This document shows, piece by piece, positions 1-64,000 of a stretch of 64,000 nt of DNA. The notes beneath the pieces were generated by a model. The model did not search any database and was not told where the DNA came from. It saw only the letters and a list, made by a program, of their open reading frames with translations. Each line of letters opens with the position of its first letter. Positions within the stretch are counted from its first letter, which is position 1. The stretch lies in the IMG/VR virus record IMGVR_UViG_3300020172_006270, positions 1-64,000 of that record; one strand, written 5' to 3'. The position numbers and the translations under genes were made by a program.

Positions 1-96
1 ACAGAACCGGCTACTACAGAACCGGCTACTACAGAACCGGCTACTACAGAACCGGCTACTACAGAACCGGCTACTACAGAACCGGCTACTACAGAA
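1..96 (+). repeat. 15-bp tandem repeat ACAGAACCGGCTACT, 6 full copies plus a partial, encoding TEPAT
   Basis: Perfect copies at 1,16,31,46,61,76; in frame with the methyltransferase. Confidence 0.97.
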
Positions 97-879
97 TCAG
101 ATTTTCAACAACTTCAAAAGCTGCTAAACAGTGATGTTTGGCCTGAAGCTGCGCCAGCTTTCTTGATTTGCAAAGAAACCGAAGAGGATAAATTCGAGCG
201 TGCCGAGGGCGTTATTGACGCAGTGAATGCTGATTTTGTCAACAAGAAGATTTTGGATTTTGGTTGTGGAGAAGGGCATGTCGTTAAAAAGCTCGCCGCC
301 CTGGGACACAATGTAGTTGGATTTGACATCAAGAAGCAGGGCGTGCTTGAATGGGATGAATCTAGCGATCCATTTTCTTGTAATGGACAGGGCCAACTGA
401 CAACTGATTGGCAGAAGATATTGGCTCAAGGACCATTTGATATGGTCATTTTGTATGATGTCATGGACCATTGTGTAGACCCGATTGCTGCGTTGCAAAG
501 CGTCAGACAAGTCTGCACATCCAGCACTCATGTTTTTTCTCGATGTCACCCATTCTGTGGCCCACACGGAGGACACCTATATCAGACAATCAACAAAGCA
601 TATGTCCATCTGTTCTTTACAGAAGATGAATTGAAACAAATGGGGGCCGAACCTGACTTTGCTCAAAAGGTGCTTTTCCCATTAGGTACTGTGGATGAAT
701 GGTTAAGGAAAAGCGGATTTGCTGTTGTCACTCATTCAATGGTAAGGGTTAACGTATCGCCATTCTTCAAAGATACAGCACTCGTCAGAAGTCGATTGCC
801 AAGTGCCTATGCTGGCCGTGAATTCCCGGAATGGCAAATGTCACAAGCATTCAATGACTATGTGTTAAAAGCAATATAA
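1..879 (+). CDS. SAM-dependent methyltransferase (class I), 5'-partial, with N-terminal (TEPAT)n repeat
   Basis: Frame 1 is open from base 1 to the stop at 879; ILDFGCGEG motif I, VGFDI, FDMVILYDVMDH. Confidence 0.8.
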   Translation, partial: TEPATTEPATTEPATTEPATTEPATTEPATTESDFQQLQKLLNSDVWPEAAPAFLICKETEEDKFERAEGVIDAVNADFVNKKILDFGCGEGHVVKKLAALGHNVVGFDIKKQGVLEWDESSDPFSCNGQGQLTTDWQKILAQGPFDMVILYDVMDHCVDPIAALQSVRQVCTSSTHVFSRCHPFCGPHGGHLYQTINKAYVHLFFTEDELKQMGAEPDFAQKVLFPLGTVDEWLRKSGFAVVTHSMVRVNVSPFFKDTALVRSRLPSAYAGREFPEWQMSQAFNDYVLKAI

Positions 880-891
880 AAGAGACGATAA

Positions 892-1542
892 ATGAAAATA
901 ATCATTCCTGTTAAATCAACATCAACTCGTGTTGAAAACAAAAACTTCAGGCCGTTCTATGGCGACCTTTCGTTGACAGAAATACTGTTGAAAAAACTTT
1001 TGTTTATGGGGTCAAACAACATATTCATAAGCTGTGATGATCCAGAAAAAGAATCACTAGCTCAGAAATACAATTGCAACTTTTCATTAAGAGATAAAAA
1101 GTATTGTGATAACGACACACCTTTGCCAGACGTAATCAGACAGGTGGTAAATCAAATTCCATATGACGAAGAAATAGCATGGTGTCAAGTGACCGATCCT
1201 ATGTTCAACGATCACGTCAAAGCGTTTGCTGAGTGGGAAATGAACAAGAAGAATCACGATAGCCTGTGCGTTGTTTATCCAATCAAAAAATATCTTTTGA
1301 ACACAGATCACATGCCAGTTAATTTTGGGTTTGGAAACTGGCATGTTAAGTCCCAAGACCTCAAAATGTTTTTTGATATGACATTTACTTTCTCAATACT
1401 AAAAAGAGAATCAATCGAAAGATGCGGATACCACATCGGCGCTAAGCCCTATTGGTTTAACGCATCTAACATGCACGTCGATATAGACACAATGGAAGAT
1501 TTTGAGTTGGCAAAATTCATATACGAAAGGAAGACAAAATGA
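892..1542 (+). CDS. NeuA/CMP-nonulosonate synthetase-like cytidylyltransferase
   Basis: IIPVKSTSTRVENKN, QVTDPM and VDIDTMEDF motifs. Confidence 0.8.
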   Translation: MKIIIPVKSTSTRVENKNFRPFYGDLSLTEILLKKLLFMGSNNIFISCDDPEKESLAQKYNCNFSLRDKKYCDNDTPLPDVIRQVVNQIPYDEEIAWCQVTDPMFNDHVKAFAEWEMNKKNHDSLCVVYPIKKYLLNTDHMPVNFGFGNWHVKSQDLKMFFDMTFTFSILKRESIERCGYHIGAKPYWFNASNMHVDIDTMEDFELAKFIYERKTK

Positions 1543-2363
1543 AGCCTTTGTTCAGATGGGTCATAGGAGATGTAAACCCGGAAGGCTTTTGCGTTTTGTC
1601 GCAAGCGATAACAAACGCTTTAAGATTGTACAAAAATGATTTTGATTTCTTGATTTGTTCTAATGCAGTTAATTCTACATGCAAAAAAAAACTACAAGAG
1701 ATTTCTCGAAAATTCGACATCGAGGTATACGATCAATCTTGGATTGATTTGCCCCTCGATGAATCGTTGATATTGAAATCATCTGACCGCATTAGACAAG
1801 GTACGTTTTGGAAACTGTGTCCCACTCGCATGAGATTAGAAAGTCACGAAATAATATGTGACAATGACATTGTTTTTGCAAATCCAATAAATTCGATTTT
1901 GGAGTTCCTAGAAAACAAGAACATTCTAATGATGAAAGAAGACGCTTTTTGCGTAGGCAAATACTTCAAGCTATTCAAAGAAAAAGAAAACTACAACTCT
2001 GGACTTTATGGCTTGCCTCCTGGCTATGACTTTGAAGATGACTTAAAAGCCACTTGGTCTGAATCCAGGTACAGCGAACTTCTATGGAGAGACGAACAAG
2101 GTCTTGTAACAGGAACTCTAAAAAAACACGAACACATCACAATAGAGGCCGATGAAATAGTTCACTTGTTTGATGGCGGCAGATGCTCTGCATATGAATT
2201 TGAATTCATTCAAGAAAATGAAACAAAAGCTCGTGTGATGAGAAATATGAAATTCAACGAATTCAAATTTTCTAGCACAGACAAAGGCTATCATTTTCTA
2301 GGAGTAAACAGAAGCGTTCACAAAAAGTGGATTGAGTATAAGACAAGCAGAATGCTCTTATGA
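1539..2363 (+). CDS. Putative GT-A (GT8-like) glycosyltransferase; paralogue of 5045..5734
   Basis: DND, NSGLYG, DEQG and HFxG motifs; MKPLFRW N-terminus shared with the paralogue. Confidence 0.6.
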   Translation: MKPLFRWVIGDVNPEGFCVLSQAITNALRLYKNDFDFLICSNAVNSTCKKKLQEISRKFDIEVYDQSWIDLPLDESLILKSSDRIRQGTFWKLCPTRMRLESHEIICDNDIVFANPINSILEFLENKNILMMKEDAFCVGKYFKLFKEKENYNSGLYGLPPGYDFEDDLKATWSESRYSELLWRDEQGLVTGTLKKHEHITIEADEIVHLFDGGRCSAYEFEFIQENETKARVMRNMKFNEFKFSSTDKGYHFLGVNRSVHKKWIEYKTSRMLL

Positions 2364-2980
2364 GATATGTAACCTTTACGTTTGATGACGGTCTAATCAA
2401 TACAGCAAGAATAGTGGATAAACTAAATATTCCAGCCACTTTTTACATTGTGCTAGGCTGGGTGTTAAATGAAACGAAGATAAACGATTCATTCAATGTC
2501 GAACTGGATCATGGAACCATTGAAGAGTGGAAAAGCCTAAAATTGGACATAGGGTGCCACACTTATGACCATGAAAAATATTTCGATGAATATTTCAGCC
2601 ACAAGAGATTCTCTCAATTATTCATTGGTCCCAAAAATTTGGCAACGCCATATGGATTGAAATATGATTCAAAACTGTACGACAGTTGCAAGATAGGATT
2701 TTACGGCAAGTGCTACAACACACTGACCAGCGAGGACGTAAAGCAAATACACTCAATAAACCCATGCTATGACCTAGACAAAGAAGCTCTCAAGTCAACA
2801 ATACTAAATTGCCCAGACCAACAATGGATAGTATTGACTTTTCACGGCATCAATGAAGGCTGGATGCCGATCAGCTATGAAGAATTGAAATTCTGGATTG
2901 AGTTTTTTACTCAAAACAACTTCACATTTTTGACGATGACAGAAGGAGTTAAAAGATCATGCAAAAAATACTTGCTGTGA
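2360..2980 (+). CDS. Polysaccharide deacetylase (CE4/NodB-like)
   Basis: TFTFDDG, ATFYI, GCHTYDH, PYG, LTFHG. Confidence 0.85.
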   Translation: MRYVTFTFDDGLINTARIVDKLNIPATFYIVLGWVLNETKINDSFNVELDHGTIEEWKSLKLDIGCHTYDHEKYFDEYFSHKRFSQLFIGPKNLATPYGLKYDSKLYDSCKIGFYGKCYNTLTSEDVKQIHSINPCYDLDKEALKSTILNCPDQQWIVLTFHGINEGWMPISYEELKFWIEFFTQNNFTFLTMTEGVKRSCKKYLL

Positions 2981-3774
2981 CGACATATAACCGACTATTG
3001 TTCTTGCAAGAAATGATTCATGGATTTTTTAGACACACAAAAAACATAAATGAATGGACCCTAATCATTGCCGATGATGGATCATCTGATGGCACAAAAG
3101 AGTTCATTGAAAAACTCGATTTTCCCAATGCCATAAAAATCTACAATAATAGGATTGGCATTTCCAACCAAACCAACTCAATCTTTTTAGAGTTGTCGAA
3201 ACTCAAAGAATTCGTCTGCTTCAAAGCAGATGACGATATGATGTTCATCAAAGATGGCTGGGACAGCCTATATTTGGAAGCAATGAATTCGAGTGGATTT
3301 CAACATTTATGCTTCGATCATTATCTGTTTAACCAATTCGGCGAGTTCAAGAAGAATGTGTTCTTGCATCCAATAATAAACAAATCTGTACTGGCTCGGA
3401 CTCCGACCATGTTCGCCAAAGGATGCTTCTATACCATAACCGATTCCATTTTGAAATCAGTTGGCTATATGGACTCAAACATTTTCTTTCATGGTCTTGA
3501 ACACGTTGATTATTCAATGCGATGCGCCCGTGCTGGATTTAATGACCCGAACCATATATTCGATGCCAAAGATTCAGATTTGTTTTTGAGCTATCGCTTC
3601 CCAATACTCGGCAGTGATCGACCTTGCTTGGAAAGAAGCACCTACAAAGCAAATGGCAATGGACAAACAGAAACAGAAATCAAAAAGACAACAATAATGA
3701 CACCCACAAGAATTTTTGTTGATTACAATCAAAACTCAAAAAGAATGAAAGACGCAATCAAAATTATGCTATAA
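2959..3774 (+). CDS. Glycosyltransferase family 2
   Basis: TTYNR, DDGSSDGT, DDD, EHVDYSMR. Confidence 0.88.
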   Translation: MQKILAVTTYNRLLFLQEMIHGFFRHTKNINEWTLIIADDGSSDGTKEFIEKLDFPNAIKIYNNRIGISNQTNSIFLELSKLKEFVCFKADDDMMFIKDGWDSLYLEAMNSSGFQHLCFDHYLFNQFGEFKKNVFLHPIINKSVLARTPTMFAKGCFYTITDSILKSVGYMDSNIFFHGLEHVDYSMRCARAGFNDPNHIFDAKDSDLFLSYRFPILGSDRPCLERSTYKANGNGQTETEIKKTTIMTPTRIFVDYNQNSKRMKDAIKIML

Positions 3775-4455
3775 CAAGGGCGATGAAAGGTCACTAATCT
3801 CAGGCAAAAAACCATCTCCCCTTCCATGTATGATTGCCAAATCTTGGTGATAGTGAAATTTCTTAGGTCGCCAATTAAACTCAGGAGGTAAAATTGCGAA
3901 CCTCAAATCACAATCCCATAGAGTTTTTCTAAAGGATGGCTGATCGTGTGGTTGCGGCTGGATTGAAAAGTTGACTTCCCACGACTTAAAAAAATCATGC
4001 GTATCACTTTTCCTGTAAAAGACAAGCCCGCAATTTAAGTCAGGAAAACACAGTGGCACATTGAATGTATCGCTCCATTTGGTGGTTCTGCATGAGTCGT
4101 GAGCGACAACTATGCTAAACTTGTCGAGCATCGAAAACATACAATCAATGTCTACCAAGGTTTTTATATCGCCATCCAAATACAGATTTTTTTCAAACCT
4201 CGTTTCCGACAGAATCTTAATTTTTGATTCAAAATAGACTCTACCCTCGCTCCAACCAGGAGCGGTATAACCATTAGGTATGAGATTTGGAATCTTGACT
4301 ATTTCATCAAATGCCGAAGACGTAAAGTCAACATCTGTGTACAGAACAAAATGAACATCAGTAGAATGCTTCCTGAAGTTCGCCGCAGAAATTGCCGCTT
4401 CGATGCAATACTTTTTGCTATCACAAGCAATGTAGTGAATACACTTTTCAATCAT
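3769..4455 (-). CDS. GT8-like nucleotide-diphospho-sugar transferase
   Basis: YLDGD, NCGLV, DQPSF, PPEFN, IIHG. Confidence 0.8.
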   Translation of the reverse strand: MIEKCIHYIACDSKKYCIEAAISAANFRKHSTDVHFVLYTDVDFTSSAFDEIVKIPNLIPNGYTAPGWSEGRVYFESKIKILSETRFEKNLYLDGDIKTLVDIDCMFSMLDKFSIVVAHDSCRTTKWSDTFNVPLCFPDLNCGLVFYRKSDTHDFFKSWEVNFSIQPQPHDQPSFRKTLWDCDLRFAILPPEFNWRPKKFHYHQDLAIIHGRGDGFLPEISDLSSPLL

Positions 4456-5048
4456 AATGCAATTATTTCAACCCCTTCGGATAATTTTTTCATTAAGTCT
4501 AATTGTTCATCCAAGAACATGCCATTCCCTTTTGTGGCCTCAAAATCAGAATGATATTGTGTGCCACCATCAATTCCTAAAGTGAAAAGTTGTTTCATTT
4601 TCAATGATTGAGCCACCTGTATAATTAAAACGCCAAAAGCATACTTGAACAATAATTGGTTTTTTTGAAAAAGGTTAGTAGAAAAACCATCTGGCGTAAT
4701 TATGTCATAGGAGAACAGTCTCTTTTCTTTATAGAGCCTGCCCATTTCACGGTCCTCTTGAACCAATGATGTTAAGTCCTTTACTGTTCTGCACTGATAA
4801 TTCATGAAAGCAGAACAAATGACGAACTGAGAATGTTTTGTTTGATCTTGAAACATTTCATAGTCTGTAAAATGACTTATCGGCGTGTTGAAAACAGCCG
4901 CAGCGTGATTGGAGCCTACCACGTTAAAAGCATTCAAGTATTCTGGCTTCCATCGACTCGATGATGGACCTTTGCCTACAGCTAGAAGCTGCTTATCTTT
5001 AAGCAGGGGCAACTCTTCGATGTGTTGAATGTTAACAGTCTTTATCAT
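4452..5048 (-). CDS. Maf/DUF115/sialyltransferase-fold-like protein
   Basis: VGKGPS...GSN...LGIDG pattern. Confidence 0.5.
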   Translation of the reverse strand: MIKTVNIQHIEELPLLKDKQLLAVGKGPSSSRWKPEYLNAFNVVGSNHAAAVFNTPISHFTDYEMFQDQTKHSQFVICSAFMNYQCRTVKDLTSLVQEDREMGRLYKEKRLFSYDIITPDGFSTNLFQKNQLLFKYAFGVLIIQVAQSLKMKQLFTLGIDGGTQYHSDFEATKGNGMFLDEQLDLMKKLSEGVEIIAL

Positions 5049-5734
5049 GACGAGGCCGCAAGATATTCATTCCAAAAAAAGCTATCACCTGAATTGAGGC
5101 CCACAAAATGTATGCCCGCCCTACCGAAACACAAATGTTCCGCAGCATCTTTACAAGCAATGTAAATATCAGAAATAGGGATGACCTTTACATTGCATTC
5201 TAACAATATCGAAGCAACTAAACCTTGTTCGTCAAAATGACCTTCCCAATTCCCTAACAACTTAGATTCAATCTTCTGACCAAAATCAAATTTGGGCGGC
5301 AAGCCAAATAATCCTGTGTTTAACTTTTGATTGCTTGCAATAGTGCTATCGTATTTTCCATATCTTCTTTTAAGCCCTTCTGTGCAGAATATCATGTCGT
5401 CAGAGTCAAAAAAACTATCAATTATTGGAAGTTGACCATAGACGATCAAATCATTGTCTATGAAAATTTCATGCGAGTCGCTCCTAATTCTAGGAGGATA
5501 TAACTTCCAAGAAGTCAAAAAAGGATCAACGGATATTGATCTCAAACAATCTCTCTGGTCTATAAAGTTTACGCCCTGCAATCCAATTGAATGAACATTG
5601 TCTCCACTGTGGCATACAAAATAATCGCATGATTCACCGTATCTTTTCTTCATTAAAGATATAGAGTAAATCAGGGATTGCAGTCCTTCCTTAGAAGAGT
5701 TGCGACCTATTGTCCATCTAAATAAAGGCTTCAT
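5045..5734 (-). CDS. Putative GT-A glycosyltransferase; paralogue of 1539..2363
   Basis: WKLYPPR, DNDL, NTGLFGLPP, DEQGLV, HFVG; start placed at MKPLFRW. Confidence 0.6.
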   Translation of the reverse strand: MKPLFRWTIGRNSSKEGLQSLIYSISLMKKRYGESCDYFVCHSGDNVHSIGLQGVNFIDQRDCLRSISVDPFLTSWKLYPPRIRSDSHEIFIDNDLIVYGQLPIIDSFFDSDDMIFCTEGLKRRYGKYDSTIASNQKLNTGLFGLPPKFDFGQKIESKLLGNWEGHFDEQGLVASILLECNVKVIPISDIYIACKDAAEHLCFGRAGIHFVGLNSGDSFFWNEYLAASS

Positions 5735-5788
5735 TGAACAACCCAATAAAAAGAAACCAAAACACTCGTTTATTCTTGATTCAAGTGA

Positions 5789-5796
5789 CTTAAATA
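5789..5796 (+). promoter_or_regulatory. Late-type promoter CTTAAATA
   Basis: TAAATA core recurs upstream of several genes; followed by GGAG RBS. Confidence 0.45.
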
Positions 5797-5818
5797 AGTA
5801 TCCAGGCGAGGAGAATAA

Positions 5819-6847
5819 TTGGTTGATTCAAAAATAAAAATAACCCATGTTAATGACCGCTACCTCAATAACGGAGGAGCAGAAATTTTCCTGCGAGAGC
5901 TATACCCACACCTGCGAGATGTTACCATCCGGCAGAGCATATGCGTTCGCCCTGATCGTATCGACCAAGATTTTGCCAGTACATTTCCCTTCCCGGTAAT
6001 CGCTGGAGGGAGGCAGGAAATCCAGCAGGCCATAGACGCCGACGATGTGATAATCTGTTGGGGAAATAACCAACTTAACAAACTGGTTGATCGAAAACCA
6101 AAAGTTTGCATTTACAATGCTTGCGCAGATGCACGTCAGCAATTGCTGGGATGCAATGAAATTGTTACCCATGTAATTGCATCAAACAGTCTGATATGCA
6201 AAACCGTTGCATTCGACTTCCCCCACACTCGAATTCTACCAGGGGTTAACCCTGACCGTCTAATCACTACAGAATCCAGGGATGAAACTCGCCGCCTCCT
6301 GAACTATACAAAAAATGATTTTGTAGTAGCAATGATCGCTCGAATTGACTTCGAGAAACAGCAAGACTGGCTAGTGCAGTGCCGCCGACAGCTACCTCCC
6401 CATGTTAAGGCGCTTTTTGTAGGGGATGGCCCTGACCGTGCCAAACTGGAAGAGGTCGCCGATGAAAATTGCCGTTTCGTAGGCCACCAGAAGGCAGTAG
6501 GCAATTGGTTTAATTGTATTGATGCCTACTGCCTACTCTCCTCCACAGAGGGTTGTCCGGCTGCTATGTTCGAGGCCATGTTTGCTAAAGTCCCAATTAT
6601 CGCTACTCCTGTAGGATCGGTGCCAGACCTTATCGAGCATGGAAAAAATGGAATGGTAGTCACCAACCACAAGGAACTCGTGGTTGCCATCAACACCCTT
6701 GCCGATAACCCAGAATACGGCAAGTCACTCGCTAATGAAGCCTATCAAACGGCAATTGCCAATGGCCATATAAAAGAAACAGCATCACAGTGGGAATCTT
6801 TAATCAAAAAACTAAAGAAAAGAGGAACATGGAAGTTGTACAAATAA
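5819..6847 (+). CDS. Glycosyltransferase family 4 (GT-B)
   Basis: GGAE, ARIDFEK, VGDGP, EGCPAAMFEAM, ATPVG. Confidence 0.9.
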   Translation: MVDSKIKITHVNDRYLNNGGAEIFLRELYPHLRDVTIRQSICVRPDRIDQDFASTFPFPVIAGGRQEIQQAIDADDVIICWGNNQLNKLVDRKPKVCIYNACADARQQLLGCNEIVTHVIASNSLICKTVAFDFPHTRILPGVNPDRLITTESRDETRRLLNYTKNDFVVAMIARIDFEKQQDWLVQCRRQLPPHVKALFVGDGPDRAKLEEVADENCRFVGHQKAVGNWFNCIDAYCLLSSTEGCPAAMFEAMFAKVPIIATPVGSVPDLIEHGKNGMVVTNHKELVVAINTLADNPEYGKSLANEAYQTAIANGHIKETASQWESLIKKLKKRGTWKLYK

Positions 6848-7587
6848 AAAACGAGCGTCATCTAGGCGACACTATGACCATATTGAATTTGTTGCACAGC
6901 AGGGCTATTGTGACAAATGAAAAATTCAAAATTTTTGGGCCTGATTTTATACCCATGTTGTTTGAGATATTTGAATACAAAGGATTAAGTTACGAAGGGC
7001 CTATGATTGAAGACTTAAATATGACCACCCCAATCATCAGCCTATTTCCAAGACTTACAAATGGCGTATTGGCACAAAACTTAGCGACTGTGACATTCTT
7101 GAACGGCGTCATGTTTAGACCCGATTCGCCGCCTGACTACAAACTACAAGAAGTCTGTTTGCCACAGTGCAAGCTGCCCTCTCAGGTAGCAGAAAATATC
7201 GCCTGTTTCCAATTCGACAGTCGCTCAATACATGAAGACAAGATGCCAATGACAAGCGAAGAAAGCATCATGAATATCAAAAAGTTCCAGCCCGAAGGCG
7301 TCAAGGTAGTAGGAATTGGAGGCCACGATACTAAGCCATATTTAGACTATGAATTCCAACTAGGTGACTTAGTTCAGTTGTGCAAGACATTAAAGAAATG
7401 CAATAAATTCATTGGCTCCGATAGCGGCATTTCTCACCTTGCAGGTACAGCACGAATAAGTGGAGACATCATCATCATCCACTCAAGACAACGACACTTC
7501 GATGAACTCAAGGTCTTTTATAATATCATGTACCCTACACTGCGATGCCATCACCGTTACCATAATAGCAAGAAACTTTTCTTATGA
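6829..7587 (+). CDS. GT9 (heptosyltransferase)-like protein
   Basis: HLGD near N-terminus; FIGSDSGISHLA; GAGGA RBS before ATG 6829. Confidence 0.65.
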   Translation: MEVVQIKNERHLGDTMTILNLLHSRAIVTNEKFKIFGPDFIPMLFEIFEYKGLSYEGPMIEDLNMTTPIISLFPRLTNGVLAQNLATVTFLNGVMFRPDSPPDYKLQEVCLPQCKLPSQVAENIACFQFDSRSIHEDKMPMTSEESIMNIKKFQPEGVKVVGIGGHDTKPYLDYEFQLGDLVQLCKTLKKCNKFIGSDSGISHLAGTARISGDIIIIHSRQRHFDELKVFYNIMYPTLRCHHRYHNSKKLFL

Positions 7588-8696
7588 TCCCATACTTAGT
7601 TCAGAGCAACCTATCCTCGGAACAACATAAAAACTGCTGCCAACGATTTGGCTACTCTGCGGAATGGGATCGCTCCGTCCGAGAGAATGTATGGAGACGC
7701 CACCAGGAGGATAAAAACAAAGAAGCATCAGGGTGGAAGATCGGCGATCACCGTCGCCGACTGGTTCACTTCAAAGACAAATATGGACTTCAAGGAAACG
7801 ATTTTTATCTTACCTCCACATACCTGTTCCTGTCACTGAAGTTGCCAAAAAAAGAACTCAGACTGTATCAGGAAAAAATATGTGACACTTGGCGACCGTC
7901 CAACACACTACAACTGAAAATGGTTGAAAGCAAAGTCCATATAGCGGACATACAGCATGGACGAGAAACGCCTCCTGATTATTCCAACCTAGACGTATGG
8001 TTGTATTCTGAACCTGTGTCTGACCGGGTATTAGACAAGCCTTGGAAAATTCTCAAAACGGGAATTAGAGAACGCCGCCCGGCAGGTCGCCCAACGACTA
8101 TAAACAGAGCCGATCTGGAACAATTCTTTCCGGCGCAAATTGAACTAGGCTGTGGGCCATCCATCGAAACTGGCATTCCACCACTGAACTACTTCCACAA
8201 CCTATTCTCACTGCAAAAAAACGGCAAGTTCGTATTCGCTGCGGACGACGATCAATTACTGGATGTTTTCAGCGACCCCGCTGAATGGTATTCCAGGGCG
8301 GTCGTCATGCACCGACAATGTTTACTGGCCGAGCCGTCGCCATTCTACCACAAGCTCAAATGCCTGCATGATGAGGGTCGAATCGTTGGACCGATATTGA
8401 ATAACAATTTTGACGGGCTACCGTTAAGTGTGGGGCTGGAAGAATTTTCACTTCGCCAGTACGACGAGGACGGCCTATATCCATCCATTAAATTCCACCC
8501 TAACGCCAAATCACTCCTGGTAATCGGATCACACGCTGACCGCCGCAATTGCCAAGCTCACGCCCGCAATCATGGACTCACGGTCGTCTATATTGACCCC
8601 GAAGGATATACAATCGGAGACAAATTCGCCCCGTACCCAGTCGAATCACCCCAAGACCAAGACTACATACTCCGCATCCCAGCATCGGAGTTATAA
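7584..8696 (+). CDS. Divergent sirtuin (SIR2-like) domain protein
   Basis: LGCGPSIETGIP, NNNFDGL, LLVIGS, VVYIDP. Confidence 0.6.
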   Translation: MIPYLVQSNLSSEQHKNCCQRFGYSAEWDRSVRENVWRRHQEDKNKEASGWKIGDHRRRLVHFKDKYGLQGNDFYLTSTYLFLSLKLPKKELRLYQEKICDTWRPSNTLQLKMVESKVHIADIQHGRETPPDYSNLDVWLYSEPVSDRVLDKPWKILKTGIRERRPAGRPTTINRADLEQFFPAQIELGCGPSIETGIPPLNYFHNLFSLQKNGKFVFAADDDQLLDVFSDPAEWYSRAVVMHRQCLLAEPSPFYHKLKCLHDEGRIVGPILNNNFDGLPLSVGLEEFSLRQYDEDGLYPSIKFHPNAKSLLVIGSHADRRNCQAHARNHGLTVVYIDPEGYTIGDKFAPYPVESPQDQDYILRIPASEL

Positions 8697-8697
8697 T

Positions 8698-9348
8698 ATG
8701 TACACACCTTGTTTCATCGGCGAAGACTGTGAGGCATCCTATCGGTGGAAACAATTGGGACAAACCCCAACTGGCCCGTTCCATAAAAAAGGTATTACTT
8801 TAGCTAGGCTTATGCGTCTGTTGCAAGATGACTTCTTGAATATATGCAACAAGAATAACCTACGAATAGTCGATCCCCTTAAAGGGTACAAAAATTCACT
8901 AGGAGGTTGTCTACGGGTTACGGAAGTAATCGACAACCAAATCGGCATGGAACTGTGGCACGACTTTCCTGCTCATCTCCAATTTGATGAACAATACAAC
9001 AGATTCATTGATGGAATGAGTAAAGAAATGGCTGAATTCAAGAATCTTGTCTGCTACGACCTACGACCCATATTATTCATACACAAAAAAACAGACCTTT
9101 TGTCAATTGCCGATAATAGCGATCTGAAGAATCAGTATCGAATATTGCTATCCCAACTGAAGTACCACCGAGCGGGCAGAAGATTTCTATTGGTCGCCCT
9201 GGGTCACAACGACCAGTTCCGAGAGGACTGGAAAATGGAAAACCTTATGACCCTTCAGATTCACACCCCTAAATTGTGGGGACATGACTTGCCAGAAGAA
9301 TCATGGCGCAAAGTCTACTCTCTGTGCAATCAAGCTCGTCTATTGTAG
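8698..9348 (+). CDS. DUF1796-like (papain-like) protein
   Basis: IGEDCEAS...GPF N-terminus and HDF motif. Confidence 0.5.
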   Translation: MYTPCFIGEDCEASYRWKQLGQTPTGPFHKKGITLARLMRLLQDDFLNICNKNNLRIVDPLKGYKNSLGGCLRVTEVIDNQIGMELWHDFPAHLQFDEQYNRFIDGMSKEMAEFKNLVCYDLRPILFIHKKTDLLSIADNSDLKNQYRILLSQLKYHRAGRRFLLVALGHNDQFREDWKMENLMTLQIHTPKLWGHDLPEESWRKVYSLCNQARLL

Positions 9349-9352
9349 CAAT

Positions 9353-9389
9353 AAAAAAGGGAACCAATACTATCGAGTAATTGATTCCC
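9353..9389 (-). terminator. Intrinsic terminator of the candidate minus-strand ncRNA
   Basis: GGGAAUCAAU/AUUGGUUCCC stem followed by U6 on the minus strand. Confidence 0.7.
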
Positions 9390-9560
9390 TTATCCTTGGT
9401 CGAGGGATTTCCTCTGTTTGAACTTCGCCCGATCAGTGCCTTAAAGCATCCTGATCCTGCATTGGCTCTGCCCACTCGTGACCTCAGATCAAACTTCCAT
9501 GCAGACAGTCGGAACTGAGTTGGTGTCACGGACTGAAGTTAGGGAGTCAGTCAAGGACTC
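9353..9560 (-). ncRNA. Candidate structured ncRNA (~210 nt), family unknown
   Basis: Intergenic; nested stems AACUUC/GAAGUU, GUCC/GGGC, GUGAC/GUCAC, CUCAG/CUGAG, UUCC/GGAA, GAUCAG/CUGAUC; TATAGATA upstream (9563-9570); terminator downstream. Confidence 0.6.
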
Positions 9561-9607
9561 ATTATCTATAATGCAGACAGAGAAATTTTAGAACAGGGTC
9601 AAAATAT

Positions 9608-10621
9608 ATGCTCAAGTTGGTGAAAAAGAAGGTGAAGAAGCCGGTATCGCTGCGAGATCACCAGGAAAGACGAAATAAAATACTCATCAAAAGACGCAGC
9701 GGCGGCTACGGCGACATCCTCATGCAAAGAATGCTATTTGAGGACTTTTCAAAGGCTTTTCCAGGCGCAGAAATCACATTTGCCTGCCCTGCAATGTACG
9801 TCGAAATGGCCAAAAATCACCCGTTCGCCAAAGCGATTGATCTTGGCTCCGTAAATGAGGATGAATATGGAGCCATATACGACCTATCAACCGCCTGTCG
9901 AGTTCACGAATCTCGCTTTGGAGAGAGAAATCAAGATCATAGAAGCGATATTTGGGCGGCACATTGCGGCATAGTTTTGAACAACCATAATATGATGCTG
10001 AAGCCAGACCCAATTGTGTTGGAGCAATGCCGAGAAGCATTCAAGCGATACAACAAGGAAGGAAAGCCAGCAGTATTGCTTGCTTCGACTTCCACTCCCG
10101 ATATGATAGGCACAGCCAAGAGCCTGACCTACAATCAAATCAGCGATGTAGTCAAAGCACTAAGAGATCAAGGCTGCTATGTGTTTACTATCCACACCGA
10201 CAAGCAAGTTGTGTACGACAACTTGGGAGTAGACCAAATATTCAGCATCCATCAACAAGCCTGGATTTCTATGGTCGAACTAGCTGATGCCGTCATCTCA
10301 GTAGATACTGCGACATTTCATATCGCAGGTGGGCTTCAAAAACCCTTAATTGGGATATTCGCTTTCACTGACGGCAAACTGTACGGCAAATACTACGATT
10401 TTGTCCTGGTTCAAAAACACAGAGACAATGGCGATTGGGACTGTGGCCCATGCTTCAACATGACGACTTGTCCGAAGTCAAAAGAAATTCAGAAGCCATG
10501 CCTGACAGAGCTATCTTCCTCCGACATTCTTCGGGGGTTCGCTGAGGCCGTAGAGAAGTGGCCGTCCTTAAAAAATAGTCTAAAAAATAAGCGAACCGAT
10601 CTGCTTGGTCATACATCATGA
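9608..10621 (+). CDS. GT9 ADP-heptose:LPS heptosyltransferase-like protein
   Basis: GGYGDIL, ISVDTATFHIAGG, C-terminal CGPC...C...C. Confidence 0.85.
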   Translation: MLKLVKKKVKKPVSLRDHQERRNKILIKRRSGGYGDILMQRMLFEDFSKAFPGAEITFACPAMYVEMAKNHPFAKAIDLGSVNEDEYGAIYDLSTACRVHESRFGERNQDHRSDIWAAHCGIVLNNHNMMLKPDPIVLEQCREAFKRYNKEGKPAVLLASTSTPDMIGTAKSLTYNQISDVVKALRDQGCYVFTIHTDKQVVYDNLGVDQIFSIHQQAWISMVELADAVISVDTATFHIAGGLQKPLIGIFAFTDGKLYGKYYDFVLVQKHRDNGDWDCGPCFNMTTCPKSKEIQKPCLTELSSSDILRGFAEAVEKWPSLKNSLKNKRTDLLGHTS

Positions 10622-11312
10622 AGACGTTTTTGCTCTTAAACAACGGCTTCAGATACAAATCATGATTGTTGGGAGAATACAGATTGTGAAACAATAAATG
10701 ACTCGGACCTATGCACAAAGACGGCACGTTATGCACCCATGCAGCACACTGCATGGAACTATGGCTACCAACGAAAAAAGCCGCCCTCTCAACCAGCTTG
10801 GTTGCCAAACGTGGACTACCTTTGATGTGCTTCACATTGGATGATTCATATCCAAAGTCTTCTTGCCCCAGAACCACCATATTGACGCCAGACGCATCGG
10901 CGATCCATTGCACCATATTAGCCGTATTGAATGCCGTAACGAGGTTACGAGGGCCGTAGGAGGCAAATGGATGGAAAACACCATAAGGCCCGACCACATT
11001 AACCAAGATGTCTTCTTCGTCTGAATCTAGCCACAAAGGAGGAACCACTTTGGGGTAATCAGAAAGATTGGCGATATAAGAAATATCGTCTTTAAGACGG
11101 TTTTGGGCAAACTTCTTTTCTTGATAGACATGCTGGTGTCTGAAGTACGGTGAATTCTTCACCAAATCAATACCAGCAGGACATTGAGCAGAAACTCTGA
11201 ACTCAATGTCCTGCACTGACATCATAATGTAAGTAAGCCGGTTGCCCGGCTCACCCAGGTACTTGAGAATATAATCCCCAAGACCTCCACCTAAAGTAAA
11301 AGATAATTTCAT
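10455..11312 (-). CDS. GT9-like GT-B protein
   Basis: GGGLGD, HPFAS, FVGSHSSMQCAAW; 3' end overlaps the convergent gene by 167 nt. Confidence 0.6.
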   Translation of the reverse strand: MKLSFTLGGGLGDYILKYLGEPGNRLTYIMMSVQDIEFRVSAQCPAGIDLVKNSPYFRHQHVYQEKKFAQNRLKDDISYIANLSDYPKVVPPLWLDSDEEDILVNVVGPYGVFHPFASYGPRNLVTAFNTANMVQWIADASGVNMVVLGQEDFGYESSNVKHIKGSPRLATKLVERAAFFVGSHSSMQCAAWVHNVPSLCIGPSHLLFHNLYSPNNHDLYLKPLFKSKNVFMMYDQADRFAYFLDYFLRTATSLRPQRTPEECRRKIALSGMASEFLLTSDKSSC

Positions 11313-11587
11313 TTGCCCAATTCAGTCAACCAGCCCATAGGGTTTCCTGCAAATTTAGCTGGAATACTACCGGGCAAGGTCACAAGTTTTGTGATAGACG
11401 CCCACGGGATCACGCCAAATTTTCTGCGTCCTTTTGAAAAGACAATGCCGCTGCCAGTCATAGTGACGGCAACCTCCCCTACAACGTCGTTAATATCCTT
11501 GATGTCAACAACTCTAGTTACTGGCTTTGTTAGCTTGGTTGCCACTGTCGTCTCCGTGTAAAAGAACCAATTCGACTCCGGCTTCAC
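11309..11587 (-). CDS. Hypothetical protein (start uncertain)
   Basis: ORF fills the gap in the minus-strand operon; stop overlaps next start. Confidence 0.5.
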   Translation of the reverse strand: MKPESNWFFYTETTVATKLTKPVTRVVDIKDINDVVGEVAVTMTGSGIVFSKGRRKFGVIPWASITKLVTLPGSIPAKFAGNPMGWLTELGK

Positions 11588-12005
11588 TGAACAACTGCTC
11601 GGTGAGCTTAAAGTCTTCTACCCATCGAGGGTTGTCGCTGTATGGTGCGACAACCCTTCTGATGCCTGCCTGGATAACCATGCTGGCACAAGTTGCACAT
11701 GGCATGAATGGCGTCGTGTAAAGTGTGCAGCCCGTGACAGGCCGTCCAGCAAACAACAACGCATTACGCTCGCCGTGAACAATCATCTTGTATTTGATTT
11801 CACGATTGTTCAATCGCTCATCGGTGTCTTCGACGCCTTGTGGCAAGCCATTATATCCAGTGGATACAATGCGACGACTTTCATCAACAATGACCGCACC
11901 AACCTTGGTGGATGGGTCTTTGCTCCAACAAGAAATGAATTGAGCAAGTTCCAAGAACCTACGATCCCACTTCTCAACTCTACTTTTTTTCATTTTCCCT
12001 GACAT
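11514..12005 (-). CDS. dCMP deaminase
   Basis: SKDPSTKVGAVI, GYNG, HGERNA, PCATC. Confidence 0.95.
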   Translation of the reverse strand: MSGKMKKSRVEKWDRRFLELAQFISCWSKDPSTKVGAVIVDESRRIVSTGYNGLPQGVEDTDERLNNREIKYKMIVHGERNALLFAGRPVTGCTLYTTPFMPCATCASMVIQAGIRRVVAPYSDNPRWVEDFKLTEQLFSEAGVELVLLHGDDSGNQANKASN

Positions 12006-12499
12006 GATTCATCCAGTTGTTTGCGTTTGTTTAATTTGTAAGGATTGCCGAGACGGTAAACAAAATTATATCCGTCATGCCCAGGCCCGAAAAAATTTCT
12101 CGTTATCGTTTCTGCCCTGAACCCCGTAGCACGGAAAAACAAATGAGCAGGAAGATTGTCATCACTCACTGTGAGACAAACTCTTTTGCAATTTAATTCT
12201 TCAATCGCATCTTCGCCCAACAACATAATGACGCCGATCCTTTTCCGACGCATGTGCGGGGCTACAGCCATGCTAATGATAGACATTTGAGCCTGTTCCG
12301 TATCCAATCGGTAAATGCAGTATCCAATCACTTCCTTGTTGATCTCAGCAAGAAACCCAATGTTGTCTTTTGAGCCAAGCGTATGACGAAAATCTTGAAC
12401 TTCCCAAGGGATTGGAAAACTAGCATTTTCAACCAAAACAACAGCAGGCAAATCACTCGGTTTGATTCTGCGAATTTTGACATCACGAATAATACTCAT
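11990..12499 (-). CDS. RimI-like GNAT acetyltransferase
   Basis: ENASFPIPW, MAVAPHMRRKRIG, NLPAHLFF. Confidence 0.85.
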   Translation of the reverse strand: MSIIRDVKIRRIKPSDLPAVVLVENASFPIPWEVQDFRHTLGSKDNIGFLAEINKEVIGYCIYRLDTEQAQMSIISMAVAPHMRRKRIGVIMLLGEDAIEELNCKRVCLTVSDDNLPAHLFFRATGFRAETITRNFFGPGHDGYNFVYRLGNPYKLNKRKQLDESCQGK

Positions 12500-13086
12500 G
12501 CCGCTTTCCTATTCCGGTAGTCATTCCAAATCATTAAATCAAAGTCTGCCACGGTCATACCGGACTCGGCCACATACTTCAAAAACACCGTTTCTAAATC
12601 ACGATATTTTTTACCAGTGGGAGTAGACTTAGGAACCTCATGTCCCTTATCTCGGAGAAATTTCAGAACGTGAGTATCAAGACCAGCGTATTGCTGATTT
12701 GGGCGGCTGTGAATCAAGAAGCATCGGGCAGTCTTTGGACCAATGCCAGGAACGGACTCAAGGTCTTCCACAGTGCATTTCTTTAGGTCCATTGACTTGC
12801 CGACCAGATGAAGAAATGTTTTGGCCTTGGCGTTATAACAGCCAATTCCATGATTCTTCATTTCGTCGGCAAGATCGCCGACTTGAGAGATGTGTCGAAT
12901 GATGTCAAACGGCAACGGCTTCGGATTGACCTTGGATGCTCTCTCCCGCCAAGTCGAGAGAAGCCTGTCTAAGCATTTCGCTGCGGTCACGCCATTCTTG
13001 CCTGCTGCGCAAACCCAAAACAAAAGCACTTCTTCTGTCTTGGCTTGAGAAAGACGGTAGTTCGTAATCTTGGTAGGATCGACCAT
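12496..13086 (-). CDS. HhH-GPD DNA glycosylase (8-oxoguanine glycosylase-like)
   Basis: LESVPGIGPKTARCFL, LDTHV, DLMIW. Confidence 0.85.
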   Translation of the reverse strand: MVDPTKITNYRLSQAKTEEVLLFWVCAAGKNGVTAAKCLDRLLSTWRERASKVNPKPLPFDIIRHISQVGDLADEMKNHGIGCYNAKAKTFLHLVGKSMDLKKCTVEDLESVPGIGPKTARCFLIHSRPNQQYAGLDTHVLKFLRDKGHEVPKSTPTGKKYRDLETVFLKYVAESGMTVADFDLMIWNDYRNRKAA

Positions 13087-13231
13087 GAGAGACTTCACCC
13101 ATTGGATACCTGCGAATCAATTCGCCTATTGCAGCGTATTGATCTTCACCTTCTACATACAAATCAGGACGCAGATCGTGGTAGACACGATAATCATTAG
13201 TCAAAGAACGGTAAAGGGTAATTATTGACAT
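12905..13231 (-). CDS. Hypothetical protein (3' part overlaps the glycosylase gene)
   Basis: GGAG RBS and TAATG coupling to the upstream gene; long overlap lowers confidence. Confidence 0.35.
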   Translation of the reverse strand: MSIITLYRSLTNDYRVYHDLRPDLYVEGEDQYAAIGELIRRYPMGEVSHGRSYQDYELPSFSSQDRRSAFVLGLRSRQEWRDRSEMLRQASLDLAGESIQGQSEAVAV

Positions 13232-13725
13232 TACTCCTCCTTGTTCAGAGCTTCCTCAAATGTGCAAGTCGCATCTTCGGGTGACACATAGATGTCCCGA
13301 TTGAGCTTGTCTAACTCTTTGCGAAGCGTATGGCCTCGGTTCTGAGCGTTTTCATGGTTCTTATCAAAGGCTTTCAAGTGAGCCTTGATGTGGCCGACAA
13401 CTTCTTTTCGTTCAGCCAGATACTTCCTTGCCGCAACCACATCATCACTGGAATTCGCAAAGGCTTTTGAATAACCTTCTGATTGTCCTTTGTCTTTTGC
13501 TTCCATATATCGCAAACCGAGTAGTCGGTCAGCTTCTATGTCGGCAAGCAAAACTTCTTTTTGGGCGTATTCAAGCTGTTTGCCGAGATAATCAACCCAA
13601 CCATACTCCTGGCTCATGTAGTCGCCCAAAGAGTTCTCGTTGTACTTCATGTTCTTGGGGTCGAGAACAATCTCTCGACCCTGAACAGTTACTTTCACAA
13701 TTTCAATGGGTGCGACTTGTGCCAT
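13231..13725 (-). CDS. uvsY: UvsY-like recombination mediator
   Basis: Size, long coiled-coil pattern and replication-block context. Confidence 0.55.
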   Translation of the reverse strand: MAQVAPIEIVKVTVQGREIVLDPKNMKYNENSLGDYMSQEYGWVDYLGKQLEYAQKEVLLADIEADRLLGLRYMEAKDKGQSEGYSKAFANSSDDVVAARKYLAERKEVVGHIKAHLKAFDKNHENAQNRGHTLRKELDKLNRDIYVSPEDATCTFEEALNKEE

Positions 13726-13745
13726 AGTGTTTCGCCTTTAGGAAT

Positions 13746-13774
13746 ACTTTACCATTACTCTCGGATGTAATCAA
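13746..13774 (-). promoter_or_regulatory. Sigma70-like promoter TTGATT-N17-TAAAGT
   Basis: 17-nt spacer, TG extension, just upstream of 13725. Confidence 0.5.
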
Positions 13775-13955
13775 CACAGTTGTTTTCTCTGTAGCTGTCT
13801 GCTGGAGCCACCTTCAATGGTCCTCGGTTCGGCCAACGTAAAGTAGCGAGCTTCTGAGCCTCTTCTTGACTGCTTGCTTCAATTTCATCAATTTTAACCT
13901 CAGTGGGATGATTAACATACTCGTTGAGCATCATTTCACAAATGCGATATTTCAT
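13755..13955 (-). CDS. Hypothetical protein
   Basis: ATG at 13955 with GAGG RBS, coupled to upstream stop. Confidence 0.55.
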   Translation of the reverse strand: MKYRICEMMLNEYVNHPTEVKIDEIEASSQEEAQKLATLRWPNRGPLKVAPADSYRENNCVDYIRE

Positions 13956-14545
13956 TTTAAGTTCCTCAAAATAGATTCTGTCTTCGAGACAGACTGATCG
14001 GTTGCAGATTTGACCTGCTTGCGAGCGTAGTCTGCCATAAACCAAGGAACGAATCGTTTAAGCGTTATATTGCTACTCAACTCCACCTTGGTCGTTTGTC
14101 CGTCAGGATATATCACTATTTCCTGCCGCATGTTGGAGACGCCTATCGCCAATGGTTTGGCAAGCTGCGTCTTCACTTCAATTCTATTGGTGGCGAAAAA
14201 AATATCCTCCACCAATTCCACATCCATCTTTCCAGCCTGGGGATTATCTACCCGCACCTTGGCGAGCAGCCTGCCGGAAAACTCCCAATATCGGTCGGCC
14301 TTTAAGGGTCGTTGGATATTGAAATTCCTGTCTATCCATTGCTTTTGTAGCAATTCCGCATTGTTGATCTTCAAGGTTTCCTGTTCAAAATTCCCCTTTC
14401 GGATGGACTTCTGAACTTCCTTAAACGGGACGTTCAAAACAAATTGTGTAGCAGAGGATTCCTGAATAACTGTGTGCGGAAGATGAACAATTATCAAGAC
14501 CGTCATAATGACGATCCCCGCTACGAGAGCGACTTTCTTTACCAT
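13952..14545 (-). CDS. Membrane-anchored hypothetical protein (possibly START/SRPBCC-like)
   Basis: N-terminal hydrophobic helix; beta-rich body ending in VPWFM plus helix. Confidence 0.55.
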   Translation of the reverse strand: MVKKVALVAGIVIMTVLIIVHLPHTVIQESSATQFVLNVPFKEVQKSIRKGNFEQETLKINNAELLQKQWIDRNFNIQRPLKADRYWEFSGRLLAKVRVDNPQAGKMDVELVEDIFFATNRIEVKTQLAKPLAIGVSNMRQEIVIYPDGQTTKVELSSNITLKRFVPWFMADYARKQVKSATDQSVSKTESILRNLK

Positions 14546-14590
14546 ATCCTATGTAGTCAACGGGCCGAAACAATTGGAGTTCGGTTGGAG

Positions 14591-16138
14591 TTAAGCCTCA
14601 TAGGTATCTTCAATCGGATCGTCGCCCTTAAAGCCCCGCTTGCTCCTTTGTTTTTTCCCAGGCTGAGGAGCGCCAGTGTCAATGTTATCCATCGTGACCT
14701 CATCAGCCTTCTTTTCCTGGACAAGATTCATTTGCTCTCGATATTTCTCCTTCGAGATAGCAAACATATCGAGCGTTCCCAGCTTATAGTCAAAGCCGAT
14801 TTTGAACGGAAAGCGTGAGCGACCGTTACGGTGCTTGATAACGAAGACTCGACCAACTTCGGCGTCTTTCTCCAACACCTGCTGGTTGATACTCCAGAAG
14901 GCGTCCAGCGGCTTGAACTGGTCGAATGACGTGCCTATATTCGACTCGTCAATATACTGACCGAGTTCCAGCTTGGCGGCTGACGCATTGGGCTGCACAC
15001 AAGTCATTGTGCAGTGTCCACGACTCACGCCAAATCCACGGAGGTCACGAAGAATACGATATGCAGATTCGTACTTCTTGACGTTGGGATCGTCTTTCAT
15101 TTCACCAACATAGTCAACAATGATTAAGTTGGGTTTGAATTTTCGCAACTCAAGTTGAGCAACATATGCACGAATGCCATTAACATCCATTTCGCCACCA
15201 GGGAACTGCTTAACATGCAACAAGTTGGGATCATCATATCCCTTCTTGAATTCTTCCACGGTGCGATAAACTTCGTCTTTGACGCCTCGCAGGTTATTGA
15301 TGTCTAACTTGGCAAACTGCGATGTGAATCGCTGCATGATGCCAAGTTCATCCATTTCCATCGTGAGATAGAGAACCTTGTGGCCCAACAGGACGTTCTG
15401 CACAGCAGAACGGACGAGTGCCAAAGACTTACCCGTGCCGGGCAGTCCAATCCAGGAAGCGATCTGTCCGTTGAATAGACCGCCACCAGTGAGGGCATCA
15501 TCAATAGGAGCAAAACCAGAAGTGAATCGGTCCTTGCCTTCAAAGACCTGATCCATTCGCAGGAACATTTCATCCAAGTTCATGAAGTATTCAACGCCGG
15601 GTTCATAGCTCCGGTCGATGAGCATTGCTTTACGCATTTCCTCATAAACGGTGGCCCAGGTTTTTTCGGATTCTGGGGCTTCTGCCATCAATTCGAGAGA
15701 TTTATTGAAAGCTATTTTTACAGCTTGTACTTTTGCAAAGAACGTAATTTTATCAATTAAATATTCCCGTGTTTCCAAACCGGGAACATAGTAGTCATAC
15801 ACAGAATGCAATTCAGCCAAGTAGTGCAATTGAATACTGGCATCACGATCTTTGAGTTTTTCTCGAAGCTCATTTTCAATGATCCATTTTTCTGGAATTG
15901 CTTTGCGGACAGCAAAGTGTTTCAACAGAATATCGCAGATCAGCACATGAGCTTCGTTGCTGAAATATCCGGCTTCCAACTTGTCTATTGCCTGGATGAG
16001 CATGTATTGATCGGTCAATAACATGCCCATCAGCTTGCGCTGGAACGTGTCGTCCCAGGCAAATTTTACCTTCGCATTGGCCTGTGGATCGGTAATCGCT
16101 TCAAGTTTTGCCTGCTCCTCTGGGGTTAAGTCACGCAT
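14591..16138 (-). CDS. Replicative DNA helicase (DnaB/T4 gp41-like)
   Basis: GLPGTGKS Walker A, YLTMEM, IIVDY, KHRNG. Confidence 0.92.
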   Translation of the reverse strand: MRDLTPEEQAKLEAITDPQANAKVKFAWDDTFQRKLMGMLLTDQYMLIQAIDKLEAGYFSNEAHVLICDILLKHFAVRKAIPEKWIIENELREKLKDRDASIQLHYLAELHSVYDYYVPGLETREYLIDKITFFAKVQAVKIAFNKSLELMAEAPESEKTWATVYEEMRKAMLIDRSYEPGVEYFMNLDEMFLRMDQVFEGKDRFTSGFAPIDDALTGGGLFNGQIASWIGLPGTGKSLALVRSAVQNVLLGHKVLYLTMEMDELGIMQRFTSQFAKLDINNLRGVKDEVYRTVEEFKKGYDDPNLLHVKQFPGGEMDVNGIRAYVAQLELRKFKPNLIIVDYVGEMKDDPNVKKYESAYRILRDLRGFGVSRGHCTMTCVQPNASAAKLELGQYIDESNIGTSFDQFKPLDAFWSINQQVLEKDAEVGRVFVIKHRNGRSRFPFKIGFDYKLGTLDMFAISKEKYREQMNLVQEKKADEVTMDNIDTGAPQPGKKQRSKRGFKGDDPIEDTYEA

Positions 16139-16144
16139 TTGTTG

Positions 16145-16654
16145 TCATCCATTCACGAAAGGTTTATTTATACCCAAGGATACCATAACCTCGTGAGCAG
16201 GTACACCCAAAGACGACTTGTGGTCAGAGATAACCCAATCCGTGACGCCCATTTGCAACATCGGAATGACTAACCTTAAATTAGGCATAAGTCTTGGGTC
16301 GTCAAGCACTTCCAGAGGATACCAATCGACTTTTTCTGTTTCGCCTTCTCGTGGCTTGATTACTTTGTCATATACATCCACAGAGAAACAATAAATTAGA
16401 CAATCAACGCCTTTGATCGCCCCGCACAACTTAGGAATCGCCGGACTGCCAATGAGTCCCGACTCTTCAAGAAACTCTCGCATAGCGGCATGAGTAGGCG
16501 TTTCTCCAGGCTCAATTTTGCCGCCAACCAAATTCAAACGACCCTTCTGCCATGCTGGTCTGTCTTTGAGAACCAACAACAATTTTCCATCGGGATGACG
16601 AGCGTGAACGATAACGTAGCTTTTGAGTTCTACTTCGACACTCTTTTTCTTCAC
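16145..16654 (-). CDS. NUDIX hydrolase (MutT-like)
   Basis: GGKIEPGETPTHAAMREFLEESG Nudix box. Confidence 0.93.
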   Translation of the reverse strand: MKKKSVEVELKSYVIVHARHPDGKLLLVLKDRPAWQKGRLNLVGGKIEPGETPTHAAMREFLEESGLIGSPAIPKLCGAIKGVDCLIYCFSVDVYDKVIKPREGETEKVDWYPLEVLDDPRLMPNLRLVIPMLQMGVTDWVISDHKSSLGVPAHEVMVSLGINKPFVNG

Positions 16655-17241
16655 TTACTTGCCTCCGGTTTTGTGCCTTGCCATATAGTTTCTGTCTTCC
16701 CGGCAGAATAGCACAAATAGCGGGCCATGATGAAGAGATAATCGCTGAGGCGATTGATGTACGGCACGATAAATTTGAAGCCCTCAACATTTGGAATCTT
16801 GCTGGTTGGCATTTCTGAAAGGAGTCTTTCAGATTGCCGCATAAAAGTACACAGCTTGCGTTCCACACGACGGCATACCGCTCGTGCGATATGAACCTCA
16901 GAAGGATAATGAGGAAGAATAAAGTTCTTGAGTTCAGGCAAGTCTTTATCGAGTTCCAAAGACTTGACCTCCAACCAACGAACATCCTCAAGAGAAAGAG
17001 GAGAGCGATATTGAATGACGAATACGCCAAGCTCAAAAATATTGCCTTGAATCGTCTTCAGGTCTTCATCGAATTGTGGATACAACTCTCTAGTGCGACC
17101 CAACCAACAATTAAGTTCATCAAGGTCGCCCAGGGTGTCAATGACAAAATCATCTTTTGCACATTGCTTATGGATTCCGGCGTAAGTCCATCCATCATCG
17201 CCATATCCGGTAGTTATTGTAGGTCTTAATTTGGGTTCCAT
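16651..17241 (-). CDS. pduO: PduO-type ATP:cob(I)alamin adenosyltransferase
   Basis: TGYGDDGWT, GDLDELN, ARAVCRRVER, YINRLSDYLF. Confidence 0.92.
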   Translation of the reverse strand: MEPKLRPTITTGYGDDGWTYAGIHKQCAKDDFVIDTLGDLDELNCWLGRTRELYPQFDEDLKTIQGNIFELGVFVIQYRSPLSLEDVRWLEVKSLELDKDLPELKNFILPHYPSEVHIARAVCRRVERKLCTFMRQSERLLSEMPTSKIPNVEGFKFIVPYINRLSDYLFIMARYLCYSAGKTETIWQGTKPEASK

Positions 17242-17392
17242 CGGGACAACCTTCAGGAGAAAAGAAATAAGGAACGGCGTGTCGCATTACTAAGGCATGT
17301 TTTATAAAAAAACAAACATATCTAAAAATACAATCAAGTTGTATGCCCTCGGCGACAGACTACACCGTTCCCATTTCCATATTAAAAACCGA

Positions 17393-17950
17393 TTATACCG
17401 TACCCAAGTAATCGAATTCGGAAAGGCTTACTTGGCCAGATCGGATTGCTTTCTCTCTAGTTATCTTCTTGCCCATGCTTTTTTGCCCATTCCAGACAAT
17501 AGCCTTGCAATAAGTGGCGAACTTGGCGTCGATCTTCAAGTTCTCTTTCTTATTGGGCCTCTCCTCTTTCGGCACGATTTGCCGAACGATCTTCTGGAGA
17601 AGCTGTTCTTGGAACGTCCCGAACTTCTGGCGGTTTGCACCATGTCGAGTTCGGTTAGCCCACAAGTTCTCTAGCTCTTGTATGATATGCTGCATAAACT
17701 CATCGGTAGCATATTTCTTTGCTACGGCAAGACATTTTTCAATGTATATCTGCCGCTTGTAATAGCTACCGGCCCTGAGCATAGACATCTGGAGTTCTTG
17801 CTTGATGTCTTCGGGATCATCGGTGTAGTTGTTGCGAGAGTTCTTCTTCTTGAGTTCGTGTGCGGCGTGCCAACAAAGACGACCGAAACGCTGCTCAAGT
17901 TCAAGATATTCTTCTTCATTGATGCTGTAATTTGTGCAAATGTCTAACAT
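17393..17950 (-). CDS. Region-2-only sigma factor (gp55-like late sigma candidate)
   Basis: DPEDIKQELQMSMLRA (region 2.2) and KFATYCKAIVWN (2.3/2.4); no region 4; 185 aa. Confidence 0.55.
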   Translation of the reverse strand: MLDICTNYSINEEEYLELEQRFGRLCWHAAHELKKKNSRNNYTDDPEDIKQELQMSMLRAGSYYKRQIYIEKCLAVAKKYATDEFMQHIIQELENLWANRTRHGANRQKFGTFQEQLLQKIVRQIVPKEERPNKKENLKIDAKFATYCKAIVWNGQKSMGKKITREKAIRSGQVSLSEFDYLGTV

Positions 17951-17957
17951 TGGTCCT

Positions 17958-19268
17958 CTAGGTGCGGAGTAACTTCAGATCATCAAGGTTGCGACCAGCA
18001 CGGCAAGTTACTCTGAGCCGTAAACCGGGGCATAAATCTGACTCGCCAGTAAGAACATCTCGGCCAAGTTTTGCTATGGCTTTCCAGTTCTCCTTCGTTG
18101 CATACACAGCGTAACCGTCGTGAACGGTGTAGGCGAGGTCGGTTTTATCTTTGAGTGCGAAATATAGGTGGGATAACTTTTCCAAACACACGACGGATGC
18201 CGGTGATTGAACTGCGAAGTTTCTGACAGAATATTCTTTGCCTTCCTCGAAGCTGGAGCGGCGTTTGCCAAAGATGTCTTTGGCATATCCGAGTTCTTGA
18301 AGCTGCTTCTGATAACCCTCGATGAAGGCCAAAGCAACCGGAAACAAAGCGTCAATGCGTTCTGAAATAATCTCTGCGACATCTAAGGCGACACCGCAGC
18401 GTTGGCTTAATGAATAAGCCGACTGTCCATATATAACCGGCAGAAAGAATTTTTTCGCCATTTCACGATCATTTTTTCCTTCGCATTTCTTGCCGGTAAT
18501 CTTCTCGTAAAGAGCCACATAAATATCCGGCTCCCGACAAAGCTCCTGCAATAACGGGTCTTTGCTCATCCAAGCCAGCATGAAGACTTCCATGCCCTTG
18601 TAGTCAAAGACCATGAACAGATCGCTCTCAGAGCGAGGCTTGAGAGCCTGCCGTGTTTCCGGCTTCATGGCGTGCGGAACATAACCCTGCTGATATTCTC
18701 CAGAACATTTCAGACGGCCATTTTCCTGGCCGTTGATTTCGTAATACGCATAGACCCTATTGCCGATTTGCGTATTGAGAATACCAACAGTTTCGAGATG
18801 AGGAATGACCGTGGTAATGAGCGGTATATGGACCTTGCGATAAACAGTCTCAACCTCTCTCCACATGCCAGTGGTGATGAGGTCTTTCAATCTGTTCATC
18901 GCCTCGATCAGTGTCTTCGGAACATTGAACTTGCGCCCGCAATAAGTTTCGATTATCTTCAAGTCAATAATTGCCCCATCGACGGGATACGTCTTGCCAG
19001 TCTTGGCCAGAATGAAACTTACGAAGTTCTTCCAATTCCAAGCGACAATCTTGTTGCTCTTTCCAAAAATACTCAACCGCAACATCGGCAGGAGTATCGG
19101 CAAAACTTCATCCGTGAGCATGACTTTAATTTGCCCACTCGAACTGAATATTTGCAATTCCGGTACGACTGCCCGATCCGTGAAGTCAAGCACTTCCGGC
19201 TGGCAACAGATAAACACATTTGGCCCTACCGTATCGGCGAGAGCCTTTGCCAGTTGTGAGTGGTCCAT
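17958..19268 (-). CDS. polA: Family A DNA polymerase, divergent
   Basis: NGRL, motif A DYKGME, motif B REMAKKFFLPVIYG, NFAVQS, motif C TVHDG. Confidence 0.9.
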   Translation of the reverse strand: MDHSQLAKALADTVGPNVFICCQPEVLDFTDRAVVPELQIFSSSGQIKVMLTDEVLPILLPMLRLSIFGKSNKIVAWNWKNFVSFILAKTGKTYPVDGAIIDLKIIETYCGRKFNVPKTLIEAMNRLKDLITTGMWREVETVYRKVHIPLITTVIPHLETVGILNTQIGNRVYAYYEINGQENGRLKCSGEYQQGYVPHAMKPETRQALKPRSESDLFMVFDYKGMEVFMLAWMSKDPLLQELCREPDIYVALYEKITGKKCEGKNDREMAKKFFLPVIYGQSAYSLSQRCGVALDVAEIISERIDALFPVALAFIEGYQKQLQELGYAKDIFGKRRSSFEEGKEYSVRNFAVQSPASVVCLEKLSHLYFALKDKTDLAYTVHDGYAVYATKENWKAIAKLGRDVLTGESDLCPGLRLRVTCRAGRNLDDLKLLRT

Positions 19269-19310
19269 GTGCCTCAATCATGCGGTTACTGCCAAGGATG
19301 TCGTTGTTGA

Positions 19311-19339
19311 AGTATAAGACTCAAACCCTTTGATTGCAA
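19311..19339 (-). promoter_or_regulatory. Sigma70-like promoter of polA: TTGCAA-N17-TATACT
   Basis: Near-consensus hexamers with 17-nt spacer. Confidence 0.7.
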
Positions 19340-19359
19340 GACTGTTCGTTGTCACTTTG

Positions 19360-19901
19360 ATTCTGAGTTGGGTGTACAACAAGCGCTTCTTATAAGTAAT
19401 TTATAAACTAAAAGAGCCTTCTTATTATTGGGATTAACTCTTGTACAAGTAACTGTAAATAGTCACTAATACAATAGCCGAAATTTTCGGCTGTAATCCC
19501 AACAATAAGTTAGCTCAAAGCTCTTTCTGATTTACACCCAACTTCCGTTGGAGCAATTATAGGTTCAGCGGATTATATCGGTTTCTTTGTGATTTATCCC
19601 AACCTCGTTTATCTGAGCGACGAGGCACGCCGTTGGTGGGTGTTGAATCCTAGCTCTTATTCAATCCTCGGAGATTGCTCTCCGACTAGCCGCTACACGT
19701 CGGCCCATTGCCACCTAAGACCTCTTTTGAGGAAGAAACCCTATCCAGTAAATCAGGCCCTCTGACCAATCCGGGGTTCTGGGGCTGTAGCATCAAAGGC
19801 TTTCCAAAATCTGAAGGGATATTTCTAACCCAGCAGCGATGACCTGTATGCCTTCTTGAAGGTTTTCACTCGGCTATTTGGATGCACTTATTTCACCGAG
19901 C
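19360..19901 (-). ncRNA. Candidate large structured ncRNA (~540 nt), family unknown
   Basis: No ORF of 60 aa or more; many stems including a 7-bp GCAA-capped hairpin (19668-19685), an 11-bp long-range helix (19366-19376/19533-19543) and a 16-bp helix with G-U (19421-19436/19494-19509); own promoter. Confidence 0.65.
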
Positions 19902-19907
19902 GTCAAT

Positions 19908-19936
19908 ATCCTAGACATGGAATTCGTTTCGATCAA
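19908..19936 (-). promoter_or_regulatory. Sigma70-like promoter TTGATC-N17-TAGGAT driving the candidate ncRNA
   Basis: 17-nt spacer; predicted +1 (~19901) coincides with the first base of the 5' stem. Confidence 0.6.
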
Positions 19937-20008
19937 GCCAGATAGAACGTATTTTTACCGCTTCCGGCCATTCGATCCCAGGTTTTTTCTTTTAGTTTGG
20001 TTGTAGCG

Positions 20009-20016
20009 CATAAATA
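20009..20016 (+). promoter_or_regulatory. Late-type promoter CATAAATA
   Basis: Recurrent TAAATA motif upstream of 20064. Confidence 0.45.
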
Positions 20017-20063
20017 CGGTAGACCCAGGTACGGGTATTTCTTTTTTACTATGGAAGGATTCC

Positions 20064-21350
20064 ATGAAAATAATTGTAATCGGAGCAGGATTCTCCGGCC
20101 TTGCTTGTGCATACGAGCTAATGACCGCTGGTCATACCGTTCAAGTTCTGGAAGCTCGCAACCGAGTTGGTGGCCGAGTATACAGCAAAGACGATTTCAT
20201 CTCTGGCATGAACGTCGAATTCGGTGGAGAGCTTATCGGCTCGAACCATTATTCCTTAATCGGCTACGCTCTTGAGTTTGGCCTCGAATTCTTGGAAGCC
20301 GAAGATAATGATGCTGAAACACCGATCATACTGAAGCAACAAAAGCTGTCGCAGGTAGAGTACGGAAATATCAAAACAGAAATATCCAAAATGCAAAATG
20401 CGTTGTCGGAAATGGCTGTTGATATTGATGCTAACCAACCTTGGTTGTCTCCACGAGCCGAATATCTGGATCAGATTTCGATGCGAGAATGGATTTACAC
20501 TCAAGATGCTTCGGCAATATCCAAATATCTTTTCGATATTCAGGTATCGAGTGACAATGGCGTAACCTCTGATAAGCAAAGTCTTTTGGGCAACTTAGTT
20601 TTAATTCGAGGCGGTGGCCTCGATAAATTCTGGAGTGATACCGAAAGCTACCGCACCAAGGGCGGCAACCAACAATTCGCTTTGAAGTTTGCTCAAAAAT
20701 TAGGCACTCGATTAACTTTGAATTGCCCGGTAACTCATATCATCACCGAGCCAAATGTTGTTGTTGTAGATGCTCATGGCGTAAATCACGAGGCCGATAT
20801 TGTCGTATTGGCAATTCCACCTTCACTGTGGTCTACCATTTATTTCACGCCGGAATTACCTGAAGATTTCATTCCTCAAATGGGAATGAATATCAAGCAT
20901 CTCTCGGCAGTTGAAAGCAAATATTGGATCAACAAAAACGTGTCGCAAAATGCCAAAGGCGACAGAAAGATTAACGAAACATGGAACGGCACAGAGGGCC
21001 AAGTCCAGGTTGATTATTCTGCCATCGTGATATTCAGTGGTGGCGAATCTGCAAAATCAGTAAATGCTGAGAAGGAATTGCTTGATGAGTTGGAGGAGTT
21101 TTATCCAAATATCAACCAGTCTATTGTTCGCAGTGAACTGGTTAATTGGATAACTGATCGCTGGACAAAGTGCGGATATTCTTTCCCGGCACCTGGAGAG
21201 ATCACAAAGCTCGGCCCAATTTTGAGACAGGGCATTGGGAACCTGCATTTTGCAGGTGAACATACATGCTATAAGTTCATTGGATACATGGAAGGCGCAG
21301 TCACATCTGGTTCGGACTTGGCTGCAAGAATCATCAAAGAATTAAAATAA
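20064..21350 (+). CDS. Flavin monoamine oxidase family protein
   Basis: GAGFSGL, EARNRVGGR, FAGEHT, GYMEGA. Confidence 0.92.
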   Translation: MKIIVIGAGFSGLACAYELMTAGHTVQVLEARNRVGGRVYSKDDFISGMNVEFGGELIGSNHYSLIGYALEFGLEFLEAEDNDAETPIILKQQKLSQVEYGNIKTEISKMQNALSEMAVDIDANQPWLSPRAEYLDQISMREWIYTQDASAISKYLFDIQVSSDNGVTSDKQSLLGNLVLIRGGGLDKFWSDTESYRTKGGNQQFALKFAQKLGTRLTLNCPVTHIITEPNVVVVDAHGVNHEADIVVLAIPPSLWSTIYFTPELPEDFIPQMGMNIKHLSAVESKYWINKNVSQNAKGDRKINETWNGTEGQVQVDYSAIVIFSGGESAKSVNAEKELLDELEEFYPNINQSIVRSELVNWITDRWTKCGYSFPAPGEITKLGPILRQGIGNLHFAGEHTCYKFIGYMEGAVTSGSDLAARIIKELK

Positions 21351-21623
21351 CGTGCCTTGAATTGGCGGTTTATCTTGAGGTAATTTTTCTTGAGGCGGTG
21401 GCTCTATTTGGGTCGCCGCCTTATTTTTTACCATTTCCTTAATCTTGTTCAAGGCAGTCCAAGGCTTAAAACGTGCCAATTTTTGAAGTTGACGATGGTA
21501 AAGAGCATCGGTCACGAAAACGTACCGGGTGCTGTCAATGTAGACGATTATTGTCCCATCTTTCCACCAACTGCCGAATCTAATGTTTTGCCCTTCGTTC
21601 AAGAGCCATTCTCTGAAGTTCAT
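21342..21623 (-). CDS. Hypothetical protein, possible internal head protein
   Basis: MNFREWLLNE N-terminus; TATATA 5 nt before ATG. Confidence 0.6.
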   Translation of the reverse strand: MNFREWLLNEGQNIRFGSWWKDGTIIVYIDSTRYVFVTDALYHRQLQKLARFKPWTALNKIKEMVKNKAATQIEPPPQEKLPQDKPPIQGTLF

Positions 21624-21667
21624 GGATTTATATATTGGGCTTGGCACCTATTCAGATACGAGGTAAA

Positions 21668-22435
21668 ATGGCTGAAAACAAAAAAGAACACTTATTCTCG
21701 GAGAGTGATGTGCGACTCGAAGCAATTATCGACTACGAAATGGATGAACTTGAAGGCAAAGCGTATAAATTGTGCTTGCTCTGGCTCGATAGAAGTCGTA
21801 AAGTATTCCCTGAATATCAGCACACGACAATGAAGAAGGGCGACCCTCGAAAGTCGCTGATATTCAAAGTGTGCTACAAGCTGGCTCGTGAGACACAGGG
21901 CGTACTCGAAGAAAAAGACTACCCTTTGTATATCCGGGCGCAGCTTGATGTTCTCCGACACATCAATACCGGCAAGGGCCATCCTCTCATCGACGCAAAT
22001 TGTTTGGTGGGAGATAAAGCCTGGAAGCGGTGGAAATTATGGAAAAGAAAATATGATTCCATCTCTGCGAAGCCGTCCGAAGTATCCCAGCCTGTTGGTC
22101 CCGGCGTTATCAAAGCTCTCGAAGGACTTGAGCGAACCAAAGAGTTCTTCGCCAAAACCTTTGGAGCAAGTCCAAGTCTTGAAAAGTACCGGGAGTCCTA
22201 CATCAACAACAACCTCTTTCGCTGGGTTAATTTCGGCAAAATCAGCCCGTACTATATTGCAATGTCGCCGCACATTGCGGCAGTTATGAAGCCGGAAGAT
22301 TATAAGAGAATGAACTTCGATCCCGATCTGTACAAGCCCTGCATTACAGATGATGTAATTCGTAAGTTCAGGGAAATGTTTCCGCACGAGTTCGATAATT
22401 TTATTTCTGATTTCTCCACTGAGACAATAGGATAA
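21668..22435 (+). CDS. Hypothetical protein
   Basis: Long ORF; GAGGT RBS before ATG 21668. Confidence 0.7.
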   Translation: MAENKKEHLFSESDVRLEAIIDYEMDELEGKAYKLCLLWLDRSRKVFPEYQHTTMKKGDPRKSLIFKVCYKLARETQGVLEEKDYPLYIRAQLDVLRHINTGKGHPLIDANCLVGDKAWKRWKLWKRKYDSISAKPSEVSQPVGPGVIKALEGLERTKEFFAKTFGASPSLEKYRESYINNNLFRWVNFGKISPYYIAMSPHIAAVMKPEDYKRMNFDPDLYKPCITDDVIRKFREMFPHEFDNFISDFSTETIG

Positions 22436-22439
22436 GCAG

Positions 22440-22712
22440 ATGCTTTCTCCAAAAGAGTTTAGAACACTCATGGCAGAACAGGGACGTGAATACACTGTCG
22501 ATCAAGCGTCTAAAATACTACGCAATTTAATTTCGTTGAATAAAAAACTCAAGAAACAACCTGATTTGAGTTTGATGAGCCAACAAGAAAAGCAAAGATC
22601 GAGAATGGAAGCCGCAGAGCATGGCATGGAGATTTCTCCCGACGAATTTAATCAACTGCATGATCTAATGGTTGATATTCAACAATCAGATTTTGAGGAT
22701 TACAATTCATGA
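22440..22712 (+). CDS. Hypothetical protein
   Basis: Operonic ORF. Confidence 0.6.
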   Translation: MLSPKEFRTLMAEQGREYTVDQASKILRNLISLNKKLKKQPDLSLMSQQEKQRSRMEAAEHGMEISPDEFNQLHDLMVDIQQSDFEDYNS

Positions 22713-23425
22713 ACTTAGTCTATCTTCCCCTTAGTAGAACAAACTGTGATTATGCTGATTTATGGTTTGGCAATAGTAAAAACTACGACATACTTGTGAA
22801 CAATTGGGGCGACCCTGGCTTTTTTCGGGATCGAAACCCTGAGTTATACTTTGAAATCAAAGAACATAAATTTCGCACATTGTTGAGTCTCTATGGACGT
22901 AATTTCAAGACGTTAAGCAAATACGACTATGTGATGTGTCCCGATCCTGATCTGAAAATTAAAGTTCAGGACATCAACAAATTGTTTGACATGGCAAAGC
23001 AATATGACTTAGATTTATGTCAACCATCTATCACGGGACACCTTAATCATCCGTGTTTAGCTCCAGTAGATAACAAAAACATTCTCATTAGGCATCTGAA
23101 CTTGATCGAGCCTATGTGTCCAATATTTTCTCGCAAAGCTATGCTCTCTTGCTTGTGGACGTTTTCTTTGTCATACTCTGCATGGGGCCTTGATTTTGTT
23201 TGGCCAGTTATTGTCAGTAATGAAAAGAGGTCTAATGTTGGCGTCATCAATGGTATAAGCATAGAGCATACACGACCATGTGTTTCAAAGGATATTGTGT
23301 TCCCAAATGGCAAAAAGGCATGGGATGAACACCAAGAGACACTTACTGCGTTTGGGCTTACAAACGCCGTTAAAATTTACCACACAACTTCTATGTTTTC
23401 TTCAAAATCAAATTTTATGTTGTGA
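22709..23425 (+). CDS. DUF707-like GT-A fold protein
   Basis: YDYVMCPDPD, LCQPS, IEPMCPIFS, WGLDFVW, HTRP. Confidence 0.75.
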   Translation: MNLVYLPLSRTNCDYADLWFGNSKNYDILVNNWGDPGFFRDRNPELYFEIKEHKFRTLLSLYGRNFKTLSKYDYVMCPDPDLKIKVQDINKLFDMAKQYDLDLCQPSITGHLNHPCLAPVDNKNILIRHLNLIEPMCPIFSRKAMLSCLWTFSLSYSAWGLDFVWPVIVSNEKRSNVGVINGISIEHTRPCVSKDIVFPNGKKAWDEHQETLTAFGLTNAVKIYHTTSMFSSKSNFML

Positions 23426-23427
23426 CC

Positions 23428-24102
23428 ATGAACCAATACAAACAATACCTCGATCAATGTAAGCTCGACGACAAATATCCATTTGAGTTTTTTGGCTCTA
23501 AACCATTTGATTCAATAGATGTTGGTCAAGAATACACATTGAATGAACGGGAAATTAAAGCTACGGAAATCTTAGGACCGAAAAGAACTCAAGCTGCACG
23601 AGCCAGTGGCAAAGTGAATATGATTCAGGCTGCGTCTGGTGGCTCTGATAAAGAGAAGTTCATGGAAATCAATGGACTTCAAGGCGAATTACTTTATGCC
23701 AAGATGTTCGACCTTTATCCAGGTGAGCAATTGGAGATTCGTCCAAGAGATGCCAAAGACGATTTCGGAGATATAGTGCATGATGGCCTCAAGATTGACA
23801 TCAAGGCCACTGAGTACCACACAGGAAGGCTCACGCTTTCTCATTGGAAACAAGCGGAACACATTGATGCACTGTGTCTATTTACTGGAAAGAATGGCAG
23901 GTTTACGTTCCGTGGCTTCTATTGGGCAAAGGAATTAGCCAAAGAAGAAAACTTCCGTTGTTTGCCAGGACGAGATAAGCCACAATACATCATGGAACAA
24001 AGAAACTTGTTGTCGTTCGACGCCCTGAAAAATAGAACACCACAACAGCCCAACATAATTCAGTCGGCGACATCAATTACTGATTTTGACTATCTCCAAT
24101 AA
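23428..24102 (+). CDS. Hypothetical protein, possible PD-(D/E)xK nuclease fold
   Basis: GELL...GD...IDIK pattern. Confidence 0.45.
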   Translation: MNQYKQYLDQCKLDDKYPFEFFGSKPFDSIDVGQEYTLNEREIKATEILGPKRTQAARASGKVNMIQAASGGSDKEKFMEINGLQGELLYAKMFDLYPGEQLEIRPRDAKDDFGDIVHDGLKIDIKATEYHTGRLTLSHWKQAEHIDALCLFTGKNGRFTFRGFYWAKELAKEENFRCLPGRDKPQYIMEQRNLLSFDALKNRTPQQPNIIQSATSITDFDYLQ

Positions 24103-24111
24103 GGAAAAAGC

Positions 24112-24456
24112 ATGTGGTGTGTAGAAGACGAACGCAAGACTGGCCTCAAGAACGGCCTGCGACAATTAAGTGTAGAAGAGTTGCTGAAAGTGTTCTTGCA
24201 TCCTGAGCCAATGGTTCTGGACACATACAACTACGAAGATGGCAAGTTCTGCCCGTTGGCGGTAGCGTTGGGCCTGACCGATATGGCTGACCCTTCACAT
24301 GAGAAGGTGTATCAAGAATTGACCAGACTAGGCTATAAGGTCAACAACACTCGTGGGATCAAAGGTGACTTCTATACAATGAACCGCCTCGATGATCTGC
24401 TAGAGGCCACCGAGGAGGTTCTGTATGAGAAACTTCAAGACAAGAAAGCCGCTTAG
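24112..24456 (+). CDS. Hypothetical protein
   Basis: AAGGA RBS; FCPLAVALG motif. Confidence 0.65.
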   Translation: MWCVEDERKTGLKNGLRQLSVEELLKVFLHPEPMVLDTYNYEDGKFCPLAVALGLTDMADPSHEKVYQELTRLGYKVNNTRGIKGDFYTMNRLDDLLEATEEVLYEKLQDKKAA

Positions 24457-24998
24457 TATTTATCGTCAAGCAACGATACGTTCTTTGGTCGCAACCAAGT
24501 TAGCATATCATCCTTGCTCTTGAATCCAGAGTCACGGACAATAACAGTCTCAGATGTATCAATGACCATATAGGCAGGGATACCTGAGACTTTGTATTTT
24601 CTGGCCGTCGCACGATCTTTGTCGGTGTCGATGAGGCAAGTGACATATTCCTTGCCCAGCTTGTCCTTCACAGCCGCATCAGAAAGCGTTTCTGATTTCA
24701 TCTTCTTGCACCAACCGCACCACTCCGCACCGAAATACAAAAAGATTGGTCGATTGTGTTTCTTAGCGGCAGCTAACGCTTCTTGGTAGTTGCTGAAATT
24801 AGCCAGCACTTCTGGTGGTGCTACAGGTGGAGGAACCACAGGAGGCGTGACTGGCGGCGTCACAGGTGGAGCGACAGGATCAGTCATCTCAATAGGTGGT
24901 TTTACTGGCACAACATTATGTTTGCCGTATTTAACATACAAGGCACCGGCTCCAACTAAGAGCAGCGCAGCAATCAAGATTTTCTTTGAGTCCATCAT
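24453..24998 (-). CDS. Membrane-anchored thioredoxin-family protein
   Basis: N-terminal hydrophobic helix, Pro-rich linker, WCGWC, GIP. Confidence 0.88.
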   Translation of the reverse strand: MMDSKKILIAALLLVGAGALYVKYGKHNVVPVKPPIEMTDPVAPPVTPPVTPPVVPPPVAPPEVLANFSNYQEALAAAKKHNRPIFLYFGAEWCGWCKKMKSETLSDAAVKDKLGKEYVTCLIDTDKDRATARKYKVSGIPAYMVIDTSETVIVRDSGFKSKDDMLTWLRPKNVSLLDDKY

Positions 24999-25009
24999 TG
25001 TCCTCTGTT

Positions 25010-25828
25010 TTAATACTGTAAGAAGGTCTGAACTATACTGTCGATGATATTTTCGTGTTTCTGTTGAGGCGAATAATATTCATTGAACTCAGCAGGCTGA
25101 ACTTCCCACGAGTGTTGTCCAGTTGAAGAGTCAATATCGTAACCGAGACATCGGATCAATCCACGCTTTGGCTCCCAAACCATGTCGATGTTGAATTGTT
25201 CCGCACGACCTCCACCACTTCCGGCTTTTTGCCGATTTACTCCCTGTCCACGGAATTCAAATACGAGCTTGTAGTAATTTTCATTTTGCTGTCGCATCCC
25301 AATGGGGAACATGCAATATGACGGATGTTGACGTTTGGTTGCGGCCCATAGTTTCCACGACAACCGCTCTAATTCATCATACTCTTTGGCAGGCCCCGGA
25401 ACCATCTCATTGGAAACTTCCGTAAGCGTATCGTATACGTCGTGAGCAATGGCTGTTTCTTTATTTTCGGCTGCGTTATCGCCAAGTGGTATTACCTTGG
25501 TGCATATCCAAGTAGCCTCGCCGCATAGGTCTTTTGTCATTCTACGGACAACGACACGCATTGATCCTAGCGGCGTCACGCCCACCTGGATTGCCCCAGG
25601 ACCGACTCCCCATTCTACCACATCGTTCCATCGTTGAAGAGGACGATTAGGGCCAAGAGCCGGGAAACTCGCTAGTTCTGTGATGATTTTGCTGCCGTCT
25701 ACCGCTTTGAATAGAGTGTCCCCATCCATTGCCTCAATGCCGCCTTTCGGCTTGCCTCGTTGGTCATTGTCAAAGCCGAAATCGGCCATTTCGGATAACA
25801 TCCATTGCTTGAAAAGTAAACGGTTCAT
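25010..25828 (-). CDS. Hypothetical protein, possible internal head protein
   Basis: FKQWMLSEMA N-terminus; TATATA 5 nt before ATG. Confidence 0.65.
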   Translation of the reverse strand: MNRLLFKQWMLSEMADFGFDNDQRGKPKGGIEAMDGDTLFKAVDGSKIITELASFPALGPNRPLQRWNDVVEWGVGPGAIQVGVTPLGSMRVVVRRMTKDLCGEATWICTKVIPLGDNAAENKETAIAHDVYDTLTEVSNEMVPGPAKEYDELERLSWKLWAATKRQHPSYCMFPIGMRQQNENYYKLVFEFRGQGVNRQKAGSGGGRAEQFNIDMVWEPKRGLIRCLGYDIDSSTGQHSWEVQPAEFNEYYSPQQKHENIIDSIVQTFLQY

Positions 25829-25876
25829 GACTTTATATATAGGAACAGACTCAATTACTGCAAGGGAAGAAATGGT

Positions 25877-26893
25877 ATGGGAGCATTTAGAAGTTGGCTC
25901 AATATGAATGAAATGGCCGTCAAAACGACGAGCAGATTCGGAAAACCGATTCCGAATCTGGATAGTCGTGACGATGCTGGCCTAAAACATATGTCCCGTC
26001 CAGGTTTCCGTGATGTGGATCGAAACCTAATTCATCGGGATTCTCCTGAAGTTGAACGCAAGTTAACCCAGGCCACTGAAAAATACGGTATCCATTGGGT
26101 GATTGGATATTTGGAGCCAAAAGAAGACGCTGAAGAGAATAACCCAGCCCATTGGGATCAATATGCAGCCCAGGCAAAGCAAGACGGCCAGCAAATGCTC
26201 CAGCAGTTCAGTCAGGAATACAATCCGTCACAGTCGGTAGTTCCCATTGAGCCGCCCAACCCAGAAAATACGATTGTCTATATCAAGCCGACATCTCGTG
26301 TTCACAGCTTGACCCCACATGAACAAGTCCATAATATCGGCCACGCCTTGTGGCTGAGGAACCCTGCGCAGATGGCTCGTGCCAAACAAGAGCTTATGCA
26401 GGCGGTTCATGTATTGCAACAGTCGGCACATGAAGCTGACCCGCAGTCGCCGCCACCAACTGAAGCTGAAGTCACCATCATCTTGGCTCGATTGATTGAC
26501 TTGCTCTCCTACCAAAGAACTCTTACCCTAAACCCTGGTGATTTAGGCAGTTCTGTTAAGACCGCATTGACGGCATTCAATTCATTTGACGAAGTTATTT
26601 TCGATTTGATTCCAGCATTCGTAAATGCAGGTGGTCAGATTAACCTCTATCCAAGAGGCCCTGGAAAGATCGCTAAATTCGACCGCACGGGAGCAATCCC
26701 GCCAAATCAGGAGGTCATCCAGCAAAAGGGTGTGCGTCCGTGGGTGTGGGAAAAGATGGCGGCTGACCGAAACGCTTGGGCAGAGGTTTCTAAGATCATC
26801 ACTGGCATCGTAATTGAATGTTTGCAAGCCTCGACTTGGGCCAAGAAAGGCGGTCCCATTTACCCTTACCAAAAGTTGACTACCAAGCCATGA
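25877..26893 (+). CDS. Hypothetical protein, possible internal head protein
   Basis: FRSWLNMNEMA N-terminus; HEQVHNIGH motif. Confidence 0.65.
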   Translation: MGAFRSWLNMNEMAVKTTSRFGKPIPNLDSRDDAGLKHMSRPGFRDVDRNLIHRDSPEVERKLTQATEKYGIHWVIGYLEPKEDAEENNPAHWDQYAAQAKQDGQQMLQQFSQEYNPSQSVVPIEPPNPENTIVYIKPTSRVHSLTPHEQVHNIGHALWLRNPAQMARAKQELMQAVHVLQQSAHEADPQSPPPTEAEVTIILARLIDLLSYQRTLTLNPGDLGSSVKTALTAFNSFDEVIFDLIPAFVNAGGQINLYPRGPGKIAKFDRTGAIPPNQEVIQQKGVRPWVWEKMAADRNAWAEVSKIITGIVIECLQASTWAKKGGPIYPYQKLTTKP

Positions 26894-27027
26894 AAAACGA
26901 TAACACAGCATCATTACTTATCGGTTTGATCTTAGGGATCATTATCGGCTCTTTTCTCGGATATAAATATTCAGAACAACAACATGAACGTGACAATTCG
27001 TTTAAGATAAAAATAGGTGGTAATTGA
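26890..27027 (+). CDS. Small single-TM membrane protein
   Basis: LLIGLILGIIIGSFLGY; ATGA coupling. Confidence 0.5.
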   Translation: MKNDNTASLLIGLILGIIIGSFLGYKYSEQQHERDNSFKIKIGGN

Positions 27028-27311
27028 TGTTTAAGGTTTGGCTTACCGAAATGGAAAACAAAGGTTATGACTTCTACAAGAATATCCTTCTTGGTAAACT
27101 GAACCTTGACCGCACCCACGGCTTATCCCAAGGACTTGATGCTTGGGAACCAGAGCAGTTAATCAATGTTCTCAATGGACTTGGCGAGTTCAAAGAGTTG
27201 CGACAAGAAGTTCAAGATCAAGTCGTCGGGCAGATCAGAAGTCGGATGGGAACTCTTGGTGATCTCATCCGTATTATGTCTTCAACACCAACTTTAGGCA
27301 GCAATGGATGA
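27027..27311 (+). CDS. Hypothetical protein
   Basis: MFKVWLTEME N-terminus; AGGTGG RBS. Confidence 0.65.
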   Translation: MFKVWLTEMENKGYDFYKNILLGKLNLDRTHGLSQGLDAWEPEQLINVLNGLGEFKELRQEVQDQVVGQIRSRMGTLGDLIRIMSSTPTLGSNG

Positions 27312-28132
27312 CCACAATACTTGTTTGCGACCCAACGCATTATGGGATTGAATATGAAATCAATCCTTGGATGAGTGTCCAAAATCAAGCGGATCGAGAA
27401 TTAGCAATTCGCCAGTGGCACGGCTTAGTCAAATTGTTGAATGAAATCGGGACTACTGTACTGACCATGCCAGGGCAACCCGGCCTGCCAGATATGGTCT
27501 TCACGGCCAATGCTGGACTGGTATTTCGAGATCAAAGCACAGTCATGCTCTCGAACTTTAAGCATCCTGAGCGACAAGCCGAAAAGAAATATTACCAAGC
27601 ATGGTTTGAGGCAAACGACTTTGAAACATTGGAGCTTGCCTCATATTTTCATTTTGAAGGCGCTGGGGACGCTTTATTCAAAGAGCAAAACAGCAAAGAG
27701 AATTTCGAGAACAAACTCTACTTTGGATATGGGTTTCGCAGCGACTATGAGTCCGTAACGCACTCAGATTGGAGTCCCCTCTGGAAATTCCGCACCCAAT
27801 ACATTAAGCTGGTTGATCCTTATTTTTATCATTTGGATACTTGCTTTTGTCCTCTCAAAGATGATTATGCTTTGATTTGGCCAGGAGCTTTTGACGAAGA
27901 CACTGTATACGCATTAGAAGTTGACCTAGAATTACTTAGAGTACCAGAAGAGGACGCTCGCAAATTTGCCTGTAATGCGGTTGCCGTTGGCAACAAGGTC
28001 ATTATTCCAGCCGGTTGCGAAGCGACTAAGACTCTTCTGACTGGTGCAGGCTTTGAAGTATTCGACACCGATATGAGCGAATTCATCAAAGCGGGTGGTG
28101 CCTGTAAATGTTTAACTTTGAGGTTGGAATGA
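27308..28132 (+). CDS. Amidinotransferase / DDAH / arginine deiminase family protein
   Basis: INPWM, PDMVFTAN, FEGAGD, YHLDTCF, KAGGACKCLT. Confidence 0.92.
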   Translation: MTTILVCDPTHYGIEYEINPWMSVQNQADRELAIRQWHGLVKLLNEIGTTVLTMPGQPGLPDMVFTANAGLVFRDQSTVMLSNFKHPERQAEKKYYQAWFEANDFETLELASYFHFEGAGDALFKEQNSKENFENKLYFGYGFRSDYESVTHSDWSPLWKFRTQYIKLVDPYFYHLDTCFCPLKDDYALIWPGAFDEDTVYALEVDLELLRVPEEDARKFACNAVAVGNKVIIPAGCEATKTLLTGAGFEVFDTDMSEFIKAGGACKCLTLRLE

Positions 28133-28701
28133 AAGAATTGATTTTGATCCGTCATGGCGAAAGCCAATATAACGCTTATCTGACGGATCACTTAGACAGC
28201 GAGCTTACGCCTAAAGGCATCGAACAAGCTCGTATAACAGGCAAGTTTCTCAAAGAGCAATTTGGTGATATTCACAATTTTGTGGGCATCACTTCTCCTT
28301 ATCTGCGATGCCTTCAAACGTCTCGCATTATTCGAGAAGAGACTGGCTTGGAATTTACCGTGAATCCCGGTCCACGGGAGATCATGATGAAATATCAGGC
28401 TGCTGAAGTAAAAAATCAACAAGAGAAATTTCCAGAGTTCATCTGGAATCACAATAATGATCTGTTTTTCAGCCAAGAGTCTGATACACAATTCATCGCT
28501 CGTATAAAAGCATTCCACGATAGTTTGAATCATGAAAAGCTCGTGGTGATTTCACACGGTACGCCAGTCAATACGATTTACGAGTTTGCTCTTGGGTTAA
28601 AAGCCAATGCAGATACAGTAAATTTTGTAAAGAACTGCTCTGTTAGCTATGTTCGCAATGGCGAAGGTATTTGGTTCGGAAAGGTAGTGTACGACGAGTA
28701 A
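28129..28701 (+). CDS. Histidine phosphatase (phosphoglycerate mutase family)
   Basis: LIRHGES, SPYLRCLQT, SHG. Confidence 0.92.
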   Translation: MKELILIRHGESQYNAYLTDHLDSELTPKGIEQARITGKFLKEQFGDIHNFVGITSPYLRCLQTSRIIREETGLEFTVNPGPREIMMKYQAAEVKNQQEKFPEFIWNHNNDLFFSQESDTQFIARIKAFHDSLNHEKLVVISHGTPVNTIYEFALGLKANADTVNFVKNCSVSYVRNGEGIWFGKVVYDE

Positions 28702-31085
28702 TGATTTTCAATAAGCGACCTCATGGCTTGTGGCATCTTCACAAAATCCCAAAGGTATTGCACCTTTATTGGGGCGGCGAGAATATGTCTTTTTTGAGGC
28801 ATCTTACCGTTGTTTCTTTTCGCCAATACAATCCTGATTGGCAAATCAAAATCCACACGCCGAAAAACATCTACAAAGGGAAGCCTACTTGGGATTCTCC
28901 TGAATACTCTCGTAGCTTCAAGATGTCAGGGAGATACCTGGAGCAACTGAAGAACTACGACGTTGAATTTGTCGAACATGATTTTGAATCATATGGTTTT
29001 CGGAGTGATGTTCCCGAAACCTTTAAGGCAGATTATCTGCGATACCGTCTCCTTTCTACAGAAGGCGGTGTTTGGTCAGACTTCGATATTTTGTATTTCC
29101 GACCTATGATAATGGCTGCATTCAACAATGCAGAGAATGCCGACGCCGACACTGGCCTATACATAGAAAATGGATTGCCACATATCTCTTTTCTATTTAG
29201 CAGTGCCAATAATCCTATGTATGCTAAGTTGGAAGCTCTGGCAAAAGATAAACTGGACCTATCAAGGTATCAGTCTATTGGTGCCGAGTTGTTTGCCCTG
29301 CCTGAGATGCAGGTCGATCAGTTGCCAATCAATTTGTGTAAGATTGACAAAAACTCTATTTACTATTTTGAGTGGCAGCGACTTACTGACATCTTCGTTA
29401 ACGAAGCCGTATATCCAGACGACGCCGTAGGCATTCATTGGTTTGCTGGTACTCCTATCTCTCAAGACTTTGATTCTCAAATTAGCATCGAGAATGTCTT
29501 TCGATTCAACAGTACATTGTGCAAAATTATCGTTAAAGCCTTGAATCTCGGTATTGATTATTCAGCAGATTATTTACCTCAATGGCATTTGACTCGCATC
29601 CCCAAAGTTCTTCATTTGTATTGGGGCGGGCAAAATCTGTCCTACCTCAGATACCTTACAGTTGTGTCTTTTAGACAACAAAATCCTGATTGGAAAATCA
29701 AGATTCATCGACCGTTTTTTCCATATGATGGCGAAATCACTTGGGGAGATTTACCTCATTCCCAAAAGGGATTGGCGACGGCAGGCGAGTATGCTTACAT
29801 TGAAAAATTAGAAGACTCCTATGTGGAGTTTGTTGGCCATGACTTTGAAAAATATGGCTTCCATAACAATATTCCAGAGACATACAAGGCTGATTATCTT
29901 CGCTACTTGTTGCTTTCAACTGAAGGTGGCGTGTGGTCAGACTTCGATATTCTGTACTTCCGGTCCATGAATTCTGTCGCTCTTAACAAGCGAGAGAACG
30001 GGAACGTAGACACCGGCATCTGCATCTTTGAAGATGGTTTGGTCCCTATTGGTTTTTTGTTTAGCTGCCCAGGCAACCCTGTGTATGCTAAATTAGAAAT
30101 TCTGGCGAAGCAAAGATTGAATTTGAAGAAGTATCAATCTATTGGTGCCGATCTATTCTTTCTTCCTGAAATGCGACTCAATAAGTTTCCAATCAATGTC
30201 GGGTTGATTTCTAAAGACACTGTATACGCATTGGATTGGAGTCGCACCAAAGACATTTTCATCAACAACGTGCCTCTTGAACAAGACACTATTGGCATCC
30301 ACTGGTACGCAGGAGATTTGATCGCTCAACAGTTTAATGATCGCATCACGCCGGACAATGTTGCCTATGGCAACAGCACGTTGTCTAATACGATCATGAA
30401 GCATCTTGACATCAAAAGAAAGCCCAAGTCAGTCTCAGTATTGATTCCATCTTTCAAACGAGCCGAACAACTGCGTTGGAATTTATTCTCATTGGCAAAC
30501 CAACAAACTGAGTTCGATTTTGAAGTTATCGTTTTGAACGATGGGTTCAACGACGACGAGACAGAACATATTTGTCGCTTGTACAACAAGCGTTTGCAGC
30601 TTCGATACCTGTTTACAGGGCAAAGAAACAACGGCACCCTAGCTAGGAAGCTCAAGCACCAAGGAGCCAAGGAAGCATTGGCTGTGGGTCTTGACCAAGC
30701 AGTTGGAGAAACCATAGTGATTGCAGGAGCAGAAATGTTTCTGCCTCAACGTGACACTTTGGATAAGTTGATTAAAGCGGCTAAAGCTGATTCAACTGCG
30801 GTAGCGGTGACTCACGTTGTTGACGATCTTGATGGTTCTTTATTGAAAGAACTGAATGACAATTTCGGCACTTTGGGAGACTTCAAAAAAGACAAACAAA
30901 TGGTTGTCTTTAGAGATGTGTCTGATGTTTTTGATAAGCCATATTTGATTGCTTATCAAAAAGACCTCGATAGATCAAAGGCACACATGGTACAAGTCGA
31001 AGCTGAAGCCATCCACTTGTACCACGGGCAGTCCAATGCTAAACGAAGTTATCATGTGATTGAGGCTCTGCAAGCAACTGATTGA
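28701..31085 (+). CDS. Multidomain glycosyltransferase: two GT32 (DXD) domains plus a GT2-like domain
   Basis: IPKVLHLYWGG...ADYLRY...EGGVWSDFD...IHW occurs twice; then SVLIPSFKR...LNDG. Confidence 0.85.
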   Translation: MIFNKRPHGLWHLHKIPKVLHLYWGGENMSFLRHLTVVSFRQYNPDWQIKIHTPKNIYKGKPTWDSPEYSRSFKMSGRYLEQLKNYDVEFVEHDFESYGFRSDVPETFKADYLRYRLLSTEGGVWSDFDILYFRPMIMAAFNNAENADADTGLYIENGLPHISFLFSSANNPMYAKLEALAKDKLDLSRYQSIGAELFALPEMQVDQLPINLCKIDKNSIYYFEWQRLTDIFVNEAVYPDDAVGIHWFAGTPISQDFDSQISIENVFRFNSTLCKIIVKALNLGIDYSADYLPQWHLTRIPKVLHLYWGGQNLSYLRYLTVVSFRQQNPDWKIKIHRPFFPYDGEITWGDLPHSQKGLATAGEYAYIEKLEDSYVEFVGHDFEKYGFHNNIPETYKADYLRYLLLSTEGGVWSDFDILYFRSMNSVALNKRENGNVDTGICIFEDGLVPIGFLFSCPGNPVYAKLEILAKQRLNLKKYQSIGADLFFLPEMRLNKFPINVGLISKDTVYALDWSRTKDIFINNVPLEQDTIGIHWYAGDLIAQQFNDRITPDNVAYGNSTLSNTIMKHLDIKRKPKSVSVLIPSFKRAEQLRWNLFSLANQQTEFDFEVIVLNDGFNDDETEHICRLYNKRLQLRYLFTGQRNNGTLARKLKHQGAKEALAVGLDQAVGETIVIAGAEMFLPQRDTLDKLIKAAKADSTAVAVTHVVDDLDGSLLKELNDNFGTLGDFKKDKQMVVFRDVSDVFDKPYLIAYQKDLDRSKAHMVQVEAEAIHLYHGQSNAKRSYHVIEALQATD

Positions 31086-32133
31086 TCGCCCTGTTCTTGT
31101 CGTTGAACATGCAACGAGTGCAATTTCTGGCGTCGAAGCCACCAAAGAATTCTTGTTTGTGTTGACTATCCCAAAGGTCTTTGAAGCTCATCTCTTTGAT
31201 GCTGCCGATCTGACCTTTTTTGTTGTAGGCATTCACACAGCATGTGTAGACATGCTGATCTCCACCAATGTATGTTGTGAAACTCATATAGCCACATCTT
31301 TGGTAGTCAGGCGTGCCTTGTTCTAGGTCAGCATATCGAGAGTTAAAGTTGTTGAACACTCTGAATTTATCATCGTTCAAATAGGAGATGGTTTCTATCT
31401 GTTCTACTATTTCATCATGTATTCCATCATAGAATCGTTCTTCGTCGTTTTGAAACACAGCAGATAGCCTTACGTTGTCAACGCCCCAGGCTTTGAACTG
31501 CTTCATGGCAATCGCTATTTCTTTGTAGTTTTCTTTTGTAACCACAAAGCCTATACCGACAGTAGCACGCCGATTGGGAATTGATGTAAGATACCGGACG
31601 TTCTTCTCGACAATGCCAAATTCTTGTTTAGGCACATTTCTGATGCCCGAATAAGTCTCAGGTGTTCCAGCATCAACAGAGATTCTGGTCCAGGTGGCTT
31701 TGGCTATGATGTCGGCCCGCTTCTGATTTAATAGAAGACCATTGCTGACAAGAGCTAGATCAATGTTCTTTGAAAGAATCATTTCACATAGTTCATTGAA
31801 GTTAGGGTGGAGCGTCGGTTCACCACCGCCAGTAATCTGAATTGCTCGCACGCCCATTTTTGCGCAGTCTTCTACTACTTCTTGTAGTTTAGGCCACGGG
31901 ATCATTCGTCTGGGGTTGTTGTTTACCTTGCCGTTATCGTCAATAATCTTGAATAGCTCGTTGCTGCTATACCCACTCATGCGGTACGCACAAAAGCTGC
32001 AATCTTGGTTGCAGTAATCAGACACGATCAGTTGAACGTGAACAGGATAGGGCTGCTTGTTTTCACGCAGTTGGACTAATTGGTTCAGGTGCAGGCTCGC
32101 TTTGTTGCTTGCGTATGGTTCCATTGATGGCAT
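31039..32133 (-). CDS. Radical SAM protein with SPASM/twitch domain
   Basis: CNQDCSFC, TGGGEPTLH, C-terminal CC...CTRC. Confidence 0.92.
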   Translation of the reverse strand: MPSMEPYASNKASLHLNQLVQLRENKQPYPVHVQLIVSDYCNQDCSFCAYRMSGYSSNELFKIIDDNGKVNNNPRRMIPWPKLQEVVEDCAKMGVRAIQITGGGEPTLHPNFNELCEMILSKNIDLALVSNGLLLNQKRADIIAKATWTRISVDAGTPETYSGIRNVPKQEFGIVEKNVRYLTSIPNRRATVGIGFVVTKENYKEIAIAMKQFKAWGVDNVRLSAVFQNDEERFYDGIHDEIVEQIETISYLNDDKFRVFNNFNSRYADLEQGTPDYQRCGYMSFTTYIGGDQHVYTCCVNAYNKKGQIGSIKEMSFKDLWDSQHKQEFFGGFDARNCTRCMFNDKNRAINQLLAEPQSHDNFV

Positions 32134-33121
32134 CCTTATATCGCTGTTCGTATTCTGGAACTAATTCTGGGTCTAGCGTCCATTTGTCGCCGACAACTGG
32201 ACACTTTATTTTATCTTTAAGAGAGTCGGGCATTACACCCCAAAGAATTACCACGTCACATTCTTTGAGAATCTCTTCTATTCTTTCGTCGTGTTCGCCG
32301 ATTGTGAAATCATGCCTACGTTCGTAGGTGATGTGGCGATAAGCGAAATCGTCGGTGACTTTGTTCATCATATCGACGAACTTCCAGCCTTCTGAAGTAT
32401 AGGTCTGGGAAATGTATGCAGCTTTATATTTGCAAACTTTCCATCGAGCCATTGCTCGTGCCACGGCTGATTGAGTCCAACCCTCTGGGTTATTGACTCT
32501 GTTGGTCAGGTTTTCAGCATGATTTCGCCATGTTCCCAATGTTTTAGGCACATGAACGAAATCACCTTGCTCGGACAAAAGCAGGTGCATGTAATAGTCT
32601 TCACATATTTCAGCACAATATTCTCCTGCTTTGTCCTTGGCTTCTTTTCTCCAAAGCCAACTTGGTCCCAGAAAACAAAAGTCTTGTAGAGCTTTTTTGT
32701 TGTACTTGGGATTTTTGTGTTCTTTGACGAAGTTAAAAACATCATCAATCTGAAGCCAATCGGCGTAAGCTAATGCTATTTCTGGCCCTGTTTTATCCAG
32801 AGCAGTCACAAGATACTCAATGGCGTCATCCATGACCCAGCTATCCCCACTAAGCCACGTTTGATATTTCCCAACGGCCTCCCTGAATCCTGTGTTTAAT
32901 GCCGTGCCAGTCCCAGAGTTTTTTGGCAATCGTATGCTTCGGAACCGTGGATCAAGTGTTTCAAAATACTTGATGATATTGGGCGTGCGGTCGGTCGAAC
33001 AATCATCTACGATAATGACCTCAAAATCTTCAAAGGTCTGGCATCGTATTGTGTCTAATGATTTTTCGAGGTATTTCTCTTCGTTCCACACTGGAACTAC
33101 GATGCTTACTTTTGGGGTCAT
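32063..33121 (-). CDS. Glycosyltransferase family 2
   Basis: SIVVPVWN, VDDCSTD, ALNTG, EDY. Confidence 0.92.
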   Translation of the reverse strand: MTPKVSIVVPVWNEEKYLEKSLDTIRCQTFEDFEVIIVDDCSTDRTPNIIKYFETLDPRFRSIRLPKNSGTGTALNTGFREAVGKYQTWLSGDSWVMDDAIEYLVTALDKTGPEIALAYADWLQIDDVFNFVKEHKNPKYNKKALQDFCFLGPSWLWRKEAKDKAGEYCAEICEDYYMHLLLSEQGDFVHVPKTLGTWRNHAENLTNRVNNPEGWTQSAVARAMARWKVCKYKAAYISQTYTSEGWKFVDMMNKVTDDFAYRHITYERRHDFTIGEHDERIEEILKECDVVILWGVMPDSLKDKIKCPVVGDKWTLDPELVPEYEQRYKDAINGTIRKQQSEPAPEPISPTA

Positions 33122-33179
33122 ATTGCCTTTCCTTGATTCTGTCGCTGTAAAAGAGATACTTCGGGCCGTTTTTCGTTGC

Positions 33180-33208
33180 TTTACACGGGAAGACTTCCGT
33201 GGTACAGT
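33180..33208 (+). promoter_or_regulatory. Sigma70-like promoter TTTACA-N17-TACAGT with an inverted repeat in the spacer
   Basis: 17-nt spacer, TG extension, CACGGGAAGACTTCCGTG dyad. Confidence 0.55.
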
Positions 33209-33241
33209 TTTAGGTCTTTACAACCTCAAAAGGAGCAATTC

Positions 33242-34177
33242 ATGGCAGAAGTCGTTTTGGTCGGTGGAATGCCTGCGGGTGGAAAAACTACAGTCACGAA
33301 ACGCTTTGTGGACCAGGGATACACCCGATTGAACCGGGATACCTTGGGCGGCAAGGTGGATGATCTCATTTCGCCCATGCTGGCTGCTCTCCGTGCGGGC
33401 AAGAATGTCGTCATGGACAACTTGTATGCCACCAAAGCGAGTCGTGCCGAAGTGCTTAAAGCGGCCAAGAATGCTGGCGTTGATGTTCATTTCGTCTTGA
33501 TGGATACTTCCCTCGAAGACGCCCAATTCAACGCTTGTTGCCGCATGATGGAACGCTGTGGCAAAGTCTTGCATCCCGAAGATCACAAAGACCCTAAATA
33601 CAAGAACGATCCGAATCTCTTCCCTGTTGCCGTCCTGTACAAATATCGCAAAGAGTTCGAGAAGCCATCGGTGGACGAGGGATTCGCATCCGTCAAAACC
33701 GAGAAGTTCGTGCGGGTATATCCTGCCGATTGGGTAAATGGTGCCGTTATTTTCGATTTCGACGGTACACTTCGCACCCATGTCGGCGATGAGAAATATC
33801 CTGTCTCCCCCGATCAGGTTCGTGCAATCAAAGAGCGAAGTGCCAAACTCAAGTCGCTCACAACGCCGCTACTTGGAGCCAGCAATCAATCTGGTATTGC
33901 CAAGGGCAAACTTACTGCTGAAGACGCCGAGGCGTGCTTTGCTGAAACCACGAAGCAGTTGGGTGTGGAGTTCGAGGAAATCCTGTATTGTCCTCATAAG
34001 GTTCCTCCGATCACCTGTTATTGTCGGAAGCCCGGTCCTGGCATGGGCGTGGAGTTGATCTTCAAGTACAAGCTGGACCCCAGGAAATGCACCTACGTTG
34101 GTGATATGACGACCGACAAAACCTTTGCCGCTCGCTGTGGGTTCAAATTTGTGGATCACACGGAGTATTTTCGATGA
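33242..34177 (+). CDS. Polynucleotide kinase/3'-phosphatase (P-loop kinase plus HAD domain)
   Basis: GMPAGGKTT, NRD, DN; FDFDGT, SNQSG, RKPGPGM, VGD. Confidence 0.88.
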   Translation: MAEVVLVGGMPAGGKTTVTKRFVDQGYTRLNRDTLGGKVDDLISPMLAALRAGKNVVMDNLYATKASRAEVLKAAKNAGVDVHFVLMDTSLEDAQFNACCRMMERCGKVLHPEDHKDPKYKNDPNLFPVAVLYKYRKEFEKPSVDEGFASVKTEKFVRVYPADWVNGAVIFDFDGTLRTHVGDEKYPVSPDQVRAIKERSAKLKSLTTPLLGASNQSGIAKGKLTAEDAEACFAETTKQLGVEFEEILYCPHKVPPITCYCRKPGPGMGVELIFKYKLDPRKCTYVGDMTTDKTFAARCGFKFVDHTEYFR

Positions 34178-34542
34178 ACGACAGTGACGAAAGGTTATTG
34201 ATCCATCATGGGTGGACTGTTGAATGCCAGTCTCCATTTGAAATTCGCCATGAAGATGGATCATTTGCAACAGGACAAGCTGCCGATTATGTTCTTTCTT
34301 CTCTCCGAGAAGAATCTGTGGTGATGAAATTTACCGAATTGGCTCTAGGAGCAAGATTCAAATATCTCGTTGGCAAGAAGCTAGACAGAGTGTGGATCAA
34401 AATCAACGATGAAGGCTGTGGACTGGTCGCACAATACGATCCAGAATACATCCAACACCGCAATTGGATGGGCCAGTCAATTTGCAGCTTTGCCGATACG
34501 CCGGAACAGTTGAAAGAACTTGACGTAATTCTCATGGAGTAG
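34174..34542 (+). CDS. Hypothetical protein
   Basis: ATGA-coupled ORF. Confidence 0.6.
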   Translation: MNDSDERLLIHHGWTVECQSPFEIRHEDGSFATGQAADYVLSSLREESVVMKFTELALGARFKYLVGKKLDRVWIKINDEGCGLVAQYDPEYIQHRNWMGQSICSFADTPEQLKELDVILME

Positions 34543-34544
34543 CC

Positions 34545-34829
34545 ATGTTATTGGAAATACACGATTCTGAAGTAGGTAATTCGCACGTCGCCTCTGTCAA
34601 GAATATTGACTACGACTACATGGCCGAACAATGGGTTCAGGATGCCATCAACGATGAGGTTAATCGTCCTCATTCCAAGTTTCCGCTCAGAGAGTTCATT
34701 CTCAAAGACGATCAAGGCGTTCGAGCAACGTGGCAGGTCCATGAAAACCTGGACGTTGAACTCGTTCACAAGTCGGAAAGATTTACTGGCGAGTGGGTTC
34801 TGAACCATCGGTTTACGCCACGCCGATAG
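34545..34829 (+). CDS. Hypothetical protein
   Basis: GGAG RBS; operonic. Confidence 0.6.
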   Translation: MLLEIHDSEVGNSHVASVKNIDYDYMAEQWVQDAINDEVNRPHSKFPLREFILKDDQGVRATWQVHENLDVELVHKSERFTGEWVLNHRFTPRR

Positions 34830-34832
34830 CAT

Positions 34833-34861
34833 TTTACAAATATGCTCCGATATGGTATAAT
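34833..34861 (+). promoter_or_regulatory. Sigma70-like promoter TTTACA-N17-TATAAT (near-leaderless)
   Basis: Consensus -10 with TG extension, 8 nt before ATG 34870. Confidence 0.7.
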
Positions 34862-34869
34862 CCGTCACT

Positions 34870-35571
34870 ATGAAACCATCATTCAAAGACGTGCTGCCAG
34901 AATATCCGGCGACTCGCCATCTTCCTTGGAAGCCCAATAACAAGGGCGACAAGCTGGCGACTCTTCAGGAAGCCGCCGTAATTTTTGATGGCGAAAGAAC
35001 TTGCGTCCAAGAGAAGATCGACGGTGCCAACTGCGGCATGGCCTATCTGAATGGCCATCCCGTGGTCCGAAATCGGACGAAGATATTGCGTAAGGGTCAG
35101 GAAATGAAGAACCCTTCGCAGGCACAGTTTGCGTCAGCCTGGAACTGGATGCACCAGAACAAGTCGATGTTTGACGTTCTGGACGAGCATGGCCCATATT
35201 CCGTATACGGCGAATGGATGATCCAACAGCACGGCATGGAATACGATGCCTTGCCGGAGTGGTTTATCGCTTTTGATGTGTACGATTGGGAGAAGGATCA
35301 CTATATCGACCCAAAGAAGGCCGATAATATTCTCCGGGCATGTGGTTTTTCTGTTATTCCGACATTGCTTTACGGCAAGCTGGATTCCTACGAGACTTTA
35401 GAGGAACTTGCCAACGGCCCGTCCATCTTTACGCTGGGAGCAAAGCGGGAAGGAATTATCGTGAAAGTCTCTAATGGGGAGTCGATCACGACGAAATTCA
35501 AGATGGTGCGGCAAGGTTTCGAGCAAGGCTGTTTGCTCGGAGACGAAATCAAACGAAACAAGAAGGTGTGA
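34870..35571 (+). CDS. ATP-dependent RNA ligase (Rnl2-like nucleotidyltransferase)
   Basis: EKIDGAN, YGEW, FDV, EGIIVK, FKMV. Confidence 0.88.
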   Translation: MKPSFKDVLPEYPATRHLPWKPNNKGDKLATLQEAAVIFDGERTCVQEKIDGANCGMAYLNGHPVVRNRTKILRKGQEMKNPSQAQFASAWNWMHQNKSMFDVLDEHGPYSVYGEWMIQQHGMEYDALPEWFIAFDVYDWEKDHYIDPKKADNILRACGFSVIPTLLYGKLDSYETLEELANGPSIFTLGAKREGIIVKVSNGESITTKFKMVRQGFEQGCLLGDEIKRNKKV

Positions 35572-35573
35572 AC

Positions 35574-36383
35574 ATGGCGAATGCTGATCGTCACTGGTTG
35601 GACAATCCTACGGCCCGTGAATATGACGGACCACGAGTTTGGGGTGGCGAAGCCACCTTCACTGTGCAAGGGGCGGCGTTCAAATCGCTGTTCTTACTTG
35701 CAATCCTAGCGTGTACCTTTGCCTACACTTGGCAACTGACCACACAAGGCTATGCAGAAGCATTTACTGCTGATGCCGCAGGCAAAATTCCTGACTCCAT
35801 TAGCATTCCCAGCAACGTGATTGGACTGGCCCTCCTGGGCTGTTTTGGCGGCTTTATAGTCGCTATGGTGATTATCTTCGCCAAGCATACGGCTCCCTAT
35901 TTGAGTCCCGTATACGCTGCCCTAGAGGGTCTAGCGCTGGGTGCTATCTCAGCCGGATTCGAGGCCAAGTATCCTGGTATTGCCTTGCAAGCTACGGGTT
36001 CGACTATTGGCGTTACTTTGGGGATGTTGACCTTGTACTCGCTGGGCATTTTGAGGCCCACCGAGAAGTTCATGGTCGGTCTATTGGCTGCAATGTTCGG
36101 TATTGTGGTGCTATATCTGGTCGATACGATCATGATTGCCTTCGGGAGTTATGTCCCGGTCGTGCATAGTGCCGGACCCTGGGGTATTGCACTTCAGGTG
36201 TTCATTGTCTTAATTGCCGCCCTGAACCTGATTCCTGACTTCGGCTTGATCGCTGAGTCCGCAGAGAATAAGGCTCCTAAGTCATACGAGTGGTATGCAG
36301 GATTCTCTCTTCTCGTGACTCTTGTGTGGCTGTACTTGGAAATTCTCAAGTTGTTGGCAAAACTCCGGTCCAATAATGACTGA
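35574..36383 (+). CDS. Bax inhibitor-1/YccA family membrane protein
   Basis: About 7 TM helices; YAALEGLALG; EWYAGFSLLVTLVWLYLEILKLL. Confidence 0.9.
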   Translation: MANADRHWLDNPTAREYDGPRVWGGEATFTVQGAAFKSLFLLAILACTFAYTWQLTTQGYAEAFTADAAGKIPDSISIPSNVIGLALLGCFGGFIVAMVIIFAKHTAPYLSPVYAALEGLALGAISAGFEAKYPGIALQATGSTIGVTLGMLTLYSLGILRPTEKFMVGLLAAMFGIVVLYLVDTIMIAFGSYVPVVHSAGPWGIALQVFIVLIAALNLIPDFGLIAESAENKAPKSYEWYAGFSLLVTLVWLYLEILKLLAKLRSNND

Positions 36384-36391
36384 GGGCAATA

Positions 36392-36625
36392 ATGGCACGG
36401 CCACGCTTTAAGGGCCAGAAGGTCATCACGGACTACTGGCTCCAATATTATTGTGGAAATCTCTGTACGTTGTGCGGAAACAGTGGTATCATTGATACAC
36501 GACGTACAGCAGTTTCCGCTGCCGGTGTGAATTCTGGTCGGCTGAACTGGTGTATTTGCCCAAATGGTCAGTGCATGAGGGCAGGCTACAAAGGTGAACT
36601 GCCACCAGCAGAGGCTCGACAATAA
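36392..36625 (+). CDS. Small Cys-rich (zinc-finger-like) protein
   Basis: CTLCGNSG...CICPNG. Confidence 0.6.
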   Translation: MARPRFKGQKVITDYWLQYYCGNLCTLCGNSGIIDTRRTAVSAAGVNSGRLNWCICPNGQCMRAGYKGELPPAEARQ

Positions 36626-37218
36626 TGAACAGCGCATTCCAGTGGATGTTCAGCCCGGACAACGATAAGGTTTTGATCTTGATGCGTGGGGTTCCCGCAT
36701 CAGGCAAGAGCCATCGTGCGCTTGAATTGGCTGGCGATGATCCTTCTGTGATCCACTCTGCCGACCACTTTTTCGGCGAAACCCCGGAAGAGTACGTCGC
36801 CAACTGGTCCATTGAAAAGCTGGGCATGGCTCACAAGCAGTGCCAGAAGAACATCCGTATGCGAATGCAGCGGCAGCTTCCTTTGGCTATTGTAGACAAT
36901 ACCAATACGATGGTTCGGGAAATCATGCCATACTTCGAGATGGCGGTTCAGTACCAATATCGTGTTCAAATCGAAGAACCGACTTCGCCTTGGTGGGTCA
37001 ACGATATTGCTCCATACCTGGAGAACAAAGAAAAGAACCGTGGTCAACTGGAGAAGATGGCTAAGTTCCTTTGGGAAAAGAACCAGTTGACTCATAAGGT
37101 GCCGTTGGAAAGTATCAAGAAGATGCTGTTCCGGTATCACTACAACGTCACTGTTGAGCAATTGGCAACCATGTATGCTCGGAATGCTGGTATTCCGAAG
37201 GACGAGCCGCATGAGTAA
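36625..37218 (+). CDS. P-loop polynucleotide-kinase-like protein (N4BP2/AAA_33)
   Basis: MRGVPASGKS, SADHFF, VDNTN, HKVP. Confidence 0.85.
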   Translation: MNSAFQWMFSPDNDKVLILMRGVPASGKSHRALELAGDDPSVIHSADHFFGETPEEYVANWSIEKLGMAHKQCQKNIRMRMQRQLPLAIVDNTNTMVREIMPYFEMAVQYQYRVQIEEPTSPWWVNDIAPYLENKEKNRGQLEKMAKFLWEKNQLTHKVPLESIKKMLFRYHYNVTVEQLATMYARNAGIPKDEPHE

Positions 37219-37429
37219 AATCAAAACCACCAATGTTGATTTGAACAGCTTGGAGCCAACATATTTCAAGCTGGTGTTGACCACTTCGTTCTCGCCTGAA
37301 GAAATTCAGAAGTTGAATGAATTGGGCGGTGAACTCAAATACGATGGTGGATTGACCGCTCTCATTTTGATTCCACCCTTCAGAATTGAAGAATTCGCTC
37401 AGATCGAATCCATTCTTGAAGTTCGATAA
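37211..37429 (+). CDS. Hypothetical protein
   Basis: Coupled ORF starting MSKIK. Confidence 0.5.
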   Translation: MSKIKTTNVDLNSLEPTYFKLVLTTSFSPEEIQKLNELGGELKYDGGLTALILIPPFRIEEFAQIESILEVR

Positions 37430-37445
37430 AACTAATCCCATGCGG

Positions 37446-37453
37446 GCTAAATA
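37446..37453 (+). promoter_or_regulatory. Late-type promoter GCTAAATA (leaderless)
   Basis: 5 nt before ATG 37459; no RBS. Confidence 0.5.
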
Positions 37454-37458
37454 CTCGC

Positions 37459-38232
37459 ATGGGATTATCTTTTTCTAAGTGGTTGGTCGTCAGCGAGGTC
37501 TTTAGACTCGATCTAGGCCACGTTTTAACGCTCGCAGAAGCCCTGGAACTCTCTCCAGAGGCCCAGGCACGCATTGATAAGACCAAATCAGGCTATCAGC
37601 CAGGACCGCACTCCAGCGATCACCTTGTCGCTGCAATCCTTGGCTACAAGCCTGCCGCCATCGTTCTCTATGCTCATCATCCCGAAAGCCCCGCTGCGGC
37701 TATCGTCACGGATGCACTCAAAAAGGGCGATTCAGGCCGCATTCAGGCCGAGCTTCTTGCTCATGGAATTAAGGTTAGACCTGATTTTCACATTATCCAT
37801 ATGAATCTTCCTGGATATTCAACTGCAAATATCATGGTGGGCGGCAAAGCAGCAGTTGAAGAGTTATGGAAAGTCTACCAATGTCAGTTTTATTTGGATC
37901 AAATAAGTTCTGACGACCATTCTGCTGTTACTCCTGAAATGATGGCCAAAGTAAACAATGTTATGCGTGGCAGATGCGAAGTTCTCTGCAAGAGGGGTTA
38001 TGGCGGCATGAATTGCCAACCAATTCATAAAAGAATTGGGGAATTACTCGGATACACAGACCAGCAAGTTGATGACTTCCTAAAATCAATGGGAGGGTTT
38101 AAGCACATGCCGGATGTAGAATACCCGTTTGAATTACCACCAGCTTTGGCTGCTGCACCAAAGAAAAAAGGCTTTGAACCTCATGAGTCAAGAAACCACT
38201 TTATTCGATCTAAAGCCCCCTCGTTTATTTGA
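37459..38232 (+). CDS. Hypothetical protein, possible internal head protein
   Basis: FSKWLVVSE N-terminus; KPAA...IGELLGY. Confidence 0.65.
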   Translation: MGLSFSKWLVVSEVFRLDLGHVLTLAEALELSPEAQARIDKTKSGYQPGPHSSDHLVAAILGYKPAAIVLYAHHPESPAAAIVTDALKKGDSGRIQAELLAHGIKVRPDFHIIHMNLPGYSTANIMVGGKAAVEELWKVYQCQFYLDQISSDDHSAVTPEMMAKVNNVMRGRCEVLCKRGYGGMNCQPIHKRIGELLGYTDQQVDDFLKSMGGFKHMPDVEYPFELPPALAAAPKKKGFEPHESRNHFIRSKAPSFI

Positions 38233-39196
38233 CTATTCTGTTAAACCCAAAGTTCTTTATGTGGCCGACGTTCCTAACTGGAGTTTCGACATCAAAGGAC
38301 ATCAATACAGAAAGTATCTTCCTCAGTTTGAAATAGACATCGGTTATGCTCGTCGTGATCTCGCCCCGGAATATGGGTATTGGGAAGACATGATGAGGAA
38401 AAAGAAGTACGATGTTGTCTGGCACCTTCACGGCTACAATGTGCCGAGCTATGACCGCTGGTCCTCTTTTGTCCACGATCAAAATAGACGTGGCACACAA
38501 ATCATTCTTACTCAAAACGAGGTCACTCCATTGGAGTCAATCAAGAATGACTTGCGACGATATGCTGTCTTCAATGCTCTATCTGTCAATAATCCCTGGG
38601 CGCATGAGAACTTCACCAAAGCTGGCTTCAGTAATGTTTACACAACATTTGACGGCGTAGATTTGCATGTCTTTGGTCACGACATTCCAATTCAAAAAAG
38701 AAAGTTCAAGGTGTTCTTTTCATCGAGCATCGTCCGCCTCGATCACAAAGGCTATCCAATTTGGCAACGAGTGAAAGAGTTGCTTTCGCATAGAACTGAC
38801 ATCGAGTTTGTCGAGCTTCTTACTGACTCATTTAACAATAAGCGAACGCCGGAAGAAATGAATGCTTTGTACAATGAATGTCAGGTGTTCGTATGTTTGT
38901 CTATTTCTGAAGGTGGACCATGCACTCTGCACGAGGCCGCAGCTTGTGGGTGCGTCCCCATTATGACAAAGGTTGGTTATTGCGATTACTTCAAAAATCT
39001 ATTCATCATTGATCGCAACGCTGAAGCCTGTGTGGAGAAGATCGTCTTCTTGAAAGACAACCCAAATATTTTGGTCAAGATGTCACGAGGTATCAGCAAG
39101 GAAATATTGCCCTGGCACGATAAGTTCATGTCCCAACATTGGGGAAACTTTGTTCAACAATCTTTGTTGAAAAAGAAGGGCATTAAGTTGCCATGA
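38183..39196 (+). CDS. Glycosyltransferase family 4
   Basis: GVD, HKG, SISEGGPCTLHEAAACG. Confidence 0.85.
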   Translation: MSQETTLFDLKPPRLFDYSVKPKVLYVADVPNWSFDIKGHQYRKYLPQFEIDIGYARRDLAPEYGYWEDMMRKKKYDVVWHLHGYNVPSYDRWSSFVHDQNRRGTQIILTQNEVTPLESIKNDLRRYAVFNALSVNNPWAHENFTKAGFSNVYTTFDGVDLHVFGHDIPIQKRKFKVFFSSSIVRLDHKGYPIWQRVKELLSHRTDIEFVELLTDSFNNKRTPEEMNALYNECQVFVCLSISEGGPCTLHEAAACGCVPIMTKVGYCDYFKNLFIIDRNAEACVEKIVFLKDNPNILVKMSRGISKEILPWHDKFMSQHWGNFVQQSLLKKKGIKLP

Positions 39197-40098
39197 AAAG
39201 TGCCATTGTAAGTATTGTTCGTAATGAATCTGACATTATTGAGTTGTTTGTTAGGTATCATGCCAGAATATTCGATCATGTATTCATTATCGACCATCTA
39301 AGCAAAGACGGCACATCAGAGATACTTGCATCTTTGGTCAAAGAAGGCTTGCCTCTTACAGTAACGCAATCGACTTCTTTCTATCATGCTCAAGGCGAGG
39401 CAATTACTGTGCTTCTTAAAGAAATCCGACAGAAGCATAAGCCATCCGTTTTAATGGCCATTGATGCCGATGAATTTGTTGTGGGAGACATCCGACAGGC
39501 TGCTCACGATTTGCCTCGAAACTTCCCTTGTACGCTGTCTGCTTTATGGTGGAACTACGCTCCAACCAAAGATTTGAATCTCCATGTGCTAAGAGACATC
39601 TGTTATCGAAATAAACAGATCAACCCAAACCAGCATAAGACTTTAATTCCAGGTCCGATATTGGATATGAATGTTCACATGCGAGAAGGTTGTCATGAGG
39701 TATATTTTGGAGATGTTGTATTGCGAATGGTGATTTCGCCTCATCTTCATTTGGCTCATTTCCCAATTCGCTCGGCAGAACAGTTCATGAAAAAAGCCCT
39801 GGTTGGCTGGACGGCAAAACTAGCTAATCCAGCCAATCGAGGGCTACGACCAGATTGGTCACATTGGAAGATGTTCTTTGATCGTGCTAAGAAAGGGATC
39901 GCTCTCTCACTAACTGAGTTGCAGAATTTGGCACTCGGCTACACGGTTGACCATCTTGCAACTGAGAGTGATCTGGTGCTTGACCCGGTAGCAAGTGACG
40001 GACTTGACATAAAATACCCATGCGACGACAAATACCTGCCATTTGAAGCCCTGGCTGACGCCGCTGAATTGCTGGCCGCTGAACTTGGACGGGCTTAG
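39193..40098 (+). CDS. Glycosyltransferase family 2 (2_4-type)
   Basis: VRNESD, DHLSKDGT, IDADEF, HFPIRS. Confidence 0.88.
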   Translation: MKSAIVSIVRNESDIIELFVRYHARIFDHVFIIDHLSKDGTSEILASLVKEGLPLTVTQSTSFYHAQGEAITVLLKEIRQKHKPSVLMAIDADEFVVGDIRQAAHDLPRNFPCTLSALWWNYAPTKDLNLHVLRDICYRNKQINPNQHKTLIPGPILDMNVHMREGCHEVYFGDVVLRMVISPHLHLAHFPIRSAEQFMKKALVGWTAKLANPANRGLRPDWSHWKMFFDRAKKGIALSLTELQNLALGYTVDHLATESDLVLDPVASDGLDIKYPCDDKYLPFEALADAAELLAAELGRA

Positions 40099-40777
40099 GG
40101 TTAAGACCCACAAATCGCTCATAGCCGCCTTCGTATGTCACTCCCCATAGGTGATCGCAATATACTGGCCCCGGTCCAGTATACATCGACCCAGCATAGT
40201 GCTTGGGAATGAAATAATGTGAAGGATGCACCTTAATGGGATACTTGTTTGATTGAACAATATGAGTAAAGTAAGCAGGGCCGACATACCACCATGCTGG
40301 ACTCGCCACCTTATCAATCCCCTCAATACATAGGTTCATCAATTCGCATCGAGGCTGACAAGCCATAAAGCCACAGGCAATCAGACCACCACGTTGCTTC
40401 TCTCCTTCATAGACCGACATGCAATCATACTCGAACAATTTGTTTTCTAATGGCCTAATGCAAATTGTGTCGGCGTCTACGAAAAATCCACCCATGCGGT
40501 GAAGTATTTCGTATCGCATTATGTCGCACTTCCCATTAGGCTCAGACATATAGTCAAGTTTTTCTTGATTGCGAAACTTCCATTCCTTGAGTGTTTTGTC
40601 TGTCCACAATATGTGTTTCCACCCAGGATTCTGTTCTTTCCAGGTGTTAATCAGGTTCATTGGAGGATTTTCGCCAATCCACATTTGGTGAATGATCTTA
40701 GGGATCATCTTGCTTTTCTTCGGTGTATTTTCACCCAGCGGCCACCATAAATGGTCTGGATTGTAATTTGGCATCAT
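39887..40777 (-). CDS. GT32 (OCH1-like) glycosyltransferase; alternative start 40708
   Basis: IPKIIHQMW, DIMRYEIL, GGFFVDAD, VGP, HLW. Confidence 0.88.
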   Translation of the reverse strand: MMPNYNPDHLWWPLGENTPKKSKMIPKIIHQMWIGENPPMNLINTWKEQNPGWKHILWTDKTLKEWKFRNQEKLDYMSEPNGKCDIMRYEILHRMGGFFVDADTICIRPLENKLFEYDCMSVYEGEKQRGGLIACGFMACQPRCELMNLCIEGIDKVASPAWWYVGPAYFTHIVQSNKYPIKVHPSHYFIPKHYAGSMYTGPGPVYCDHLWGVTYEGGYERFVGLNPKPVQVQRPAIQRRQPGLQMAGICRRMGILCQVRHLLPGQAPDHSQLQDGQPCSRVPNSATQLVRERSLS

Positions 40778-40791
40778 TTTTTCCGAACTCC

Positions 40792-40799
40792 ACTATATA
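40792..40799 (+). promoter_or_regulatory. Late-type promoter ACTATATA
   Basis: Upstream of the collagen-fibre genes. Confidence 0.4.
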
Positions 40800-40844
40800 A
40801 AACGACTGCTTGACGCTGCTTTAAGAGAGTGGAGAAACAAAAGA

Positions 40845-42323
40845 ATGCCAATAGTAATAACGAAACCAGTGCTTACAGCAACCTATTTAGTGGTTGATGA
40901 GAATGGCACTGTTATTTCGTCTCACCCTCAAAATATCGAGATCGAGTCAGTAGACGCCGATAGTTTTTTGCAAGCTCTAAGTGATTTGATGCTGGCAAAA
41001 GACGGCCTTGAACTCACCGCTAGTGAAGTTCATATGTTGATACGCACTGGCAATATGATTTCTCTCGGTAACGTCCAAGCTGCCACTCTCGGCGTTCAGA
41101 GCCAATATCAATTCCCCACAGCGGTTGGATCGACCGGGCAGGTTATTGGGTATCAAGGCACGAGCCAGTTGGCATGGGTTAACTCAGGTAGTGGCGCTCA
41201 AGGCTTTCAAGGAAACCAAGGCGCACAGGGCAATCAAGGCGCACAAGGAAATCAAGGCAATCAAGGAAACCAGGGGTTTGCAGGCTCGGTTGGTTCACAA
41301 GGTTTTCAGGGCAATCAAGGCAATCAGGGAAATCAAGGCACACAAGGCAACCAAGGGAACCAGGGATTCCAAGGTTCTGCCGGTACTGTCGGAAATCAAG
41401 GATTTCAAGGTAATCAAGGTAATCAGGGAAACCAAGGAACACTAGGAAACCAAGGCAACCAGGGATTACAAGGTTCTGCTGGTACGGTTGGTTCACAAGG
41501 ATTCCAGGGAAACCAAGGCAATCAGGGTAATCAAGGCACTCAAGGCAACCAAGGAAACCAAGGCAACCAAGGAAACCAAGGAACCGCTGGATCACAGGGT
41601 TTTCAAGGCAACCAAGGCGCACAAGGTAATCAGGGAAATCAGGGCAACCAAGGCACACAAGGTTTCCAAGGCAATCAGGGTAATCAAGGAACTGCTGGCG
41701 CACAAGGATTCCAGGGCAACCAAGGCAATCAGGGAAATCAGGGCAACCAAGGCACGCAAGGTTTCCAAGGCAATCAGGGCAACCAAGGAACTGCTGGCGC
41801 ACAAGGATTCCAGGGAGTTCAAGGCGCACAAGGAAATCAAGGATCACAAGGAAACCAGGGCATTTCTGGCTTAGGGTTTAGTGTTCCTTATACATTCAAC
41901 ACAAGCACAGTGATGTCGGCGGCTTCTGGAGAAGTTCGATTCAATAATGCTACGATTGCATCTATTACCAATATCGACATCTCAAGAACAGATCGCAATG
42001 GTGCTGGTCAGCAAGCTGTGTTGGATCGCATGTCATCTGGCACATTGTTTAGATTCTCTGCCGAAGCTAGTGCTACACAATACAACTTCTTCCAAGCCAA
42101 TAGCGTAACGAAGAATGCTCAAGATTATAACTTTGCTGTTGCATACTTGTCGAACAATGGATCGTTGTTCTCTAACTCAGCAAATATTGGTTTGGGAATT
42201 GCCATGATCGGCTACCAGGGCAATCAGGGCGCTCAAGGCTTCCAGGGCTACCAAGGCTTCCAGGGCGCTCAAGGCGCACAAGGACACCAGGGCAACCAAG
42301 GTAATCAAGGAGGAGGCATATAA
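40845..42323 (+). CDS. Collagen-like (G-X-Q)n fibre protein
   Basis: Long GNQ/GFQ/GAQ triplet run flanked by non-repeat domains. Confidence 0.88.
   Translation: MPIVITKPVLTATYLVVDENGTVISSHPQNIEIESVDADSFLQALSDLMLAKDGLELTASEVHMLIRTGNMISLGNVQAATLGVQSQYQFPTAVGSTGQVIGYQGTSQLAWVNSGSGAQGFQGNQGAQGNQGAQGNQGNQGNQGFAGSVGSQGFQGNQGNQGNQGTQGNQGNQGFQGSAGTVGNQGFQGNQGNQGNQGTLGNQGNQGLQGSAGTVGSQGFQGNQGNQGNQGTQGNQGNQGNQGNQGTAGSQGFQGNQGAQGNQGNQGNQGTQGFQGNQGNQGTAGAQGFQGNQGNQGNQGNQGTQGFQGNQGNQGTAGAQGFQGVQGAQGNQGSQGNQGISGLGFSVPYTFNTSTVMSAASGEVRFNNATIASITNIDISRTDRNGAGQQAVLDRMSSGTLFRFSAEASATQYNFFQANSVTKNAQDYNFAVAYLSNNGSLFSNSANIGLGIAMIGYQGNQGAQGFQGYQGFQGAQGAQGHQGNQGNQGGGI
41193..41861 (+). repeat. 9-bp degenerate collagen repeat (GGN-NNN-CAR)
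   Basis: Directly visible ggcaaccaa/ggaaatcaa units. Confidence 0.9.
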
Positions 42324-42324
42324 A

Positions 42325-43929
42325 TTGATAATCACGATTAAACCACAAATATCGGTTAGACTTCTTAAAGCAGATGGTGATACCATCCTGTCTGCTCATG
42401 ATAAATCTATCGACGTTGATTTGGTTGCCGATGATTTCATCTCTGCATTCAATACTTTGTTTGCCGACAAAGACGATTATCAACTTGTTGAAAGACCTAT
42501 TGTTTCGACCAATTTCTTATTGGTAAACAATAATGATGTTGTTGTGGCAACTCATCCACAAAGAATTGAACTTGGATTGAACATCGAGAGCTTTTTGGAT
42601 GGCATGAATAAGCTGATCGAAATTCGAGATGGCTTAGGCGGCGTGAATGCGTTGCTCACAATGGGCAATATCATTTCACTCGGCAATGTGCAGGCTGTAT
42701 CTCTTGGCATTCAAAGCCAGTATACGTTTCCAACGACAGCCGGAGTGACTGGACAAGTCATTGGCTATCAAGGCACATCTCAATTGGAATGGATCAGTGG
42801 TGCTACTGGTTTGCAAGGCCCTCTTGGTCTTCAGGGTCGGCAAGGAAATCAGGGGAATCAAGGCAACCAAGGCACGCAGGGCTTCCAGGGCGTTGGATCG
42901 CAAGGCTCGCAAGGCTTTCAAGGCAACCAAGGTCGTCAAGGAAACCAGGGCAACCAAGGCAATCAAGGCAACCAAGGATTTCAAGGTGTTGGATCGCAAG
43001 GCTCTCAAGGCGCACAGGGAAACCAAGGTCGTCAAGGAAACCAGGGGAATCAAGGCAACCAAGGTACACAAGGTTTTCAAGGGTCTGGCTCGCAAGGTCT
43101 GCAAGGCGCTCAGGGAAACCAAGGCAACCAAGGTGTACAAGGCAACCAAGGAACGCAAGGCAACCAAGGCCGACAAGGAAATCAGGGAGCCGGTCTGCAA
43201 GGCGCACAGGGAAACCAAGGTCGTCAAGGCAACCAAGGAAATCAAGGCAATAGAGGCTTACAGGGTCCGCAGGGCCGACAAGGAAATCAGGGAGCCGGTC
43301 TGCAAGGTCGGCAAGGCAACCAAGGAACACAAGGAAGACAAGGCAACCAAGGCAATCAAGGCTTTCAAGGTCGCCAAGGCAACCAAGGTTTAGGACTTCA
43401 GGGGCGACAAGGCTTTCAAGGCAACCAGGGGAATCAAGGCTTTCAAGGCAATCAGGGAGTTATCGCTCCTGGGTTTGTGTTGCCGCTCGCATTCAACACA
43501 AGCACCGTAATGTCGGCGGCATCTGGAGAGTTGAGATTCAACAACGCTACTGTTGCATCTGTGACCAATATTGACGTGTCGAGAACCGATAGAAATGGTT
43601 CTGGTCAACAGGGCGTGCTTGATAAATTTGGTAATGGCACTTTGTTTTTCTTTACGTCTGAAGCGGTAGCTTCTCAGTATAGTTTTTTCACTACTACTGG
43701 CGTGACGAAGAATGCAAGTGACTATAACTTCAGCGTTAGCTATATTTCTAATGCTGGTACTTTGTTTGCTAACTCACAAAATGTGAGTATGGGTGTTGCT
43801 CTGCTTGGATTCCAAGGAATCAGCTTGCAGGGCGCTCAAGGCTTCCAAGGACGCCAAGGCTCTCAAGGCTTCCAAGGACACCAAGGCAACCAAGGCGATC
43901 CTGGTGGTCCGGTTATTGAAGACCCTTAA
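42325..43929 (+). CDS. Collagen-like (G-X-Q)n fibre protein, paralogue of 40845..42323
   Basis: Shares GNxISLGNVQA...GQVIGYQGTSQL and FNTSTVMSAASGE...SRTDRNG. Confidence 0.88.
   Translation: MIITIKPQISVRLLKADGDTILSAHDKSIDVDLVADDFISAFNTLFADKDDYQLVERPIVSTNFLLVNNNDVVVATHPQRIELGLNIESFLDGMNKLIEIRDGLGGVNALLTMGNIISLGNVQAVSLGIQSQYTFPTTAGVTGQVIGYQGTSQLEWISGATGLQGPLGLQGRQGNQGNQGNQGTQGFQGVGSQGSQGFQGNQGRQGNQGNQGNQGNQGFQGVGSQGSQGAQGNQGRQGNQGNQGNQGTQGFQGSGSQGLQGAQGNQGNQGVQGNQGTQGNQGRQGNQGAGLQGAQGNQGRQGNQGNQGNRGLQGPQGRQGNQGAGLQGRQGNQGTQGRQGNQGNQGFQGRQGNQGLGLQGRQGFQGNQGNQGFQGNQGVIAPGFVLPLAFNTSTVMSAASGELRFNNATVASVTNIDVSRTDRNGSGQQGVLDKFGNGTLFFFTSEAVASQYSFFTTTGVTKNASDYNFSVSYISNAGTLFANSQNVSMGVALLGFQGISLQGAQGFQGRQGSQGFQGHQGNQGDPGGPVIEDP
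42808..43458 (+). repeat. 9-bp degenerate collagen repeat
   Basis: GNQ/GRQ/GLQ triplets. Confidence 0.9.
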
Positions 43930-43930
43930 A

Positions 43931-44143
43931 TCATGGGCTTTTGGTATTAGTTGCATCAACTGGCGTGTCATCGGCCTTGCCGACATCGGCATTTTCCAAT
44001 ACTTTGTTGATGTAGATGATGTAGTCTTCTTGCCCTGCTTTATATCCTTGGTGATAACCAACGACATAGCCGCAAGTGATGTACACGAGTGCCAACAGCA
44101 TAAACAATAATACTGATGGTATTTTCTTAATGAATCTCATCAT
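43931..44143 (-). CDS. Small membrane protein
   Basis: TM segment followed by GYHQGYKAG. Confidence 0.6.
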   Translation of the reverse strand: MMRFIKKIPSVLLFMLLALVYITCGYVVGYHQGYKAGQEDYIIYINKVLENADVGKADDTPVDATNTKSP

Positions 44144-44445
44144 AGTGATTTCACATAATCTTGGATTTTGAAGTAATCGCCGACGATACGTCTAATGCGT
44201 TCGTCGGCATCTTTGTAAAGGCGATTACGGCGACCCCGTTCTTCATCGCCTTGTTCTTGCACGAACTTCTCGAAGCCGCACAAATAGCACCACACCCAAT
44301 ATCGTTTGTTTCTCAGTTTTTCAATGACATAGCTGTGGTATGCGTCCCAACTGAGATTCCATTTCTTGAATAATTTGGAGTAGCGTTCCTCCATCATCTT
44401 GATTTGGTTCTCGTAAAACTCTGGCTCGTAATCAGGAGTATCCAT
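44140..44445 (-). CDS. Hypothetical protein
   Basis: Coupled to the helicase stop. Confidence 0.6.
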   Translation of the reverse strand: MDTPDYEPEFYENQIKMMEERYSKLFKKWNLSWDAYHSYVIEKLRNKRYWVWCYLCGFEKFVQEQGDEERGRRNRLYKDADERIRRIVGDYFKIQDYVKSL

Positions 44446-45893
44446 TAGAAATCAATTTCCTTAATTTTGACTTCGTGACCTTCCTCAGTCAGAATTTTAA
44501 TTCTTTTCTTTGAGTGATCCTGGAGATAATCGTTGATTTCAAACAGGAAGTCATAATAGTTCAAATCTTCTTTGTCATCAGCGGTACGAAGACCTCGACC
44601 CATTCTTTGAATAATCAAGTGGTCGGCCTGACCGCCAGCAGCGTTAATCAAATTATGAACAAATACGTTGATGCCGGTATTGAAAATTTGTTGCGTAGCA
44701 ATCGCTATACATTCTTTATCCTTTTGAAGTTGCTTCACAACACTCTTTCGGGTTGCCTGAGTATCTTTTCCCTGAACCCAGATACTTCCCGGCAGCAGGT
44801 TATGTAGGGCATCTCCGTGAGCAATTCGATCCACCAAGATCAAAGTTCTGCCAGTCTGCTTCTTGGCCAATCTAGTTACAATTTTATGGAAGTGATAGCT
44901 TTCAGCAATACCTCTGGTTACGGCATCAATATAGATGTCGTGAGGAATCATTGGTTCTCTGATCGGATAAAACGTACAATTCGAGTTAGAAAGAATGCCT
45001 CTGCCTTGAAGCTCGGCAGTGGTCAATACGCCTGTCGCCGCACTCTTTACCTTGAGGATAGGGCCAAAGAATCCTCGAACGTGGAACTTCTGCACGTTGT
45101 CTTTGCCGCCGAATTTGAATGGTGTGGCACTAACGGCGACTCGCACATCGCAGGCTTTTAGACGACGATATACAGCTTTTGGCAAAGCACTCATCATATC
45201 GTGAATTTCGTCTACGATAAGCACTTTGATCTTAGGCAAAAGTTTTTCAATTTTGGCAACACTTTGAACGCTGGCAACCGTGATAATATTTGGATTGGCC
45301 GCACCGCCCCAAAGAGTGCCTACATTATTGAATCCCCAATTTTTGATTTCATCGTAGTTTTGTTGAGCCAACGTAACCCGGTTTTGCAAAACAAGAGTAG
45401 GTGTCCCAGGCGGGATAGATTTTAGAATGCCCAACATGATGAATGTTTTACCAGCACTCGTCGGAGCATAAATGACTCCACGACGATGCTTGAGGACTTG
45501 ATTGACCAATTCGACTTGGTAATCATGTAATATAACTGGCTTCATTGGGTCGCCGCCCAATGTTGTAGCTGGTAGCCATTGATTCAAAAAGTTTTGGTCG
45601 ATTGAATCAAAAAGGAAAGGAGTCTTTTTTCGGTTATCTTCTACAGTGAAGTCAACTTTGAAATGTCTGAGAACAGCGGTGACTTCAGGAAGTAAACCTG
45701 TGAGAAACTTACCTGTTTCGAGAGCGAAGAATTGGATATAACCGTCCCACTTCCGCATTTTGTATGCACGGTTATGGAAGTAGTTCCGGTCCCTGAATCT
45801 CAGACGATCCCAAATCTCGTGCTTCGTCTGTAGGTCTTCCGACAGGAAATACGAGTAATCGTTCTCTATTCTCAATATGTTCGTGTTGCTCAT
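44445..45893 (-). CDS. uvsW: SF2 DNA helicase, UvsW-like
   Basis: DYQ, APTSAGKT, DEIH, SATP, TGIN, QRMGRGLR. Confidence 0.88.
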   Translation of the reverse strand: MSNTNILRIENDYSYFLSEDLQTKHEIWDRLRFRDRNYFHNRAYKMRKWDGYIQFFALETGKFLTGLLPEVTAVLRHFKVDFTVEDNRKKTPFLFDSIDQNFLNQWLPATTLGGDPMKPVILHDYQVELVNQVLKHRRGVIYAPTSAGKTFIMLGILKSIPPGTPTLVLQNRVTLAQQNYDEIKNWGFNNVGTLWGGAANPNIITVASVQSVAKIEKLLPKIKVLIVDEIHDMMSALPKAVYRRLKACDVRVAVSATPFKFGGKDNVQKFHVRGFFGPILKVKSAATGVLTTAELQGRGILSNSNCTFYPIREPMIPHDIYIDAVTRGIAESYHFHKIVTRLAKKQTGRTLILVDRIAHGDALHNLLPGSIWVQGKDTQATRKSVVKQLQKDKECIAIATQQIFNTGINVFVHNLINAAGGQADHLIIQRMGRGLRTADDKEDLNYYDFLFEINDYLQDHSKKRIKILTEEGHEVKIKEIDF

Positions 45894-46018
45894 TTTTTGT
45901 GTCTATCGCCTGAGTTTGTATCGTCTTCCTGGCACGGGTTATTCTACCAGATTTACTGCCTCTTGTACCACTCCGTTTTGACCCACAACACATGGCATTT
46001 CCTCACTTAAAATAACTT

Positions 46019-46330
46019 ATGTCAAGTATATATGCCCCTGAAATCGTGTTGAACATACAATCACATCAAATTGTTCCACAGCAGCGTAAGCTAAAAGCTG
46101 TATGGTCAGTAGAGGCAGCACAAGATTTACAGTCTTGGAATACACCAGAACAAGAATTGGCTGATTTGATGGCGCAAGAAATTGCGAACGAGATCGACAA
46201 GGAAATCCTTGAAGACCTCGCTCGCAATGCACGGGAAGCCGCTGAAGAGGAATTACGGTTTAAGAACCGGAAAAAGAAAATCCTGCCAAGGTCTATCAAT
46301 GACGATTGGCAGGTTTCAAGGTTTGATTAA
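46019..46330 (+). CDS. Mini-protein containing a T4 gp23-like major capsid segment
   Basis: RKLKAVWSVEAAQDL...ELADLMAQEIANEIDKEIL resembles gp23 RQLKAAYSIELAQDL...ELSGILATEIMLEINREV (recalled). Confidence 0.7.
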   Translation: MSSIYAPEIVLNIQSHQIVPQQRKLKAVWSVEAAQDLQSWNTPEQELADLMAQEIANEIDKEILEDLARNAREAAEEELRFKNRKKKILPRSINDDWQVSRFD

Positions 46331-46929
46331 GCTGGCAATAGTTTGTGTCGCACGAGTTTGACGACCATCAGGGCGTCCTCAAGTGCAGTATGGGCCACTT
46401 CTCCGGCCATTCCTGCTCGTTCCAGACACGTTGCCGAGTCTGGCAGAGTCTTATCCCCAGGCTGGTAATACAAGATCGCTGGGTCAATAACACGATGCAG
46501 GATCGTAATGTCGCCCCAATGCTTCTTGAGCTTCTTGTTCAAGAATGGCAGATCGAACATGGCGGCATTCTTCCCAGCCACAGTAATCTTGACTCGACCA
46601 CTCTTAGGGTCTTCAGGAACGCCGTTTTGAGTCAAGAAATTCTTGAATGCGAATGGCAAGTCAAGAATGTGCATAAATCGGTCGCCGAATTCGTTCTCTT
46701 CAATACGCTTCTTTTGGGCGTCGGCGATTTTCTTGAATATTTGAGGGTGCATACCCAGGGCATATGGCTCGCCAGTATATGTTGGCTGGGTGAAATGGGT
46801 CTGAAACTTAGGGAGCTTTTCAAGTGGCTGTGGATTAGACAGATCGTCAATCACGGCTGCAAACTGGACAATATCGCAGGTTTTTGGATTGAGTCCCGTG
46901 GTTTCAATGTCAATTGAGCAGTAAAGCAT
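46327..46929 (-). CDS. DEDDh 3'-5' exonuclease
   Basis: DIETTG, NAAMFD, ID, HTALED. Confidence 0.9.
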   Translation of the reverse strand: MLYCSIDIETTGLNPKTCDIVQFAAVIDDLSNPQPLEKLPKFQTHFTQPTYTGEPYALGMHPQIFKKIADAQKKRIEENEFGDRFMHILDLPFAFKNFLTQNGVPEDPKSGRVKITVAGKNAAMFDLPFLNKKLKKHWGDITILHRVIDPAILYYQPGDKTLPDSATCLERAGMAGEVAHTALEDALMVVKLVRHKLLPA

Positions 46930-47015
46930 AGTTTATTCCTTGGTTTTGAATGGCTGGCAAAATATCAGAATAGCAGGATCATTTGTTTCGAGCCAGAGAT
47001 ATTTGTAGTTTGCAA

Positions 47016-47023
47016 CCTAAATA
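47016..47023 (+). promoter_or_regulatory. Late-type promoter CCTAAATA (leaderless)
   Basis: 5 nt before ATG 47029. Confidence 0.5.
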
Positions 47024-47028
47024 AAGGC

Positions 47029-47298
47029 ATGAAAACCTTTACCCAATATCTCCGTGACACCAATAGACTCGATGAGGGTCTAATGGATTTCTTCCGTGGC
47101 AAGAAGCACGTTGAGCCGACACCACCAGCCGATGACCCTGTATCCAAATGGAAGGCCATGCGCCAAAAGTCCACTCTGGGACAGTTTGATAAAACCGGCC
47201 CAGATCAGGACGCTCCAGCAGACGACGGCGAAGCAGATGTTATGGCAGCAATGAGCCGCAAACCAATGCGTTCTCGTAAAATGTCAAACAAGCGTTAA
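47029..47298 (+). CDS. Small hypothetical protein, possible internal head protein
   Basis: MKTFTQYL...LDE, similar to the T4 capsid-targeting sequence. Confidence 0.65.
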   Translation: MKTFTQYLRDTNRLDEGLMDFFRGKKHVEPTPPADDPVSKWKAMRQKSTLGQFDKTGPDQDAPADDGEADVMAAMSRKPMRSRKMSNKR

Positions 47299-47684
47299 GC
47301 AGACTGCAAGGTTCGTTTACGATATAGCGGTTCGATTAAAACTGGAATTTGATCCGATTTCAAATCGAATGGCGAAACGTAAAACATTCCTTGGGTAAGC
47401 TCGTCGCCTTGTTTCCACAACATGATCTTCACGTTGCAGTAATCTCTGCTCCGATACTCGATATACGGCGAAGCCGCATTACCGATACGCCACTTTTGTG
47501 TATCAGGCACATAGATGTTGTCCTTGTTCATCCTTGATTCTGAAAACTCGATATAAGGAGTTTTTCCGTTGAAAACAACACGCTCGTATCCAGTGGCCAC
47601 TTCCAATCCGATTGAAGTGGAAAATCTAATGTCGTCTGAGCCTTCGACGGGAAGTTTGAGACGATCTGTGTATTTTGTCGGCAT
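47295..47684 (-). CDS. Hypothetical protein
   Basis: AGGAG RBS; GYERVV...PYIEF. Confidence 0.7.
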   Translation of the reverse strand: MPTKYTDRLKLPVEGSDDIRFSTSIGLEVATGYERVVFNGKTPYIEFSESRMNKDNIYVPDTQKWRIGNAASPYIEYRSRDYCNVKIMLWKQGDELTQGMFYVSPFDLKSDQIPVLIEPLYRKRTLQSA

Positions 47685-47784
47685 GGCGAATTCTCCTAGA
47701 ATTGCAGGTGATATTGAAAGTTAACCGATTTCAGCCAGAGAATCTAGTGAAGTTTCTATTCCTTGCACATATTGAAGCAGTGAG

Positions 47785-47792
47785 CCTAAATA
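47785..47792 (+). promoter_or_regulatory. Late-type promoter CCTAAATA
   Basis: Followed by AAGGAG RBS and a virion-like gene. Confidence 0.5.
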
Positions 47793-47808
47793 CAAGGAGA
47801 GGTAAATA

Positions 47809-48345
47809 ATGGCTGACGACTTCACAATTTTGAACCCAGGAAGTGGCGGCGACACAATGGACGAAACAGGTGTCGTCTATCCGTCTGCGCCTGTGCTTCG
47901 TAAACGTCCCAGAGTAGTCATCACGGGAGAGGGGATTGATGATATTGTTCCCGCTCTTGCCAGTTCGCCAACAGGTTCAGAGTTCGGCATGGTTACTCGG
48001 CCTGTTATGGGCTATTCAGGCGAGGCGATCACTGTTTTCAATCTAACAACTTTGGTTCCCACAAACACTGAAACAACAGTCACCACATACACCGTTCCTG
48101 CTGGTAAAACCTTCAATTTCCTTGGTTTTGTGGCATCAGGCAATGCCAATGCTCTCTTTAAGCTGTATGTGGCAAGTAGCCCTGTTTTGGCAGGCAGAAG
48201 CTCGGTGGCCAACCTCACAGTTCAAATGACTTATGCCATGTCTCCGTTCCAAGTTCTCGAAGGCGACACTATTGTACTGAGGGTCATCCATCAAGCAAAT
48301 ATCGGCTGTGATTTTGAGGGGACCATCCTTGGATTCAATCTATGA
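47809..48345 (+). CDS. Putative virion structural protein
   Basis: C-terminal TYTVPAGKTF domain resembles that of 52216..53901. Confidence 0.6.
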   Translation: MADDFTILNPGSGGDTMDETGVVYPSAPVLRKRPRVVITGEGIDDIVPALASSPTGSEFGMVTRPVMGYSGEAITVFNLTTLVPTNTETTVTTYTVPAGKTFNFLGFVASGNANALFKLYVASSPVLAGRSSVANLTVQMTYAMSPFQVLEGDTIVLRVIHQANIGCDFEGTILGFNL

Positions 48346-49400
48346 TTTTTCTTGTTTTACCGTGTAACTGCAATAGTGGCTGGGGCGTCTGCTCGACCAA
48401 TCTCGCTAGGGAACTTTCGCAAAAAACCAAAATCAGATACGTCTCTTGTGAACTTAACAACCCAACTGCAACAAGAAATCCAATTGAATTGGCTTATTTC
48501 AAATCTTGCGAATTCACAAACTTAGATTACCTGAAGTCTCAAACACAACATCCTTTGATCCAAGCCATTCAGCACGACTTGTCAGATTATCTGGGTGACT
48601 TCAACGGCTCACGCAAGATTGCCATCACTTTTGCCGATAGAAAAATCCCTACCGCCCTCGCTCTCAGATCGAAGAAGTTCGACGTGATCGTAGCTGGCTC
48701 AGTGTGGTGTAAAGAACTACTGGAAGAGTATGGTGTAAAGTCCCAAGTTGTTCTTCAGGGTATTGATCCGCTTATATTCAATAAGTCTCGGTCCAAAAAA
48801 CAAATTTTCTTGGATGACTTCATGGTTTTCTCAGGCGGCAAGTTTGAACACCGAAAAGGTCAGGATATTACCCTGAAGGCATATAAAGTCCTCCAGGATC
48901 GTTATCCTGATGTCAAATTGGTTTGTGCCTGGACGAACCCATATACAGATGAATCAGGCGTGAAGGCCCTTCAAGAAAGCGGCGTGGATATGAATCGGGT
49001 CATCATGATTCCGAATATGCCCAACTTCATGATGGCTCAGATATATCAAAATACCGATGTGGGCATGTTTCCCAGCCGATGTGAAGCCGGAACCAATTTG
49101 GTCATGATGGAATATATGGCGTGCGGCAAACCGGCAATTGCCACTATCGGTACAGGCCAGCGAGATTTGATTTCAGATAAAACTGGCATCGCTTTAGAGA
49201 ACAGCGGAATATGCGATCTCGTGGAAAACGGACAAGTTGTCAGCAAATGGGAAGAACCGAATGTTGACTCGGCGATAGACAAACTTGATTGGGCATATAA
49301 CCACCGGGCAAAAATAAAGCCCCTTGGGTTACAAGGGGCCAAATTACTTTCTGAATATACCTGGGAGCGAATGGCCCAGCAACTCTTGAGCTTTATGTGA
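48342..49400 (+). CDS. Glycosyltransferase family 4
   Basis: GKFEHRKGQD, FPSRCEAGTNLVMMEYMACG. Confidence 0.9.
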   Translation: MIFLVLPCNCNSGWGVCSTNLARELSQKTKIRYVSCELNNPTATRNPIELAYFKSCEFTNLDYLKSQTQHPLIQAIQHDLSDYLGDFNGSRKIAITFADRKIPTALALRSKKFDVIVAGSVWCKELLEEYGVKSQVVLQGIDPLIFNKSRSKKQIFLDDFMVFSGGKFEHRKGQDITLKAYKVLQDRYPDVKLVCAWTNPYTDESGVKALQESGVDMNRVIMIPNMPNFMMAQIYQNTDVGMFPSRCEAGTNLVMMEYMACGKPAIATIGTGQRDLISDKTGIALENSGICDLVENGQVVSKWEEPNVDSAIDKLDWAYNHRAKIKPLGLQGAKLLSEYTWERMAQQLLSFM

Positions 49401-49722
49401 ACTTAACGCAGCCGTTTACGATTGTGAATTCATAAGGCGACGTATATTCTTCTGGCTGCAAACAAGTAGGGTCTATCGTCAAAAGAATCTGAAGAATCAT
49501 TGCACCAAAATTGAATGCTTCTGCGGACTGACCAGTTCGTACTGAGTCCATGACATCACAAATTGCTTGCAACTCTTCTTTGCTTCTTGTAATGCCATTT
49601 TTTAACCAAAACTTATCTCGTTGGTCTTTATGGAATTGAAGCAAATATTTGAACATTTCATTTCCTGTGTTCAAAATTCTGTTTGCTTCTTTTTCACTTT
49701 CTAAATCATGTATCTCAAACAT
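49393..49722 (-). CDS. Hypothetical protein
   Basis: AGGAG RBS; follows a fibre-like gene. Confidence 0.65.
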   Translation of the reverse strand: MFEIHDLESEKEANRILNTGNEMFKYLLQFHKDQRDKFWLKNGITRSKEELQAICDVMDSVRTGQSAEAFNFGAMILQILLTIDPTCLQPEEYTSPYEFTIVNGCVKFT

Positions 49723-49733
49723 ATTGTCTCCTG

Positions 49734-51155
49734 TTACTCGAAGTATCCATCGACAGTAACCATGCCAGCAATAACCTGCGAGGCCGTCGCCGTTCCTACT
49801 GGTATTCTGAGGATGATATGGAAGAATCGACCAGATGGAACAACCAGTGGGGTCGTGAAGATTTTAGATATTCTCTGAGCGGAAGCACCAATAGCAGCAG
49901 CCACCGGGAAACTTTGCACTCCGAGAGGTATGCGGCATACCGTGGCCGTCGCTAAAGAAACGGCAGTCGAACCCACGCCCGCACCCCAAACCAACAAGTG
50001 TGGAGTAGTGGCAACGGCTGCACCCGTGTTGTATGCTTCGATGTCGATGCCCGTAACGACTAAGTTGCTGTTCGCTGGAACGGTAAAACCAAACAATGCG
50101 AAGTCAGTAGCGGCACCGGCAACAGCAGCGAACTGCCATAGTCCACCCAGGGTCGTATAACCAGCAGCCGTGTTGGACAAGGTTGCCGAAGTAGCAGCAG
50201 CAGAGTTGGCATAGTTAGTCAACTGCGCACCCGTGAATGGGTGAATGGGATTGGACCTAAAGTTGGCAGCATTGACTTGCGCCCAACTTTTGTTCTGCAC
50301 GTTGTCCAGAGCCAAAGCATAAATGTCCGTCAGGATCATCTGAGGGGCGGTCGTAGGTGCGACACCAGAGTTGTAAAGACGTGCCAAGACCTGAATTTGA
50401 GTAGCGCTCAACAATCTTGCAGCAGTCAAAGGCAACTTGATTGATTGCTCAGAAATAATCTGTCCGGTAGAAGTGTTTTGGCAAACAAATACTGCTTCGT
50501 CGTCATCCATGAACACGTCGAATGTGTAGTAGTTTGTCGTGTTGATGGAGCTTCTAATGTCTGAACCTGTAATATCAACGCTGTTGATAGTCACAACAGG
50601 CTGCAATACACCGGAAGATGTCATTTGCCAGTAAGCACCCGTGGTGTTCGCACCGTTAAACGTGGCTGCATCGCCAAATCCAATCTCCATCACCGAGTTG
50701 TTGTAATGGTTAAGTCTGGCTCTGGCCTTAACCTGGAGTGCCGACCTTTGGTTCTTCATGAAAGTCATTGCCGACTTAATCATGTAACCAGTCGTAACCG
50801 TCGTGATTGTACCGGAGTTGAACAAAAGGCCGGTTATCGTGGCCTGCGTTGCAGCCATCGTCGTGTTGGTAATAAGCCAACGCTGAGGGCTGGTCACAGT
50901 CGATTCAAAAGCATCGTGCAACAACAATGTATGACCAGCACTACCCACACTACCGAGTCTGTCCATTCGGATTGGGTGAACGGCTTCATCGTTTAGCCCA
51001 AGGACCATAATGCCTCGTGGCGTAGCTGGTTGGTCGCCGTGGGTGTAGGCCATATTCTGGCCGATACCGTCGTACAGACTCATACGACCAGCTTTGCTTG
51101 TTGGATCGACTGTCAGCATATCGCTGCTGGCACCACTCTTAATTGCTACGCTCAT
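49734..51155 (-). CDS. Putative virion/tail-fibre protein (Thr/Ala-rich, beta-rich)
   Basis: Composition and structural-gene context. Confidence 0.65.
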   Translation of the reverse strand: MSVAIKSGASSDMLTVDPTSKAGRMSLYDGIGQNMAYTHGDQPATPRGIMVLGLNDEAVHPIRMDRLGSVGSAGHTLLLHDAFESTVTSPQRWLITNTTMAATQATITGLLFNSGTITTVTTGYMIKSAMTFMKNQRSALQVKARARLNHYNNSVMEIGFGDAATFNGANTTGAYWQMTSSGVLQPVVTINSVDITGSDIRSSINTTNYYTFDVFMDDDEAVFVCQNTSTGQIISEQSIKLPLTAARLLSATQIQVLARLYNSGVAPTTAPQMILTDIYALALDNVQNKSWAQVNAANFRSNPIHPFTGAQLTNYANSAAATSATLSNTAAGYTTLGGLWQFAAVAGAATDFALFGFTVPANSNLVVTGIDIEAYNTGAAVATTPHLLVWGAGVGSTAVSLATATVCRIPLGVQSFPVAAAIGASAQRISKIFTTPLVVPSGRFFHIILRIPVGTATASQVIAGMVTVDGYFE

Positions 51156-51156
51156 A

Positions 51157-51477
51157 TTAAACTCCGATTATGTTGAAATTGTATTTTCCGAATGTAGTGT
51201 CATGGCATCCTGCTCTCAATGTAAAACCCACCCCATCTACAATAAGATCAGGCACGCCGAAGACGCCTTCCAACACATAATCCTCTGGATCATGATCTGC
51301 TGTTGCGGCTCCTGAAGGAGACACAATAAGTTTAGTTGTGGAAGTTACCCACGTCGCAGAGACAATTACTTCAGCGGCCCCAGCTTCGGTTGCGCCAGGA
51401 GCGCCAAAATCAACTTCTACGGATACGTCGTAGACAGTTGTGCCGGTGCCGGTGCTTGCTGGATAATATACTGGCAT
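51157..51477 (-). CDS. Putative small virion protein
   Basis: GGAG RBS; VDFG motif; beta-rich. Confidence 0.6.
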   Translation of the reverse strand: MPVYYPASTGTGTTVYDVSVEVDFGAPGATEAGAAEVIVSATWVTSTTKLIVSPSGAATADHDPEDYVLEGVFGVPDLIVDGVGFTLRAGCHDTTFGKYNFNIIGV

Positions 51478-51480
51478 GGA

Positions 51481-52125
51481 TTAAATCTCCGTCACTCGAA
51501 TAATGTTTGTTCCGGTTGAGGAGATAGCTTCTATTGCTCCTGTATATGCAGGAAGGTGCATTTCGTAAAAACCATTCGTAAATAATTCTATTGTGTGACT
51601 TGTCGCACTCGCAGCAGTTCCCCACTTGATGTAAACTGAATTGGCTCCACTATTGAAAAATGTTGCCAAATGTCTAGCAGAATTTGCTGCCAATAATTGA
51701 ATACTTACGCCGTTTGTGACAGTAACATTGCTCAATGTTGAGGTTGCCGACCCCAGATGGTCAACCGTATAAGTGCCACTTGGAACGGCAGTAACCGTTC
51801 CAGCTACCGTATAAGTTCCTGTTGGAGTTGCCGTGACGGTTCCAGACACAGCTTGTGTGCCAGATGGCACAATGGTCATAGATGTAGATGTGACCGTGTA
51901 TGTGCCACTTGGAACCGCTGTGGTGGTTCCTGCGACCGTATAAGTGCCGCTTGGAACTGCCGTGGTCGTGCCTACGACCGTATGGGTGCCGGACGGCAAA
52001 GTTCGGACGATTAGCCCGCTTTCGGTGCCTGATGGTGCAACGGTTGATATATCGCAAACCAAAAGGTCGTTTGCGTCAACAAGTTGCACAGGCTGTGAGT
52101 TTTGTATTCTTGTTAGGTCTGGCAT
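51481..52125 (-). CDS. Putative virion protein with PSGTYTV repeats
   Basis: 14-aa repeat shared with 52216..53901. Confidence 0.7.
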   Translation of the reverse strand: MPDLTRIQNSQPVQLVDANDLLVCDISTVAPSGTESGLIVRTLPSGTHTVVGTTTAVPSGTYTVAGTTTAVPSGTYTVTSTSMTIVPSGTQAVSGTVTATPTGTYTVAGTVTAVPSGTYTVDHLGSATSTLSNVTVTNGVSIQLLAANSARHLATFFNSGANSVYIKWGTAASATSHTIELFTNGFYEMHLPAYTGAIEAISSTGTNIIRVTEI

Positions 52126-52160
52126 ATCAGACTTATATAGAGTTTGCTTTGTTCAAAAAC

Positions 52161-52199
52161 AAAAAAAAGGCCCCGCAAACCTTTCGATCTGCGGGGCCT
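52161..52199 (-). terminator. Intrinsic terminator
   Basis: AGGCCCCGCA/TGCGGGGCCT stem plus U-tract on the minus strand. Confidence 0.88.
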
Positions 52200-52215
52200 A
52201 AGTTGAAACTAGAAA

Positions 52216-53901
52216 TTAGACTCGTTCTTCACCCATTAAGGTGCAATAAACATCTTGAGCAGCACCAGCATTGTTCTGAATTTTGATATTCACAACAGTT
52301 GAAGCTGTAATGGCAGGTGGCTGGGTAAAATTGATTGCTAAAAATGGCATAGAAGCTGAATAGAAACCAACTGCGGCCACAGTCGGGCCAGCACCATAAT
52401 CTACTTGAACTCGACAAGGAGCGCCAGAAGAAGAAGCCATAATCCCCTTGAGATACAGGGTTCTACCGGCAGTGACCGTATAGGACAATGTGGCTGTCGA
52501 AGCATTTGCCAAAGAAGCCTGAGTTTGGTAGTTGACAACGATGCCAGTCTGAGCCAAATGGCTGACGTTTAGCGGAGTCGCATTGTTGATACCCTGGACG
52601 CTCAAAACGCCAGCGTTAGCGGTTCCAGCCGTTCCTGCACCAACAATTTCAGCTTTCAAGTTGGCAGCAGTAGACTGAACAACAGTCATGGATGTTGCGG
52701 TTACTGTGTATGTTCCACTTGGAACAGCCGTCACGGTTCCAGATACAGGCTGTGTGCCAGATGGAACATTTGTTACCGTACCAGCAACCGTATAGGTGCC
52801 AGTTGGAGTAGCATTCACAGTACCAGCAACCGTATAGGTGCCAGTTGGAGTAGCGGTGGTTGTGCCAGAGACGCTGATTGGCGTCATCGAGGCAATACCC
52901 TGAATGGTCAGCACTCCAGCGTCAGCAGTTCCCGCCGTTCCCGCACCAACAACTTGAGCTTTCAAGTTGGCCGCTGTCGGGTTCACGACAGTCATGGATG
53001 TTGCGGTTACTGTATAGGTTCCACTTGGAACAGCCGTTACGGTTCCAGACACAGGTTGTGTGCCGGATGACACGCTCGTTACCGTACCAGCAACCGTATA
53101 GGTGCCAGTTGGAGTAGCATTCACAGTACCGGCGACAGTGTAAGTGCCAGTTGGTGTAGCAGTGGTTGTGCCAGAGACGCTAATTGGCGTCATCGAGGCG
53201 ATACCCTGAATAGTCAGCACTCCAGCGTCAGCCGTTCCAGCAGTACCAGCACCAACAACCTGAGCTTTCAAGTTGGCAGCAGTTGGGTTCACAACGGTCA
53301 TAGACGTTGCTGTTACAGTGTAAGTGCCAGTCGGCGTTGCCGTCACGGTTCCAGACACAGGCTGTGTGCCGGATGGAACATTTGTTACCGTACCAGCAAC
53401 CGTATAGGTTCCGGTCGGAGTTGAGTTAACAGTACCAGCAACCGTATAGGTGCCTGTTGGAGTAGCGGTGGTCGTGCCAGAGACGCTAATTGGCGTCATC
53501 GAGGCAATACCTTGAATAGTCACAACGCCTGCGTCAGCAGTACCAGCCGTTCCTGCACCAACAACTTGAGCTTTCAAGTTGGCCGCTGTTGGGTTCACAA
53601 CAGTCATGGATGCGGCGGTTACTGTGTATGTGCCAGTTGGAGTCGATGTTACTGTTCCAGAAACAGCCTGTGTGCCAGATGGTACATTCGTCACCGTACC
53701 AGCAACCGTATAGGTTCCGGTCGGAGTTGAGTTAACAGTACCAGCAACCGTATAGGTGCCTGTTGGCGAAGATGTAATCGTACCGGAAACAGGCTGCGTT
53801 ACAGCAGAACCGTCGATTCTCAAAGCCGAACCAGCGGTAATACCAGCGGTGTTGGTATTGTCCGTTAGTTTAACCGGCATCTGTGTTTGAATATCAGCCA
53901 T
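52216..53901 (-). CDS. Thr-rich repetitive fibre/virion protein
   Basis: Four 102-aa units containing 14-aa PTGTYTVAGTV sub-repeats. Confidence 0.8.
   Translation of the reverse strand: MADIQTQMPVKLTDNTNTAGITAGSALRIDGSAVTQPVSGTITSSPTGTYTVAGTVNSTPTGTYTVAGTVTNVPSGTQAVSGTVTSTPTGTYTVTAASMTVVNPTAANLKAQVVGAGTAGTADAGVVTIQGIASMTPISVSGTTTATPTGTYTVAGTVNSTPTGTYTVAGTVTNVPSGTQPVSGTVTATPTGTYTVTATSMTVVNPTAANLKAQVVGAGTAGTADAGVLTIQGIASMTPISVSGTTTATPTGTYTVAGTVNATPTGTYTVAGTVTSVSSGTQPVSGTVTAVPSGTYTVTATSMTVVNPTAANLKAQVVGAGTAGTADAGVLTIQGIASMTPISVSGTTTATPTGTYTVAGTVNATPTGTYTVAGTVTNVPSGTQPVSGTVTAVPSGTYTVTATSMTVVQSTAANLKAEIVGAGTAGTANAGVLSVQGINNATPLNVSHLAQTGIVVNYQTQASLANASTATLSYTVTAGRTLYLKGIMASSSGAPCRVQVDYGAGPTVAAVGFYSASMPFLAINFTQPPAITASTVVNIKIQNNAGAAQDVYCTLMGEERV
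52590..53805 (-). repeat. 306-bp tandem repeat (x4) with 42-bp sub-repeats
   Basis: GCTTTCAAGTTGG at 52652, 52958, 53264, 53570. Confidence 0.9.
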
Positions 53902-53922
53902 TTAAGTGTCTCCTTACGAGTA

Positions 53923-54168
53923 TTATGCCTTTGGTGCTAAAGCCGCTTCTTGCTTCTTTTCTTCGGCTTCCAATTGAATCTTGATGTTTTTGTCCTGCTC
54001 GACAATCACCTTTTTCTGTGCTTCTATATCTAGGTTGCATCGCTCAATTTCTTCCTGAAGTTCAAGGATGCGAATATGCCGTGCCTGGATATTGGCCTGT
54101 GCTACAATCTTCTGATGTTCAAGCCTCATAATTGTGAGGTTATTGTTGGTGCTAAATAGATCAGCCAT
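53923..54168 (-). CDS. Small coiled-coil protein
   Basis: AAGGAG RBS; heptad pattern. Confidence 0.65.
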   Translation of the reverse strand: MADLFSTNNNLTIMRLEHQKIVAQANIQARHIRILELQEEIERCNLDIEAQKKVIVEQDKNIKIQLEAEEKKQEAALAPKA

Positions 54169-54191
54169 AGTGTTTTTGCTCCTTTCACACT

Positions 54192-54199
54192 TATTTATG
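54192..54199 (-). promoter_or_regulatory. Late-type promoter CATAAATA
   Basis: Heads the minus-strand structural operon. Confidence 0.5.
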
Positions 54200-54227
54200 T
54201 TCGGATGAACCGTTTTGGAGCTTATAG

Positions 54228-55592
54228 ATGAACTTAGACAAAATATTGATTGGTATGCACGAAGAATCCTGCCGTTTGCACGCAGAGGGAAGAGATTCAG
54301 AGGCTTTATTTACCTGCGAACAACTGGCAGTACAATCTCTCAATACATTGGGGCTTGCTTATTGCGGTTATTTGCCCAATTACGACAAGGCAATAAATTG
54401 CTTTTTCGATGCTCTTAAAATCGAGCCAAGTAACTGGTTGTTGTGGTCAAACATTTGTCACGTTCGCAGTCTCCAAGAGCGTCATAAAGAAGCCCTGTCT
54501 GCCGCCATTCAGTCAATCAAGTTTTCAGACGGAATCGCCTTTGATCCTTACTACAACGCTGGCGTGACTTTAACTGCTCTCGGCAGATGCAAAGAAGCCG
54601 TCGAGATGTACCGAGCCGCCTTGCAGATCAGCCCGGAACACAGCCAAATCAATTACAATCTGGGACTGTGCTTGTTGAGAATTGGCGAATGGAAAGACGG
54701 TTGGGAGAAATACGAATACAGGTTCAAGACCAGTGAATTGACGGGTCGATTCAAAGATAGATTCATTCAAGATCAGTGGGACGGCAGGAAGTTCAAAAAG
54801 AAAAGCCTTGCCGTCTATAGCGAGCAAGGCTTGGGCGACTTCATATTTTTCGCTAGATTTTTACCAATGGTAAAAGCCCTCGGTGGTAAGGTGATATGTG
54901 AAGTACAAGAACCATTGAAGGATGTTATTGGAAAGAATCTCAAAATTGATGAATTGGTTTCCCGTCCCAATAATACTGAGTGGCCCGCACCGCCAGATTC
55001 AGATTACGCCGTTTCGATTTCTAGTCTTCCAAGAATTTTGAAAATCGACTCTTTGGACAAGGTGCCGAATCGTCCGTATATTGCCGCCCCCAATAAACCA
55101 AGGCCACGGGGTTTCTCGAACAAGAAGTTCAACATTGGCTTGTGCTGGGCGGGTAACTCAGATCATCAACGAGATTACACCCGATCAATGTTTTTGAATC
55201 ACTTCAAGCCGCTCGCTGACAATCCAAAAGTTCAACTTTTTGGTTTGGTGAAGGGCGTCCGAAATCAAAGGAAGTGGCCGGAAGGAGTGGTTGATTTGAA
55301 CTATGGCATTGATGATTTTCCAATGGTCAATTTAGAAAATCAAATCAATGGATTTGGCGACTTGGCTCATTACATCAATCATCTGGACTTAGTGCTGACT
55401 GTAGACACAGGATTAGCACACTTGGCAGGAGCGATGGGCAAGCCTGTATGGGTTCTGTTGGGCAAAGAAACAGATTGGCGATGGGGAGACGATGCAACAA
55501 CCTCAGCTTGGTATCCCAGCATGAGGTTGTTTCGTCGCCAAGATACTTGGGAAAATCTTGTTTCCGAAGTGATTACTCAACTGCCGTCATAG
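54228..55592 (+). CDS. TPR-repeat GT9-like glycosyltransferase
   Basis: TPRs, then EQGLGDFIFFARF, WAGN, TVDTGLAHLAGAMG, WYPSMRLFR. Confidence 0.9.
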   Translation: MNLDKILIGMHEESCRLHAEGRDSEALFTCEQLAVQSLNTLGLAYCGYLPNYDKAINCFFDALKIEPSNWLLWSNICHVRSLQERHKEALSAAIQSIKFSDGIAFDPYYNAGVTLTALGRCKEAVEMYRAALQISPEHSQINYNLGLCLLRIGEWKDGWEKYEYRFKTSELTGRFKDRFIQDQWDGRKFKKKSLAVYSEQGLGDFIFFARFLPMVKALGGKVICEVQEPLKDVIGKNLKIDELVSRPNNTEWPAPPDSDYAVSISSLPRILKIDSLDKVPNRPYIAAPNKPRPRGFSNKKFNIGLCWAGNSDHQRDYTRSMFLNHFKPLADNPKVQLFGLVKGVRNQRKWPEGVVDLNYGIDDFPMVNLENQINGFGDLAHYINHLDLVLTVDTGLAHLAGAMGKPVWVLLGKETDWRWGDDATTSAWYPSMRLFRRQDTWENLVSEVITQLPS

Positions 55593-56379
55593 CGAATTTG
55601 GTTGGATCAATCGGGCAATCCACATCCTTGTGATGGCAGAATAGATTGCCTGATACAATCTGCGTATATTGTCCTTCGTCTACTTTGCTCAAGAAGACAT
55701 TTTCAGGATCGCCGAAGAAGTTGTTCGGGTTATACAATGGACCCAAATGCTTATAGATCACATAGCCCATTGATTTAATCGTTTCAATCAAAGCGGCAGA
55801 TTTTTCTTCTCTGTCATCTTCGATATAGAGAATTGGCTTAAATTTTTCAATAGTTTCCTTGGCTCCTTCTAAAGCCAATTTTTCCATTCCTTCAACATCC
55901 ATTTTAATGAAGTCCAATCGAAGGAACTGTTGTTCGTCGATAGTAATCAACGGAACTGGATAGCTTGGAGCGCCAGAATAGTCTTCACACAGCGAAAGGC
56001 CACCCCAATTAACGGTTCTCTCTTGATCGAGTTCTGGGACGGCGATGAATCCTGGAGATGAGCCAAGGGCTTTTTGGAATGGGTAGACGTTTAGCAAATT
56101 GTTGATAGAGACGTTGCCTGCCAAGGTATTGAAGTTGATCCGTTCTGGCTCGTATGCGAAAACGACGCCCGCAGGCCCGACCAGACGAGAAAATGCTACC
56201 GTGTGACAGCCTATGTTCGCCCCCACATCCAAAACAACACTCCCCGGCTTGATTGCATCCCGGAAAACCTGGACTTCTGACTCCGAGAATTCCCCGTATT
56301 TTTCGAGAGATCGTCCGACCCAAATATCCTTGTTGTTATAGATCATCAGTCCATAACGGCACTTCTTCAATAGATTCAT
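55573..56379 (-). CDS. FkbM-family methyltransferase
   Basis: LDVGANIG, AYEP, IKMDVEGME; start at MNLLKK with GGAG RBS. Confidence 0.92.
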   Translation of the reverse strand: MNLLKKCRYGLMIYNNKDIWVGRSLEKYGEFSESEVQVFRDAIKPGSVVLDVGANIGCHTVAFSRLVGPAGVVFAYEPERINFNTLAGNVSINNLLNVYPFQKALGSSPGFIAVPELDQERTVNWGGLSLCEDYSGAPSYPVPLITIDEQQFLRLDFIKMDVEGMEKLALEGAKETIEKFKPILYIEDDREEKSAALIETIKSMGYVIYKHLGPLYNPNNFFGDPENVFLSKVDEGQYTQIVSGNLFCHHKDVDCPIDPTKFAMTAVE

Positions 56380-56449
56380 TTGTTTCTCCAAATTGTTCTG
56401 GCTGTGTTGGTAAGAGAGTAACGATTTCAATATATACCACGGAGGGAAT

Positions 56450-57037
56450 ATGCCTTTAGTACAGTGGATCATGCAGAATCTTTCGACTCCCAATGCCCAA
56501 GGCGGGGCAGTGGGTGGCGGTACTGCGCTCGTACAGCAAACCTCTTTTGTAATTGCCACAGGTGGCGCAAACGCAAGTGGCACATCCTTCTATGAAAAAA
56601 TATCCAGCATCATAGCCACAGGTGGTGCTGTTGCTGGTGGCGAAGCATATGTCAATGAGCAAGCAGCCAACATCAAAAAGGTTCGCCATCTACCCGGAGA
56701 CACGGTTTACGACAAGTGCAATAAGAGTTGGGTTGTCATTAGTTTTGAGTTTGCATCTTCTGGCGAACAGAAACTTCGTTTGTCCAACAATGTAAAACAA
56801 AAAGTTTTGTTTGAAAGTGAAATATCTAATCAACCAATTTATGTAATGGGCGAGGGGTTTAGAGATTGTTCTCTGGCTAATTTGCCAATATTTGTGGGCC
56901 GGAGGATAGTCAAATTTGGAAGTTTAGACCCCATTGAAGGACAGGCAGCAATAGCCAACTCCAAGATTATTGCACTAAAGGCACAGTCCTTGGCTAATTT
57001 GCCAGTTTACTCAGGAAGAAGGAAGGTTAAAGTATGA
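56450..57037 (+). CDS. Hypothetical (virion-like) protein
   Basis: GGAGG RBS; ATGGA repeats. Confidence 0.6.
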   Translation: MPLVQWIMQNLSTPNAQGGAVGGGTALVQQTSFVIATGGANASGTSFYEKISSIIATGGAVAGGEAYVNEQAANIKKVRHLPGDTVYDKCNKSWVVISFEFASSGEQKLRLSNNVKQKVLFESEISNQPIYVMGEGFRDCSLANLPIFVGRRIVKFGSLDPIEGQAAIANSKIIALKAQSLANLPVYSGRRKVKV

Positions 57038-57366
57038 CTTTATATTACACTGGCAGTGGAGGAGCAACGACGGGCGGCTGCGCTTTAACTTCTCGATATG
57101 TCTACATTGAATACAAATGGGGTGAAAACTCTGTATTGTATATCAAACACAAAGCAGTCAAAGGCATCTTGGAAAGAATAGCAATAAAACGAGTTATACT
57201 TAACAGTGGGCCAAAAACTGGCAATCAAATTGTTCCAATTTATCAAGACACACTCAATAGTCTATGGAACGAAGATGATCTGATTATTGAATCAGAGGCT
57301 AGAGATTTAGCCTTAGCTTATTGGGAAGCTCGTGAGGCTCAGATCGCTGCCGCTCAATGCAAATAA
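57034..57366 (+). CDS. Hypothetical protein
   Basis: ATGA-coupled; shares the GGAxxGG motif with the upstream gene. Confidence 0.6.
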   Translation: MTLYYTGSGGATTGGCALTSRYVYIEYKWGENSVLYIKHKAVKGILERIAIKRVILNSGPKTGNQIVPIYQDTLNSLWNEDDLIIESEARDLALAYWEAREAQIAAAQCK

Positions 57367-57396
57367 AAATAGCCAGGGTTTAATCCCTGGCTATTT
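57367..57396. terminator. Bidirectional terminator between convergent genes
   Basis: AAATAGCCAGGG/CCCTGGCTATTT perfect 12-bp stem. Confidence 0.85.
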
Positions 57397-57414
57397 CGTG
57401 TTTCGCCTTCAGAG

Positions 57415-58284
57415 TTATGCAACTTTGGACTTCAATTCCTTGAAGATTTCCGCAAGCGGCTTAATTTCCGCAGGGCCACTATCTTGGCGGGAACGCTCGT
57501 ATCCTGAGATAGAGTGTTTGATGGCGAGGGATCGGAACTGCTGCTCATTATTTAGGATGAGTAGATACCTCATAATGAGCGAGTCAGTAGGTGGGAAGCT
57601 GCCCTGAAGGACGACGCACAAGCGATCAACCAAGTTCCCTTGGTCGAACACATGGGTTATACCATGTCCCGTGAAGATTTGGTAGACGAGTCCGCTACGT
57701 CCCTTCACTGAGATAAACCCATGCTTGATGAAGTTGATATACTTCTGGTCCCCAATGACCCTTCGCAGCGTTTCCCTTGCCCGCTGCTCTCGAATATCCG
57801 CAGGGATCGGCAATGGTTGCCGCTTCGTATTTTGCCGAATAGCAATATTCGGCGCACATCGCCCCTGGATGATTTGAGAGAACCTATCTTTGAGTCGCTT
57901 CTCTTCGTAAGCCTTCTTCTCTTCAGCCGACATGGGCTTGGCTGCAACACCTTGCCATTCATATTCGACCGAACACTCGTCATCGCCCCACATGCCCCAT
58001 TGGATAGTGCAAGCCGTGGAAGCCGCAGAGCCAACACGCCAGACGTTCCCGGTGGAAGGCCAGCCGCAATTCGTGCTTTCGTCAATGATCTTGTATGACG
58101 TTGACGCATATGCTGCGCCTGCTCTATAAGCCTTCACTTTGATGCGAGGAATAGCTGTCGTAGCGGTGCCGTATTGGACCCATGTGCTACCCAAGGAGGT
58201 AGTAGCAGGTGATTCATACGTCACTTCGCAACTACCAACCGTGTATTTGTCGCTGCCGATTATCATATAGCCTCCTGGAGCCAT
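57415..58284 (-). CDS. Hypothetical protein; partner of the Gly-Gly-terminated protein
   Basis: C-terminal domain GFISVKGRSGLVYQI...LCV...PPTD. Confidence 0.7.
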   Translation of the reverse strand: MAPGGYMIIGSDKYTVGSCEVTYESPATTSLGSTWVQYGTATTAIPRIKVKAYRAGAAYASTSYKIIDESTNCGWPSTGNVWRVGSAASTACTIQWGMWGDDECSVEYEWQGVAAKPMSAEEKKAYEEKRLKDRFSQIIQGRCAPNIAIRQNTKRQPLPIPADIREQRARETLRRVIGDQKYINFIKHGFISVKGRSGLVYQIFTGHGITHVFDQGNLVDRLCVVLQGSFPPTDSLIMRYLLILNNEQQFRSLAIKHSISGYERSRQDSGPAEIKPLAEIFKELKSKVA

Positions 58285-58286
58285 GT

Positions 58287-58661
58287 TTAACCCCCTGCGA
58301 CCATTGCTACGGGGAGGAAGATGATTTCCTCAGCGTATGGATCGAACTCAGCCATGACTTCAGATGAAGCCCGGCCATTTACGCCCACACAATACGGAAC
58401 GAGTCCTTGAACGACCAGTTCATCGAACATTGCTTTTGCTTCGCTGATTTGAGCGAAGTCACGGCTATCCCACACCACTCGCTTGTCGCCATCCTTCGGC
58501 GTCATGATGCGGAAGCAACCGAATCCTTCGGGAGCCTTCTGAGCCGGATCGTCCATGATTCCCAGGTTGTCGGGAATTCTGAGCTTGGCCGATAAGTTGC
58601 CGGGGGTTTTTCCAACCCTCAACATTGCAACGTCAATCTCACGTTCTGCCGTAGCAGGCAT
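58287..58661 (-). CDS. Small protein with C-terminal Gly-Gly
   Basis: Ends FDPYAEEIIFLPVAMVAGG-stop; AAGGAG RBS. Confidence 0.75.
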   Translation of the reverse strand: MPATAEREIDVAMLRVGKTPGNLSAKLRIPDNLGIMDDPAQKAPEGFGCFRIMTPKDGDKRVVWDSRDFAQISEAKAMFDELVVQGLVPYCVGVNGRASSEVMAEFDPYAEEIIFLPVAMVAGG

Positions 58662-58672
58662 GATTGTCTCCT

Positions 58673-58954
58673 TTATTTGTAACGAATGACTCGAAATGAG
58701 TGCTTTGGAAAATCCTCTGCACCGCCTTCACCTTCGGTCAACATTAGACCGATATATTCTTTGTGATCTTCTGCCTTTGCGTCACCGAAGGTTCCATCGG
58801 CCACTAAAGTATTGGCGGCATCTTGGATGATCCTGACAGCATCAGGAACTTCCATTTCTTTTCCATCGAGTCCTCTCGCTACGAGAAGCACGATTTCTGG
58901 CAATGCAATGCTCGCACCAGCACGACCAGGATGGGGATCATAGAAAGTCTTCAT
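58673..58954 (-). CDS. Hypothetical protein
   Basis: Coupled ORF. Confidence 0.6.
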   Translation of the reverse strand: MKTFYDPHPGRAGASIALPEIVLLVARGLDGKEMEVPDAVRIIQDAANTLVADGTFGDAKAEDHKEYIGLMLTEGEGGAEDFPKHSFRVIRYK

Positions 58955-59328
58955 CCAATGTTACCTCCATACAACTCGAACCAGCGTTCCTTAATCATCG
59001 CATCGGCGATTGGACTGCGTGCATTGAGGTCTTCTTCTTTCTCAATCTTCACGCCATCTCGTCGCCCGCCCCAGCCCGTAGCTGATTTCATCTTGGCCGT
59101 CAGTGGTTCTTTGCTGTAGGCCGACAAAGGTGGGCAGATTTCTTCTTTGGCACCGTTCTCGCTACGGCCATTTTCGTAAATCACACCATCCTTGATGAAG
59201 CGATGGTGTTTATGTTTACATTTAGGGCAGACGATTTCCACGCCGATGGTGAGAGCCATATTCAGTCTTACTCGAAAATAGCCCGAACACTCACCGCAGT
59301 AAAACTCCTGCCATACTTTGTTATCCAT
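58951..59328 (-). CDS. Zinc-ribbon protein
   Basis: CGEC...CPKC. Confidence 0.65.
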   Translation of the reverse strand: MDNKVWQEFYCGECSGYFRVRLNMALTIGVEIVCPKCKHKHHRFIKDGVIYENGRSENGAKEEICPPLSAYSKEPLTAKMKSATGWGGRRDGVKIEKEEDLNARSPIADAMIKERWFELYGGNIG

Positions 59329-60719
59329 TAGTCCCTCGGCCTCAATAGGGGGAATGCAATTACGTCTCGAATGGTAGCCTGATTGGTCAGGATAGCCACA
59401 AGACGGTCGATGCCAAGTCCAAGACCGCCAGCCGGAGGCATACCTGTCTTGATGGCATCTACGAAGTCTTGATCCATAACGTGACCGTCCTTGGCTTGCT
59501 TTTGGAAATTCTCCAATTGAATATCCGGGTCGTTCAACTCGGTATATCCTGGCGCAATTTCCATGCCGCCAATGACCAGTTCAAATGTCTCTGCGTATCC
59601 TTGGTTTCCATCATACTTGCCGAATGGTCGTGCCAATGGCACTGCACTAGCAGGCATGTGCATAACGAAGGTTGGCTGAATCAGCGTTGATTCAATCGTG
59701 TCTTCGTATACCTGGAAGCGATATTCGGGCGAGCCGTCTCCGACCACCAGTTCTTGCAAGGATACTCGCTTGAATGGTGGAGTGAAGTTTAGCAGATGTT
59801 CCTTGTAGGGAATATCCATAAGGCGACCGTGAATCTTTTCCACTTGGTTGACGATAAGAGCCTCAACCAGCTTCATCATCGTCTCGTAGTTGCCAAAGGC
59901 TTGGTAAGCCTCCATAGACGTGAATTCAGGGTTGTGGCGAGGGCTGATGCCTTCATTGCGGAAGTTCTTGCCGATCTCGAAGACCTTGTTCATGCCGCCA
60001 ATGAGCAACTTCTTCAGATATAGCTCAGGGGCAATACGAAGGAACATGCCAATGTCGAGGGCATTGTGGTGCGTCATGAATGGCTTGGCGATAGCACCAC
60101 CAGCCGACGCTTGCAGAATCGGAGTTTCGACTTCATCAAAGCCACGATCATACATCATCGTGCGAATATCACGAATGATATTGGCTCGCTGCCGAAACAC
60201 CTTCATGGTGTCCGGGTTGGTCCACATATCAACGTGGCGAAGACGATACTTGAGTTCCGGGTCATTTAGCCCGTGAACCTTGTCTGGTGGTGGCGTGAGA
60301 GCCTTAGATACAATACGAAACGTATCGGCCCAAATAGTGATCTCGCCACGCTGAGTAGCGGCCAGACGACCCCGGACAGCGACAATATCGCCCAGGTCCA
60401 ATGCTTCGTATTGTGGCCAATCCCATCGTTGAGCTACAGGACCAGCAAACTTAGACTGGTCGATGGCAACTTGGATTTGCCCATCCTCACTTGTGATGGT
60501 GAGGAAGGACAACTTTCCATGACCCCGCTTGAGCGCACACCGACCAACAATAACAAACTCCGGGCCGTCTTCCTTGGTGAAAGAGGCATCAAAGCTGTCA
60601 CGAACAATATCAATGTTCGTTGGTGCTGGATCAATAATGGACATATCGAAAGGCCGGTGTCCCTTGGCCTTTAGATCGTCTAACTTGGCTCGGCGTTCAT
60701 CAACAGGGTTGTTGCTCAT
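59328..60719 (-). CDS. lysS: Lysyl-tRNA synthetase (class II)
   Basis: OB fold, EVETPIL, LRIAPELYLK, FRNEG, HNPEFT, GMPPAGGLGLGIDRL. Confidence 0.97.
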   Translation of the reverse strand: MSNNPVDERRAKLDDLKAKGHRPFDMSIIDPAPTNIDIVRDSFDASFTKEDGPEFVIVGRCALKRGHGKLSFLTITSEDGQIQVAIDQSKFAGPVAQRWDWPQYEALDLGDIVAVRGRLAATQRGEITIWADTFRIVSKALTPPPDKVHGLNDPELKYRLRHVDMWTNPDTMKVFRQRANIIRDIRTMMYDRGFDEVETPILQASAGGAIAKPFMTHHNALDIGMFLRIAPELYLKKLLIGGMNKVFEIGKNFRNEGISPRHNPEFTSMEAYQAFGNYETMMKLVEALIVNQVEKIHGRLMDIPYKEHLLNFTPPFKRVSLQELVVGDGSPEYRFQVYEDTIESTLIQPTFVMHMPASAVPLARPFGKYDGNQGYAETFELVIGGMEIAPGYTELNDPDIQLENFQKQAKDGHVMDQDFVDAIKTGMPPAGGLGLGIDRLVAILTNQATIRDVIAFPLLRPRD

Positions 60720-60721
60720 GA

Positions 60722-61213
60722 TTATCTCTTGCCAGTGACGGCATTCATATCGTTGAAACGAGGCCCGATTTCAATCGGAGCCAGTTCAATGGCGACCTCG
60801 AATAGACCGCCATGAACGTAAGGGCGTAAATACGCCACGCACTTGTTTTCTGCATCGACAAAGGTGAACGGATTCAGGGAACGCAGGTGTCGCATGATGA
60901 CGAACCATTCGGCGACAGGCACAGCAGCCTTGAGTGGCTGTGGTGCATCCACATGCAAATGGACTTGTCCATTATTCATGTGTTGTCGAATGGCCTGGGT
61001 CTGCATAGGAACACCAGTTCCCTGCAAATTAAGCGGTGGTGGCGGCACTACGTTCGTCGGTGGTTGAACATAGTCCGGCGCAAGGATGGTTCCTGGCGAG
61101 CCGCCCATGCTAGGACTTGCAGCCCCGGCATCTTTTTTCTTTTTGCCCTTATCGGACTCAAGAACGGATTCGTTGATCCCGCCCATTTTCTTTCTCCTGT
61201 TAAAAGGCCACAT
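60722..61213 (-). CDS. Hypothetical protein
   Basis: Operonic ORF. Confidence 0.65.
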   Translation of the reverse strand: MWPFNRRKKMGGINESVLESDKGKKKKDAGAASPSMGGSPGTILAPDYVQPPTNVVPPPPLNLQGTGVPMQTQAIRQHMNNGQVHLHVDAPQPLKAAVPVAEWFVIMRHLRSLNPFTFVDAENKCVAYLRPYVHGGLFEVAIELAPIEIGPRFNDMNAVTGKR

Positions 61214-61215
61214 TG

Positions 61216-61590
61216 TTATTCCTGATATTCAGGCCACTCTATTTCGCCTTCGGTAGCAGCACGAAGTTTATCCATGTCCATATATCCGTCGAAACAAAGG
61301 GGTTCGCCCTCGGAATATGCTCGGATGTTTTTGAATGTTTCAGCCATCTGAGCGATACGTTCCTCGCTCACTCCGGCTTTTCGCATTTTGTCAATTTCTT
61401 CTTCGTCATTTTGATCTACACCAATTTGCTTAGTGAAGACAATATCACGCTCGCCGTTCTCGTGGGTTATTTCGACTCTAAGTCGTCCCCAACGATAACG
61501 TGCGTATATTTCTTCACCCTGTTCGGTCTTGCCTTCAACTTGGAAAGGGCAGGCACCGCCAGCATGTAGGATTTCTTTCACCACAATCAT
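61216..61590 (-). CDS. Hypothetical phage protein
   Basis: ACPFQVEG...YARYRWGRL motif. Confidence 0.7.
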   Translation of the reverse strand: MIVVKEILHAGGACPFQVEGKTEQGEEIYARYRWGRLRVEITHENGERDIVFTKQIGVDQNDEEEIDKMRKAGVSEERIAQMAETFKNIRAYSEGEPLCFDGYMDMDKLRAATEGEIEWPEYQE

Positions 61591-61616
61591 GACAAGCCGC
61601 CTTTCTTGAGGTTCGT

Positions 61617-61645
61617 ATTGTACAGCAAATAAAAAGAAGCGTCAA
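61617..61645 (-). promoter_or_regulatory. Sigma70-like promoter TTGACG-N17-TACAAT
   Basis: Near-consensus; 17-nt spacer. Confidence 0.7.
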
Positions 61646-62559
61646 GACTCGTCGTCACGGATGATCTCTTTGTCATCCAGTGGGATGCTGTCAGGATCAC
61701 AGCCGAAAAAGCGTGCCACGTCCGGGTGCATCAGAACCTTCATTTTTGGTTCGTCTTCCTCGGATGCGTTGTCTGGCGTTTCTTCTTTCATATCGGTGAA
61801 GACTTGCTCGATAGGGATCATTGGCACTTGGCCGCTTTTAATCTGATCCATCGTTTCGTTCATCTGTTCGATGAAATTGGCGTTGTCCTCTGGACCGCCC
61901 ATGAAGGAAATATCCCAATAGATGGCGTCGAGGACTTCCAACAAGGTATATTCACGAGTGGCCGTCAACAGCTTCTCTGGACGTTTCTTGGGGTTGTTGG
62001 TATCGAATGGTTCGTAAACGTCAAAGGTCTTATTGAGTCTGACGGGCAGATCGGCCAACTTCCACATAGGGCTGTAGGATACAGAATAGTTGATATTTCC
62101 ATCTGGTCGTGCGGCACTCTTCATGTCCTCTTTTGCAGGACCGATGCCGTGGAAGCCAACTGAAGTATCGAAGTCAACAGTGATGGTACGCTCACGCATA
62201 CCGCCAGGGTGTTTCTTCTTCTCGGTCAACTTGTGAACTTCTGGATGATGATAGAGTTCCAGATATTCAAGAGGATCGGTATCGTCAGGATCGAATCGTT
62301 GTGGCTCTTGAGCCTGTGCGTGAAACTCATCCAGTTGACGGCACCATGAATATTGGGAAATCACCAACTTCAATAGTTTGTATTTGTCCACCGCCTCGAA
62401 GATTTGTTTCAGGGTGGTCCCTTCAGCAATCTCGCAGCGGGAGCGAAGATGGGTAATGATGCTCAGTTTTTTGGGACGCTTGCGAAGAAACATACGCTTC
62501 TTGCCGTTCCACTTGTGAAGCACGAGTCCATTGGGAGTGAACTCAATATGCTCTGACAT
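61642..62559 (-). CDS. Hypothetical protein
   Basis: Long ORF; YTLLEVLDAIYWDISFMG. Confidence 0.75.
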   Translation of the reverse strand: MSEHIEFTPNGLVLHKWNGKKRMFLRKRPKKLSIITHLRSRCEIAEGTTLKQIFEAVDKYKLLKLVISQYSWCRQLDEFHAQAQEPQRFDPDDTDPLEYLELYHHPEVHKLTEKKKHPGGMRERTITVDFDTSVGFHGIGPAKEDMKSAARPDGNINYSVSYSPMWKLADLPVRLNKTFDVYEPFDTNNPKKRPEKLLTATREYTLLEVLDAIYWDISFMGGPEDNANFIEQMNETMDQIKSGQVPMIPIEQVFTDMKEETPDNASEEDEPKMKVLMHPDVARFFGCDPDSIPLDDKEIIRDDES

Positions 62560-62561
62560 GA

Positions 62562-62843
62562 TTAGTCTCTTTCTATGAGTCGGGAACGGGTGCTGACAAC
62601 GCCAGCTTTGTATTCTTCGGAAACCAACTCTGCGACGTTGATGTATCCTTCGCTTTCTAAGAAAGCGTTCAAGCCCCTAACGATTGAGTCGGGGCTTGAA
62701 TTTTTGGACGTAGCACTAAAGGTGCGTAGGTCCGCTCGGAAATCGTCGTCATGCTTGAACCGATGAATCCAATACTGTGCAGTTCCATCTACTTCCAACA
62801 AGTATATTCGGAAGGGTAAACTTTGAATAATGTCGTGCCTCAT
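62562..62843 (-). CDS. Hypothetical protein
   Basis: Operonic ORF. Confidence 0.55.
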   Translation of the reverse strand: MRHDIIQSLPFRIYLLEVDGTAQYWIHRFKHDDDFRADLRTFSATSKNSSPDSIVRGLNAFLESEGYINVAELVSEEYKAGVVSTRSRLIERD

Positions 62844-62871
62844 ACAACATTATGTACTGTTTGCCCACGGC

Positions 62872-63999
62872 TTACTCGTTTGTCATCATGCCCATCTTGG
62901 GGAGGAATACTTCCAAAGGCAAGGTTTCCTGATCGCCCGAAGTTGATCTCATTTGCTTGAGAGTCACAGTCCTTGCGGTCTTTTCTTTTTCTCCCAAGAT
63001 GACCATATACGGTACTTTTTTCTCATACCCGATGGCAATCTTTTGTTGTAGCGTCCGATTCGAGTGATCGCATTCACACCGAATCCCTTGAGCGAGCAAG
63101 GCTTCTTTGACTTCGTTGGCGTAATCAGCAACCTTGTCGCTGATTGGTGCAATAGTAACACCGACCGGAGCCAACCACATTGGTAAATTCCCATCAGTGT
63201 GTTCTAACAGCACACCGATGAAACGCTCGAAGCTGCCATATATCGCTCGGTGAATAACAATCGGAGTTTGTTCTTTGTCTTCCTTGTCGGTGTAAGTGCA
63301 ACCGAATCGCTGCGGCAATTGGAAGTCTAACTGGATAGTAGCAGTTTGCCATTCACGACCCAGGGAGTCAGTTACAATGAAGTCGATTTTCGGTCCATAA
63401 AAAGCACCGTCTTTATGAGCCACGTCAAACTTCAAATTATTTTCACACAAGGCGTCTTCAAGGCTTGCTTCAGCATTATCCCAAGTCAATATATCGCCCA
63501 TGAAGTTATCGGGACGAGTGCTGAGTACGGATCGGAACTTCATTCCGAACCAGCCGTATACTCTGCCGATCATAATGAGAATTCGCTTGATCTCGCTTTG
63601 CAGGTTGTCCGGCGAAACGAAAATATGGGCATCATCTTGGCAGAACGCACGACAACGAGTAAGTCCACCCAAGGCACCGGAAACCTCGTTTCGATGCAAT
63701 GGGCCATACTCGGCGAACCGCACGGGCAAATCTCGATAGCTCCACTGCTTTGAGCGGAATATCTCCATATGCCCAGGGCAGTTCATTGGCTTCAAACAAC
63801 AATCTTCATGTTCTTCGTCTTGCTTCTCGCCAGTTGGCTTATCGCTGACGAAGAACATATTTTTCGCATAGTGGTCCAGATGCCCGCTGGTTGCATAAAG
63901 TTCGGACTTCCAGACGAGTGGGGTCCGAACTTCTTGGCAACCATTGGCTTCATTGAGTTGGCGAATGCGATTCAGCAATGATTGATAAAGGACAACTCC
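62872..63999 (-). CDS. thrS: Threonyl-tRNA synthetase, 5'-partial (runs off the window)
   Basis: SGHLDHY, KPMNCPGH, HRNE, QDDAHIF, GAFYGPKID, HRAIYGSFERF; frame is open to the window end. Confidence 0.97.
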   Translation of the reverse strand, partial: GVVLYQSLLNRIRQLNEANGCQEVRTPLVWKSELYATSGHLDHYAKNMFFVSDKPTGEKQDEEHEDCCLKPMNCPGHMEIFRSKQWSYRDLPVRFAEYGPLHRNEVSGALGGLTRCRAFCQDDAHIFVSPDNLQSEIKRILIMIGRVYGWFGMKFRSVLSTRPDNFMGDILTWDNAEASLEDALCENNLKFDVAHKDGAFYGPKIDFIVTDSLGREWQTATIQLDFQLPQRFGCTYTDKEDKEQTPIVIHRAIYGSFERFIGVLLEHTDGNLPMWLAPVGVTIAPISDKVADYANEVKEALLAQGIRCECDHSNRTLQQKIAIGYEKKVPYMVILGEKEKTARTVTLKQMRSTSGDQETLPLEVFLPKMGMMTNE

Positions 64000-64000
64000 C

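Follow-up and report, generated by a model that had tools for sequence, protein, structure and literature searches.

Why should unrelated enzymes encoded side by side in a phage genome end in nearly the same few residues? The question is raised by the window analysed here, a stretch of 64,000 nucleotides (positions 1 to 64,000) of the IMG/VR virus record IMGVR_UViG_3300020172_006270, which is a 223-kb fragment (46% complete) of an uncultured giant phage. An earlier note, based on the sequence alone, had claimed that glyco-enzymes of different folds at 1539-23425 share a basic-hydrophobic-Leu C-terminus, whereas the replication and translation genes mostly lack such ends. It inferred either a portable docking or targeting signal recruiting modifying enzymes to a scaffold, capsid or assembly site (PDZ/TPR-type C-terminal recognition) or a degron.

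C-termini of the genes in the sugar-modification island

The observation was confirmed, and the pattern is wider than the note described. All eight C-termini that it listed are present: SRMLL (stop at 2363), KKYLL (2980), IKIML (3774), SSPLL (3769, minus strand), EIIAL (4452, minus strand), KKLFL (7587), QARLL (9348) and SNFML (23425). A ninth, at 7584-8696 and ending in ASEL, had been missed. The genes and the one overlap discussed below are as follows.

892-1542 (+), CMP-sugar cytidylyltransferase (CTP_transf_3, Pfam PF02348), the first gene of the conserved six-gene core, without the tail (ends RKTK)
1539-2363 (+), GT-A retaining-type glycosyltransferase of the "MKPLFRW...DxD" family, tail KTSRMLL (codons 2346-2360); the stop TGA overlaps the next ATG (ATGA)
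2360-2980 (+), polysaccharide-deacetylase-like protein (PF01522), tail CKKYLL (2963-2977); its last 22 nt overlap the N-terminus of the GT2 (MQKILAVTTYN)
2959-3774 (+), GT2 family glycosyltransferase (PF00535), tail SKRMKDAIKIML (3757-3771 = IKIML); its last codon and stop (CTA TAA) are the reverse complement of the neighbour's TTA TAG
3769-3774 (no strand), six-base convergent overlap CTATAA/TTATAG, in which the stop codon of each gene is the antisense of the other gene's last (Leu) codon
3769-4455 (-), GT8-like nucleotide-diphospho-sugar transferase (weak PF03407 match), tail SSPLL (3772-3786, minus strand), with a convergent 6-nt overlap with the GT2
4452-5048 (-), 198-aa protein with no family match, tail EIIAL (4455-4469, minus strand), ATGA overlap with the next gene
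5045-5746 (-), paralogue of 1539-2363 without the tail (ends AASS), an exception inside the run
5819-6847 (+), GT4 (GT-B) glycosyltransferase (PF00534/PF13692) without the Leu tail, ending in the basic, amphipathic LIKKLKKRGTWKLYK
6790-7587 (+), GT9-like protein (weak PF01075 match; the true start is probably 6829), tail SKKLFL (7570-7584), ATGA overlap
7584-8696 (+), 370-aa protein of unknown family, tail PASEL (8679-8693)
8698-9348 (+), DUF1796-like protein, tail NQARLL (9331-9345), 3' end free of any overlap; the start is taken as ATG 8698, as the longer ORF from 8572 overlaps the previous gene
22709-23425 (+), DUF707 protein (PF05212), tail SNFML (23408-23422), outside the main run

Based on our own gene calls for the whole record (291 genes of 60 aa or more), Leu is the terminal residue in 22 genes (7.6%), while Leu overall accounts for 8.2%. 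Eight of these 22 genes lie among the 10 consecutive genes at 1539-9348, and in 200,000 permutations no shuffle reached 8 in a run of 10 (p<5e-6). A terminal hydrophobic-Leu pair occurs in 7 of the 10, which was also never matched by a shuffle. The note had proposed testing the pattern [KR]x{0,2}[FMLYI]L-COOH genome-wide, and five of its six matches in the genome lie in this stretch. The claim that replication and other genes lack such ends holds, as 14 of 281 genes elsewhere end in Leu. The gene at 22709-23425 stands apart from the run, but its DUF707 homologue in L008, one of the phage islands found independently, also ends in LL.

The claim of different folds is partly right, since the set contains GT-A (three families), GT-B/GT9-like, a NodB-type deacetylase, DUF1796, DUF707 and one unknown, whereas the "basic" part holds for 5 of the 8 listed tails. 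Furthermore, not all glyco-enzymes of the genome carry the tail: the GT4 at 5819, the GT9 at 9608, the TPR-GT fusions and the GT4 at 174499 do not.

The AF2 model of the 1539 protein (pLDDT 94) has a C-terminal helix at residues 262-273 and a last block at pLDDT 59, and its predicted fold resembles UGGT, XXYLT1, LARGE1 and glycogenin. The predicted fold of the GT2 is TarP/TarS/ppGalNAcT-like; in its model residues 247-271 are coil and the last 3 residues have pLDDT<50. The GT2 tail is a clade-specific, low-confidence extension of about 17 residues beyond the fold. One possible reading of these data is that the hydrophobic end packs onto the enzyme's own fold or a neighbouring subunit, and that compact phage genes simply stop right after the last buried residue. 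The tail of the 1539 protein, which continues a confident helix, and the strand-like KIKIIKL end of the 198-aa family are in line with it. However, we consider this reading unlikely, because the GT2 tail is an added coil beyond the fold end, non-island genes of the same compact phages do not end this way, and more than 15 unrelated families share the trait.

Tails in related phages and in bacterial loci

The tails are conserved in orthologues from six related phages, while the residues preceding them vary. The orthologues of 1539-2363 end in MLL, LIL, IFL, LFL and YFL, and where a 3-nt indel lies in the overlap they read ILYE or ILYG. Three close orthologues of this family extend the tail to ILYE or IFYE and one to ILYG, and a strict requirement for a terminal Leu carboxylate is therefore unlikely. 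The deacetylase-like KKYLL is present in 5 of 6 close relatives, while in the sixth, L007, the tail is KKY, where the overlapped GT2 codons changed. Of 14 homologues of the GT2 at 67% identity or more, 13 end in [KR]-hydrophobic-L, whereas its bacterial homologues end differently, with a long amphipathic basic helix at the same position. Orthologues of the GT8-like gene end in QLL, TFL, TLL, KFL and FLL, and those of the 198-aa protein in IIKL (four times) and IVKL. Relatives of the tail-less paralogue at 5045-5746 in other phages end in KIL, KFL, KYL, KML and ILL.

In the GT9-like family the tail is conserved down to 27-44% identity: of 86 full-length representatives at 50% identity or less, 36 end in L, 12 in I and 10 in F, with K-L-L, K-I-F, K-F-L and K-L-I as recurrent forms. 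The DUF707 homologues end in ESLL (L008), RQFI (L009, another independently found island) and KVII. For the DUF1796-like protein, a word search found no homologue other than the protein itself. None of the 6 orthologues of the CTP_transf_3 gene ends in a hydrophobic residue.

The pattern recurs in about 25 further low-GC glycan islands of huge phages, found independently (L008-L011, L027, L028 and 20 IMG/VR loci). The last two residues are both hydrophobic in 40-50% of island genes against 7% of other genes. Endings of the type [KR]x0-1-hydrophobic-hydrophobic or hydrophobic-[KR]-hydrophobic occur in 36% against 2.5%. At the family level, 16 of 46 island families end in Leu against 13 of 319 other families (p=6.5e-9), although the Leu content of island and other proteins is the same (8.8 vs 8.3%).

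The profile peaks at the carboxy-terminus. Family-weighted hydrophobic fractions are 0.59, 0.56 and 0.46 at positions 0, -1 and -2 (0.22 and 0.31 at positions 0 and -2 in other genes), the basic fraction is 0.35 at -3, and acidic residues are depleted over the last four positions. Basic residues at -1 occur in only 10% of island genes. The motif is thus roughly [KR]-hydrophobic-hydrophobic-[L>I>F]-COOH, often I-K-[ILMF]-[LFI]. Tails of unrelated enzymes within one phage are only marginally more alike than between phages (p=0.055).

The pattern is absent from 1019 genes of 80 bacterial GT2 (polysaccharide) loci (6% with both last residues hydrophobic), which include low-GC Bacteroidota, and from E. 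coli rfb and waa. Within the phage islands it is carried by GT-A and GT-B glycosyltransferases, a deacetylase-like enzyme and sulfotransferase-like enzymes. In contrast, nucleotide-sugar enzymes lack it: CTP_transf_3 (0/6), GLF (0/10 Leu) and single examples of UDP-glucose dehydrogenase, epimerase and hexapeptide transferase, and the same goes for most SAM methyltransferases.

Gene packing and the choice of leucine

Part of the preference for Leu, overlooked in the earlier note, is explained by overlapping genes. An ATGA overlap forces an NNA last codon, and the convergent overlap forces Leu on two genes. Six of the nine Leu ends in the window are touched by an overlap, namely three ATGA overlaps, the two partners of the convergent overlap and the 22-nt overlap. 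The convergent site reads TTATAA in five of the related phage loci (L001, L003, L005, L006 and L007), and the GT8-like orthologues always have TTA|TAA inside this palindrome. All 12 island genes with such a 6-nt overlap end in Leu, and these 12 forced ends are included in the pooled counts. ATGA overlaps raise Leu even outside islands (4/29 vs 7/211), terminal Leu codons are 76% NNA against 47% for internal ones, L007 lost the LL of the deacetylase when the overlapped codons changed, and the islands are about 5% lower in GC than their flanks.

These results could suggest that the tails are merely a by-product of genome packing and AT bias, inherited by orthologues and without any role of the protein end. 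However, the enrichment persists for genes with a free 3' end (11/40 vs 7/211, 27% vs 3%) and within the ATGA class (17/31 vs 4/29, 55% vs 14%). Positions -1 and -2, which the overlaps do not constrain, are also hydrophobic, and -3 is basic. All six Leu codons and all three stop codons occur, Ile and Phe ends rise too, the Leu content of the proteins is unchanged, and equally AT-rich flanking genes and low-GC bacterial loci show nothing. As the sole explanation, packing is therefore considered unlikely.

Possible roles of the tails and comparison with known systems

The interpretation given in the earlier note is partly supported. The clustering, the conservation, the recurrence in independent islands, the absence from bacterial homologues and loci, the flexible position on the GT2 and the lack of the tail on nucleotide-sugar enzymes were established here from sequences and models, and they support a selected, portable, protein-level feature. 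Its role, together with any partner binding, membrane association or effect on stability, is only inferred. Our best guess, held tentatively, is a common docking or localisation handle on the acceptor-acting enzymes of glycan islands in a broad group of uncultured huge T4-like phages. In this view, the free, flexible tail would insert into a hydrophobic groove of one phage-specific partner or site, so that the transferases gather where the glycan is built, and enzymes that only make soluble nucleotide-sugars would not need it. Leu (TTA/CTA) would be the easiest hydrophobic choice in such tightly packed islands. Against this view, no receptor was identified, the tails of unrelated enzymes within one phage are barely more alike than those of different phages, several glycosyltransferases of the same genome and most SAM methyltransferases lack the tail, and twelve of the pooled Leu ends are forced by the convergent overlap.

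In this view the site is probably a virion protein rather than a lipid carrier. Suggestive of a protein acceptor are the lack of membrane proteins in the islands and of Bac_transf and Wzy_C in the record, three TPR-glycosyltransferase fusions, Thr/Ser-rich Big_3 fibre-like proteins, and the fact that in some relatives the island abuts gp23-like head genes.

Alternatively, the tail, perhaps as the end of a short amphipathic helix, could be a peripheral anchor holding the transferases at the cytoplasmic face of the host membrane, where they would act on host undecaprenyl-linked glycans, as the C-terminal helices of bacterial enzymes such as KpsC, WecG and TagA hold their enzymes there. The bacterial homologues of the GT2, with long amphipathic basic helices at the same place, are in line with it. 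Basic residues just before 2-3 hydrophobic ones, with acidic residues excluded, are equally what a lipid-binding tail looks like, and soluble nucleotide-sugar enzymes lack the tail. There is weak 4-residue periodicity of hydrophobic positions at -5, -9 and -13, and the hydrophobic moment of the last 11 residues is slightly higher (0.33 vs 0.30, p=0.012), although the GT2 tail is modelled as coil and the 1539 tail as helix. Against this, bacterial polysaccharide loci, which face the same need, do not show the pattern, 2-3 hydrophobic residues next to a charged carboxylate make a weak anchor, W, F and Y are not favoured, the TPR-GT fusions point to protein acceptors, and no flippase, polymerase, ligase or initiating phosphoglycosyl transferase is encoded in the islands or the record. 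This reading is doubtful, but it remains the strongest of the alternatives.

A degron or timer, limiting the glycan enzymes to one phase of infection through a host or phage AAA+ protease (ClpXP, ClpAP or FtsH type), is possible but unlikely. Non-polar C-termini reportedly destabilise bacterial proteins, and one class of ClpX recognition signal is reported to consist of basic residues followed by hydrophobic ones at the C-terminus (Parsell and Sauer 1990; Flynn et al. 2003). The tails fit that description, and related phages (L005, L007) carry a ClpP gene a few kb from the island, although it may be a head-maturation protease. No ClpP was found in this record, which is about 46% complete, and there is no obvious reason why transferases but not precursor enzymes of the same pathway would be degraded. 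Like the ssrA -LAA tag and the ClpX C-motif 2 of MuA (-RRKKAI), the tails have a non-polar end preceded by basic residues, but their distribution follows enzyme role rather than timing, and a link to a protease is only inferred.

C-terminal signals read by a dedicated receptor, such as PTS1 (-SKL, Pex5 TPR) and PDZ class II ligands (hydrophobic-x-hydrophobic-COOH), are likewise portable, end in Leu or another hydrophobic residue, and are found on unrelated enzymes that must reach one place; the alternating I-K-I-x-L form suits strand-type binding. The hydrophobic residues at positions 0 and -2 agree with a PDZ-type ligand, although this definition is loose and the evidence weak, and the PDZ profiles PF13180 and PF17820 gave no match in the 223-kb record, which is only about 46% complete. 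The tails do not follow the PTS1 tripeptide [SAC]-[KRH]-[LM], as the basic peak is at -3 and not at -1, even though some fit (IIKL, RIKL) and one non-island gene, 141502-142350, ends in ASKL next to a TPR-GT9. The TPR proteins present are GT fusions, and a complex model of the TPR domains of the two TPR-GT9 fusions with the GT2 scored 0.30, below the mark of 0.34, which speaks neither for nor against binding.

The clamp-binding tails of T4-like phages and bacteria (gp43/gp33/gp55 tails; QLxLF/QLxLxL, QL[SD]LF) are also hydrophobic, often basic-flanked C-termini by which several unrelated proteins share one hub, and the islands often sit among replication genes. However, the conserved Gln is missing and not enriched upstream of the tail, the clamp profiles PF02916 and PF00712 gave no match in the record, and the enzymes look like glycan rather than DNA enzymes.

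Encapsulin cargo-loading and microcompartment encapsulation peptides are short C-terminal tags which, after a flexible linker, bring enzymes to a capsid-like protein shell. A flexible linker is seen in the GT2 model, but the sequence pattern appears to be different, nothing suggests that the enzymes are enclosed, and adjacency to gp23-like genes holds only in some relatives, whereas in this record the island lies far from the capsid gene.

Finally, the C-terminal membrane-association helices of bacterial glycan enzymes, such as the tethered amphipathic helix of KpsC (PMC10148158) and the C-terminal helices of WecG and TagA (PMC9804384), are basic-hydrophobic appendages on glycosyltransferases, attached by a flexible tether in KpsC and lacking in soluble precursor enzymes. 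WaaJ and WaaO belong to the same kind, and the bacterial homologues of the GT2 have such a helix at the position of its tail. The phage tails, which are absent from bacterial glycan loci, differ in that they are only 3-4 residues of motif, anchored on the very last residue and shared across many unrelated families.

Genomic context of the record and the C-terminal ends of its genes

The window is the first 64 kb of a single virus record of 223,268 bp, which IMG/VR classes as 'provirus' and for which CheckV gives a completeness of 46%. The record has no near relatives among 50,697 deposited phage genomes, and its DnaB-like helicase is only 35% identical to that of an uncultured 595-kb phage. 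Relatives recovered from metagenomes, several of which come from freshwater samples, carry gp23-like, gp32-like, DNA pol III alpha (with inteins) and ClpP genes; the record therefore represents an uncultured huge T4-like phage. The nearest cellular homologues of its GT2 are from Bacteroidota.

The earlier note described eight C-termini of unrelated glyco-enzymes as sharing a basic-hydrophobic-Leu tag, and this observation held, as all eight ends are present in the sequence. A ninth, that of the gene at 7584-8696, ends in ASEL. Genes were called with a self-trained codon-usage scorer, which gave 291 genes of 60 aa or more. Terminal Leu was found in 22 of 291 genes (7.6%), while Leu overall is 8.2%. 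Eight of the 22 are located in the ten consecutive genes at 1539-9348, and none of 200,000 label shuffles reached 8 in a window of 10. The same holds for hydrophobic-Leu ends (7 of 10). Moreover, five of the six genome-wide matches to the regular expression proposed in the note lie in this stretch.

Pfam and fold searches identified the genes as encoding a CMP-sugar cytidylyltransferase, a GT-A retaining-type transferase with a paralogue, a deacetylase-like protein, a GT2, a GT8-like transferase, a GT4, GT9-like proteins, DUF1796, DUF707 and methyltransferases. No homologue of the DUF1796-like protein was found by word search. A single-protein scan of IMG/VR found nothing. The family A DNA polymerase ORF (17958-19277) is only 439 aa long and matches just the C-terminal part of the polymerase domain (profile positions 100-380), and it may be a split or fragmented polymerase. 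Six tandem copies of the Thr/Pro-rich peptide TEPATT (positions 1-160, in an ORF open at the contig start and continuing into 163-879) lie directly upstream of, and in frame with, the Methyltransf_23 enzyme. As the contig starts inside the repeat, the true N-terminus is missing; the repeat could be a linker or an O-glycosylation tract.

Further genes of the record are as follows, the last three being outside the window:
51481-52125, Thr/Ser-rich repeat protein
52216-53901, Thr/Ser-rich repeat protein with a Big_3 hit and repeats such as TATPTGTYTVAGTV
54228-55592, TPR + GT9-like fusion
55573-56583, FkbM methyltransferase
112522-113508, GT2 + TPR fusion
142599-144305, 5xTPR + GT9-like fusion
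141502-142350, gene just downstream of the preceding fusion, ending in a perfect -SKL

The first four are adjacent, and the arrangement looks like a protein-glycosylation module with its fibre-like substrate.

Gene overlaps and the composition of the tails

The note overlooked several constraints acting at the DNA level. Three tails (stops at 2363, 4452 and 7587) end in TTA|TGA, with the ATG of the next gene overlapping the stop, so the last codon must be NNA. The GT2 and the convergent GT8-like gene overlap by six bases, CTATAA/TTATAG (3769-3774), where each stop is the antisense of the last codon of the other gene. As the reverse complement of TAA or TAG is always a Leu codon, Leu is forced on both genes. 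This palindromic overlap is conserved as TTATAA in five loci of related phages: L001 (3439-3444), L003 (12260-12265), L005 (12231-12236), L006 (5209-5214) and L007 (9772-9777). Only a synonymous Leu change paired with a TAA-to-TAG stop change is allowed at this site, and that is exactly the variant shown by the window. The deacetylase tail KKYLL lies over the conserved N-terminal strand of the GT2. All these overlaps are conserved in related phages, although in L007 the overlapped GT2 codons changed and the deacetylase ends in KKY. Of the terminal Leu codons, 76% are TTA/CTA, against 47% of internal Leu codons.

However, these constraints do not explain the pattern. The window was pooled with nine loci fetched around homologues. 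Island genes end in Leu in 55 of 121 cases and in any hydrophobic residue in 69%, whereas for other genes the values are 14 of 354 and 23%. When each protein family was counted once, the result was 16 of 46 against 13 of 319 (Fisher p=6.5e-9). Split by the state of the 3' end, the frequency of Leu in island and other genes was 11/40 vs 7/211 for free ends and 17/31 vs 4/29 for ATGA overlaps, and it was 12/12 for the forced 6-nt convergent overlaps. The family-weighted profile showed hydrophobic fractions of 0.59, 0.56 and 0.46 at positions 0, -1 and -2 and a basic fraction of 0.35 at -3, with acidic residues depleted over the last four positions. The profile returns to baseline by -3/-4, with weak bumps at -5, -9 and -13. 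The motif is therefore about [KR]-hydrophobic-hydrophobic-[L>I>F]-COOH, often I-K-[ILMF]-[LFI]. A comparison of tails for phage-specific 'dialects' gave p=0.055.

Other sources of the pattern were rejected. Composition was ruled out because the Leu content of island and other proteins is equal (8.8 vs 8.3%), and AT-rich flanks and low-GC bacterial loci show no effect. A T4-type late promoter (TATAAATA) lying over the stop codon was ruled out because the bases after the stops are not conserved. The view that the tails are merely 'trimmed ends' of compact genes was ruled out because the GT2 tail is an extension and non-island genes are not affected. No alternative genetic code or suppressor tRNA was found, and the ORF lengths fit their domains. 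The tRNA cluster of the record (75075-85385, outside the window) holds only 8 tRNA-Leu (all isoacceptor types), 4 tRNA-Ser, 2 tRNA-Phe and 1 tRNA-Tyr, that is, the tRNAs with a long variable arm plus Phe, and could be a replacement set against a host tRNA nuclease.

Conservation and distribution of the tails

The tails observed in homologues are listed by family.

Table. C-terminal tails in homologues of the island proteins
GT2: IML, KML, KLL, RML, KFL
GT8-like: PLL, QLL, TFL, TLL, KFL, FLL
198-aa protein: IAL, IKL, VKL
Deacetylase-like: KKYLL in 5 of 6 relatives
GT-A family of the gene at 1539-2363: MLL, LIL, IFL, LFL, YFL; ILYE or ILYG where a 3-nt indel in the overlap moves the stop

Of the 14 GT2 homologues at 67% identity or more, 13 end in [KR]-hydrophobic-L, and the one exception is a truncated fragment. 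The tier at 42-48% identity is mixed, while bacterial homologues end otherwise, several of them with long amphipathic basic helices. For the GT9-like protein, an exhaustive profile search returned 123 representatives at 50% mutual identity or less. Of the 86 full-length ones, 36 end in L, 12 in I and 10 in F (KLL, KIF, KFL, KLI), at 27-44% identity to the query.

Distant islands reached through other seeds showed the same ends on other enzyme families, including a sulfotransferase, a radical SAM enzyme, mannosyltransferases, GT4 and DUF707, while their flanks did not. A scan of IMG/VR with the profile of the GT-A family gave 25 loci, 20 of them non-redundant, from contigs of up to 527 kb. Runs of genes with hydrophobic ends coincide with the low-GC island and stop at its edge, and in one of these loci, L044, about 18 of 20 consecutive genes have such ends. 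With a conservative, homology-only definition of the island, both of the last two residues are hydrophobic in 40% of genes, against 18% in the rest of the loci.

The islands are about 5 GC-points lower than their flanks in every phage checked (positions 1-9400 versus the rest in this record, and loci L003, L005, L006, L007, L009 and L011 of other phages), across overall GC contents of 24-46%. A six-gene core (cytidylyltransferase, GT-A, deacetylase-like, GT2, GT8-like and 198-aa protein) keeps its order and overlaps while the surrounding genes are swapped. In several relatives (L006 9468-11912, L001 11082-11705 and several IMG/VR loci, L033 and L054) the island directly abuts a conserved 207-aa gene, a gp23-like capsid gene and a 250-aa gene, whereas in this record the gp23-like gene is far away, at 185296-186732. 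In the related phages, inteins and LAGLIDADG endonucleases interrupt DNA pol III alpha, a SpoVR-like gene and ThyX right next to the island (L005 3097-7310 and 15097-17136; L007 555-3291 and 12599-14638; L011 5890-7335), and L007 also carries an IS605 OrfB/TnpB (Cas12f-like) gene at 4368-5540.

As a bacterial control, 80 loci around GT2 homologues with a total of 1019 genes, including low-GC Bacteroidota loci, were analysed. Leu ends made up 6.6%, hydrophobic ends 22.6%, and both of the last two residues were hydrophobic in 6.4%. In the E. coli K-12 rfb and waa clusters, 3 of 27 genes end in Leu and none has the motif. The trait is therefore specific to phage islands, and it is not a general property of glycan gene clusters or of AT-rich DNA.

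Table. Hydrophobic C-terminal ends by family across 28 phage loci
GT-A family: 65 members, 85%
Sulfotransferase-like family: 16 members, 81%
GT2: 9 members, 100%
GT8-like: 8 members, 100%
198-aa protein: 6 members, 100%
Cytidylyltransferase (CTP_transf_3): 6 members, 0 of 6
UDP-galactopyranose mutase (GLF): 10 members, 0 of 10 end in Leu
Methyltransf_23: 24 members, 33% (4% Leu)

Single examples of UDP-glucose dehydrogenase, epimerase and hexapeptide transferase also lack the tail. Within this genome it is lacking in GT4 at 5819, GT9 at 9608, GT4 at 174499 and the three TPR-GT fusions. The 'MKPLFRW...DxD' GT-A family, represented in the window by 1539-2363 and 5045-5746, has no Pfam or PHROG model, although it is the commonest island gene, with 2-4 paralogues per island.

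Predicted structure and possible role of the tails

The AF2 model of the GT2 has a pLDDT of 93, with residues 247-271 predicted as coil and the last three residues below 50. The fold of distant homologues ends at 'RIFV', so the phage clade carries an extension of roughly 17 residues, YNxNxKKM...K-hydrophobic-L. In the model of the protein encoded at 1539-2363, the tail ends a C-terminal helix at 262-273, with the confidence falling to 59 in the last block.

The clustering of the tails, their conservation in homologues and their recurrence in phage but not bacterial glycan loci are shown by the analysis, whereas the mechanism, that is, any docking, localisation, lipid binding or effect on protein stability, is inferred. 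The interpretation offered in the earlier note, a portable docking or targeting signal or a degron, is thus supported only in part. A shared docking or localisation handle is favoured because the motif is anchored on the terminus, sits on a flexible extension, occurs on acceptor-acting enzymes, is specific to phages and recurs in many unrelated families. We lean towards a protein partner or site rather than the membrane, as bacterial glycan loci lack the pattern, the islands encode no membrane proteins, the record has no match to Bac_transf or Wzy_C, and the phage has three TPR-glycosyltransferase fusions and Thr/Ser-rich Big_3 fibre-like proteins. However, it is worth noting that this lean is modest: basic-hydrophobic tails also bind lipids, KpsC and WecG use C-terminal helices for membrane association, and the bacterial GT2 homologues have an amphipathic helix at the same spot. 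A degron, an oligomerisation element and a packing by-product also remain possible. No receptor was found, and searches of the record for ClpP, PDZ_2, PDZ_6, thymidylate synthase, gp45-type and beta clamps, HSP70 and DnaJ gave no match, although in a record only about 46% complete absence is weak evidence. The predicted complex of the TPR domains of 54228-55592 and 142599-144305 with the GT2 scored 0.30, the mark being 0.34, which speaks neither for nor against such binding.

Glycan islands are among the largest and least understood accessory regions of huge phages. If the tail is an address tag, it gives a cheap sequence rule separating enzymes that act on the final acceptor from precursor enzymes, points to an unknown hub or site where phage glycans are built, and offers a portable tag for recruiting proteins in infected cells. 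Even if the tail turns out to be a membrane anchor or a degron, the pattern is still informative, because more than 15 unrelated families converge on the same four-residue end, only in phages, which is a clean, testable case of convergent evolution of a short motif. It also shows how gene overlaps (ATGA, TTATAA) shape protein termini.

Full-text literature searches found no description of such a motif in phage glyco-enzymes, and a 2025 survey of large aquatic phages notes core glycosyltransferases but does not contain the term 'C-terminal' at all (PMC12619734). C-terminal targeting or anchoring motifs as such are already known. A more far-reaching reading, which is not excluded but which we consider unlikely, is that huge phages use a private C-terminal address code (about hydrophobic-K-hydrophobic-hydrophobic-COOH) that would assemble a multi-enzyme glycosylation factory on one phage hub, for example the head or fibre substrate, or the TPR arm of a priming TPR-glycosyltransferase. 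In this view the tail would provide a general rule for recognising which island enzymes act on the virion glycan, and it would be a prokaryotic-virus counterpart of PTS1 or of encapsulin targeting peptides.

What the first reader, a model, noticed from the sequence alone, without database searches (positions are those of the whole stretch)
9353..9570. Stand-alone ~210-nt pseudoknotted ncRNA candidate, antisense to its neighbours
Seen on the minus strand: TATAGATA promoter-like box; 5' hairpin GAGUC/GACUC; closing helix AACUUC-A-GUCC/GGGC-GAAGUU (9540-9530/9430-9421); arm GUGAC..CUCAG.UUCC[loop]GGAA..CUGAG.GUCAC; arm GAUCAG..UGCUU/AGGCA.CUGAUC. The loop UCUGCAU can pair with downstream AUGCAGG (7-bp pseudoknot), and GUUUGA can pair with UCAAAC. 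A U6 terminator follows. G-U pairs favour the minus strand. No gene lies downstream in that direction, so it is not a simple cis riboswitch. I do not recognise the family. Inference: a late-expressed trans-acting RNA (protein sponge, anti-defence RNA, ribozyme or packaging RNA).
Basis: partly seen in the sequence, partly recalled or inferred. Interest (0 to 1): 0.75.

Follow-up and report, generated by a model that had tools for sequence, protein, structure and literature searches.

The report
Unclassified pseudoknotted small RNA gene, huge phages
A roughly 205-base gene for a compactly folded, non-coding RNA with a pseudoknot sits between two oppositely oriented genes of a very large freshwater phage; it is conserved with compensating base changes in a few related phages, matches no catalogued RNA family, and its job is still unknown.

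Summary
Window 9353-9558 (minus strand) is a stand-alone structured RNA gene in a ~450-kb-class freshwater phage. It has an AT-rich box 12 nt upstream and a strong hairpin plus U6 terminator. No reading frame is conserved.

- **Homologues:** six further distinct sequences, all phage or metagenome contigs.
- **Fold:** 98.6% of pair cells are canonical, 12 pairs change on both sides, and slid controls give 1-2.
- **Strand:** 45 G·U cells against 3 A·C cells fix the minus strand.
- **Not conserved:** A terminal helix, GUCCUUG/CAAGGAU, closes the fold instead.
- **Known families:** Rfam 15 gives nothing, and two pattern scans of 185,579 bacterial and archaeal genomes found no copy.
- **Distribution:** four complete relatives (436-572 kb) lack it, so it is accessory.
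- **Position:** its terminator is an exact border between a conserved block and a hypervariable island.

Transcription is not shown; the RNA-library contigs look like DNA carry-over. "Late-expressed" has no support.

My best reading is a stable, trans-acting RNA recognised by its shape, probably by a protein. An orphan aptamer, a ribozyme and a local regulator remain open. It is a new family of a known kind.

The parts
9561..9570 (-). AT-rich promoter-like box TATAGATAAT. It is conserved as yATAnATA and starts 12 nt before the first base of P1 in all clades.
   Evidence: Not enriched in the window. Function inferred only.
9353..9558 (-). Predicted transcript of about 206 nt: a 169-nt core (9390-9558) plus the terminator.
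   Evidence: CM R1 scores 98-203 bits in 6 further distinct homologues. Stops occur in every frame of every homologue.
9552..9558 (-). P1 5' strand, GUCCUUG.
   Evidence: Pairs with 9392-9398. 100% paired in 7 sequences. G·U to G-C twice and U-A to U·G once.
9392..9398 (-). P1 3' strand, CAAGGAU.
9530..9539 (-). P2 5' strand, ACUUC-A-GUCC.
   Evidence: Core covaries with 9422-9430 in L004 and L029 under manual alignment. The outer pairs are broken in L002, L032, L003 and L030.
9422..9430 (-). P2 3' strand, GGGC-GAAGU.
9478..9529 (-). P3 arm. P3a GUGAC/GUCAC, P3b CUCAG/CUGAG, P3c UUCC/GGAA, the 12-nt loop L3 (9510-9499), and the invariant 7-nt bulge GUUUGAU (9494-9488).
   Evidence: All five P3b pairs and three P3a pairs change on both sides and stay paired. 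L3 and the bulge are invariant apart from the covarying loop position 9500, A to G in L004 and L029.
9499..9505 (-). Pseudoknot 5' strand, UCUGCAU, inside loop L3.
   Evidence: 7 of 7 pairs in 7 of 7 sequences. One pair is A-U to G-C in L004 and L029.
9456..9462 (-). Pseudoknot 3' strand, AUGCAGG, in the junction between P3 and P4.
9432..9455 (-). P4 arm. P4a AUCAG/CUGAU, an invariant GA bulge, P4b UGCU/GGCA, and a UNNA tetraloop.
   Evidence: Two pairs change on both sides and two on one side, all kept.
9402..9414 (-). P5 hairpin, GAGG-loop-CCUC, with an A-rich loop.
   Evidence: The fourth pair is G-C, A-U (L004) or U-A (L029).
9353..9389 (-). Intrinsic terminator: the stem GGGAAUCAAU.../...AUUGGUUCCC plus U6 (9358-9353). 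On the + strand the hairpin is followed by UUAUCCUU, so it may end the upstream + gene as well.
   Evidence: One search gives -16 to -22 kcal/mol and z -4.4 to -6.6 in four homologues. Seven stem pairs covary.
9352..9353 (.). Homology breakpoint. The conserved block ends at the U-tract and a hypervariable region begins.

Best explanation
Window 9353-9558 (minus strand) is a real, independently transcribed gene for a non-coding RNA of about 205 nt. It belongs to a small clade of freshwater phages with expected genome sizes of about 430-490 kb.

**Gene layout**
- The RNA starts at or next to the G of GUCCUUG, 12 nt after the start of an AT-rich box.
- It ends at a strong hairpin plus U-tract.

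**Fold**
- Helix P1 pairs the very 5' end with the segment just before the terminator.
- P1 encloses a three-way domain (P2 carrying the P3 and P4 arms) and a small hairpin, P5.
- The P3 loop pairs with the P3/P4 junction as an H-type pseudoknot.

**Inferred mode of action**
With both ends base-paired, the RNA should be long-lived. I infer that it acts in trans through its folded shape, not by long antisense pairing and not as a cis-regulatory leader. The invariant surface is L3 with the pseudoknot, the GUUUGAU bulge, the GA bulge with the P4b hairpin, and P1. Most likely a conserved protein binds that surface, making the RNA a scaffold or decoy.

**Shown versus inferred**
- Shown: the gene boundaries, strand, fold and selection.
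- Inferred only: transcription, the 5' end, trans action and the protein partner.
For: **Fold and strand**
- 98.6% of 290 pair cells are canonical. 12 pairs change on both sides; only 1 of 500 shuffles reaches that, and slid controls give 1-2.
- The RNAalifold-derived nested model gives 97.4% and 15 pairs, reached by 0 of 500 shuffles.
- G·U cells number 45 against 3 A·C cells.

**Selection**
- 83 of 177 columns are invariant, and core identity is 55-62% between clades.
- The adjacent GT9 protein is only 48-53% identical between those clades, and the flanking DNA is mostly unalignable.

**A unit of its own**
- Strong terminators are present in all clades.
- Homology stops exactly at the U-tract.
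- There is no conserved ORF.
- It is single-copy in four records.

**Not cis-regulatory**
- No same-strand gene lies downstream.
- The downstream flank differs in every pair of the five window/L003-subclade members; only L004 and L029 share it.
- By inspection of the aligned sequences, there is no conserved antiterminator pairing.

**Not long antisense to a known host RNA**
- The 21 specified bases of the 24-nt invariant-block pattern have no exact match on either strand in 185,579 species genomes.
- blastn against E. coli genomes finds nothing.
Against: - No transcript evidence exists. The RNA-library contigs that touch the locus cover 9443-9650 (promoter plus the GT9 start) or 9350-9459, running about 15 nt beyond 9350 and so past the U-tract. 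They carry no strand information, and they show the same sequence variant in unrelated studies, so they look like DNA carry-over.
- No partner protein was identified. No gene other than GT9 is consistently adjacent.
- There are only seven distinct sequences in three sublineages. Most double changes trace to one deep split. The alignment was fitted to the model, and P2 rests on my manual alignment.
- Complete relatives do without the RNA.
- The promoter is not canonical for sigma-70 and is not enriched.
Confidence: 0.4

Rival explanations
1. Orphan aptamer. The fold binds a small molecule, such as a nucleotide, a nucleotide sugar or a cyclic-nucleotide signal. It would act as a sensor or a sponge without a classical expression platform.
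For: - The architecture resembles an aptamer: P1 closes a multi-helix junction with a pseudoknot, many junction and bulge nucleotides are invariant, and the core is about 170 nt.
- The terminator follows P1 after 2 nt.
- The genomic neighbourhood is sugar-nucleotide and glycosyltransferase genes.
Against: - No riboswitch family matches, even at E<=10.
- There is no regulated gene downstream, and the downstream flank is not conserved across the family.
- There is no conserved antiterminator alternative. A CUCUGGC repeat that could form one exists only in L004 and L029.
Confidence: 0.15
2. Local regulator of the divergent GT9 glycosyltransferase operon. It would act through promoter competition, or by antisense pairing if the GT9 mRNA starts inside the RNA gene.
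For: - The RNA lies head-to-head with the GT9 start in all seven contexts, 50 nt from the ATG in the window.
- In the window and L003 subclades, a perfect + strand TATAAT (9567-9572) overlaps the RNA's own box.
- In L003 the first 31 GT9 codons stay beside the RNA even though a gene was inserted behind them.
Against: - The transcript does not overlap the GT9 ORF.
- The + strand TATAAT is absent in L004 and L029.
- Antisense or promoter interference would not need a covarying tertiary fold with 83 invariant columns.
- The GT9 homologue loci searched (L005-L020 and complete relatives) lack the RNA.
Confidence: 0.12
3. Ribozyme. The RNA would be self-cleaving or otherwise catalytic, a compact fold in the size range of glmS.
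For: - It has a pseudoknotted, highly conserved core with invariant unpaired nucleotides.
- From my own knowledge, phage genomes are a known home of small ribozymes.
Against: - No match to any ribozyme model in Rfam 15.
- No flanking exon or repeat context was seen.
- No data on discrete cleavage products exist.
Confidence: 0.1
4. Base-pairing small RNA. The invariant loop L3 or the GUUUGAU bulge would be a seed against a host or phage mRNA.
For: - It has a terminator with a U-tail and a 27-nt block that is invariant at 25 positions, typical of seed conservation.
Against: - The loop is engaged in an intramolecular pseudoknot that covaries.
- There is no exact match to the block on either strand in 185,579 genomes, and no second significant match in the phage's own 223 kb.
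- Most of the RNA is tightly structured.
Confidence: 0.1
5. Anchor for recombination. Like tRNA or tmRNA genes that serve as island insertion sites, the conserved RNA gene end would be where variable cassettes are exchanged. The RNA itself would matter less than its DNA.
For: - The homology breakpoint lies exactly at the U-tract in all pairs of five close relatives.
- The 20 kb beyond it in G001 has no nucleotide match anywhere in the 223-kb record.
Against: - A breakpoint at the edge of any selected gene is expected anyway.
- No integrase or repeat was seen at the border.
- This does not explain the RNA-level covariation or the G·U asymmetry.
Confidence: 0.05
6. Not an RNA at all, but a conserved DNA element (operator or promoter region) or a chance fold.
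For: - Transcription is not demonstrated.
- The region lies between divergent promoters.
Against: - 12-15 pairs show compensatory double changes, against 1-3 in slid controls.
- 45 G·U cells against 3 A·C cells is a strand asymmetry that DNA-level palindromes do not give.
Confidence: 0.03

Closest known systems
Orphan structured ncRNA candidates from phage and metagenome comparative genomics (Weinberg et al. 2010, PMC2864571; Fremin et al. 2023, PMC10690425)
   Same: It is found only by conservation and covariation in uncultured phage DNA, lies between genes, often carries a terminator, and has unknown function.
   Different: It matches none of the Rfam 15 models. The Fremin candidates are 29-151 nt, and this unit is about 205 nt. 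Whether part of it is on their list could not be checked, because no supplement is held.
phi29-type packaging RNA (pRNA)
   Same: It is phage-encoded, stand-alone, about 120-170 nt, and function depends on loop-loop Watson-Crick pairing. Covariation cannot tell whether the L3 x junction pairing here is intra- or intermolecular.
   Different: There is no match to the Rfam library, which I expect to include a pRNA model. The genome is of the ~450-kb class with DnaB-like and PolA-type replication genes, not a small protein-primed podovirus. Complete relatives lack the RNA, which an essential packaging part should not allow.
Protein-sequestering RNAs (6S RNA, CsrB/RsmZ)
   Same: It is a stable, independently transcribed, terminator-ended RNA that would act by being bound, which is the working model here.
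   Different: It lacks the long bulged duplex of 6S. The GGA motifs sit in stems, and one of them is lost in L004 and L029, unlike the repeated GGA hairpin loops of CsrB. There are no Rfam matches.
Riboswitch aptamers with a closing P1 and a loop-junction pseudoknot (for example SAM-I), and the glmS ribozyme
   Same: P1 closes a multi-helix junction, a pseudoknot links a hairpin loop to a junction strand, junction nucleotides are invariant, the core is about 170 nt, and the terminator follows directly after P1.
   Different: There is no downstream gene, no conserved alternative pairing, and no model match.
GOLLD and ROOL (large ornate phage-associated RNAs; PMC12286853)
   Same: It is a phage-borne, accessory, structured RNA of unknown function in lake metagenomes.
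   Different: Those RNAs are 500-800 nt and, from my own knowledge, often lie next to tRNA genes. This one is about 205 nt and lies 65 kb from the phage's tRNA cluster. There are no Rfam matches.

Membership tests
Any Rfam 15 family (4227 covariance models) | Score at or above the family's gathering threshold. | tested here: not met
   0 matches in the whole window. At E<=10 on 231-551-nt slices of the window and of L029, only terminator-hairpin noise of 10-24 bits appeared.
Riboswitch (cis-regulatory aptamer plus expression platform) | A regulated gene lies downstream on the same strand. | tested here: not met
   The next minus-strand ORF is at 5045-5746, behind four + strand genes. The downstream flank is non-homologous in every pair of the five window/L003-subclade members; only L004 and L029 share it.
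Riboswitch (cis-regulatory aptamer plus expression platform) | A conserved mutually exclusive pairing (antiterminator) involves the P1 3' strand. | tested here: not met
   By inspection of seven sequences. A CUCUGGC repeat able to pair with the terminator 5' arm exists only in L004 and L029, and nothing equivalent exists in the window or L003 subclades.
Riboswitch (cis-regulatory aptamer plus expression platform) | Specific ligand binding. | not testable with these tools
   Needs in-line probing or ITC.
tRNA / tmRNA | Cloverleaf or tRNA-like domain with a tag reading frame. | tested here: not met
   ARAGORN finds none in the window. In the whole record it finds tRNAs only at 75-85 kb.
cis-antisense RNA | The transcript overlaps a gene on the opposite strand. 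| tested here: not met
   9353-9558 lies wholly between the stop at 9348 and the ATG at 9608. Overlap with an unmapped GT9 5' UTR cannot be excluded.
CsrB/RsmZ-type sponge | Several GGA motifs are presented in hairpin loops or single strands and are conserved. | tested here: not met
   The conserved GGAs lie in P3c, the pseudoknot and P1, which are all paired. CAGGAUG becomes UGCGAUG in L004 and L029.
Hfq-type base-pairing sRNA | An intrinsic terminator with a U-tail, plus a conserved accessible seed with a complementary target. | tested here: inconclusive
   The terminator is present. The most conserved stretch is inside a covarying pseudoknot. No complementary site was found in 185,579 genomes for the 24-nt pattern, but short seeds cannot be tested without the host.
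phi29-type pRNA | Intermolecular loop-loop pairing, and a phi29-like packaging motor and genome type. | tested here: inconclusive
   Loop-junction complementarity exists and covaries, but intra- and intermolecular pairing cannot be told apart. The genome type is unlike phi29, and the RNA is absent from complete relatives.
Structured ncRNA gene (generic) | Compensatory base changes beyond controls, strand asymmetry of G·U pairs, own terminator, no conserved ORF. | tested here: met
Structured ncRNA gene (generic) | A discrete transcript is detected. | tested here: inconclusive
   Only unstranded contigs of a 93%-identical relative were found, and they span the promoter and the neighbouring gene. 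No further read mapping was allowed.
Candidate structured RNAs of Fremin et al. 2023 (DNAVirus_X) | Listed in their supplementary models. | not testable with these tools
   No supplementary files are held.

The most novel reading that the evidence does not exclude
The RNA founds a new functional class: a compact phage-borne catalytic or ligand-capturing RNA. One example would be a stand-alone aptamer that soaks up a host signalling nucleotide, or a small ribozyme. It would be carried as an accessory gene at the edge of a hypervariable island in huge phages.
Probability: 0.15. Interest if true: 0.85.

Novelty: new member of a known kind. Interest (0 to 1): 0.55.

Why it matters
Huge phages are known for carrying tRNAs, tmRNAs and CRISPR arrays. 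Stand-alone RNAs with a tertiary fold and no family assignment are rare, and they are the usual source of new ribozymes, aptamers and protein-regulating RNAs.

This one is small enough (169-nt core) for direct biochemistry. It has a covariation-supported pseudoknot and a defined set of invariant unpaired nucleotides to mutate. It is accessory, which points to a role at the phage-host interface rather than in core replication.

Its position as the exact border of a hypervariable glycosyltransferase island may also help explain how such islands are exchanged.

Tried and rejected
- **Rfam.** I ran it at gathering threshold on the whole window and at E<=10 on three slices. Only terminator-like noise appeared.
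- **Extra pattern hits.** L022 and L027 (viral) and L035-L037 (bacterial MAGs and genomes) are chance matches. The viral ones lie inside coding DNA, and all score under 7 bits with the model.
- **Distant GT9 loci.** L005-L020 have no RNA. I searched L005-L020 with default filters and 12 of them again with filters off. The L012 "hit" is just a terminator hairpin.
- **Relatives found through the HhH glycosylase, and five large records.** No RNA was found. The weak G008 hit lacks the conserved loop.
- **Promoter motif search.** The TATAGATAAT box is not enriched. A k-mer scan of 120 upstream regions gave only SD-like AAGGAG and scattered TATA-type words, with no shared promoter.
- **tmRNA-like tag frame, T-loop, K-turn, anti-SD mimic.** I considered these by eye. 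GAUCACCUC is present in L004 and L029, but none of these features is conserved across clades.
- **Sequence mimicry of E. coli RNAs.** No blastn match.
- **Partner gene next to the RNA.** The neighbours differ between clades. g10455 is unrelated to the methyltransferase-like ORF at the same place in L004.
- **RNA-seq support.** The two run searches and the one read-laying run allowed gave only partial, adaptor-joined contigs.

Full report
**Where it lies.** The window is the first 64 kb of a 223-kb IMG/VR record. Its genes are those of a very large phage: a DnaB-like helicase, a family-A DNA polymerase, a dCMP deaminase, collagen-repeat proteins and many glycosyltransferases. CheckV-type completeness is 46% for this record and 11-40% for three relatives of 52-173 kb. 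That implies genomes of about 430-490 kb. The nearest deposited polymerase, at 33% identity, is in an uncultured 595-kb phage. DNA runs holding the locus come from freshwater, lake, sediment, wastewater and soil. The finding sits in the 259-nt gap between two + strand ORFs: 8572-9348, which is weakly DUF1796-like, and 9608-10621, a family-9 glycosyltransferase called GT9 here.

**The observation.** The minus strand folds better than shuffles (MFE -70.5 kcal/mol, z -2.99, 0 of 200 shuffles as good). The plus strand does less well (z -1.58, 11 of 200). The 3' hairpin plus U6 is a strong terminator at -16.1 kcal/mol with z -5.4. The simple terminator scan missed it. I think an internal mismatch in the stem is the reason.

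**Homologues.**
- A search for GT9 relatives gave 19 viral loci. Three carry the RNA immediately upstream of GT9 on the opposite strand: L002 (95% identity), L003 (87%) and the divergent L004.
- Pattern scans of the invariant block added the metagenome contigs L032, L030 and L029. They also re-found the others.
- Together with the window, that makes seven distinct sequences in three sublineages.
- A covariance model built from four of them (R1) scores 98-203 bits on all seven and finds nothing else.
- R1 finds no paralogue in the 223-kb record or in the three relatives' records. It finds no copy in GT9 loci of more distant phages, even with filters off.
- It finds no copy in four complete 436-572-kb relatives, three with terminal repeats and one classed as a provirus, or in one 79%-complete relative.
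- Two pattern scans of 185,579 bacterial and archaeal genomes gave either nothing or three chance matches.
- The RNA is therefore a rare accessory gene of one sublineage.

| Element | Window position | Evidence |
|---|---|---|
| P1, GUCCUUG/CAAGGAU | 9558-9552 / 9398-9392 | Closes the whole molecule. Paired in all seven, with one-sided changes only: G·U to G-C twice, U-A to U·G once. |
| P2, ACUUC/GAAGU | 9539-9535 / 9426-9422 | Becomes AUGUC/GACAU and UUGUC/GGCAA under my manual alignment. Its outer two pairs are broken in four sequences. |
| P3 arm | 9529-9478 | All five P3b pairs and three P3a pairs change on both sides and stay paired. |
| P4a | 9455-9451 / 9436-9432 | Two pairs change on both sides and two on one side. 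|
| P5 fourth pair | 9411 / 9405 | G-C, A-U or U-A. |
| Pseudoknot, UCUGCAU x AUGCAGG | 9505-9499 / 9462-9456 | Paired in all seven, with one A-U to G-C double change in L004 and L029 inside otherwise invariant sequence. |

Counted on the model-fitted alignment, 98.6% of 290 cells are canonical and 12 pairs change on both sides. One of 500 shuffles reaches that, and structures slid by 1-3 columns give 1-2 pairs and 29-44% pairing. The RNAalifold-derived nested model gives 97.4% and 15 pairs.

Three caveats apply. There are only seven sequences. Most double changes trace to the split between the window-like clade and the L004 clade. The alignment was fitted to the model.

The 5' hairpin GAGUC/GACUC is absent from L004 and L029 and competes with P1. 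The second pseudoknot, GUUUGA/UCAAAC, falls to 3-4 bp in L003, L030 and L004 without compensation.

**Strand and coding.** On the given strand 335 of 344 pair cells are canonical. On the opposite strand only 293 of 344 would be. There are 45 G·U cells against 3 A·C cells. Every reading frame of every homologue contains stops. So this is a minus-strand RNA, not a 5' leader of GT9 and not a peptide gene.

**Boundaries.** A box yATAnATA starts 12 nt before the G of P1 in all clades. It resembles the T4 late consensus, and its spacing would put the 5' end at the first base of P1. It is not enriched in the window, and no shared promoter motif emerged from 120 upstream regions. "Late-expressed" is therefore unsupported.

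At the 3' end the evidence is stronger. The GT9-side flank is 91.7% identical between the window and L002 over 1500 nt. The 1500 nt beyond the terminator are unalignable in every pair of the five window-like and L003-like sequences. The next 20 kb in L002's record have no nucleotide match anywhere in the 223-kb record. The functional unit therefore ends at the U-tract, which is also the edge of a hypervariable island.

**Constraint.** Eighty-three of 177 alignment columns are invariant, 29 of them unpaired. Core identity between clades is 55-62%. The neighbouring GT9 protein is 48-53% identical, and the surrounding DNA hardly aligns. The invariant surface is loop L3 with its pseudoknot partner, the 7-nt bulge GUUUGAU, the GA bulge with the P4b hairpin, and P1.

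**Expression data.** No run gave a clean transcript.
- RNA libraries from unrelated studies (plant, invertebrate, mosquito, gut, and many runs of a coded organism) hold about 13% of the sampled words.
- Laid on the locus, their contigs are a 90-95% identical relative covering 9443-9650 and beyond. That span is half the RNA, its promoter and the start of GT9.
- One short insert covers 9350-9459 and runs past the terminator.
- They carry no strand information. Two unrelated runs share an identical variant set, and a third shares the three of those variants that fall inside its shorter span. All are joined to Illumina adaptor near 9436-9440.
- At that point the genome reads CCCGATCA, which shares six bases (CCGATC) with the adaptor end TCCGATCT.
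- I read this as DNA carry-over, possibly with mispriming. It is not evidence for or against the RNA. The repeated end remains unexplained.

**What it most likely does.**
- *Shown:* a selected, minus-strand, terminator-ended, tertiary-folded RNA gene with both ends base-paired.
- *Excluded or unlikely:* a cis riboswitch, because there is no downstream gene, the downstream flank is not conserved across the family, and there is no conserved antiterminator. Also unlikely is long antisense pairing, because the transcript overlaps no ORF and the invariant block has no complementary site in known genomes or in the phage's own record.
- *Inferred:* it acts in trans through its shape. I put protein binding (scaffold or decoy) first, but only at about 0.4. 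The reasons are that helices such as P1, P3c and P4b are sequence-invariant rather than merely paired, and that no ligand-type expression logic is present.
- *Still open:* an orphan aptamer (0.15), a local regulator of GT9 through overlapping divergent promoters (0.12), a ribozyme (0.10), a seed-type sRNA (0.10) and a recombination anchor (0.05).

**Comparison with what is known.** No Rfam 15 family matches. By architecture it resembles P1-closed aptamers with a pseudoknot. By lifestyle it resembles orphan phage and metagenome ncRNA motifs. It fails the defining tests for riboswitch, tmRNA, cis-antisense RNA and CsrB-type sponge. The tests for pRNA-like oligomerisation and sRNA seeds are inconclusive. 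A 2023 survey of IMG/VR predicted 8495 unnamed candidates of 29-151 nt (PMC10690425). I could not check whether part of this locus is among them.

**Verdict.** This is a real, previously unclassified structured RNA family of narrow distribution. The function is unknown and the interest moderate (0.55). The most novel reading, a new catalytic or ligand-capturing phage RNA, has a probability of about 0.15.

Noticed in passing
window 9352/9353 (end of the U-tract); L050 = G001:C1:21900-41800: The RNA's terminator is an exact homology breakpoint. The GT9 side is 92% identical between close relatives. The other side is unalignable in every pair of five relatives, and 20 kb beyond it in one relative has no nucleotide match in the whole 223-kb record. 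This is the border of a hypervariable island rich in glycosyltransferases.
   Followed up: yes
window 19366-19543, inside the 795-nt gap 19278-20063: A second strongly structured element: nested inverted repeats forming a branched hairpin of about 180 nt. MFE z is -7.9 on the minus strand and -6.8 on the plus strand. It lies between the divergent polymerase gene and the 20064 ORF, at the cumulative GC-skew minimum. The inner part is conserved at 89% in L043, with changes only in loops and no covariation data. It could be an origin hairpin or another RNA.
   Followed up: partly
own record G000:C1:75075-85385 (outside the window): A cluster of 14 tRNA genes restricted to Leu (7), Ser (4), Phe (2) and Tyr (1). 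These are almost all long-variable-arm tRNAs (aragorn).
   Followed up: no
window 9436-9650: Contigs of a ~93% identical relative turn up in RNA-seq libraries of unrelated studies (plant, invertebrate, mosquito, gut, and many runs of one coded organism). They are always joined to Illumina adaptor near 9436-9440, where the genome shares CCGATC with the adaptor end. This looks like a widespread contaminant, mispriming, or both. The repeated end is not explained.
   Followed up: partly
L003 464-1560 (same in L033): In this lineage the first 31 codons of GT9 are duplicated. One copy stays beside the RNA and runs into a stop after 56 codons. A 258-aa nucleotide-sugar-epimerase-like gene follows, and then the intact GT9 with the same N-terminus.
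   Followed up: partly
window 9567-9572 (+) versus 9561-9570 (-): A perfect + strand TATAAT overlaps the minus-strand box of the RNA, 36 nt before the GT9 ATG. These may be competing divergent promoters. The + strand TATAAT is present in the window and L003 subclades but not in L004 or L029.
   Followed up: no
G005-G008 (records behind L045, L046, L010, L012): Complete 436-572-kb relatives, three with direct terminal repeats and one classed as a provirus, lack the RNA. It is an accessory gene of one sublineage.
   Followed up: yes
window 40845-43929: Two adjacent large ORFs (492 and 534 aa) carry collagen triple-helix repeats. They may be fibre or decoration proteins.
   Followed up: no
window 1-64000 / record G000: The record is labelled "provirus" by its source. 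In the parts I annotated it reads as phage: replication genes, a tRNA cluster and AAGGAG-type ribosome-binding sites. I saw no integrase or host flank there.
   Followed up: no

Follow-up and report, generated by a model that had tools for sequence, protein, structure and literature searches.

A predicted structured RNA element directly upstream of a minimal polA gene in a jumbo-phage fragment

The only gene-free stretch of a jumbo-phage fragment holds a conserved noncoding element, predicted to be a folded RNA of about 500 nt with a promoter-like site at its 5' end, that sits directly in front of a gene for a stripped-down family-A DNA polymerase. Related phages carry a folded RNA at this place or, in deeper branches, a second polymerase-like gene, and no catalogued RNA family matches. 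The fragment examined, here called the window, is the 64,000-nt stretch from positions 1 to 64,000 of IMG/VR record IMGVR_UViG_3300020172_006270, and represents only 64 kb of a 223-kb genome. The initial annotation had described a structured noncoding RNA at this site, and that observation is confirmed. Its interpretation, either an RNA-primed replication origin served by this PolA or a PolA ribonucleoprotein that uses the RNA as primer or template, is only partly supported: a structured RNA tied to this PolA family is borne out, but nothing shows priming, an origin or a PolA-RNA complex. The features of the locus are as follows.

17393-17950 (-), p185, a conserved 185-aa basic protein directly after polA
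17958-19268 (-), polA, a minimal family-A DNA polymerase of 436 aa without an exonuclease domain
19311-19339 (-), second promoter-like site, TTGCAA-N17-TATACT, 43 nt upstream of the polA start
19385-19521 (-), 3' long-hairpin domain
19403-19901 (-), predicted structured RNA of about 500 nt, from the predicted start to the U-tract after the 3' hairpin domain, both ends inferred
19522-19605 (-), two copies of a 22-nt direct repeat (19605-19584 and 19543-19522)
19527-19756 (-), core domain
19792-19856 (-), short element resembling the H5/AGGU/H6 junction of the sister-clade RNA family
19867-19902 (-), 5' hairpin
19908-19936 (-), promoter-like site, -35 TTGATC (19936-19931), 17-nt spacer, -10 TAGGAT (19913-19908), predicted start near 19901
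19937-20063 (no strand assigned), conserved noncoding stretch between the promoter-like site and the amine oxidase gene, largely invariant among relatives of the window's own group (G1)
20064-21350 (+), flavin amine oxidase gene
21635-22435 (+), p245, a conserved divergently transcribed gene, the ancestral left neighbor of the slot

The interval upstream of polA is noncoding

The ORF-free interval spans 19271-20063, and 19318-19996 is the only stretch of at least 200 nt in the window with no ORF of 60 aa or more in any frame. In order to assess whether it could be a recoded or decayed protein gene, we examined stop codons in all frames and found that all three types occur in all six frames. 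In addition, 10 stop-to-stop pieces searched separately against Pfam, none read through a stop, gave no match, and relatives differ by two 1-nt indels inside the core. A hidden or recoded ORF and a decayed exonuclease are therefore rejected, as is a pseudogene of the polymerase-like gene pX found in this slot in deeper relatives (see below), for which a tblastn search found nothing in the window or in RNA-bearing loci.

Comparison with known RNA families was equally negative. A covariance-model search with Rfam 15, which includes ROOL, GOLLD, OLE, RNase P, group I and group II introns, riboswitches and tmRNA, gave no hit in the whole window; at E up to 10 the gap gave only noise of 18.5 bits or less against thresholds of 50-120, and nine related loci gave no hits at E up to 1. 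ARAGORN found no tRNA or tmRNA. An intron splitting polA is ruled out because there is no upstream exon: the gene upstream of the gap lies on the opposite strand, upstream genes differ among relatives and no intron model matches. Full-text literature searches found no description of such an RNA.

The promoter-like site lies where the initial annotation had placed a promoter. In relatives with 89% PolA identity both hexamers are kept, whereas the spacer changes at about half of its positions. However, the site is below the sigma-70 scan threshold (8 of 12), and the motif is not enriched in the window. The initial annotation had also given polA its own promoter at 19339-19311. This site is a 9-of-12 consensus match only, although it is conserved in G1.

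The neighboring genes required some correction. The start of polA is most likely ATG 19268, as follows from the homolog alignment. PolA matches Pfam DNA_pol_A at profile positions 100-380 only, and its PDB profile match covers Klentaq 269-528. The flanking gene at 20064-21350 is a flavin amine oxidase (Pfam Amino_oxidase, 5e-50), not a UvsW-like helicase. The only UvsW-type candidate, a phrog_16 helicase at 44445-45893, is 25 kb away. Together with ORF 21390-21833, the amine oxidase gene is a lineage-specific insertion between the RNA and p245, and it is absent from this position in most relatives. Homologs of p245 with 34-57% identity lie directly upstream of the gap in loci L022, L038, L047, L069 and L089, and next to pX in loci L129-L135. 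p245 gave an all-alpha model at pLDDT 76, but no Pfam, PHROG, PDB or Foldseek match. p185 is 64-72% identical where PolA is 40-55% identical and was found next to polA in all loci checked. It has no family or structure match, and a suspected resemblance to sigma region 2 found no support. The operon is a replication operon with a DnaB-like helicase.

Predicted structure and conservation of the element

Folding energy on the minus strand is below that of shuffled sequences (z -3.8), but the opposite strand folds as well (z -4.2), so energy does not pick the strand. RNAalifold on five relatives recovered every stem listed in the initial annotation, namely 19902-19895/19874-19867, CCUC-AAAA-GAGG, the GNRA hairpin 19685-19668, UUGAAU/AUUCAA, CCUCG/CGAGG and the 16-bp helix 19509-19494/19436-19421. 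A 13-bp long-range helix, 19803-19790/19337-19323, was also predicted, but it is broken in relatives and was discarded.

The 5' hairpin (CGCUCGGU / GCCGAGUG) shows one compensatory pair (C-G to U-A) as well as G-U to G-C or U-G to U-A changes. In the core domain, a 9-bp helix (19756-19748/19535-19527) and a 5-bp helix enclose a multi-way junction closed by GGUUUCUU/AAGAAACC (19740-19733/19587-19580), with hairpins that include the GNRA-capped 19685-19668. A 200-nt core (19763-19565) is 95-97% identical to the 89%-PolA relatives, against 76% identity at polA third codon positions. Of 19 variable columns, 12 are unpaired and 5 of the 7 paired ones keep pairing, and the tetraloop changes from GCAA to GUAA, which preserves the GNRA loop. 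The core helices never vary, so covariation is silent here, and in the window's own group as a whole covariation is weak, with 8 compensatory pairs, a level reached by 29 of 500 shuffles.

The direct repeat, GUUGGG..UAAAUCA.AAAGA on the RNA strand, has 77% identity between its two copies, each of which supplies the 3' strand of a long-range helix. A switch between alternative pairings is conceivable, but is purely our inference. In the 3' domain, the 16-bp helix surrounds two hairpins, is closed by GAGCU/GGCUC and is followed by UUUUAGUUUAU (19413-19403). The domain overlaps the AT-rich minimum (GC 28-30% at 19380-19470). A terminator scan marks only the inner hairpin 19492-19476 as terminator-like, and a terminator or attenuator role is inferred.

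Sister clades carry a covarying RNA in front of polA

The initial annotation had proposed that homologs of this PolA be examined for a covarying upstream RNA, and they carry one. Almost every PolA relative down to about 34% identity has an ORF-free gap of 550-930 nt at the same place, whatever the upstream gene or its orientation. In the sister clades (G2, G3, G4 and the loci L065/L069), the gap holds a covariation-proven RNA on the polA-sense strand: 89% of cells are paired against 34-46% in slid controls, 31 of 43 pairs are compensatory, 0 of 500 shuffles score as high, and many G-U pairs fix the strand. A covariance model of its H5/AGGU/H6/H7 domain (R2) finds the same domain in G2, G3, G4 and L065/L069. 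A DNA-pattern scan blind to polA found 37 copies, and all 36 testable ones have PolA starting 363-496 nt downstream on the same strand. No copy was found away from polA.

The RNA of the window could not be tied to this family by sequence or by covariance model. Searches with nhmmer and blastn found only the G1 group. Model R1, which describes a four-way junction with the GUCUUUGUAG linker and ACGRG loop, scores 84-104 bits on G2 and G4 but finds no hit in the window at E up to 10; however, G3, an accepted member by R2, also scores only 12.7 bits, so this feature does not define the whole family. For models R2 and R3, members score 21-82 bits, and neither matches the window significantly. The best R2 hit within the gap, at the short element 19792-19856 (AAGGC..AGGUCAU..CGCUG..CAGA-UUUUGGA..GCCUU), scores 9.5 bits (E 0.058), and the same site on the sense strand in locus L020 scores 11.7 bits (E 0.015), but against 67 kb random places score equally. 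The apical stem of this element has two compensatory pairs. A hand-written descriptor for the H5/H6 junction was too unspecific, with 4.4 chance hits per 64 kb. Nevertheless, the element in the window has the position and orientation of the family, directly 5' of this PolA family on the same strand, between p245 and polA, with its own promoter-like site, and the PolA tree places the window's group as sister of G2, inside the clade holding L069, G3 and G4 (the enclosing clade has 98/94 support).

In G2 and G3 the only strong promoter called lies 5' of the RNA (12 of 12 matches plus TG in locus L027), and no terminator or second promoter is called before polA, so there the RNA reads as the polA 5' leader. 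The claim in the initial annotation that the RNA is not merely a leader is therefore unproven. In contrast, G1 and the L046 clade have a conserved promoter-like site between the RNA and polA (a conserved TATAAT in the L046 clade), and G1 and G3 have hairpin-plus-U-tract ends.

A second polymerase-like gene occupies the slot in deeper relatives

Deeper relatives have in the same slot a second family-A-polymerase-like gene, pX, and no RNA. The two are mutually exclusive occupants, separated on the PolA tree by a 97/87 branch. The predicted structure of pX is that of a family-A polymerase (pLDDT 88), and its 97 PDB matches at E 0.001 or below are led by family-A polymerases among the 50 listed. 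pX was not found in the window or in any RNA-bearing locus, and none of the 80 best pX loci lies on an RNA-bearing contig, although pX could lie elsewhere in the 223-kb genome.

Interpretation

Taken together, the analysis establishes that the element is noncoding, under strong purifying selection and linked to polA, and that its sister-clade counterparts are true structured RNAs on the polA-sense strand. That the window's element is transcribed, where its RNA begins and ends, that it is homologous to the sister family, and how it functions are inferences. Our preferred, though tentative, explanation is that the gap encodes this lineage's version of a fast-evolving RNA that, across a whole clade of large environmental phages, occupies the slot between p245 and the minimal polymerase gene. 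In this view the RNA would be transcribed from 19936-19908 toward polA as the 5' part of the polA-p185 operon transcript and would act in cis, setting how much transcript or translation reaches polA through its 3' hairpin and U-tract (attenuation), through mRNA stability, or through binding of a replication protein. Position and strand fit a leader, but no alternative-pairing platform is proven. Furthermore, size and multi-domain complexity far exceed known phage polymerase operators and most leaders, and the spacer between the RNA and the polA start varies in length and takes up inserted hairpins, so that a fixed pairing with the ribosome-binding site is unlikely. The promoter-like site before polA in G1 and the L046 clade, and the hairpin-plus-U-tract ends in G1 and G3, also fit a separate RNA gene.

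Less likely, but still possible, is that the RNA is a working partner of the polymerase, either a primer or pre-primer for replication start or a primer, template or scaffold bound by PolA, and that it may have taken over the role of a lost pX. The strict linkage to polA, the exclusion of pX, the promoter-like site, the hairpin-plus-U-tract end, the AT-rich tract downstream and the location in a replication operon are all compatible with this. However, loss of pX followed by gain of a promoter and leader explains the slot pattern just as well, and nothing shows RNA priming, an origin or a PolA-RNA complex. A repeat search found no iterons, and the cumulative GC-skew minimum at about 20 kb coincides with the switch of gene strand, which skew also follows elsewhere, so it is uninformative. 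The helicase invoked in the initial annotation as R-loop regulator is not a neighbor. Features bearing on a ColE1-type origin are only circumstantial (a promoter-like site, a fold and an AT-rich tract), and antisense promoter-like sites at 19400-19428 and 19531-19560 are 9-of-12 matches only. No precedent is known for a family-A polymerase ribonucleoprotein. In its boldest form, which we consider unlikely, a folded RNA has replaced a second family-A-polymerase-like subunit (pX) as partner of a minimal, exonuclease-less PolA and would serve the polymerase directly, as a host-transcribed primer for replication start or as a bound primer, template or scaffold, and this would be the first ribonucleoprotein or RNA-primed system built on a family-A polymerase in a phage.

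An independent trans-acting RNA, serving in host takeover, anti-defense or another role and merely keeping its place in the early divergent promoter region, is also unlikely. The promoter-like site and the terminator-like ends in G1 and G3 are consistent with it, and large, elaborately folded RNAs such as OLE, ROOL, GOLLD and raiA are often free-standing genes, but the upstream side was rearranged repeatedly while the RNA always stayed directly in front of polA on the same strand, and G2 and G3 lack a called terminator or second promoter. Least likely of all is that the core acts as DNA, as an origin or regulator-binding array, with the folds as by-products of inverted repeats. Both strands fold equally well, the core helices in the window's group never vary, and this is a divergent intergenic region within a replication module with AT-rich palindromes and an AT-rich minimum. 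Nevertheless, sister-clade helices covary with many G-U pairs on one strand only, the GNRA loop is preserved through a substitution, core substitutions avoid paired positions and iterons are absent.

Large RNAs with elaborate, selected folds are rare, and most turned out to be ribozymes or cores of ribonucleoproteins. The RNA described here is spread through a deep clade of large uncultured phages and is welded to one gene, a pared-down DNA polymerase. If it is a leader, it would be an unusually large regulator of a phage replication operon, whereas if it serves the polymerase directly it would open a new class of RNA-polymerase partnership. Either way, it gives a defined, testable RNA family for jumbo-phage replication, about which little is known.

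Comparison with known systems

The ColE1 RNA II pre-primer and the phage T4 oriF/oriG R-loop origins share with this locus a promoter several hundred nucleotides upstream, a folded transcript, an AT-rich tract downstream and a family-A polymerase as possible extender, features that here are predicted from sequence. However, no hybrid-forming G/C segment, antisense regulator or RNase H site was identified at this locus, the conservation and multi-domain fold span phages with only 34-55% identical PolA, and the element always abuts the polymerase gene itself. Retron and DRT noncoding RNAs (PMC7736814, PMC9226505) are likewise placed directly upstream of, and co-oriented with, the polymerase gene that they serve, but the adjacent enzyme here is a family-A DNA polymerase only and not a reverse transcriptase, the RNA is two to three times longer, and the context is a phage replication operon rather than a defense island. 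The autogenous translational operator of T4/RB69 DNA polymerase gp43, and long cis-regulatory leaders such as riboswitches and T-boxes, are also RNA elements in the 5' leader of a polymerase or operon mRNA on the same strand, and a hairpin plus U-tract could work as an attenuator. The gp43 operator is one short hairpin overlapping the ribosome-binding site, whereas the present element, which has no known ligand, is about 500 nt with several domains and lies 100-250 nt from the start codon behind a variable spacer. Finally, the large orphan structured RNAs of bacteria and phages in Rfam (ROOL, GOLLD, OLE, raiA and HEARO) resemble it in size class, elaborate fold, rapid sequence divergence with a conserved architecture and occurrence in phages, but those families are not tied to a polymerase gene.

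A non-coding divergent intergenic region upstream of polA

The window is part of a 223-kb viral contig and carries phage tail-fibre genes, a DnaB-like helicase and a second helicase. The tail-fibre genes include two adjacent collagen-like genes at 40845-43929 on the plus strand, with PHROG tail-fibre hits down to 3e-58. The element described here lies in a divergent intergenic region, with an operon on the minus strand that runs from polA through p185, a cobalamin adenosyltransferase and a NUDIX hydrolase to the DnaB-like helicase. The genes closest to the element are as follows.

16145-16654: NUDIX hydrolase
16651-17241: cobalamin adenosyltransferase
17393-17950, minus strand: p185, the gene after polA
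17958-19268, minus strand: polA
20064-21350, plus strand: flavin amine oxidase, the first gene on this strand
21635-22435, plus strand: p245, the ancestral divergent neighbor of polA and the element

The first plus-strand gene is a flavin amine oxidase and not a helicase. Metabolic genes (the adenosyltransferase, the NUDIX hydrolase and the amine oxidase) sit inside or next to the replication operon, and a relative (locus L047, 135-965; loci of relatives are designated L throughout) has a TET-associated glycosyltransferase, which hints at DNA base modification.

The stretch 19318-19996 is the only one in 64 kb without an ORF of 60 aa or more in any frame, and it is truly non-coding. Every frame holds all three stop codons, none of the ten longest stop-to-stop pieces matches Pfam when searched separately, and close relatives differ by two single-base indels inside the most conserved part. 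An 83-codon stop-free stretch does lie on the plus strand (19514-19762), opposite the predicted RNA and overlapping the invariant core. However, it has no start-to-stop ORF of that length and no Pfam match, and because the 1-nt indels in relatives would shift its frame, it is taken as chance.

The observation made in the initial annotation held, both for the promoter-like motif and for the stems. The motif TTGATC-N17-TAGGAT is located at 19936-19908, and in relatives with 89% identical PolA both hexamers are unchanged while the spacer is rewritten, which is the pattern of a real promoter. However, the motif scores below the consensus scan and is not enriched in the window. All of the stems that had been listed are recovered by RNAalifold on five relatives. 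The RNA-sense strand folds better than shuffles (z -3.8), but so does the opposite strand (z -4.2), so energy does not choose a strand. Strand evidence within this group is modest: the GNRA loop GCAA becomes GUAA in one relative, G-U pairs change to G-C, and the promoter-like site points towards polA.

Selection on the element in the window's own group

Only three distinct relatives exist in the window's own group (G1), at 98% and 89% PolA identity. Against the 89% relatives, polA is 87.6% identical in DNA and 75.9% identical at third codon positions, whereas the core of the element (19763-19565) is 95-97% identical and its flanks are 47-82% identical. Between the strands of the outer 9-bp helix, 12 of 19 variable columns fall in the 37% of columns that are unpaired, and 5 of the 7 in paired columns keep the pair. 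Covariation proper is weak, with 8 compensatory pairs that were matched by 29 of 500 shuffles; the core helices never vary, which says nothing either way. One predicted long-range helix (19803-19790/19337-19323) is broken in relatives and was dropped.

Covarying RNAs upstream of polA in related phages

In order to examine related loci, we scanned viral and metagenome contigs with PolA, which gave about 90 loci. Almost every PolA down to about 34% identity has an ORF-free gap of 550-930 nt in front of it, whatever lies further upstream and in whichever orientation. By sequence the gaps fall into the window's group (G1), a large set (G2 plus G4), G3, the pair L065/L069, a GC-rich clade (L046, L077, L078, L081) and single loci. 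In G2 and G4 the gap encodes a structured RNA on the polA-sense strand, for which RNAalifold gives 76 pairs, 41 of them compensatory. For a curated core of 43 pairs, 89% of cells pair, against 34-46% when partners are slid, and 31 pairs change on both sides, against 8-15 in the slid controls. No shuffle of 500 reaches the observed values, and many G-U pairs fix the strand. The fold has a closing helix, a four-way junction with an invariant single-stranded linker and a conserved ACGRG loop, a second domain (H5/H6/H7) with an AGGU / UUUAGG internal loop, and a 3' half of long hairpins. The GC-rich clade has its own promoter and 22 compensatory pairs of 130.

Two short features recur in the gaps of different clades. 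Hairpins with a CUUUCAUUG-type loop are inserted sporadically (L018:2950-2990, L020:2950-2985, L040:2700-2730, three copies in L072, and L027:2355-2385); one sits about 20 nt upstream of polA in the window's closest relatives but is absent from the window at ~19300. They look like small mobile or regulatory stem-loops. In addition, a GGU(C/A)UGCGCA motif containing the palindrome TGCGCA recurs near the 3' end of the gap in three clades (L041:2890-2930, L085 at about 40 nt upstream of polA, and L046:2910-2925), and ATGCGC also occurs at the 5' edge (window 20010-20004). This motif may be an operator or a loop motif.

We next sought to determine the limits of the family with covariance models. 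Model R1, built on the four-way junction, finds G2 and G4 only, whereas model R2, built on the H5/H6/H7 domain, finds G2, G3, G4 and untrained members and, with filters off, also L069 and L065 at E 0.001-0.002. For the window, the best R2 hit in the gap is 19856-19792 on the sense strand (9.5 bits, E 0.058), and the same site in L020 gives 11.7 bits, E 0.015. The iterated model R3 raises this to 11-14 bits, but chance sites in 67 kb score the same. Phylogeny helps. On a PolA tree the window's group is sister to G2 (82/78) and sits inside a well-supported clade (98/94) with L069, and G3 and G4 lie further out. All of those carry the R2-defined RNA. A diverged descendant is the simplest reading of the window's element, though replacement by an unrelated RNA is not excluded.

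Linkage of the RNA to polA

To assess linkage, we used a DNA pattern taken from the RNA alone, with no reference to polA, which found 37 places in 2.9 million viral contigs. In all 36 with enough sequence, a PolA homologue starts 363-496 nt downstream on the same strand. It is followed by p185, and p245 lies upstream on the other strand where the retrieved sequence reaches that far. The left side of the slot has been rearranged repeatedly, with insertion of the amine oxidase in the window's group, a 295-322-aa gene in most G2 loci, and other genes such as a carbamoyltransferase near L022. Nevertheless, the RNA never parted from polA. Of the two conserved neighbors, p185 is better conserved than PolA itself (64-72% against 40-55% identity), is basic, and matches no family or solved structure. 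p245 is the neighbor of the slot in both RNA-bearing phages and those that carry a different gene there (pX, below), and has a KAWKRWKLWKKKYD motif and an all-alpha predicted fold, with no match in the PDB.

PolA in the window is 436 aa and covers only the thumb, fingers and palm. Pfam matches profile positions 100-380, the PDB profile match covers Klentaq 269-528, and no exonuclease domain is present. Its nearest relatives in isolated phages are Herelleviridae polymerases, at about 24%.

A polymerase-like gene in the same slot in deeper relatives

PolA relatives at 33-34% identity (L054, L084, L087, L088 and the published 595-kb contig LR756511.1) have no gap. Instead, between the p245 homologue and polA they carry a gene of 371-402 aa, which we term pX. 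In L129 (1341-2504), L054 (1522-2730) and L084 (770-1885) the end of pX overlaps the start of the minimal polA. pX has no Pfam or PDB sequence match. However, other evidence places it among the family-A polymerases. One of its 184 homologues is named a family-A palm-domain protein by UniRef, and a profile comparison with PolA aligns the GR motif and motifs A, B and C in order, albeit weakly (E 0.0023, probability 12.5%); motif C of pX is HDS. Furthermore, its predicted structure (pLDDT 88, pTM 0.83) gave 97 PDB matches at E 0.001 or below, led by family-A DNA polymerases at probability about 1, though TM-scores are low at 0.25-0.39.

In viral contigs 175 relatives of pX were found, and the closest loci show the same order of p245, pX, PolA and p185. 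pX is absent from the window and from all RNA-bearing loci, and, as judged from contig names, none of the 80 best pX loci lies on an RNA-bearing contig. On the PolA tree the pX-bearing and gap-bearing lineages are separated by a 97/87 branch. So the slot holds either a polymerase paralogue or the RNA, although with only 64 kb of the window's genome seen, pX elsewhere in it cannot be excluded.

Discussion

In G2 and G3 the only strong promoter lies 5' of the RNA (in L027, TTGACA-17-TATAAT with TG, 12 of 12), and no terminator or second promoter is called before polA, so there the RNA reads as the polA 5' leader. In the window's group a long 3' hairpin domain ends in a U-tract (19413-19403), and a 9-of-12 promoter-like site lies at 19339-19311. 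G3 has a covarying AU-rich hairpin with a U-run, and the GC-rich clade has a conserved TATAAT before polA. These features fit either an attenuator at the end of a leader or a separate RNA gene.

We tentatively favor a cis-acting leader of the polA operon. An RNA that would act as polymerase partner or primer comes second and remains doubtful; it is favored by the pX/RNA alternation and by the excessive size of the fold for a leader. An unrelated trans-acting RNA is somewhat less likely again, and an element acting at the DNA level is the least likely of the four. No iterons were found, and GC skew follows gene strand and is uninformative. The interpretation offered in the initial annotation is partly supported, in that related PolA genes are preceded by a covarying RNA. 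The non-coding nature of the gap, the covariation in G2 and G4 and the linkage to polA are shown by the analysis, whereas descent of the window's copy from the same RNA is inferred, as is each of the mechanisms, none of which is shown.

With regard to known systems, no Rfam family matches the window or the related loci searched, and full-text literature searches found no description of such an RNA. The element is best filed as an undescribed gene-linked structured RNA family, of which the window's copy is a divergent or possibly replaced member.
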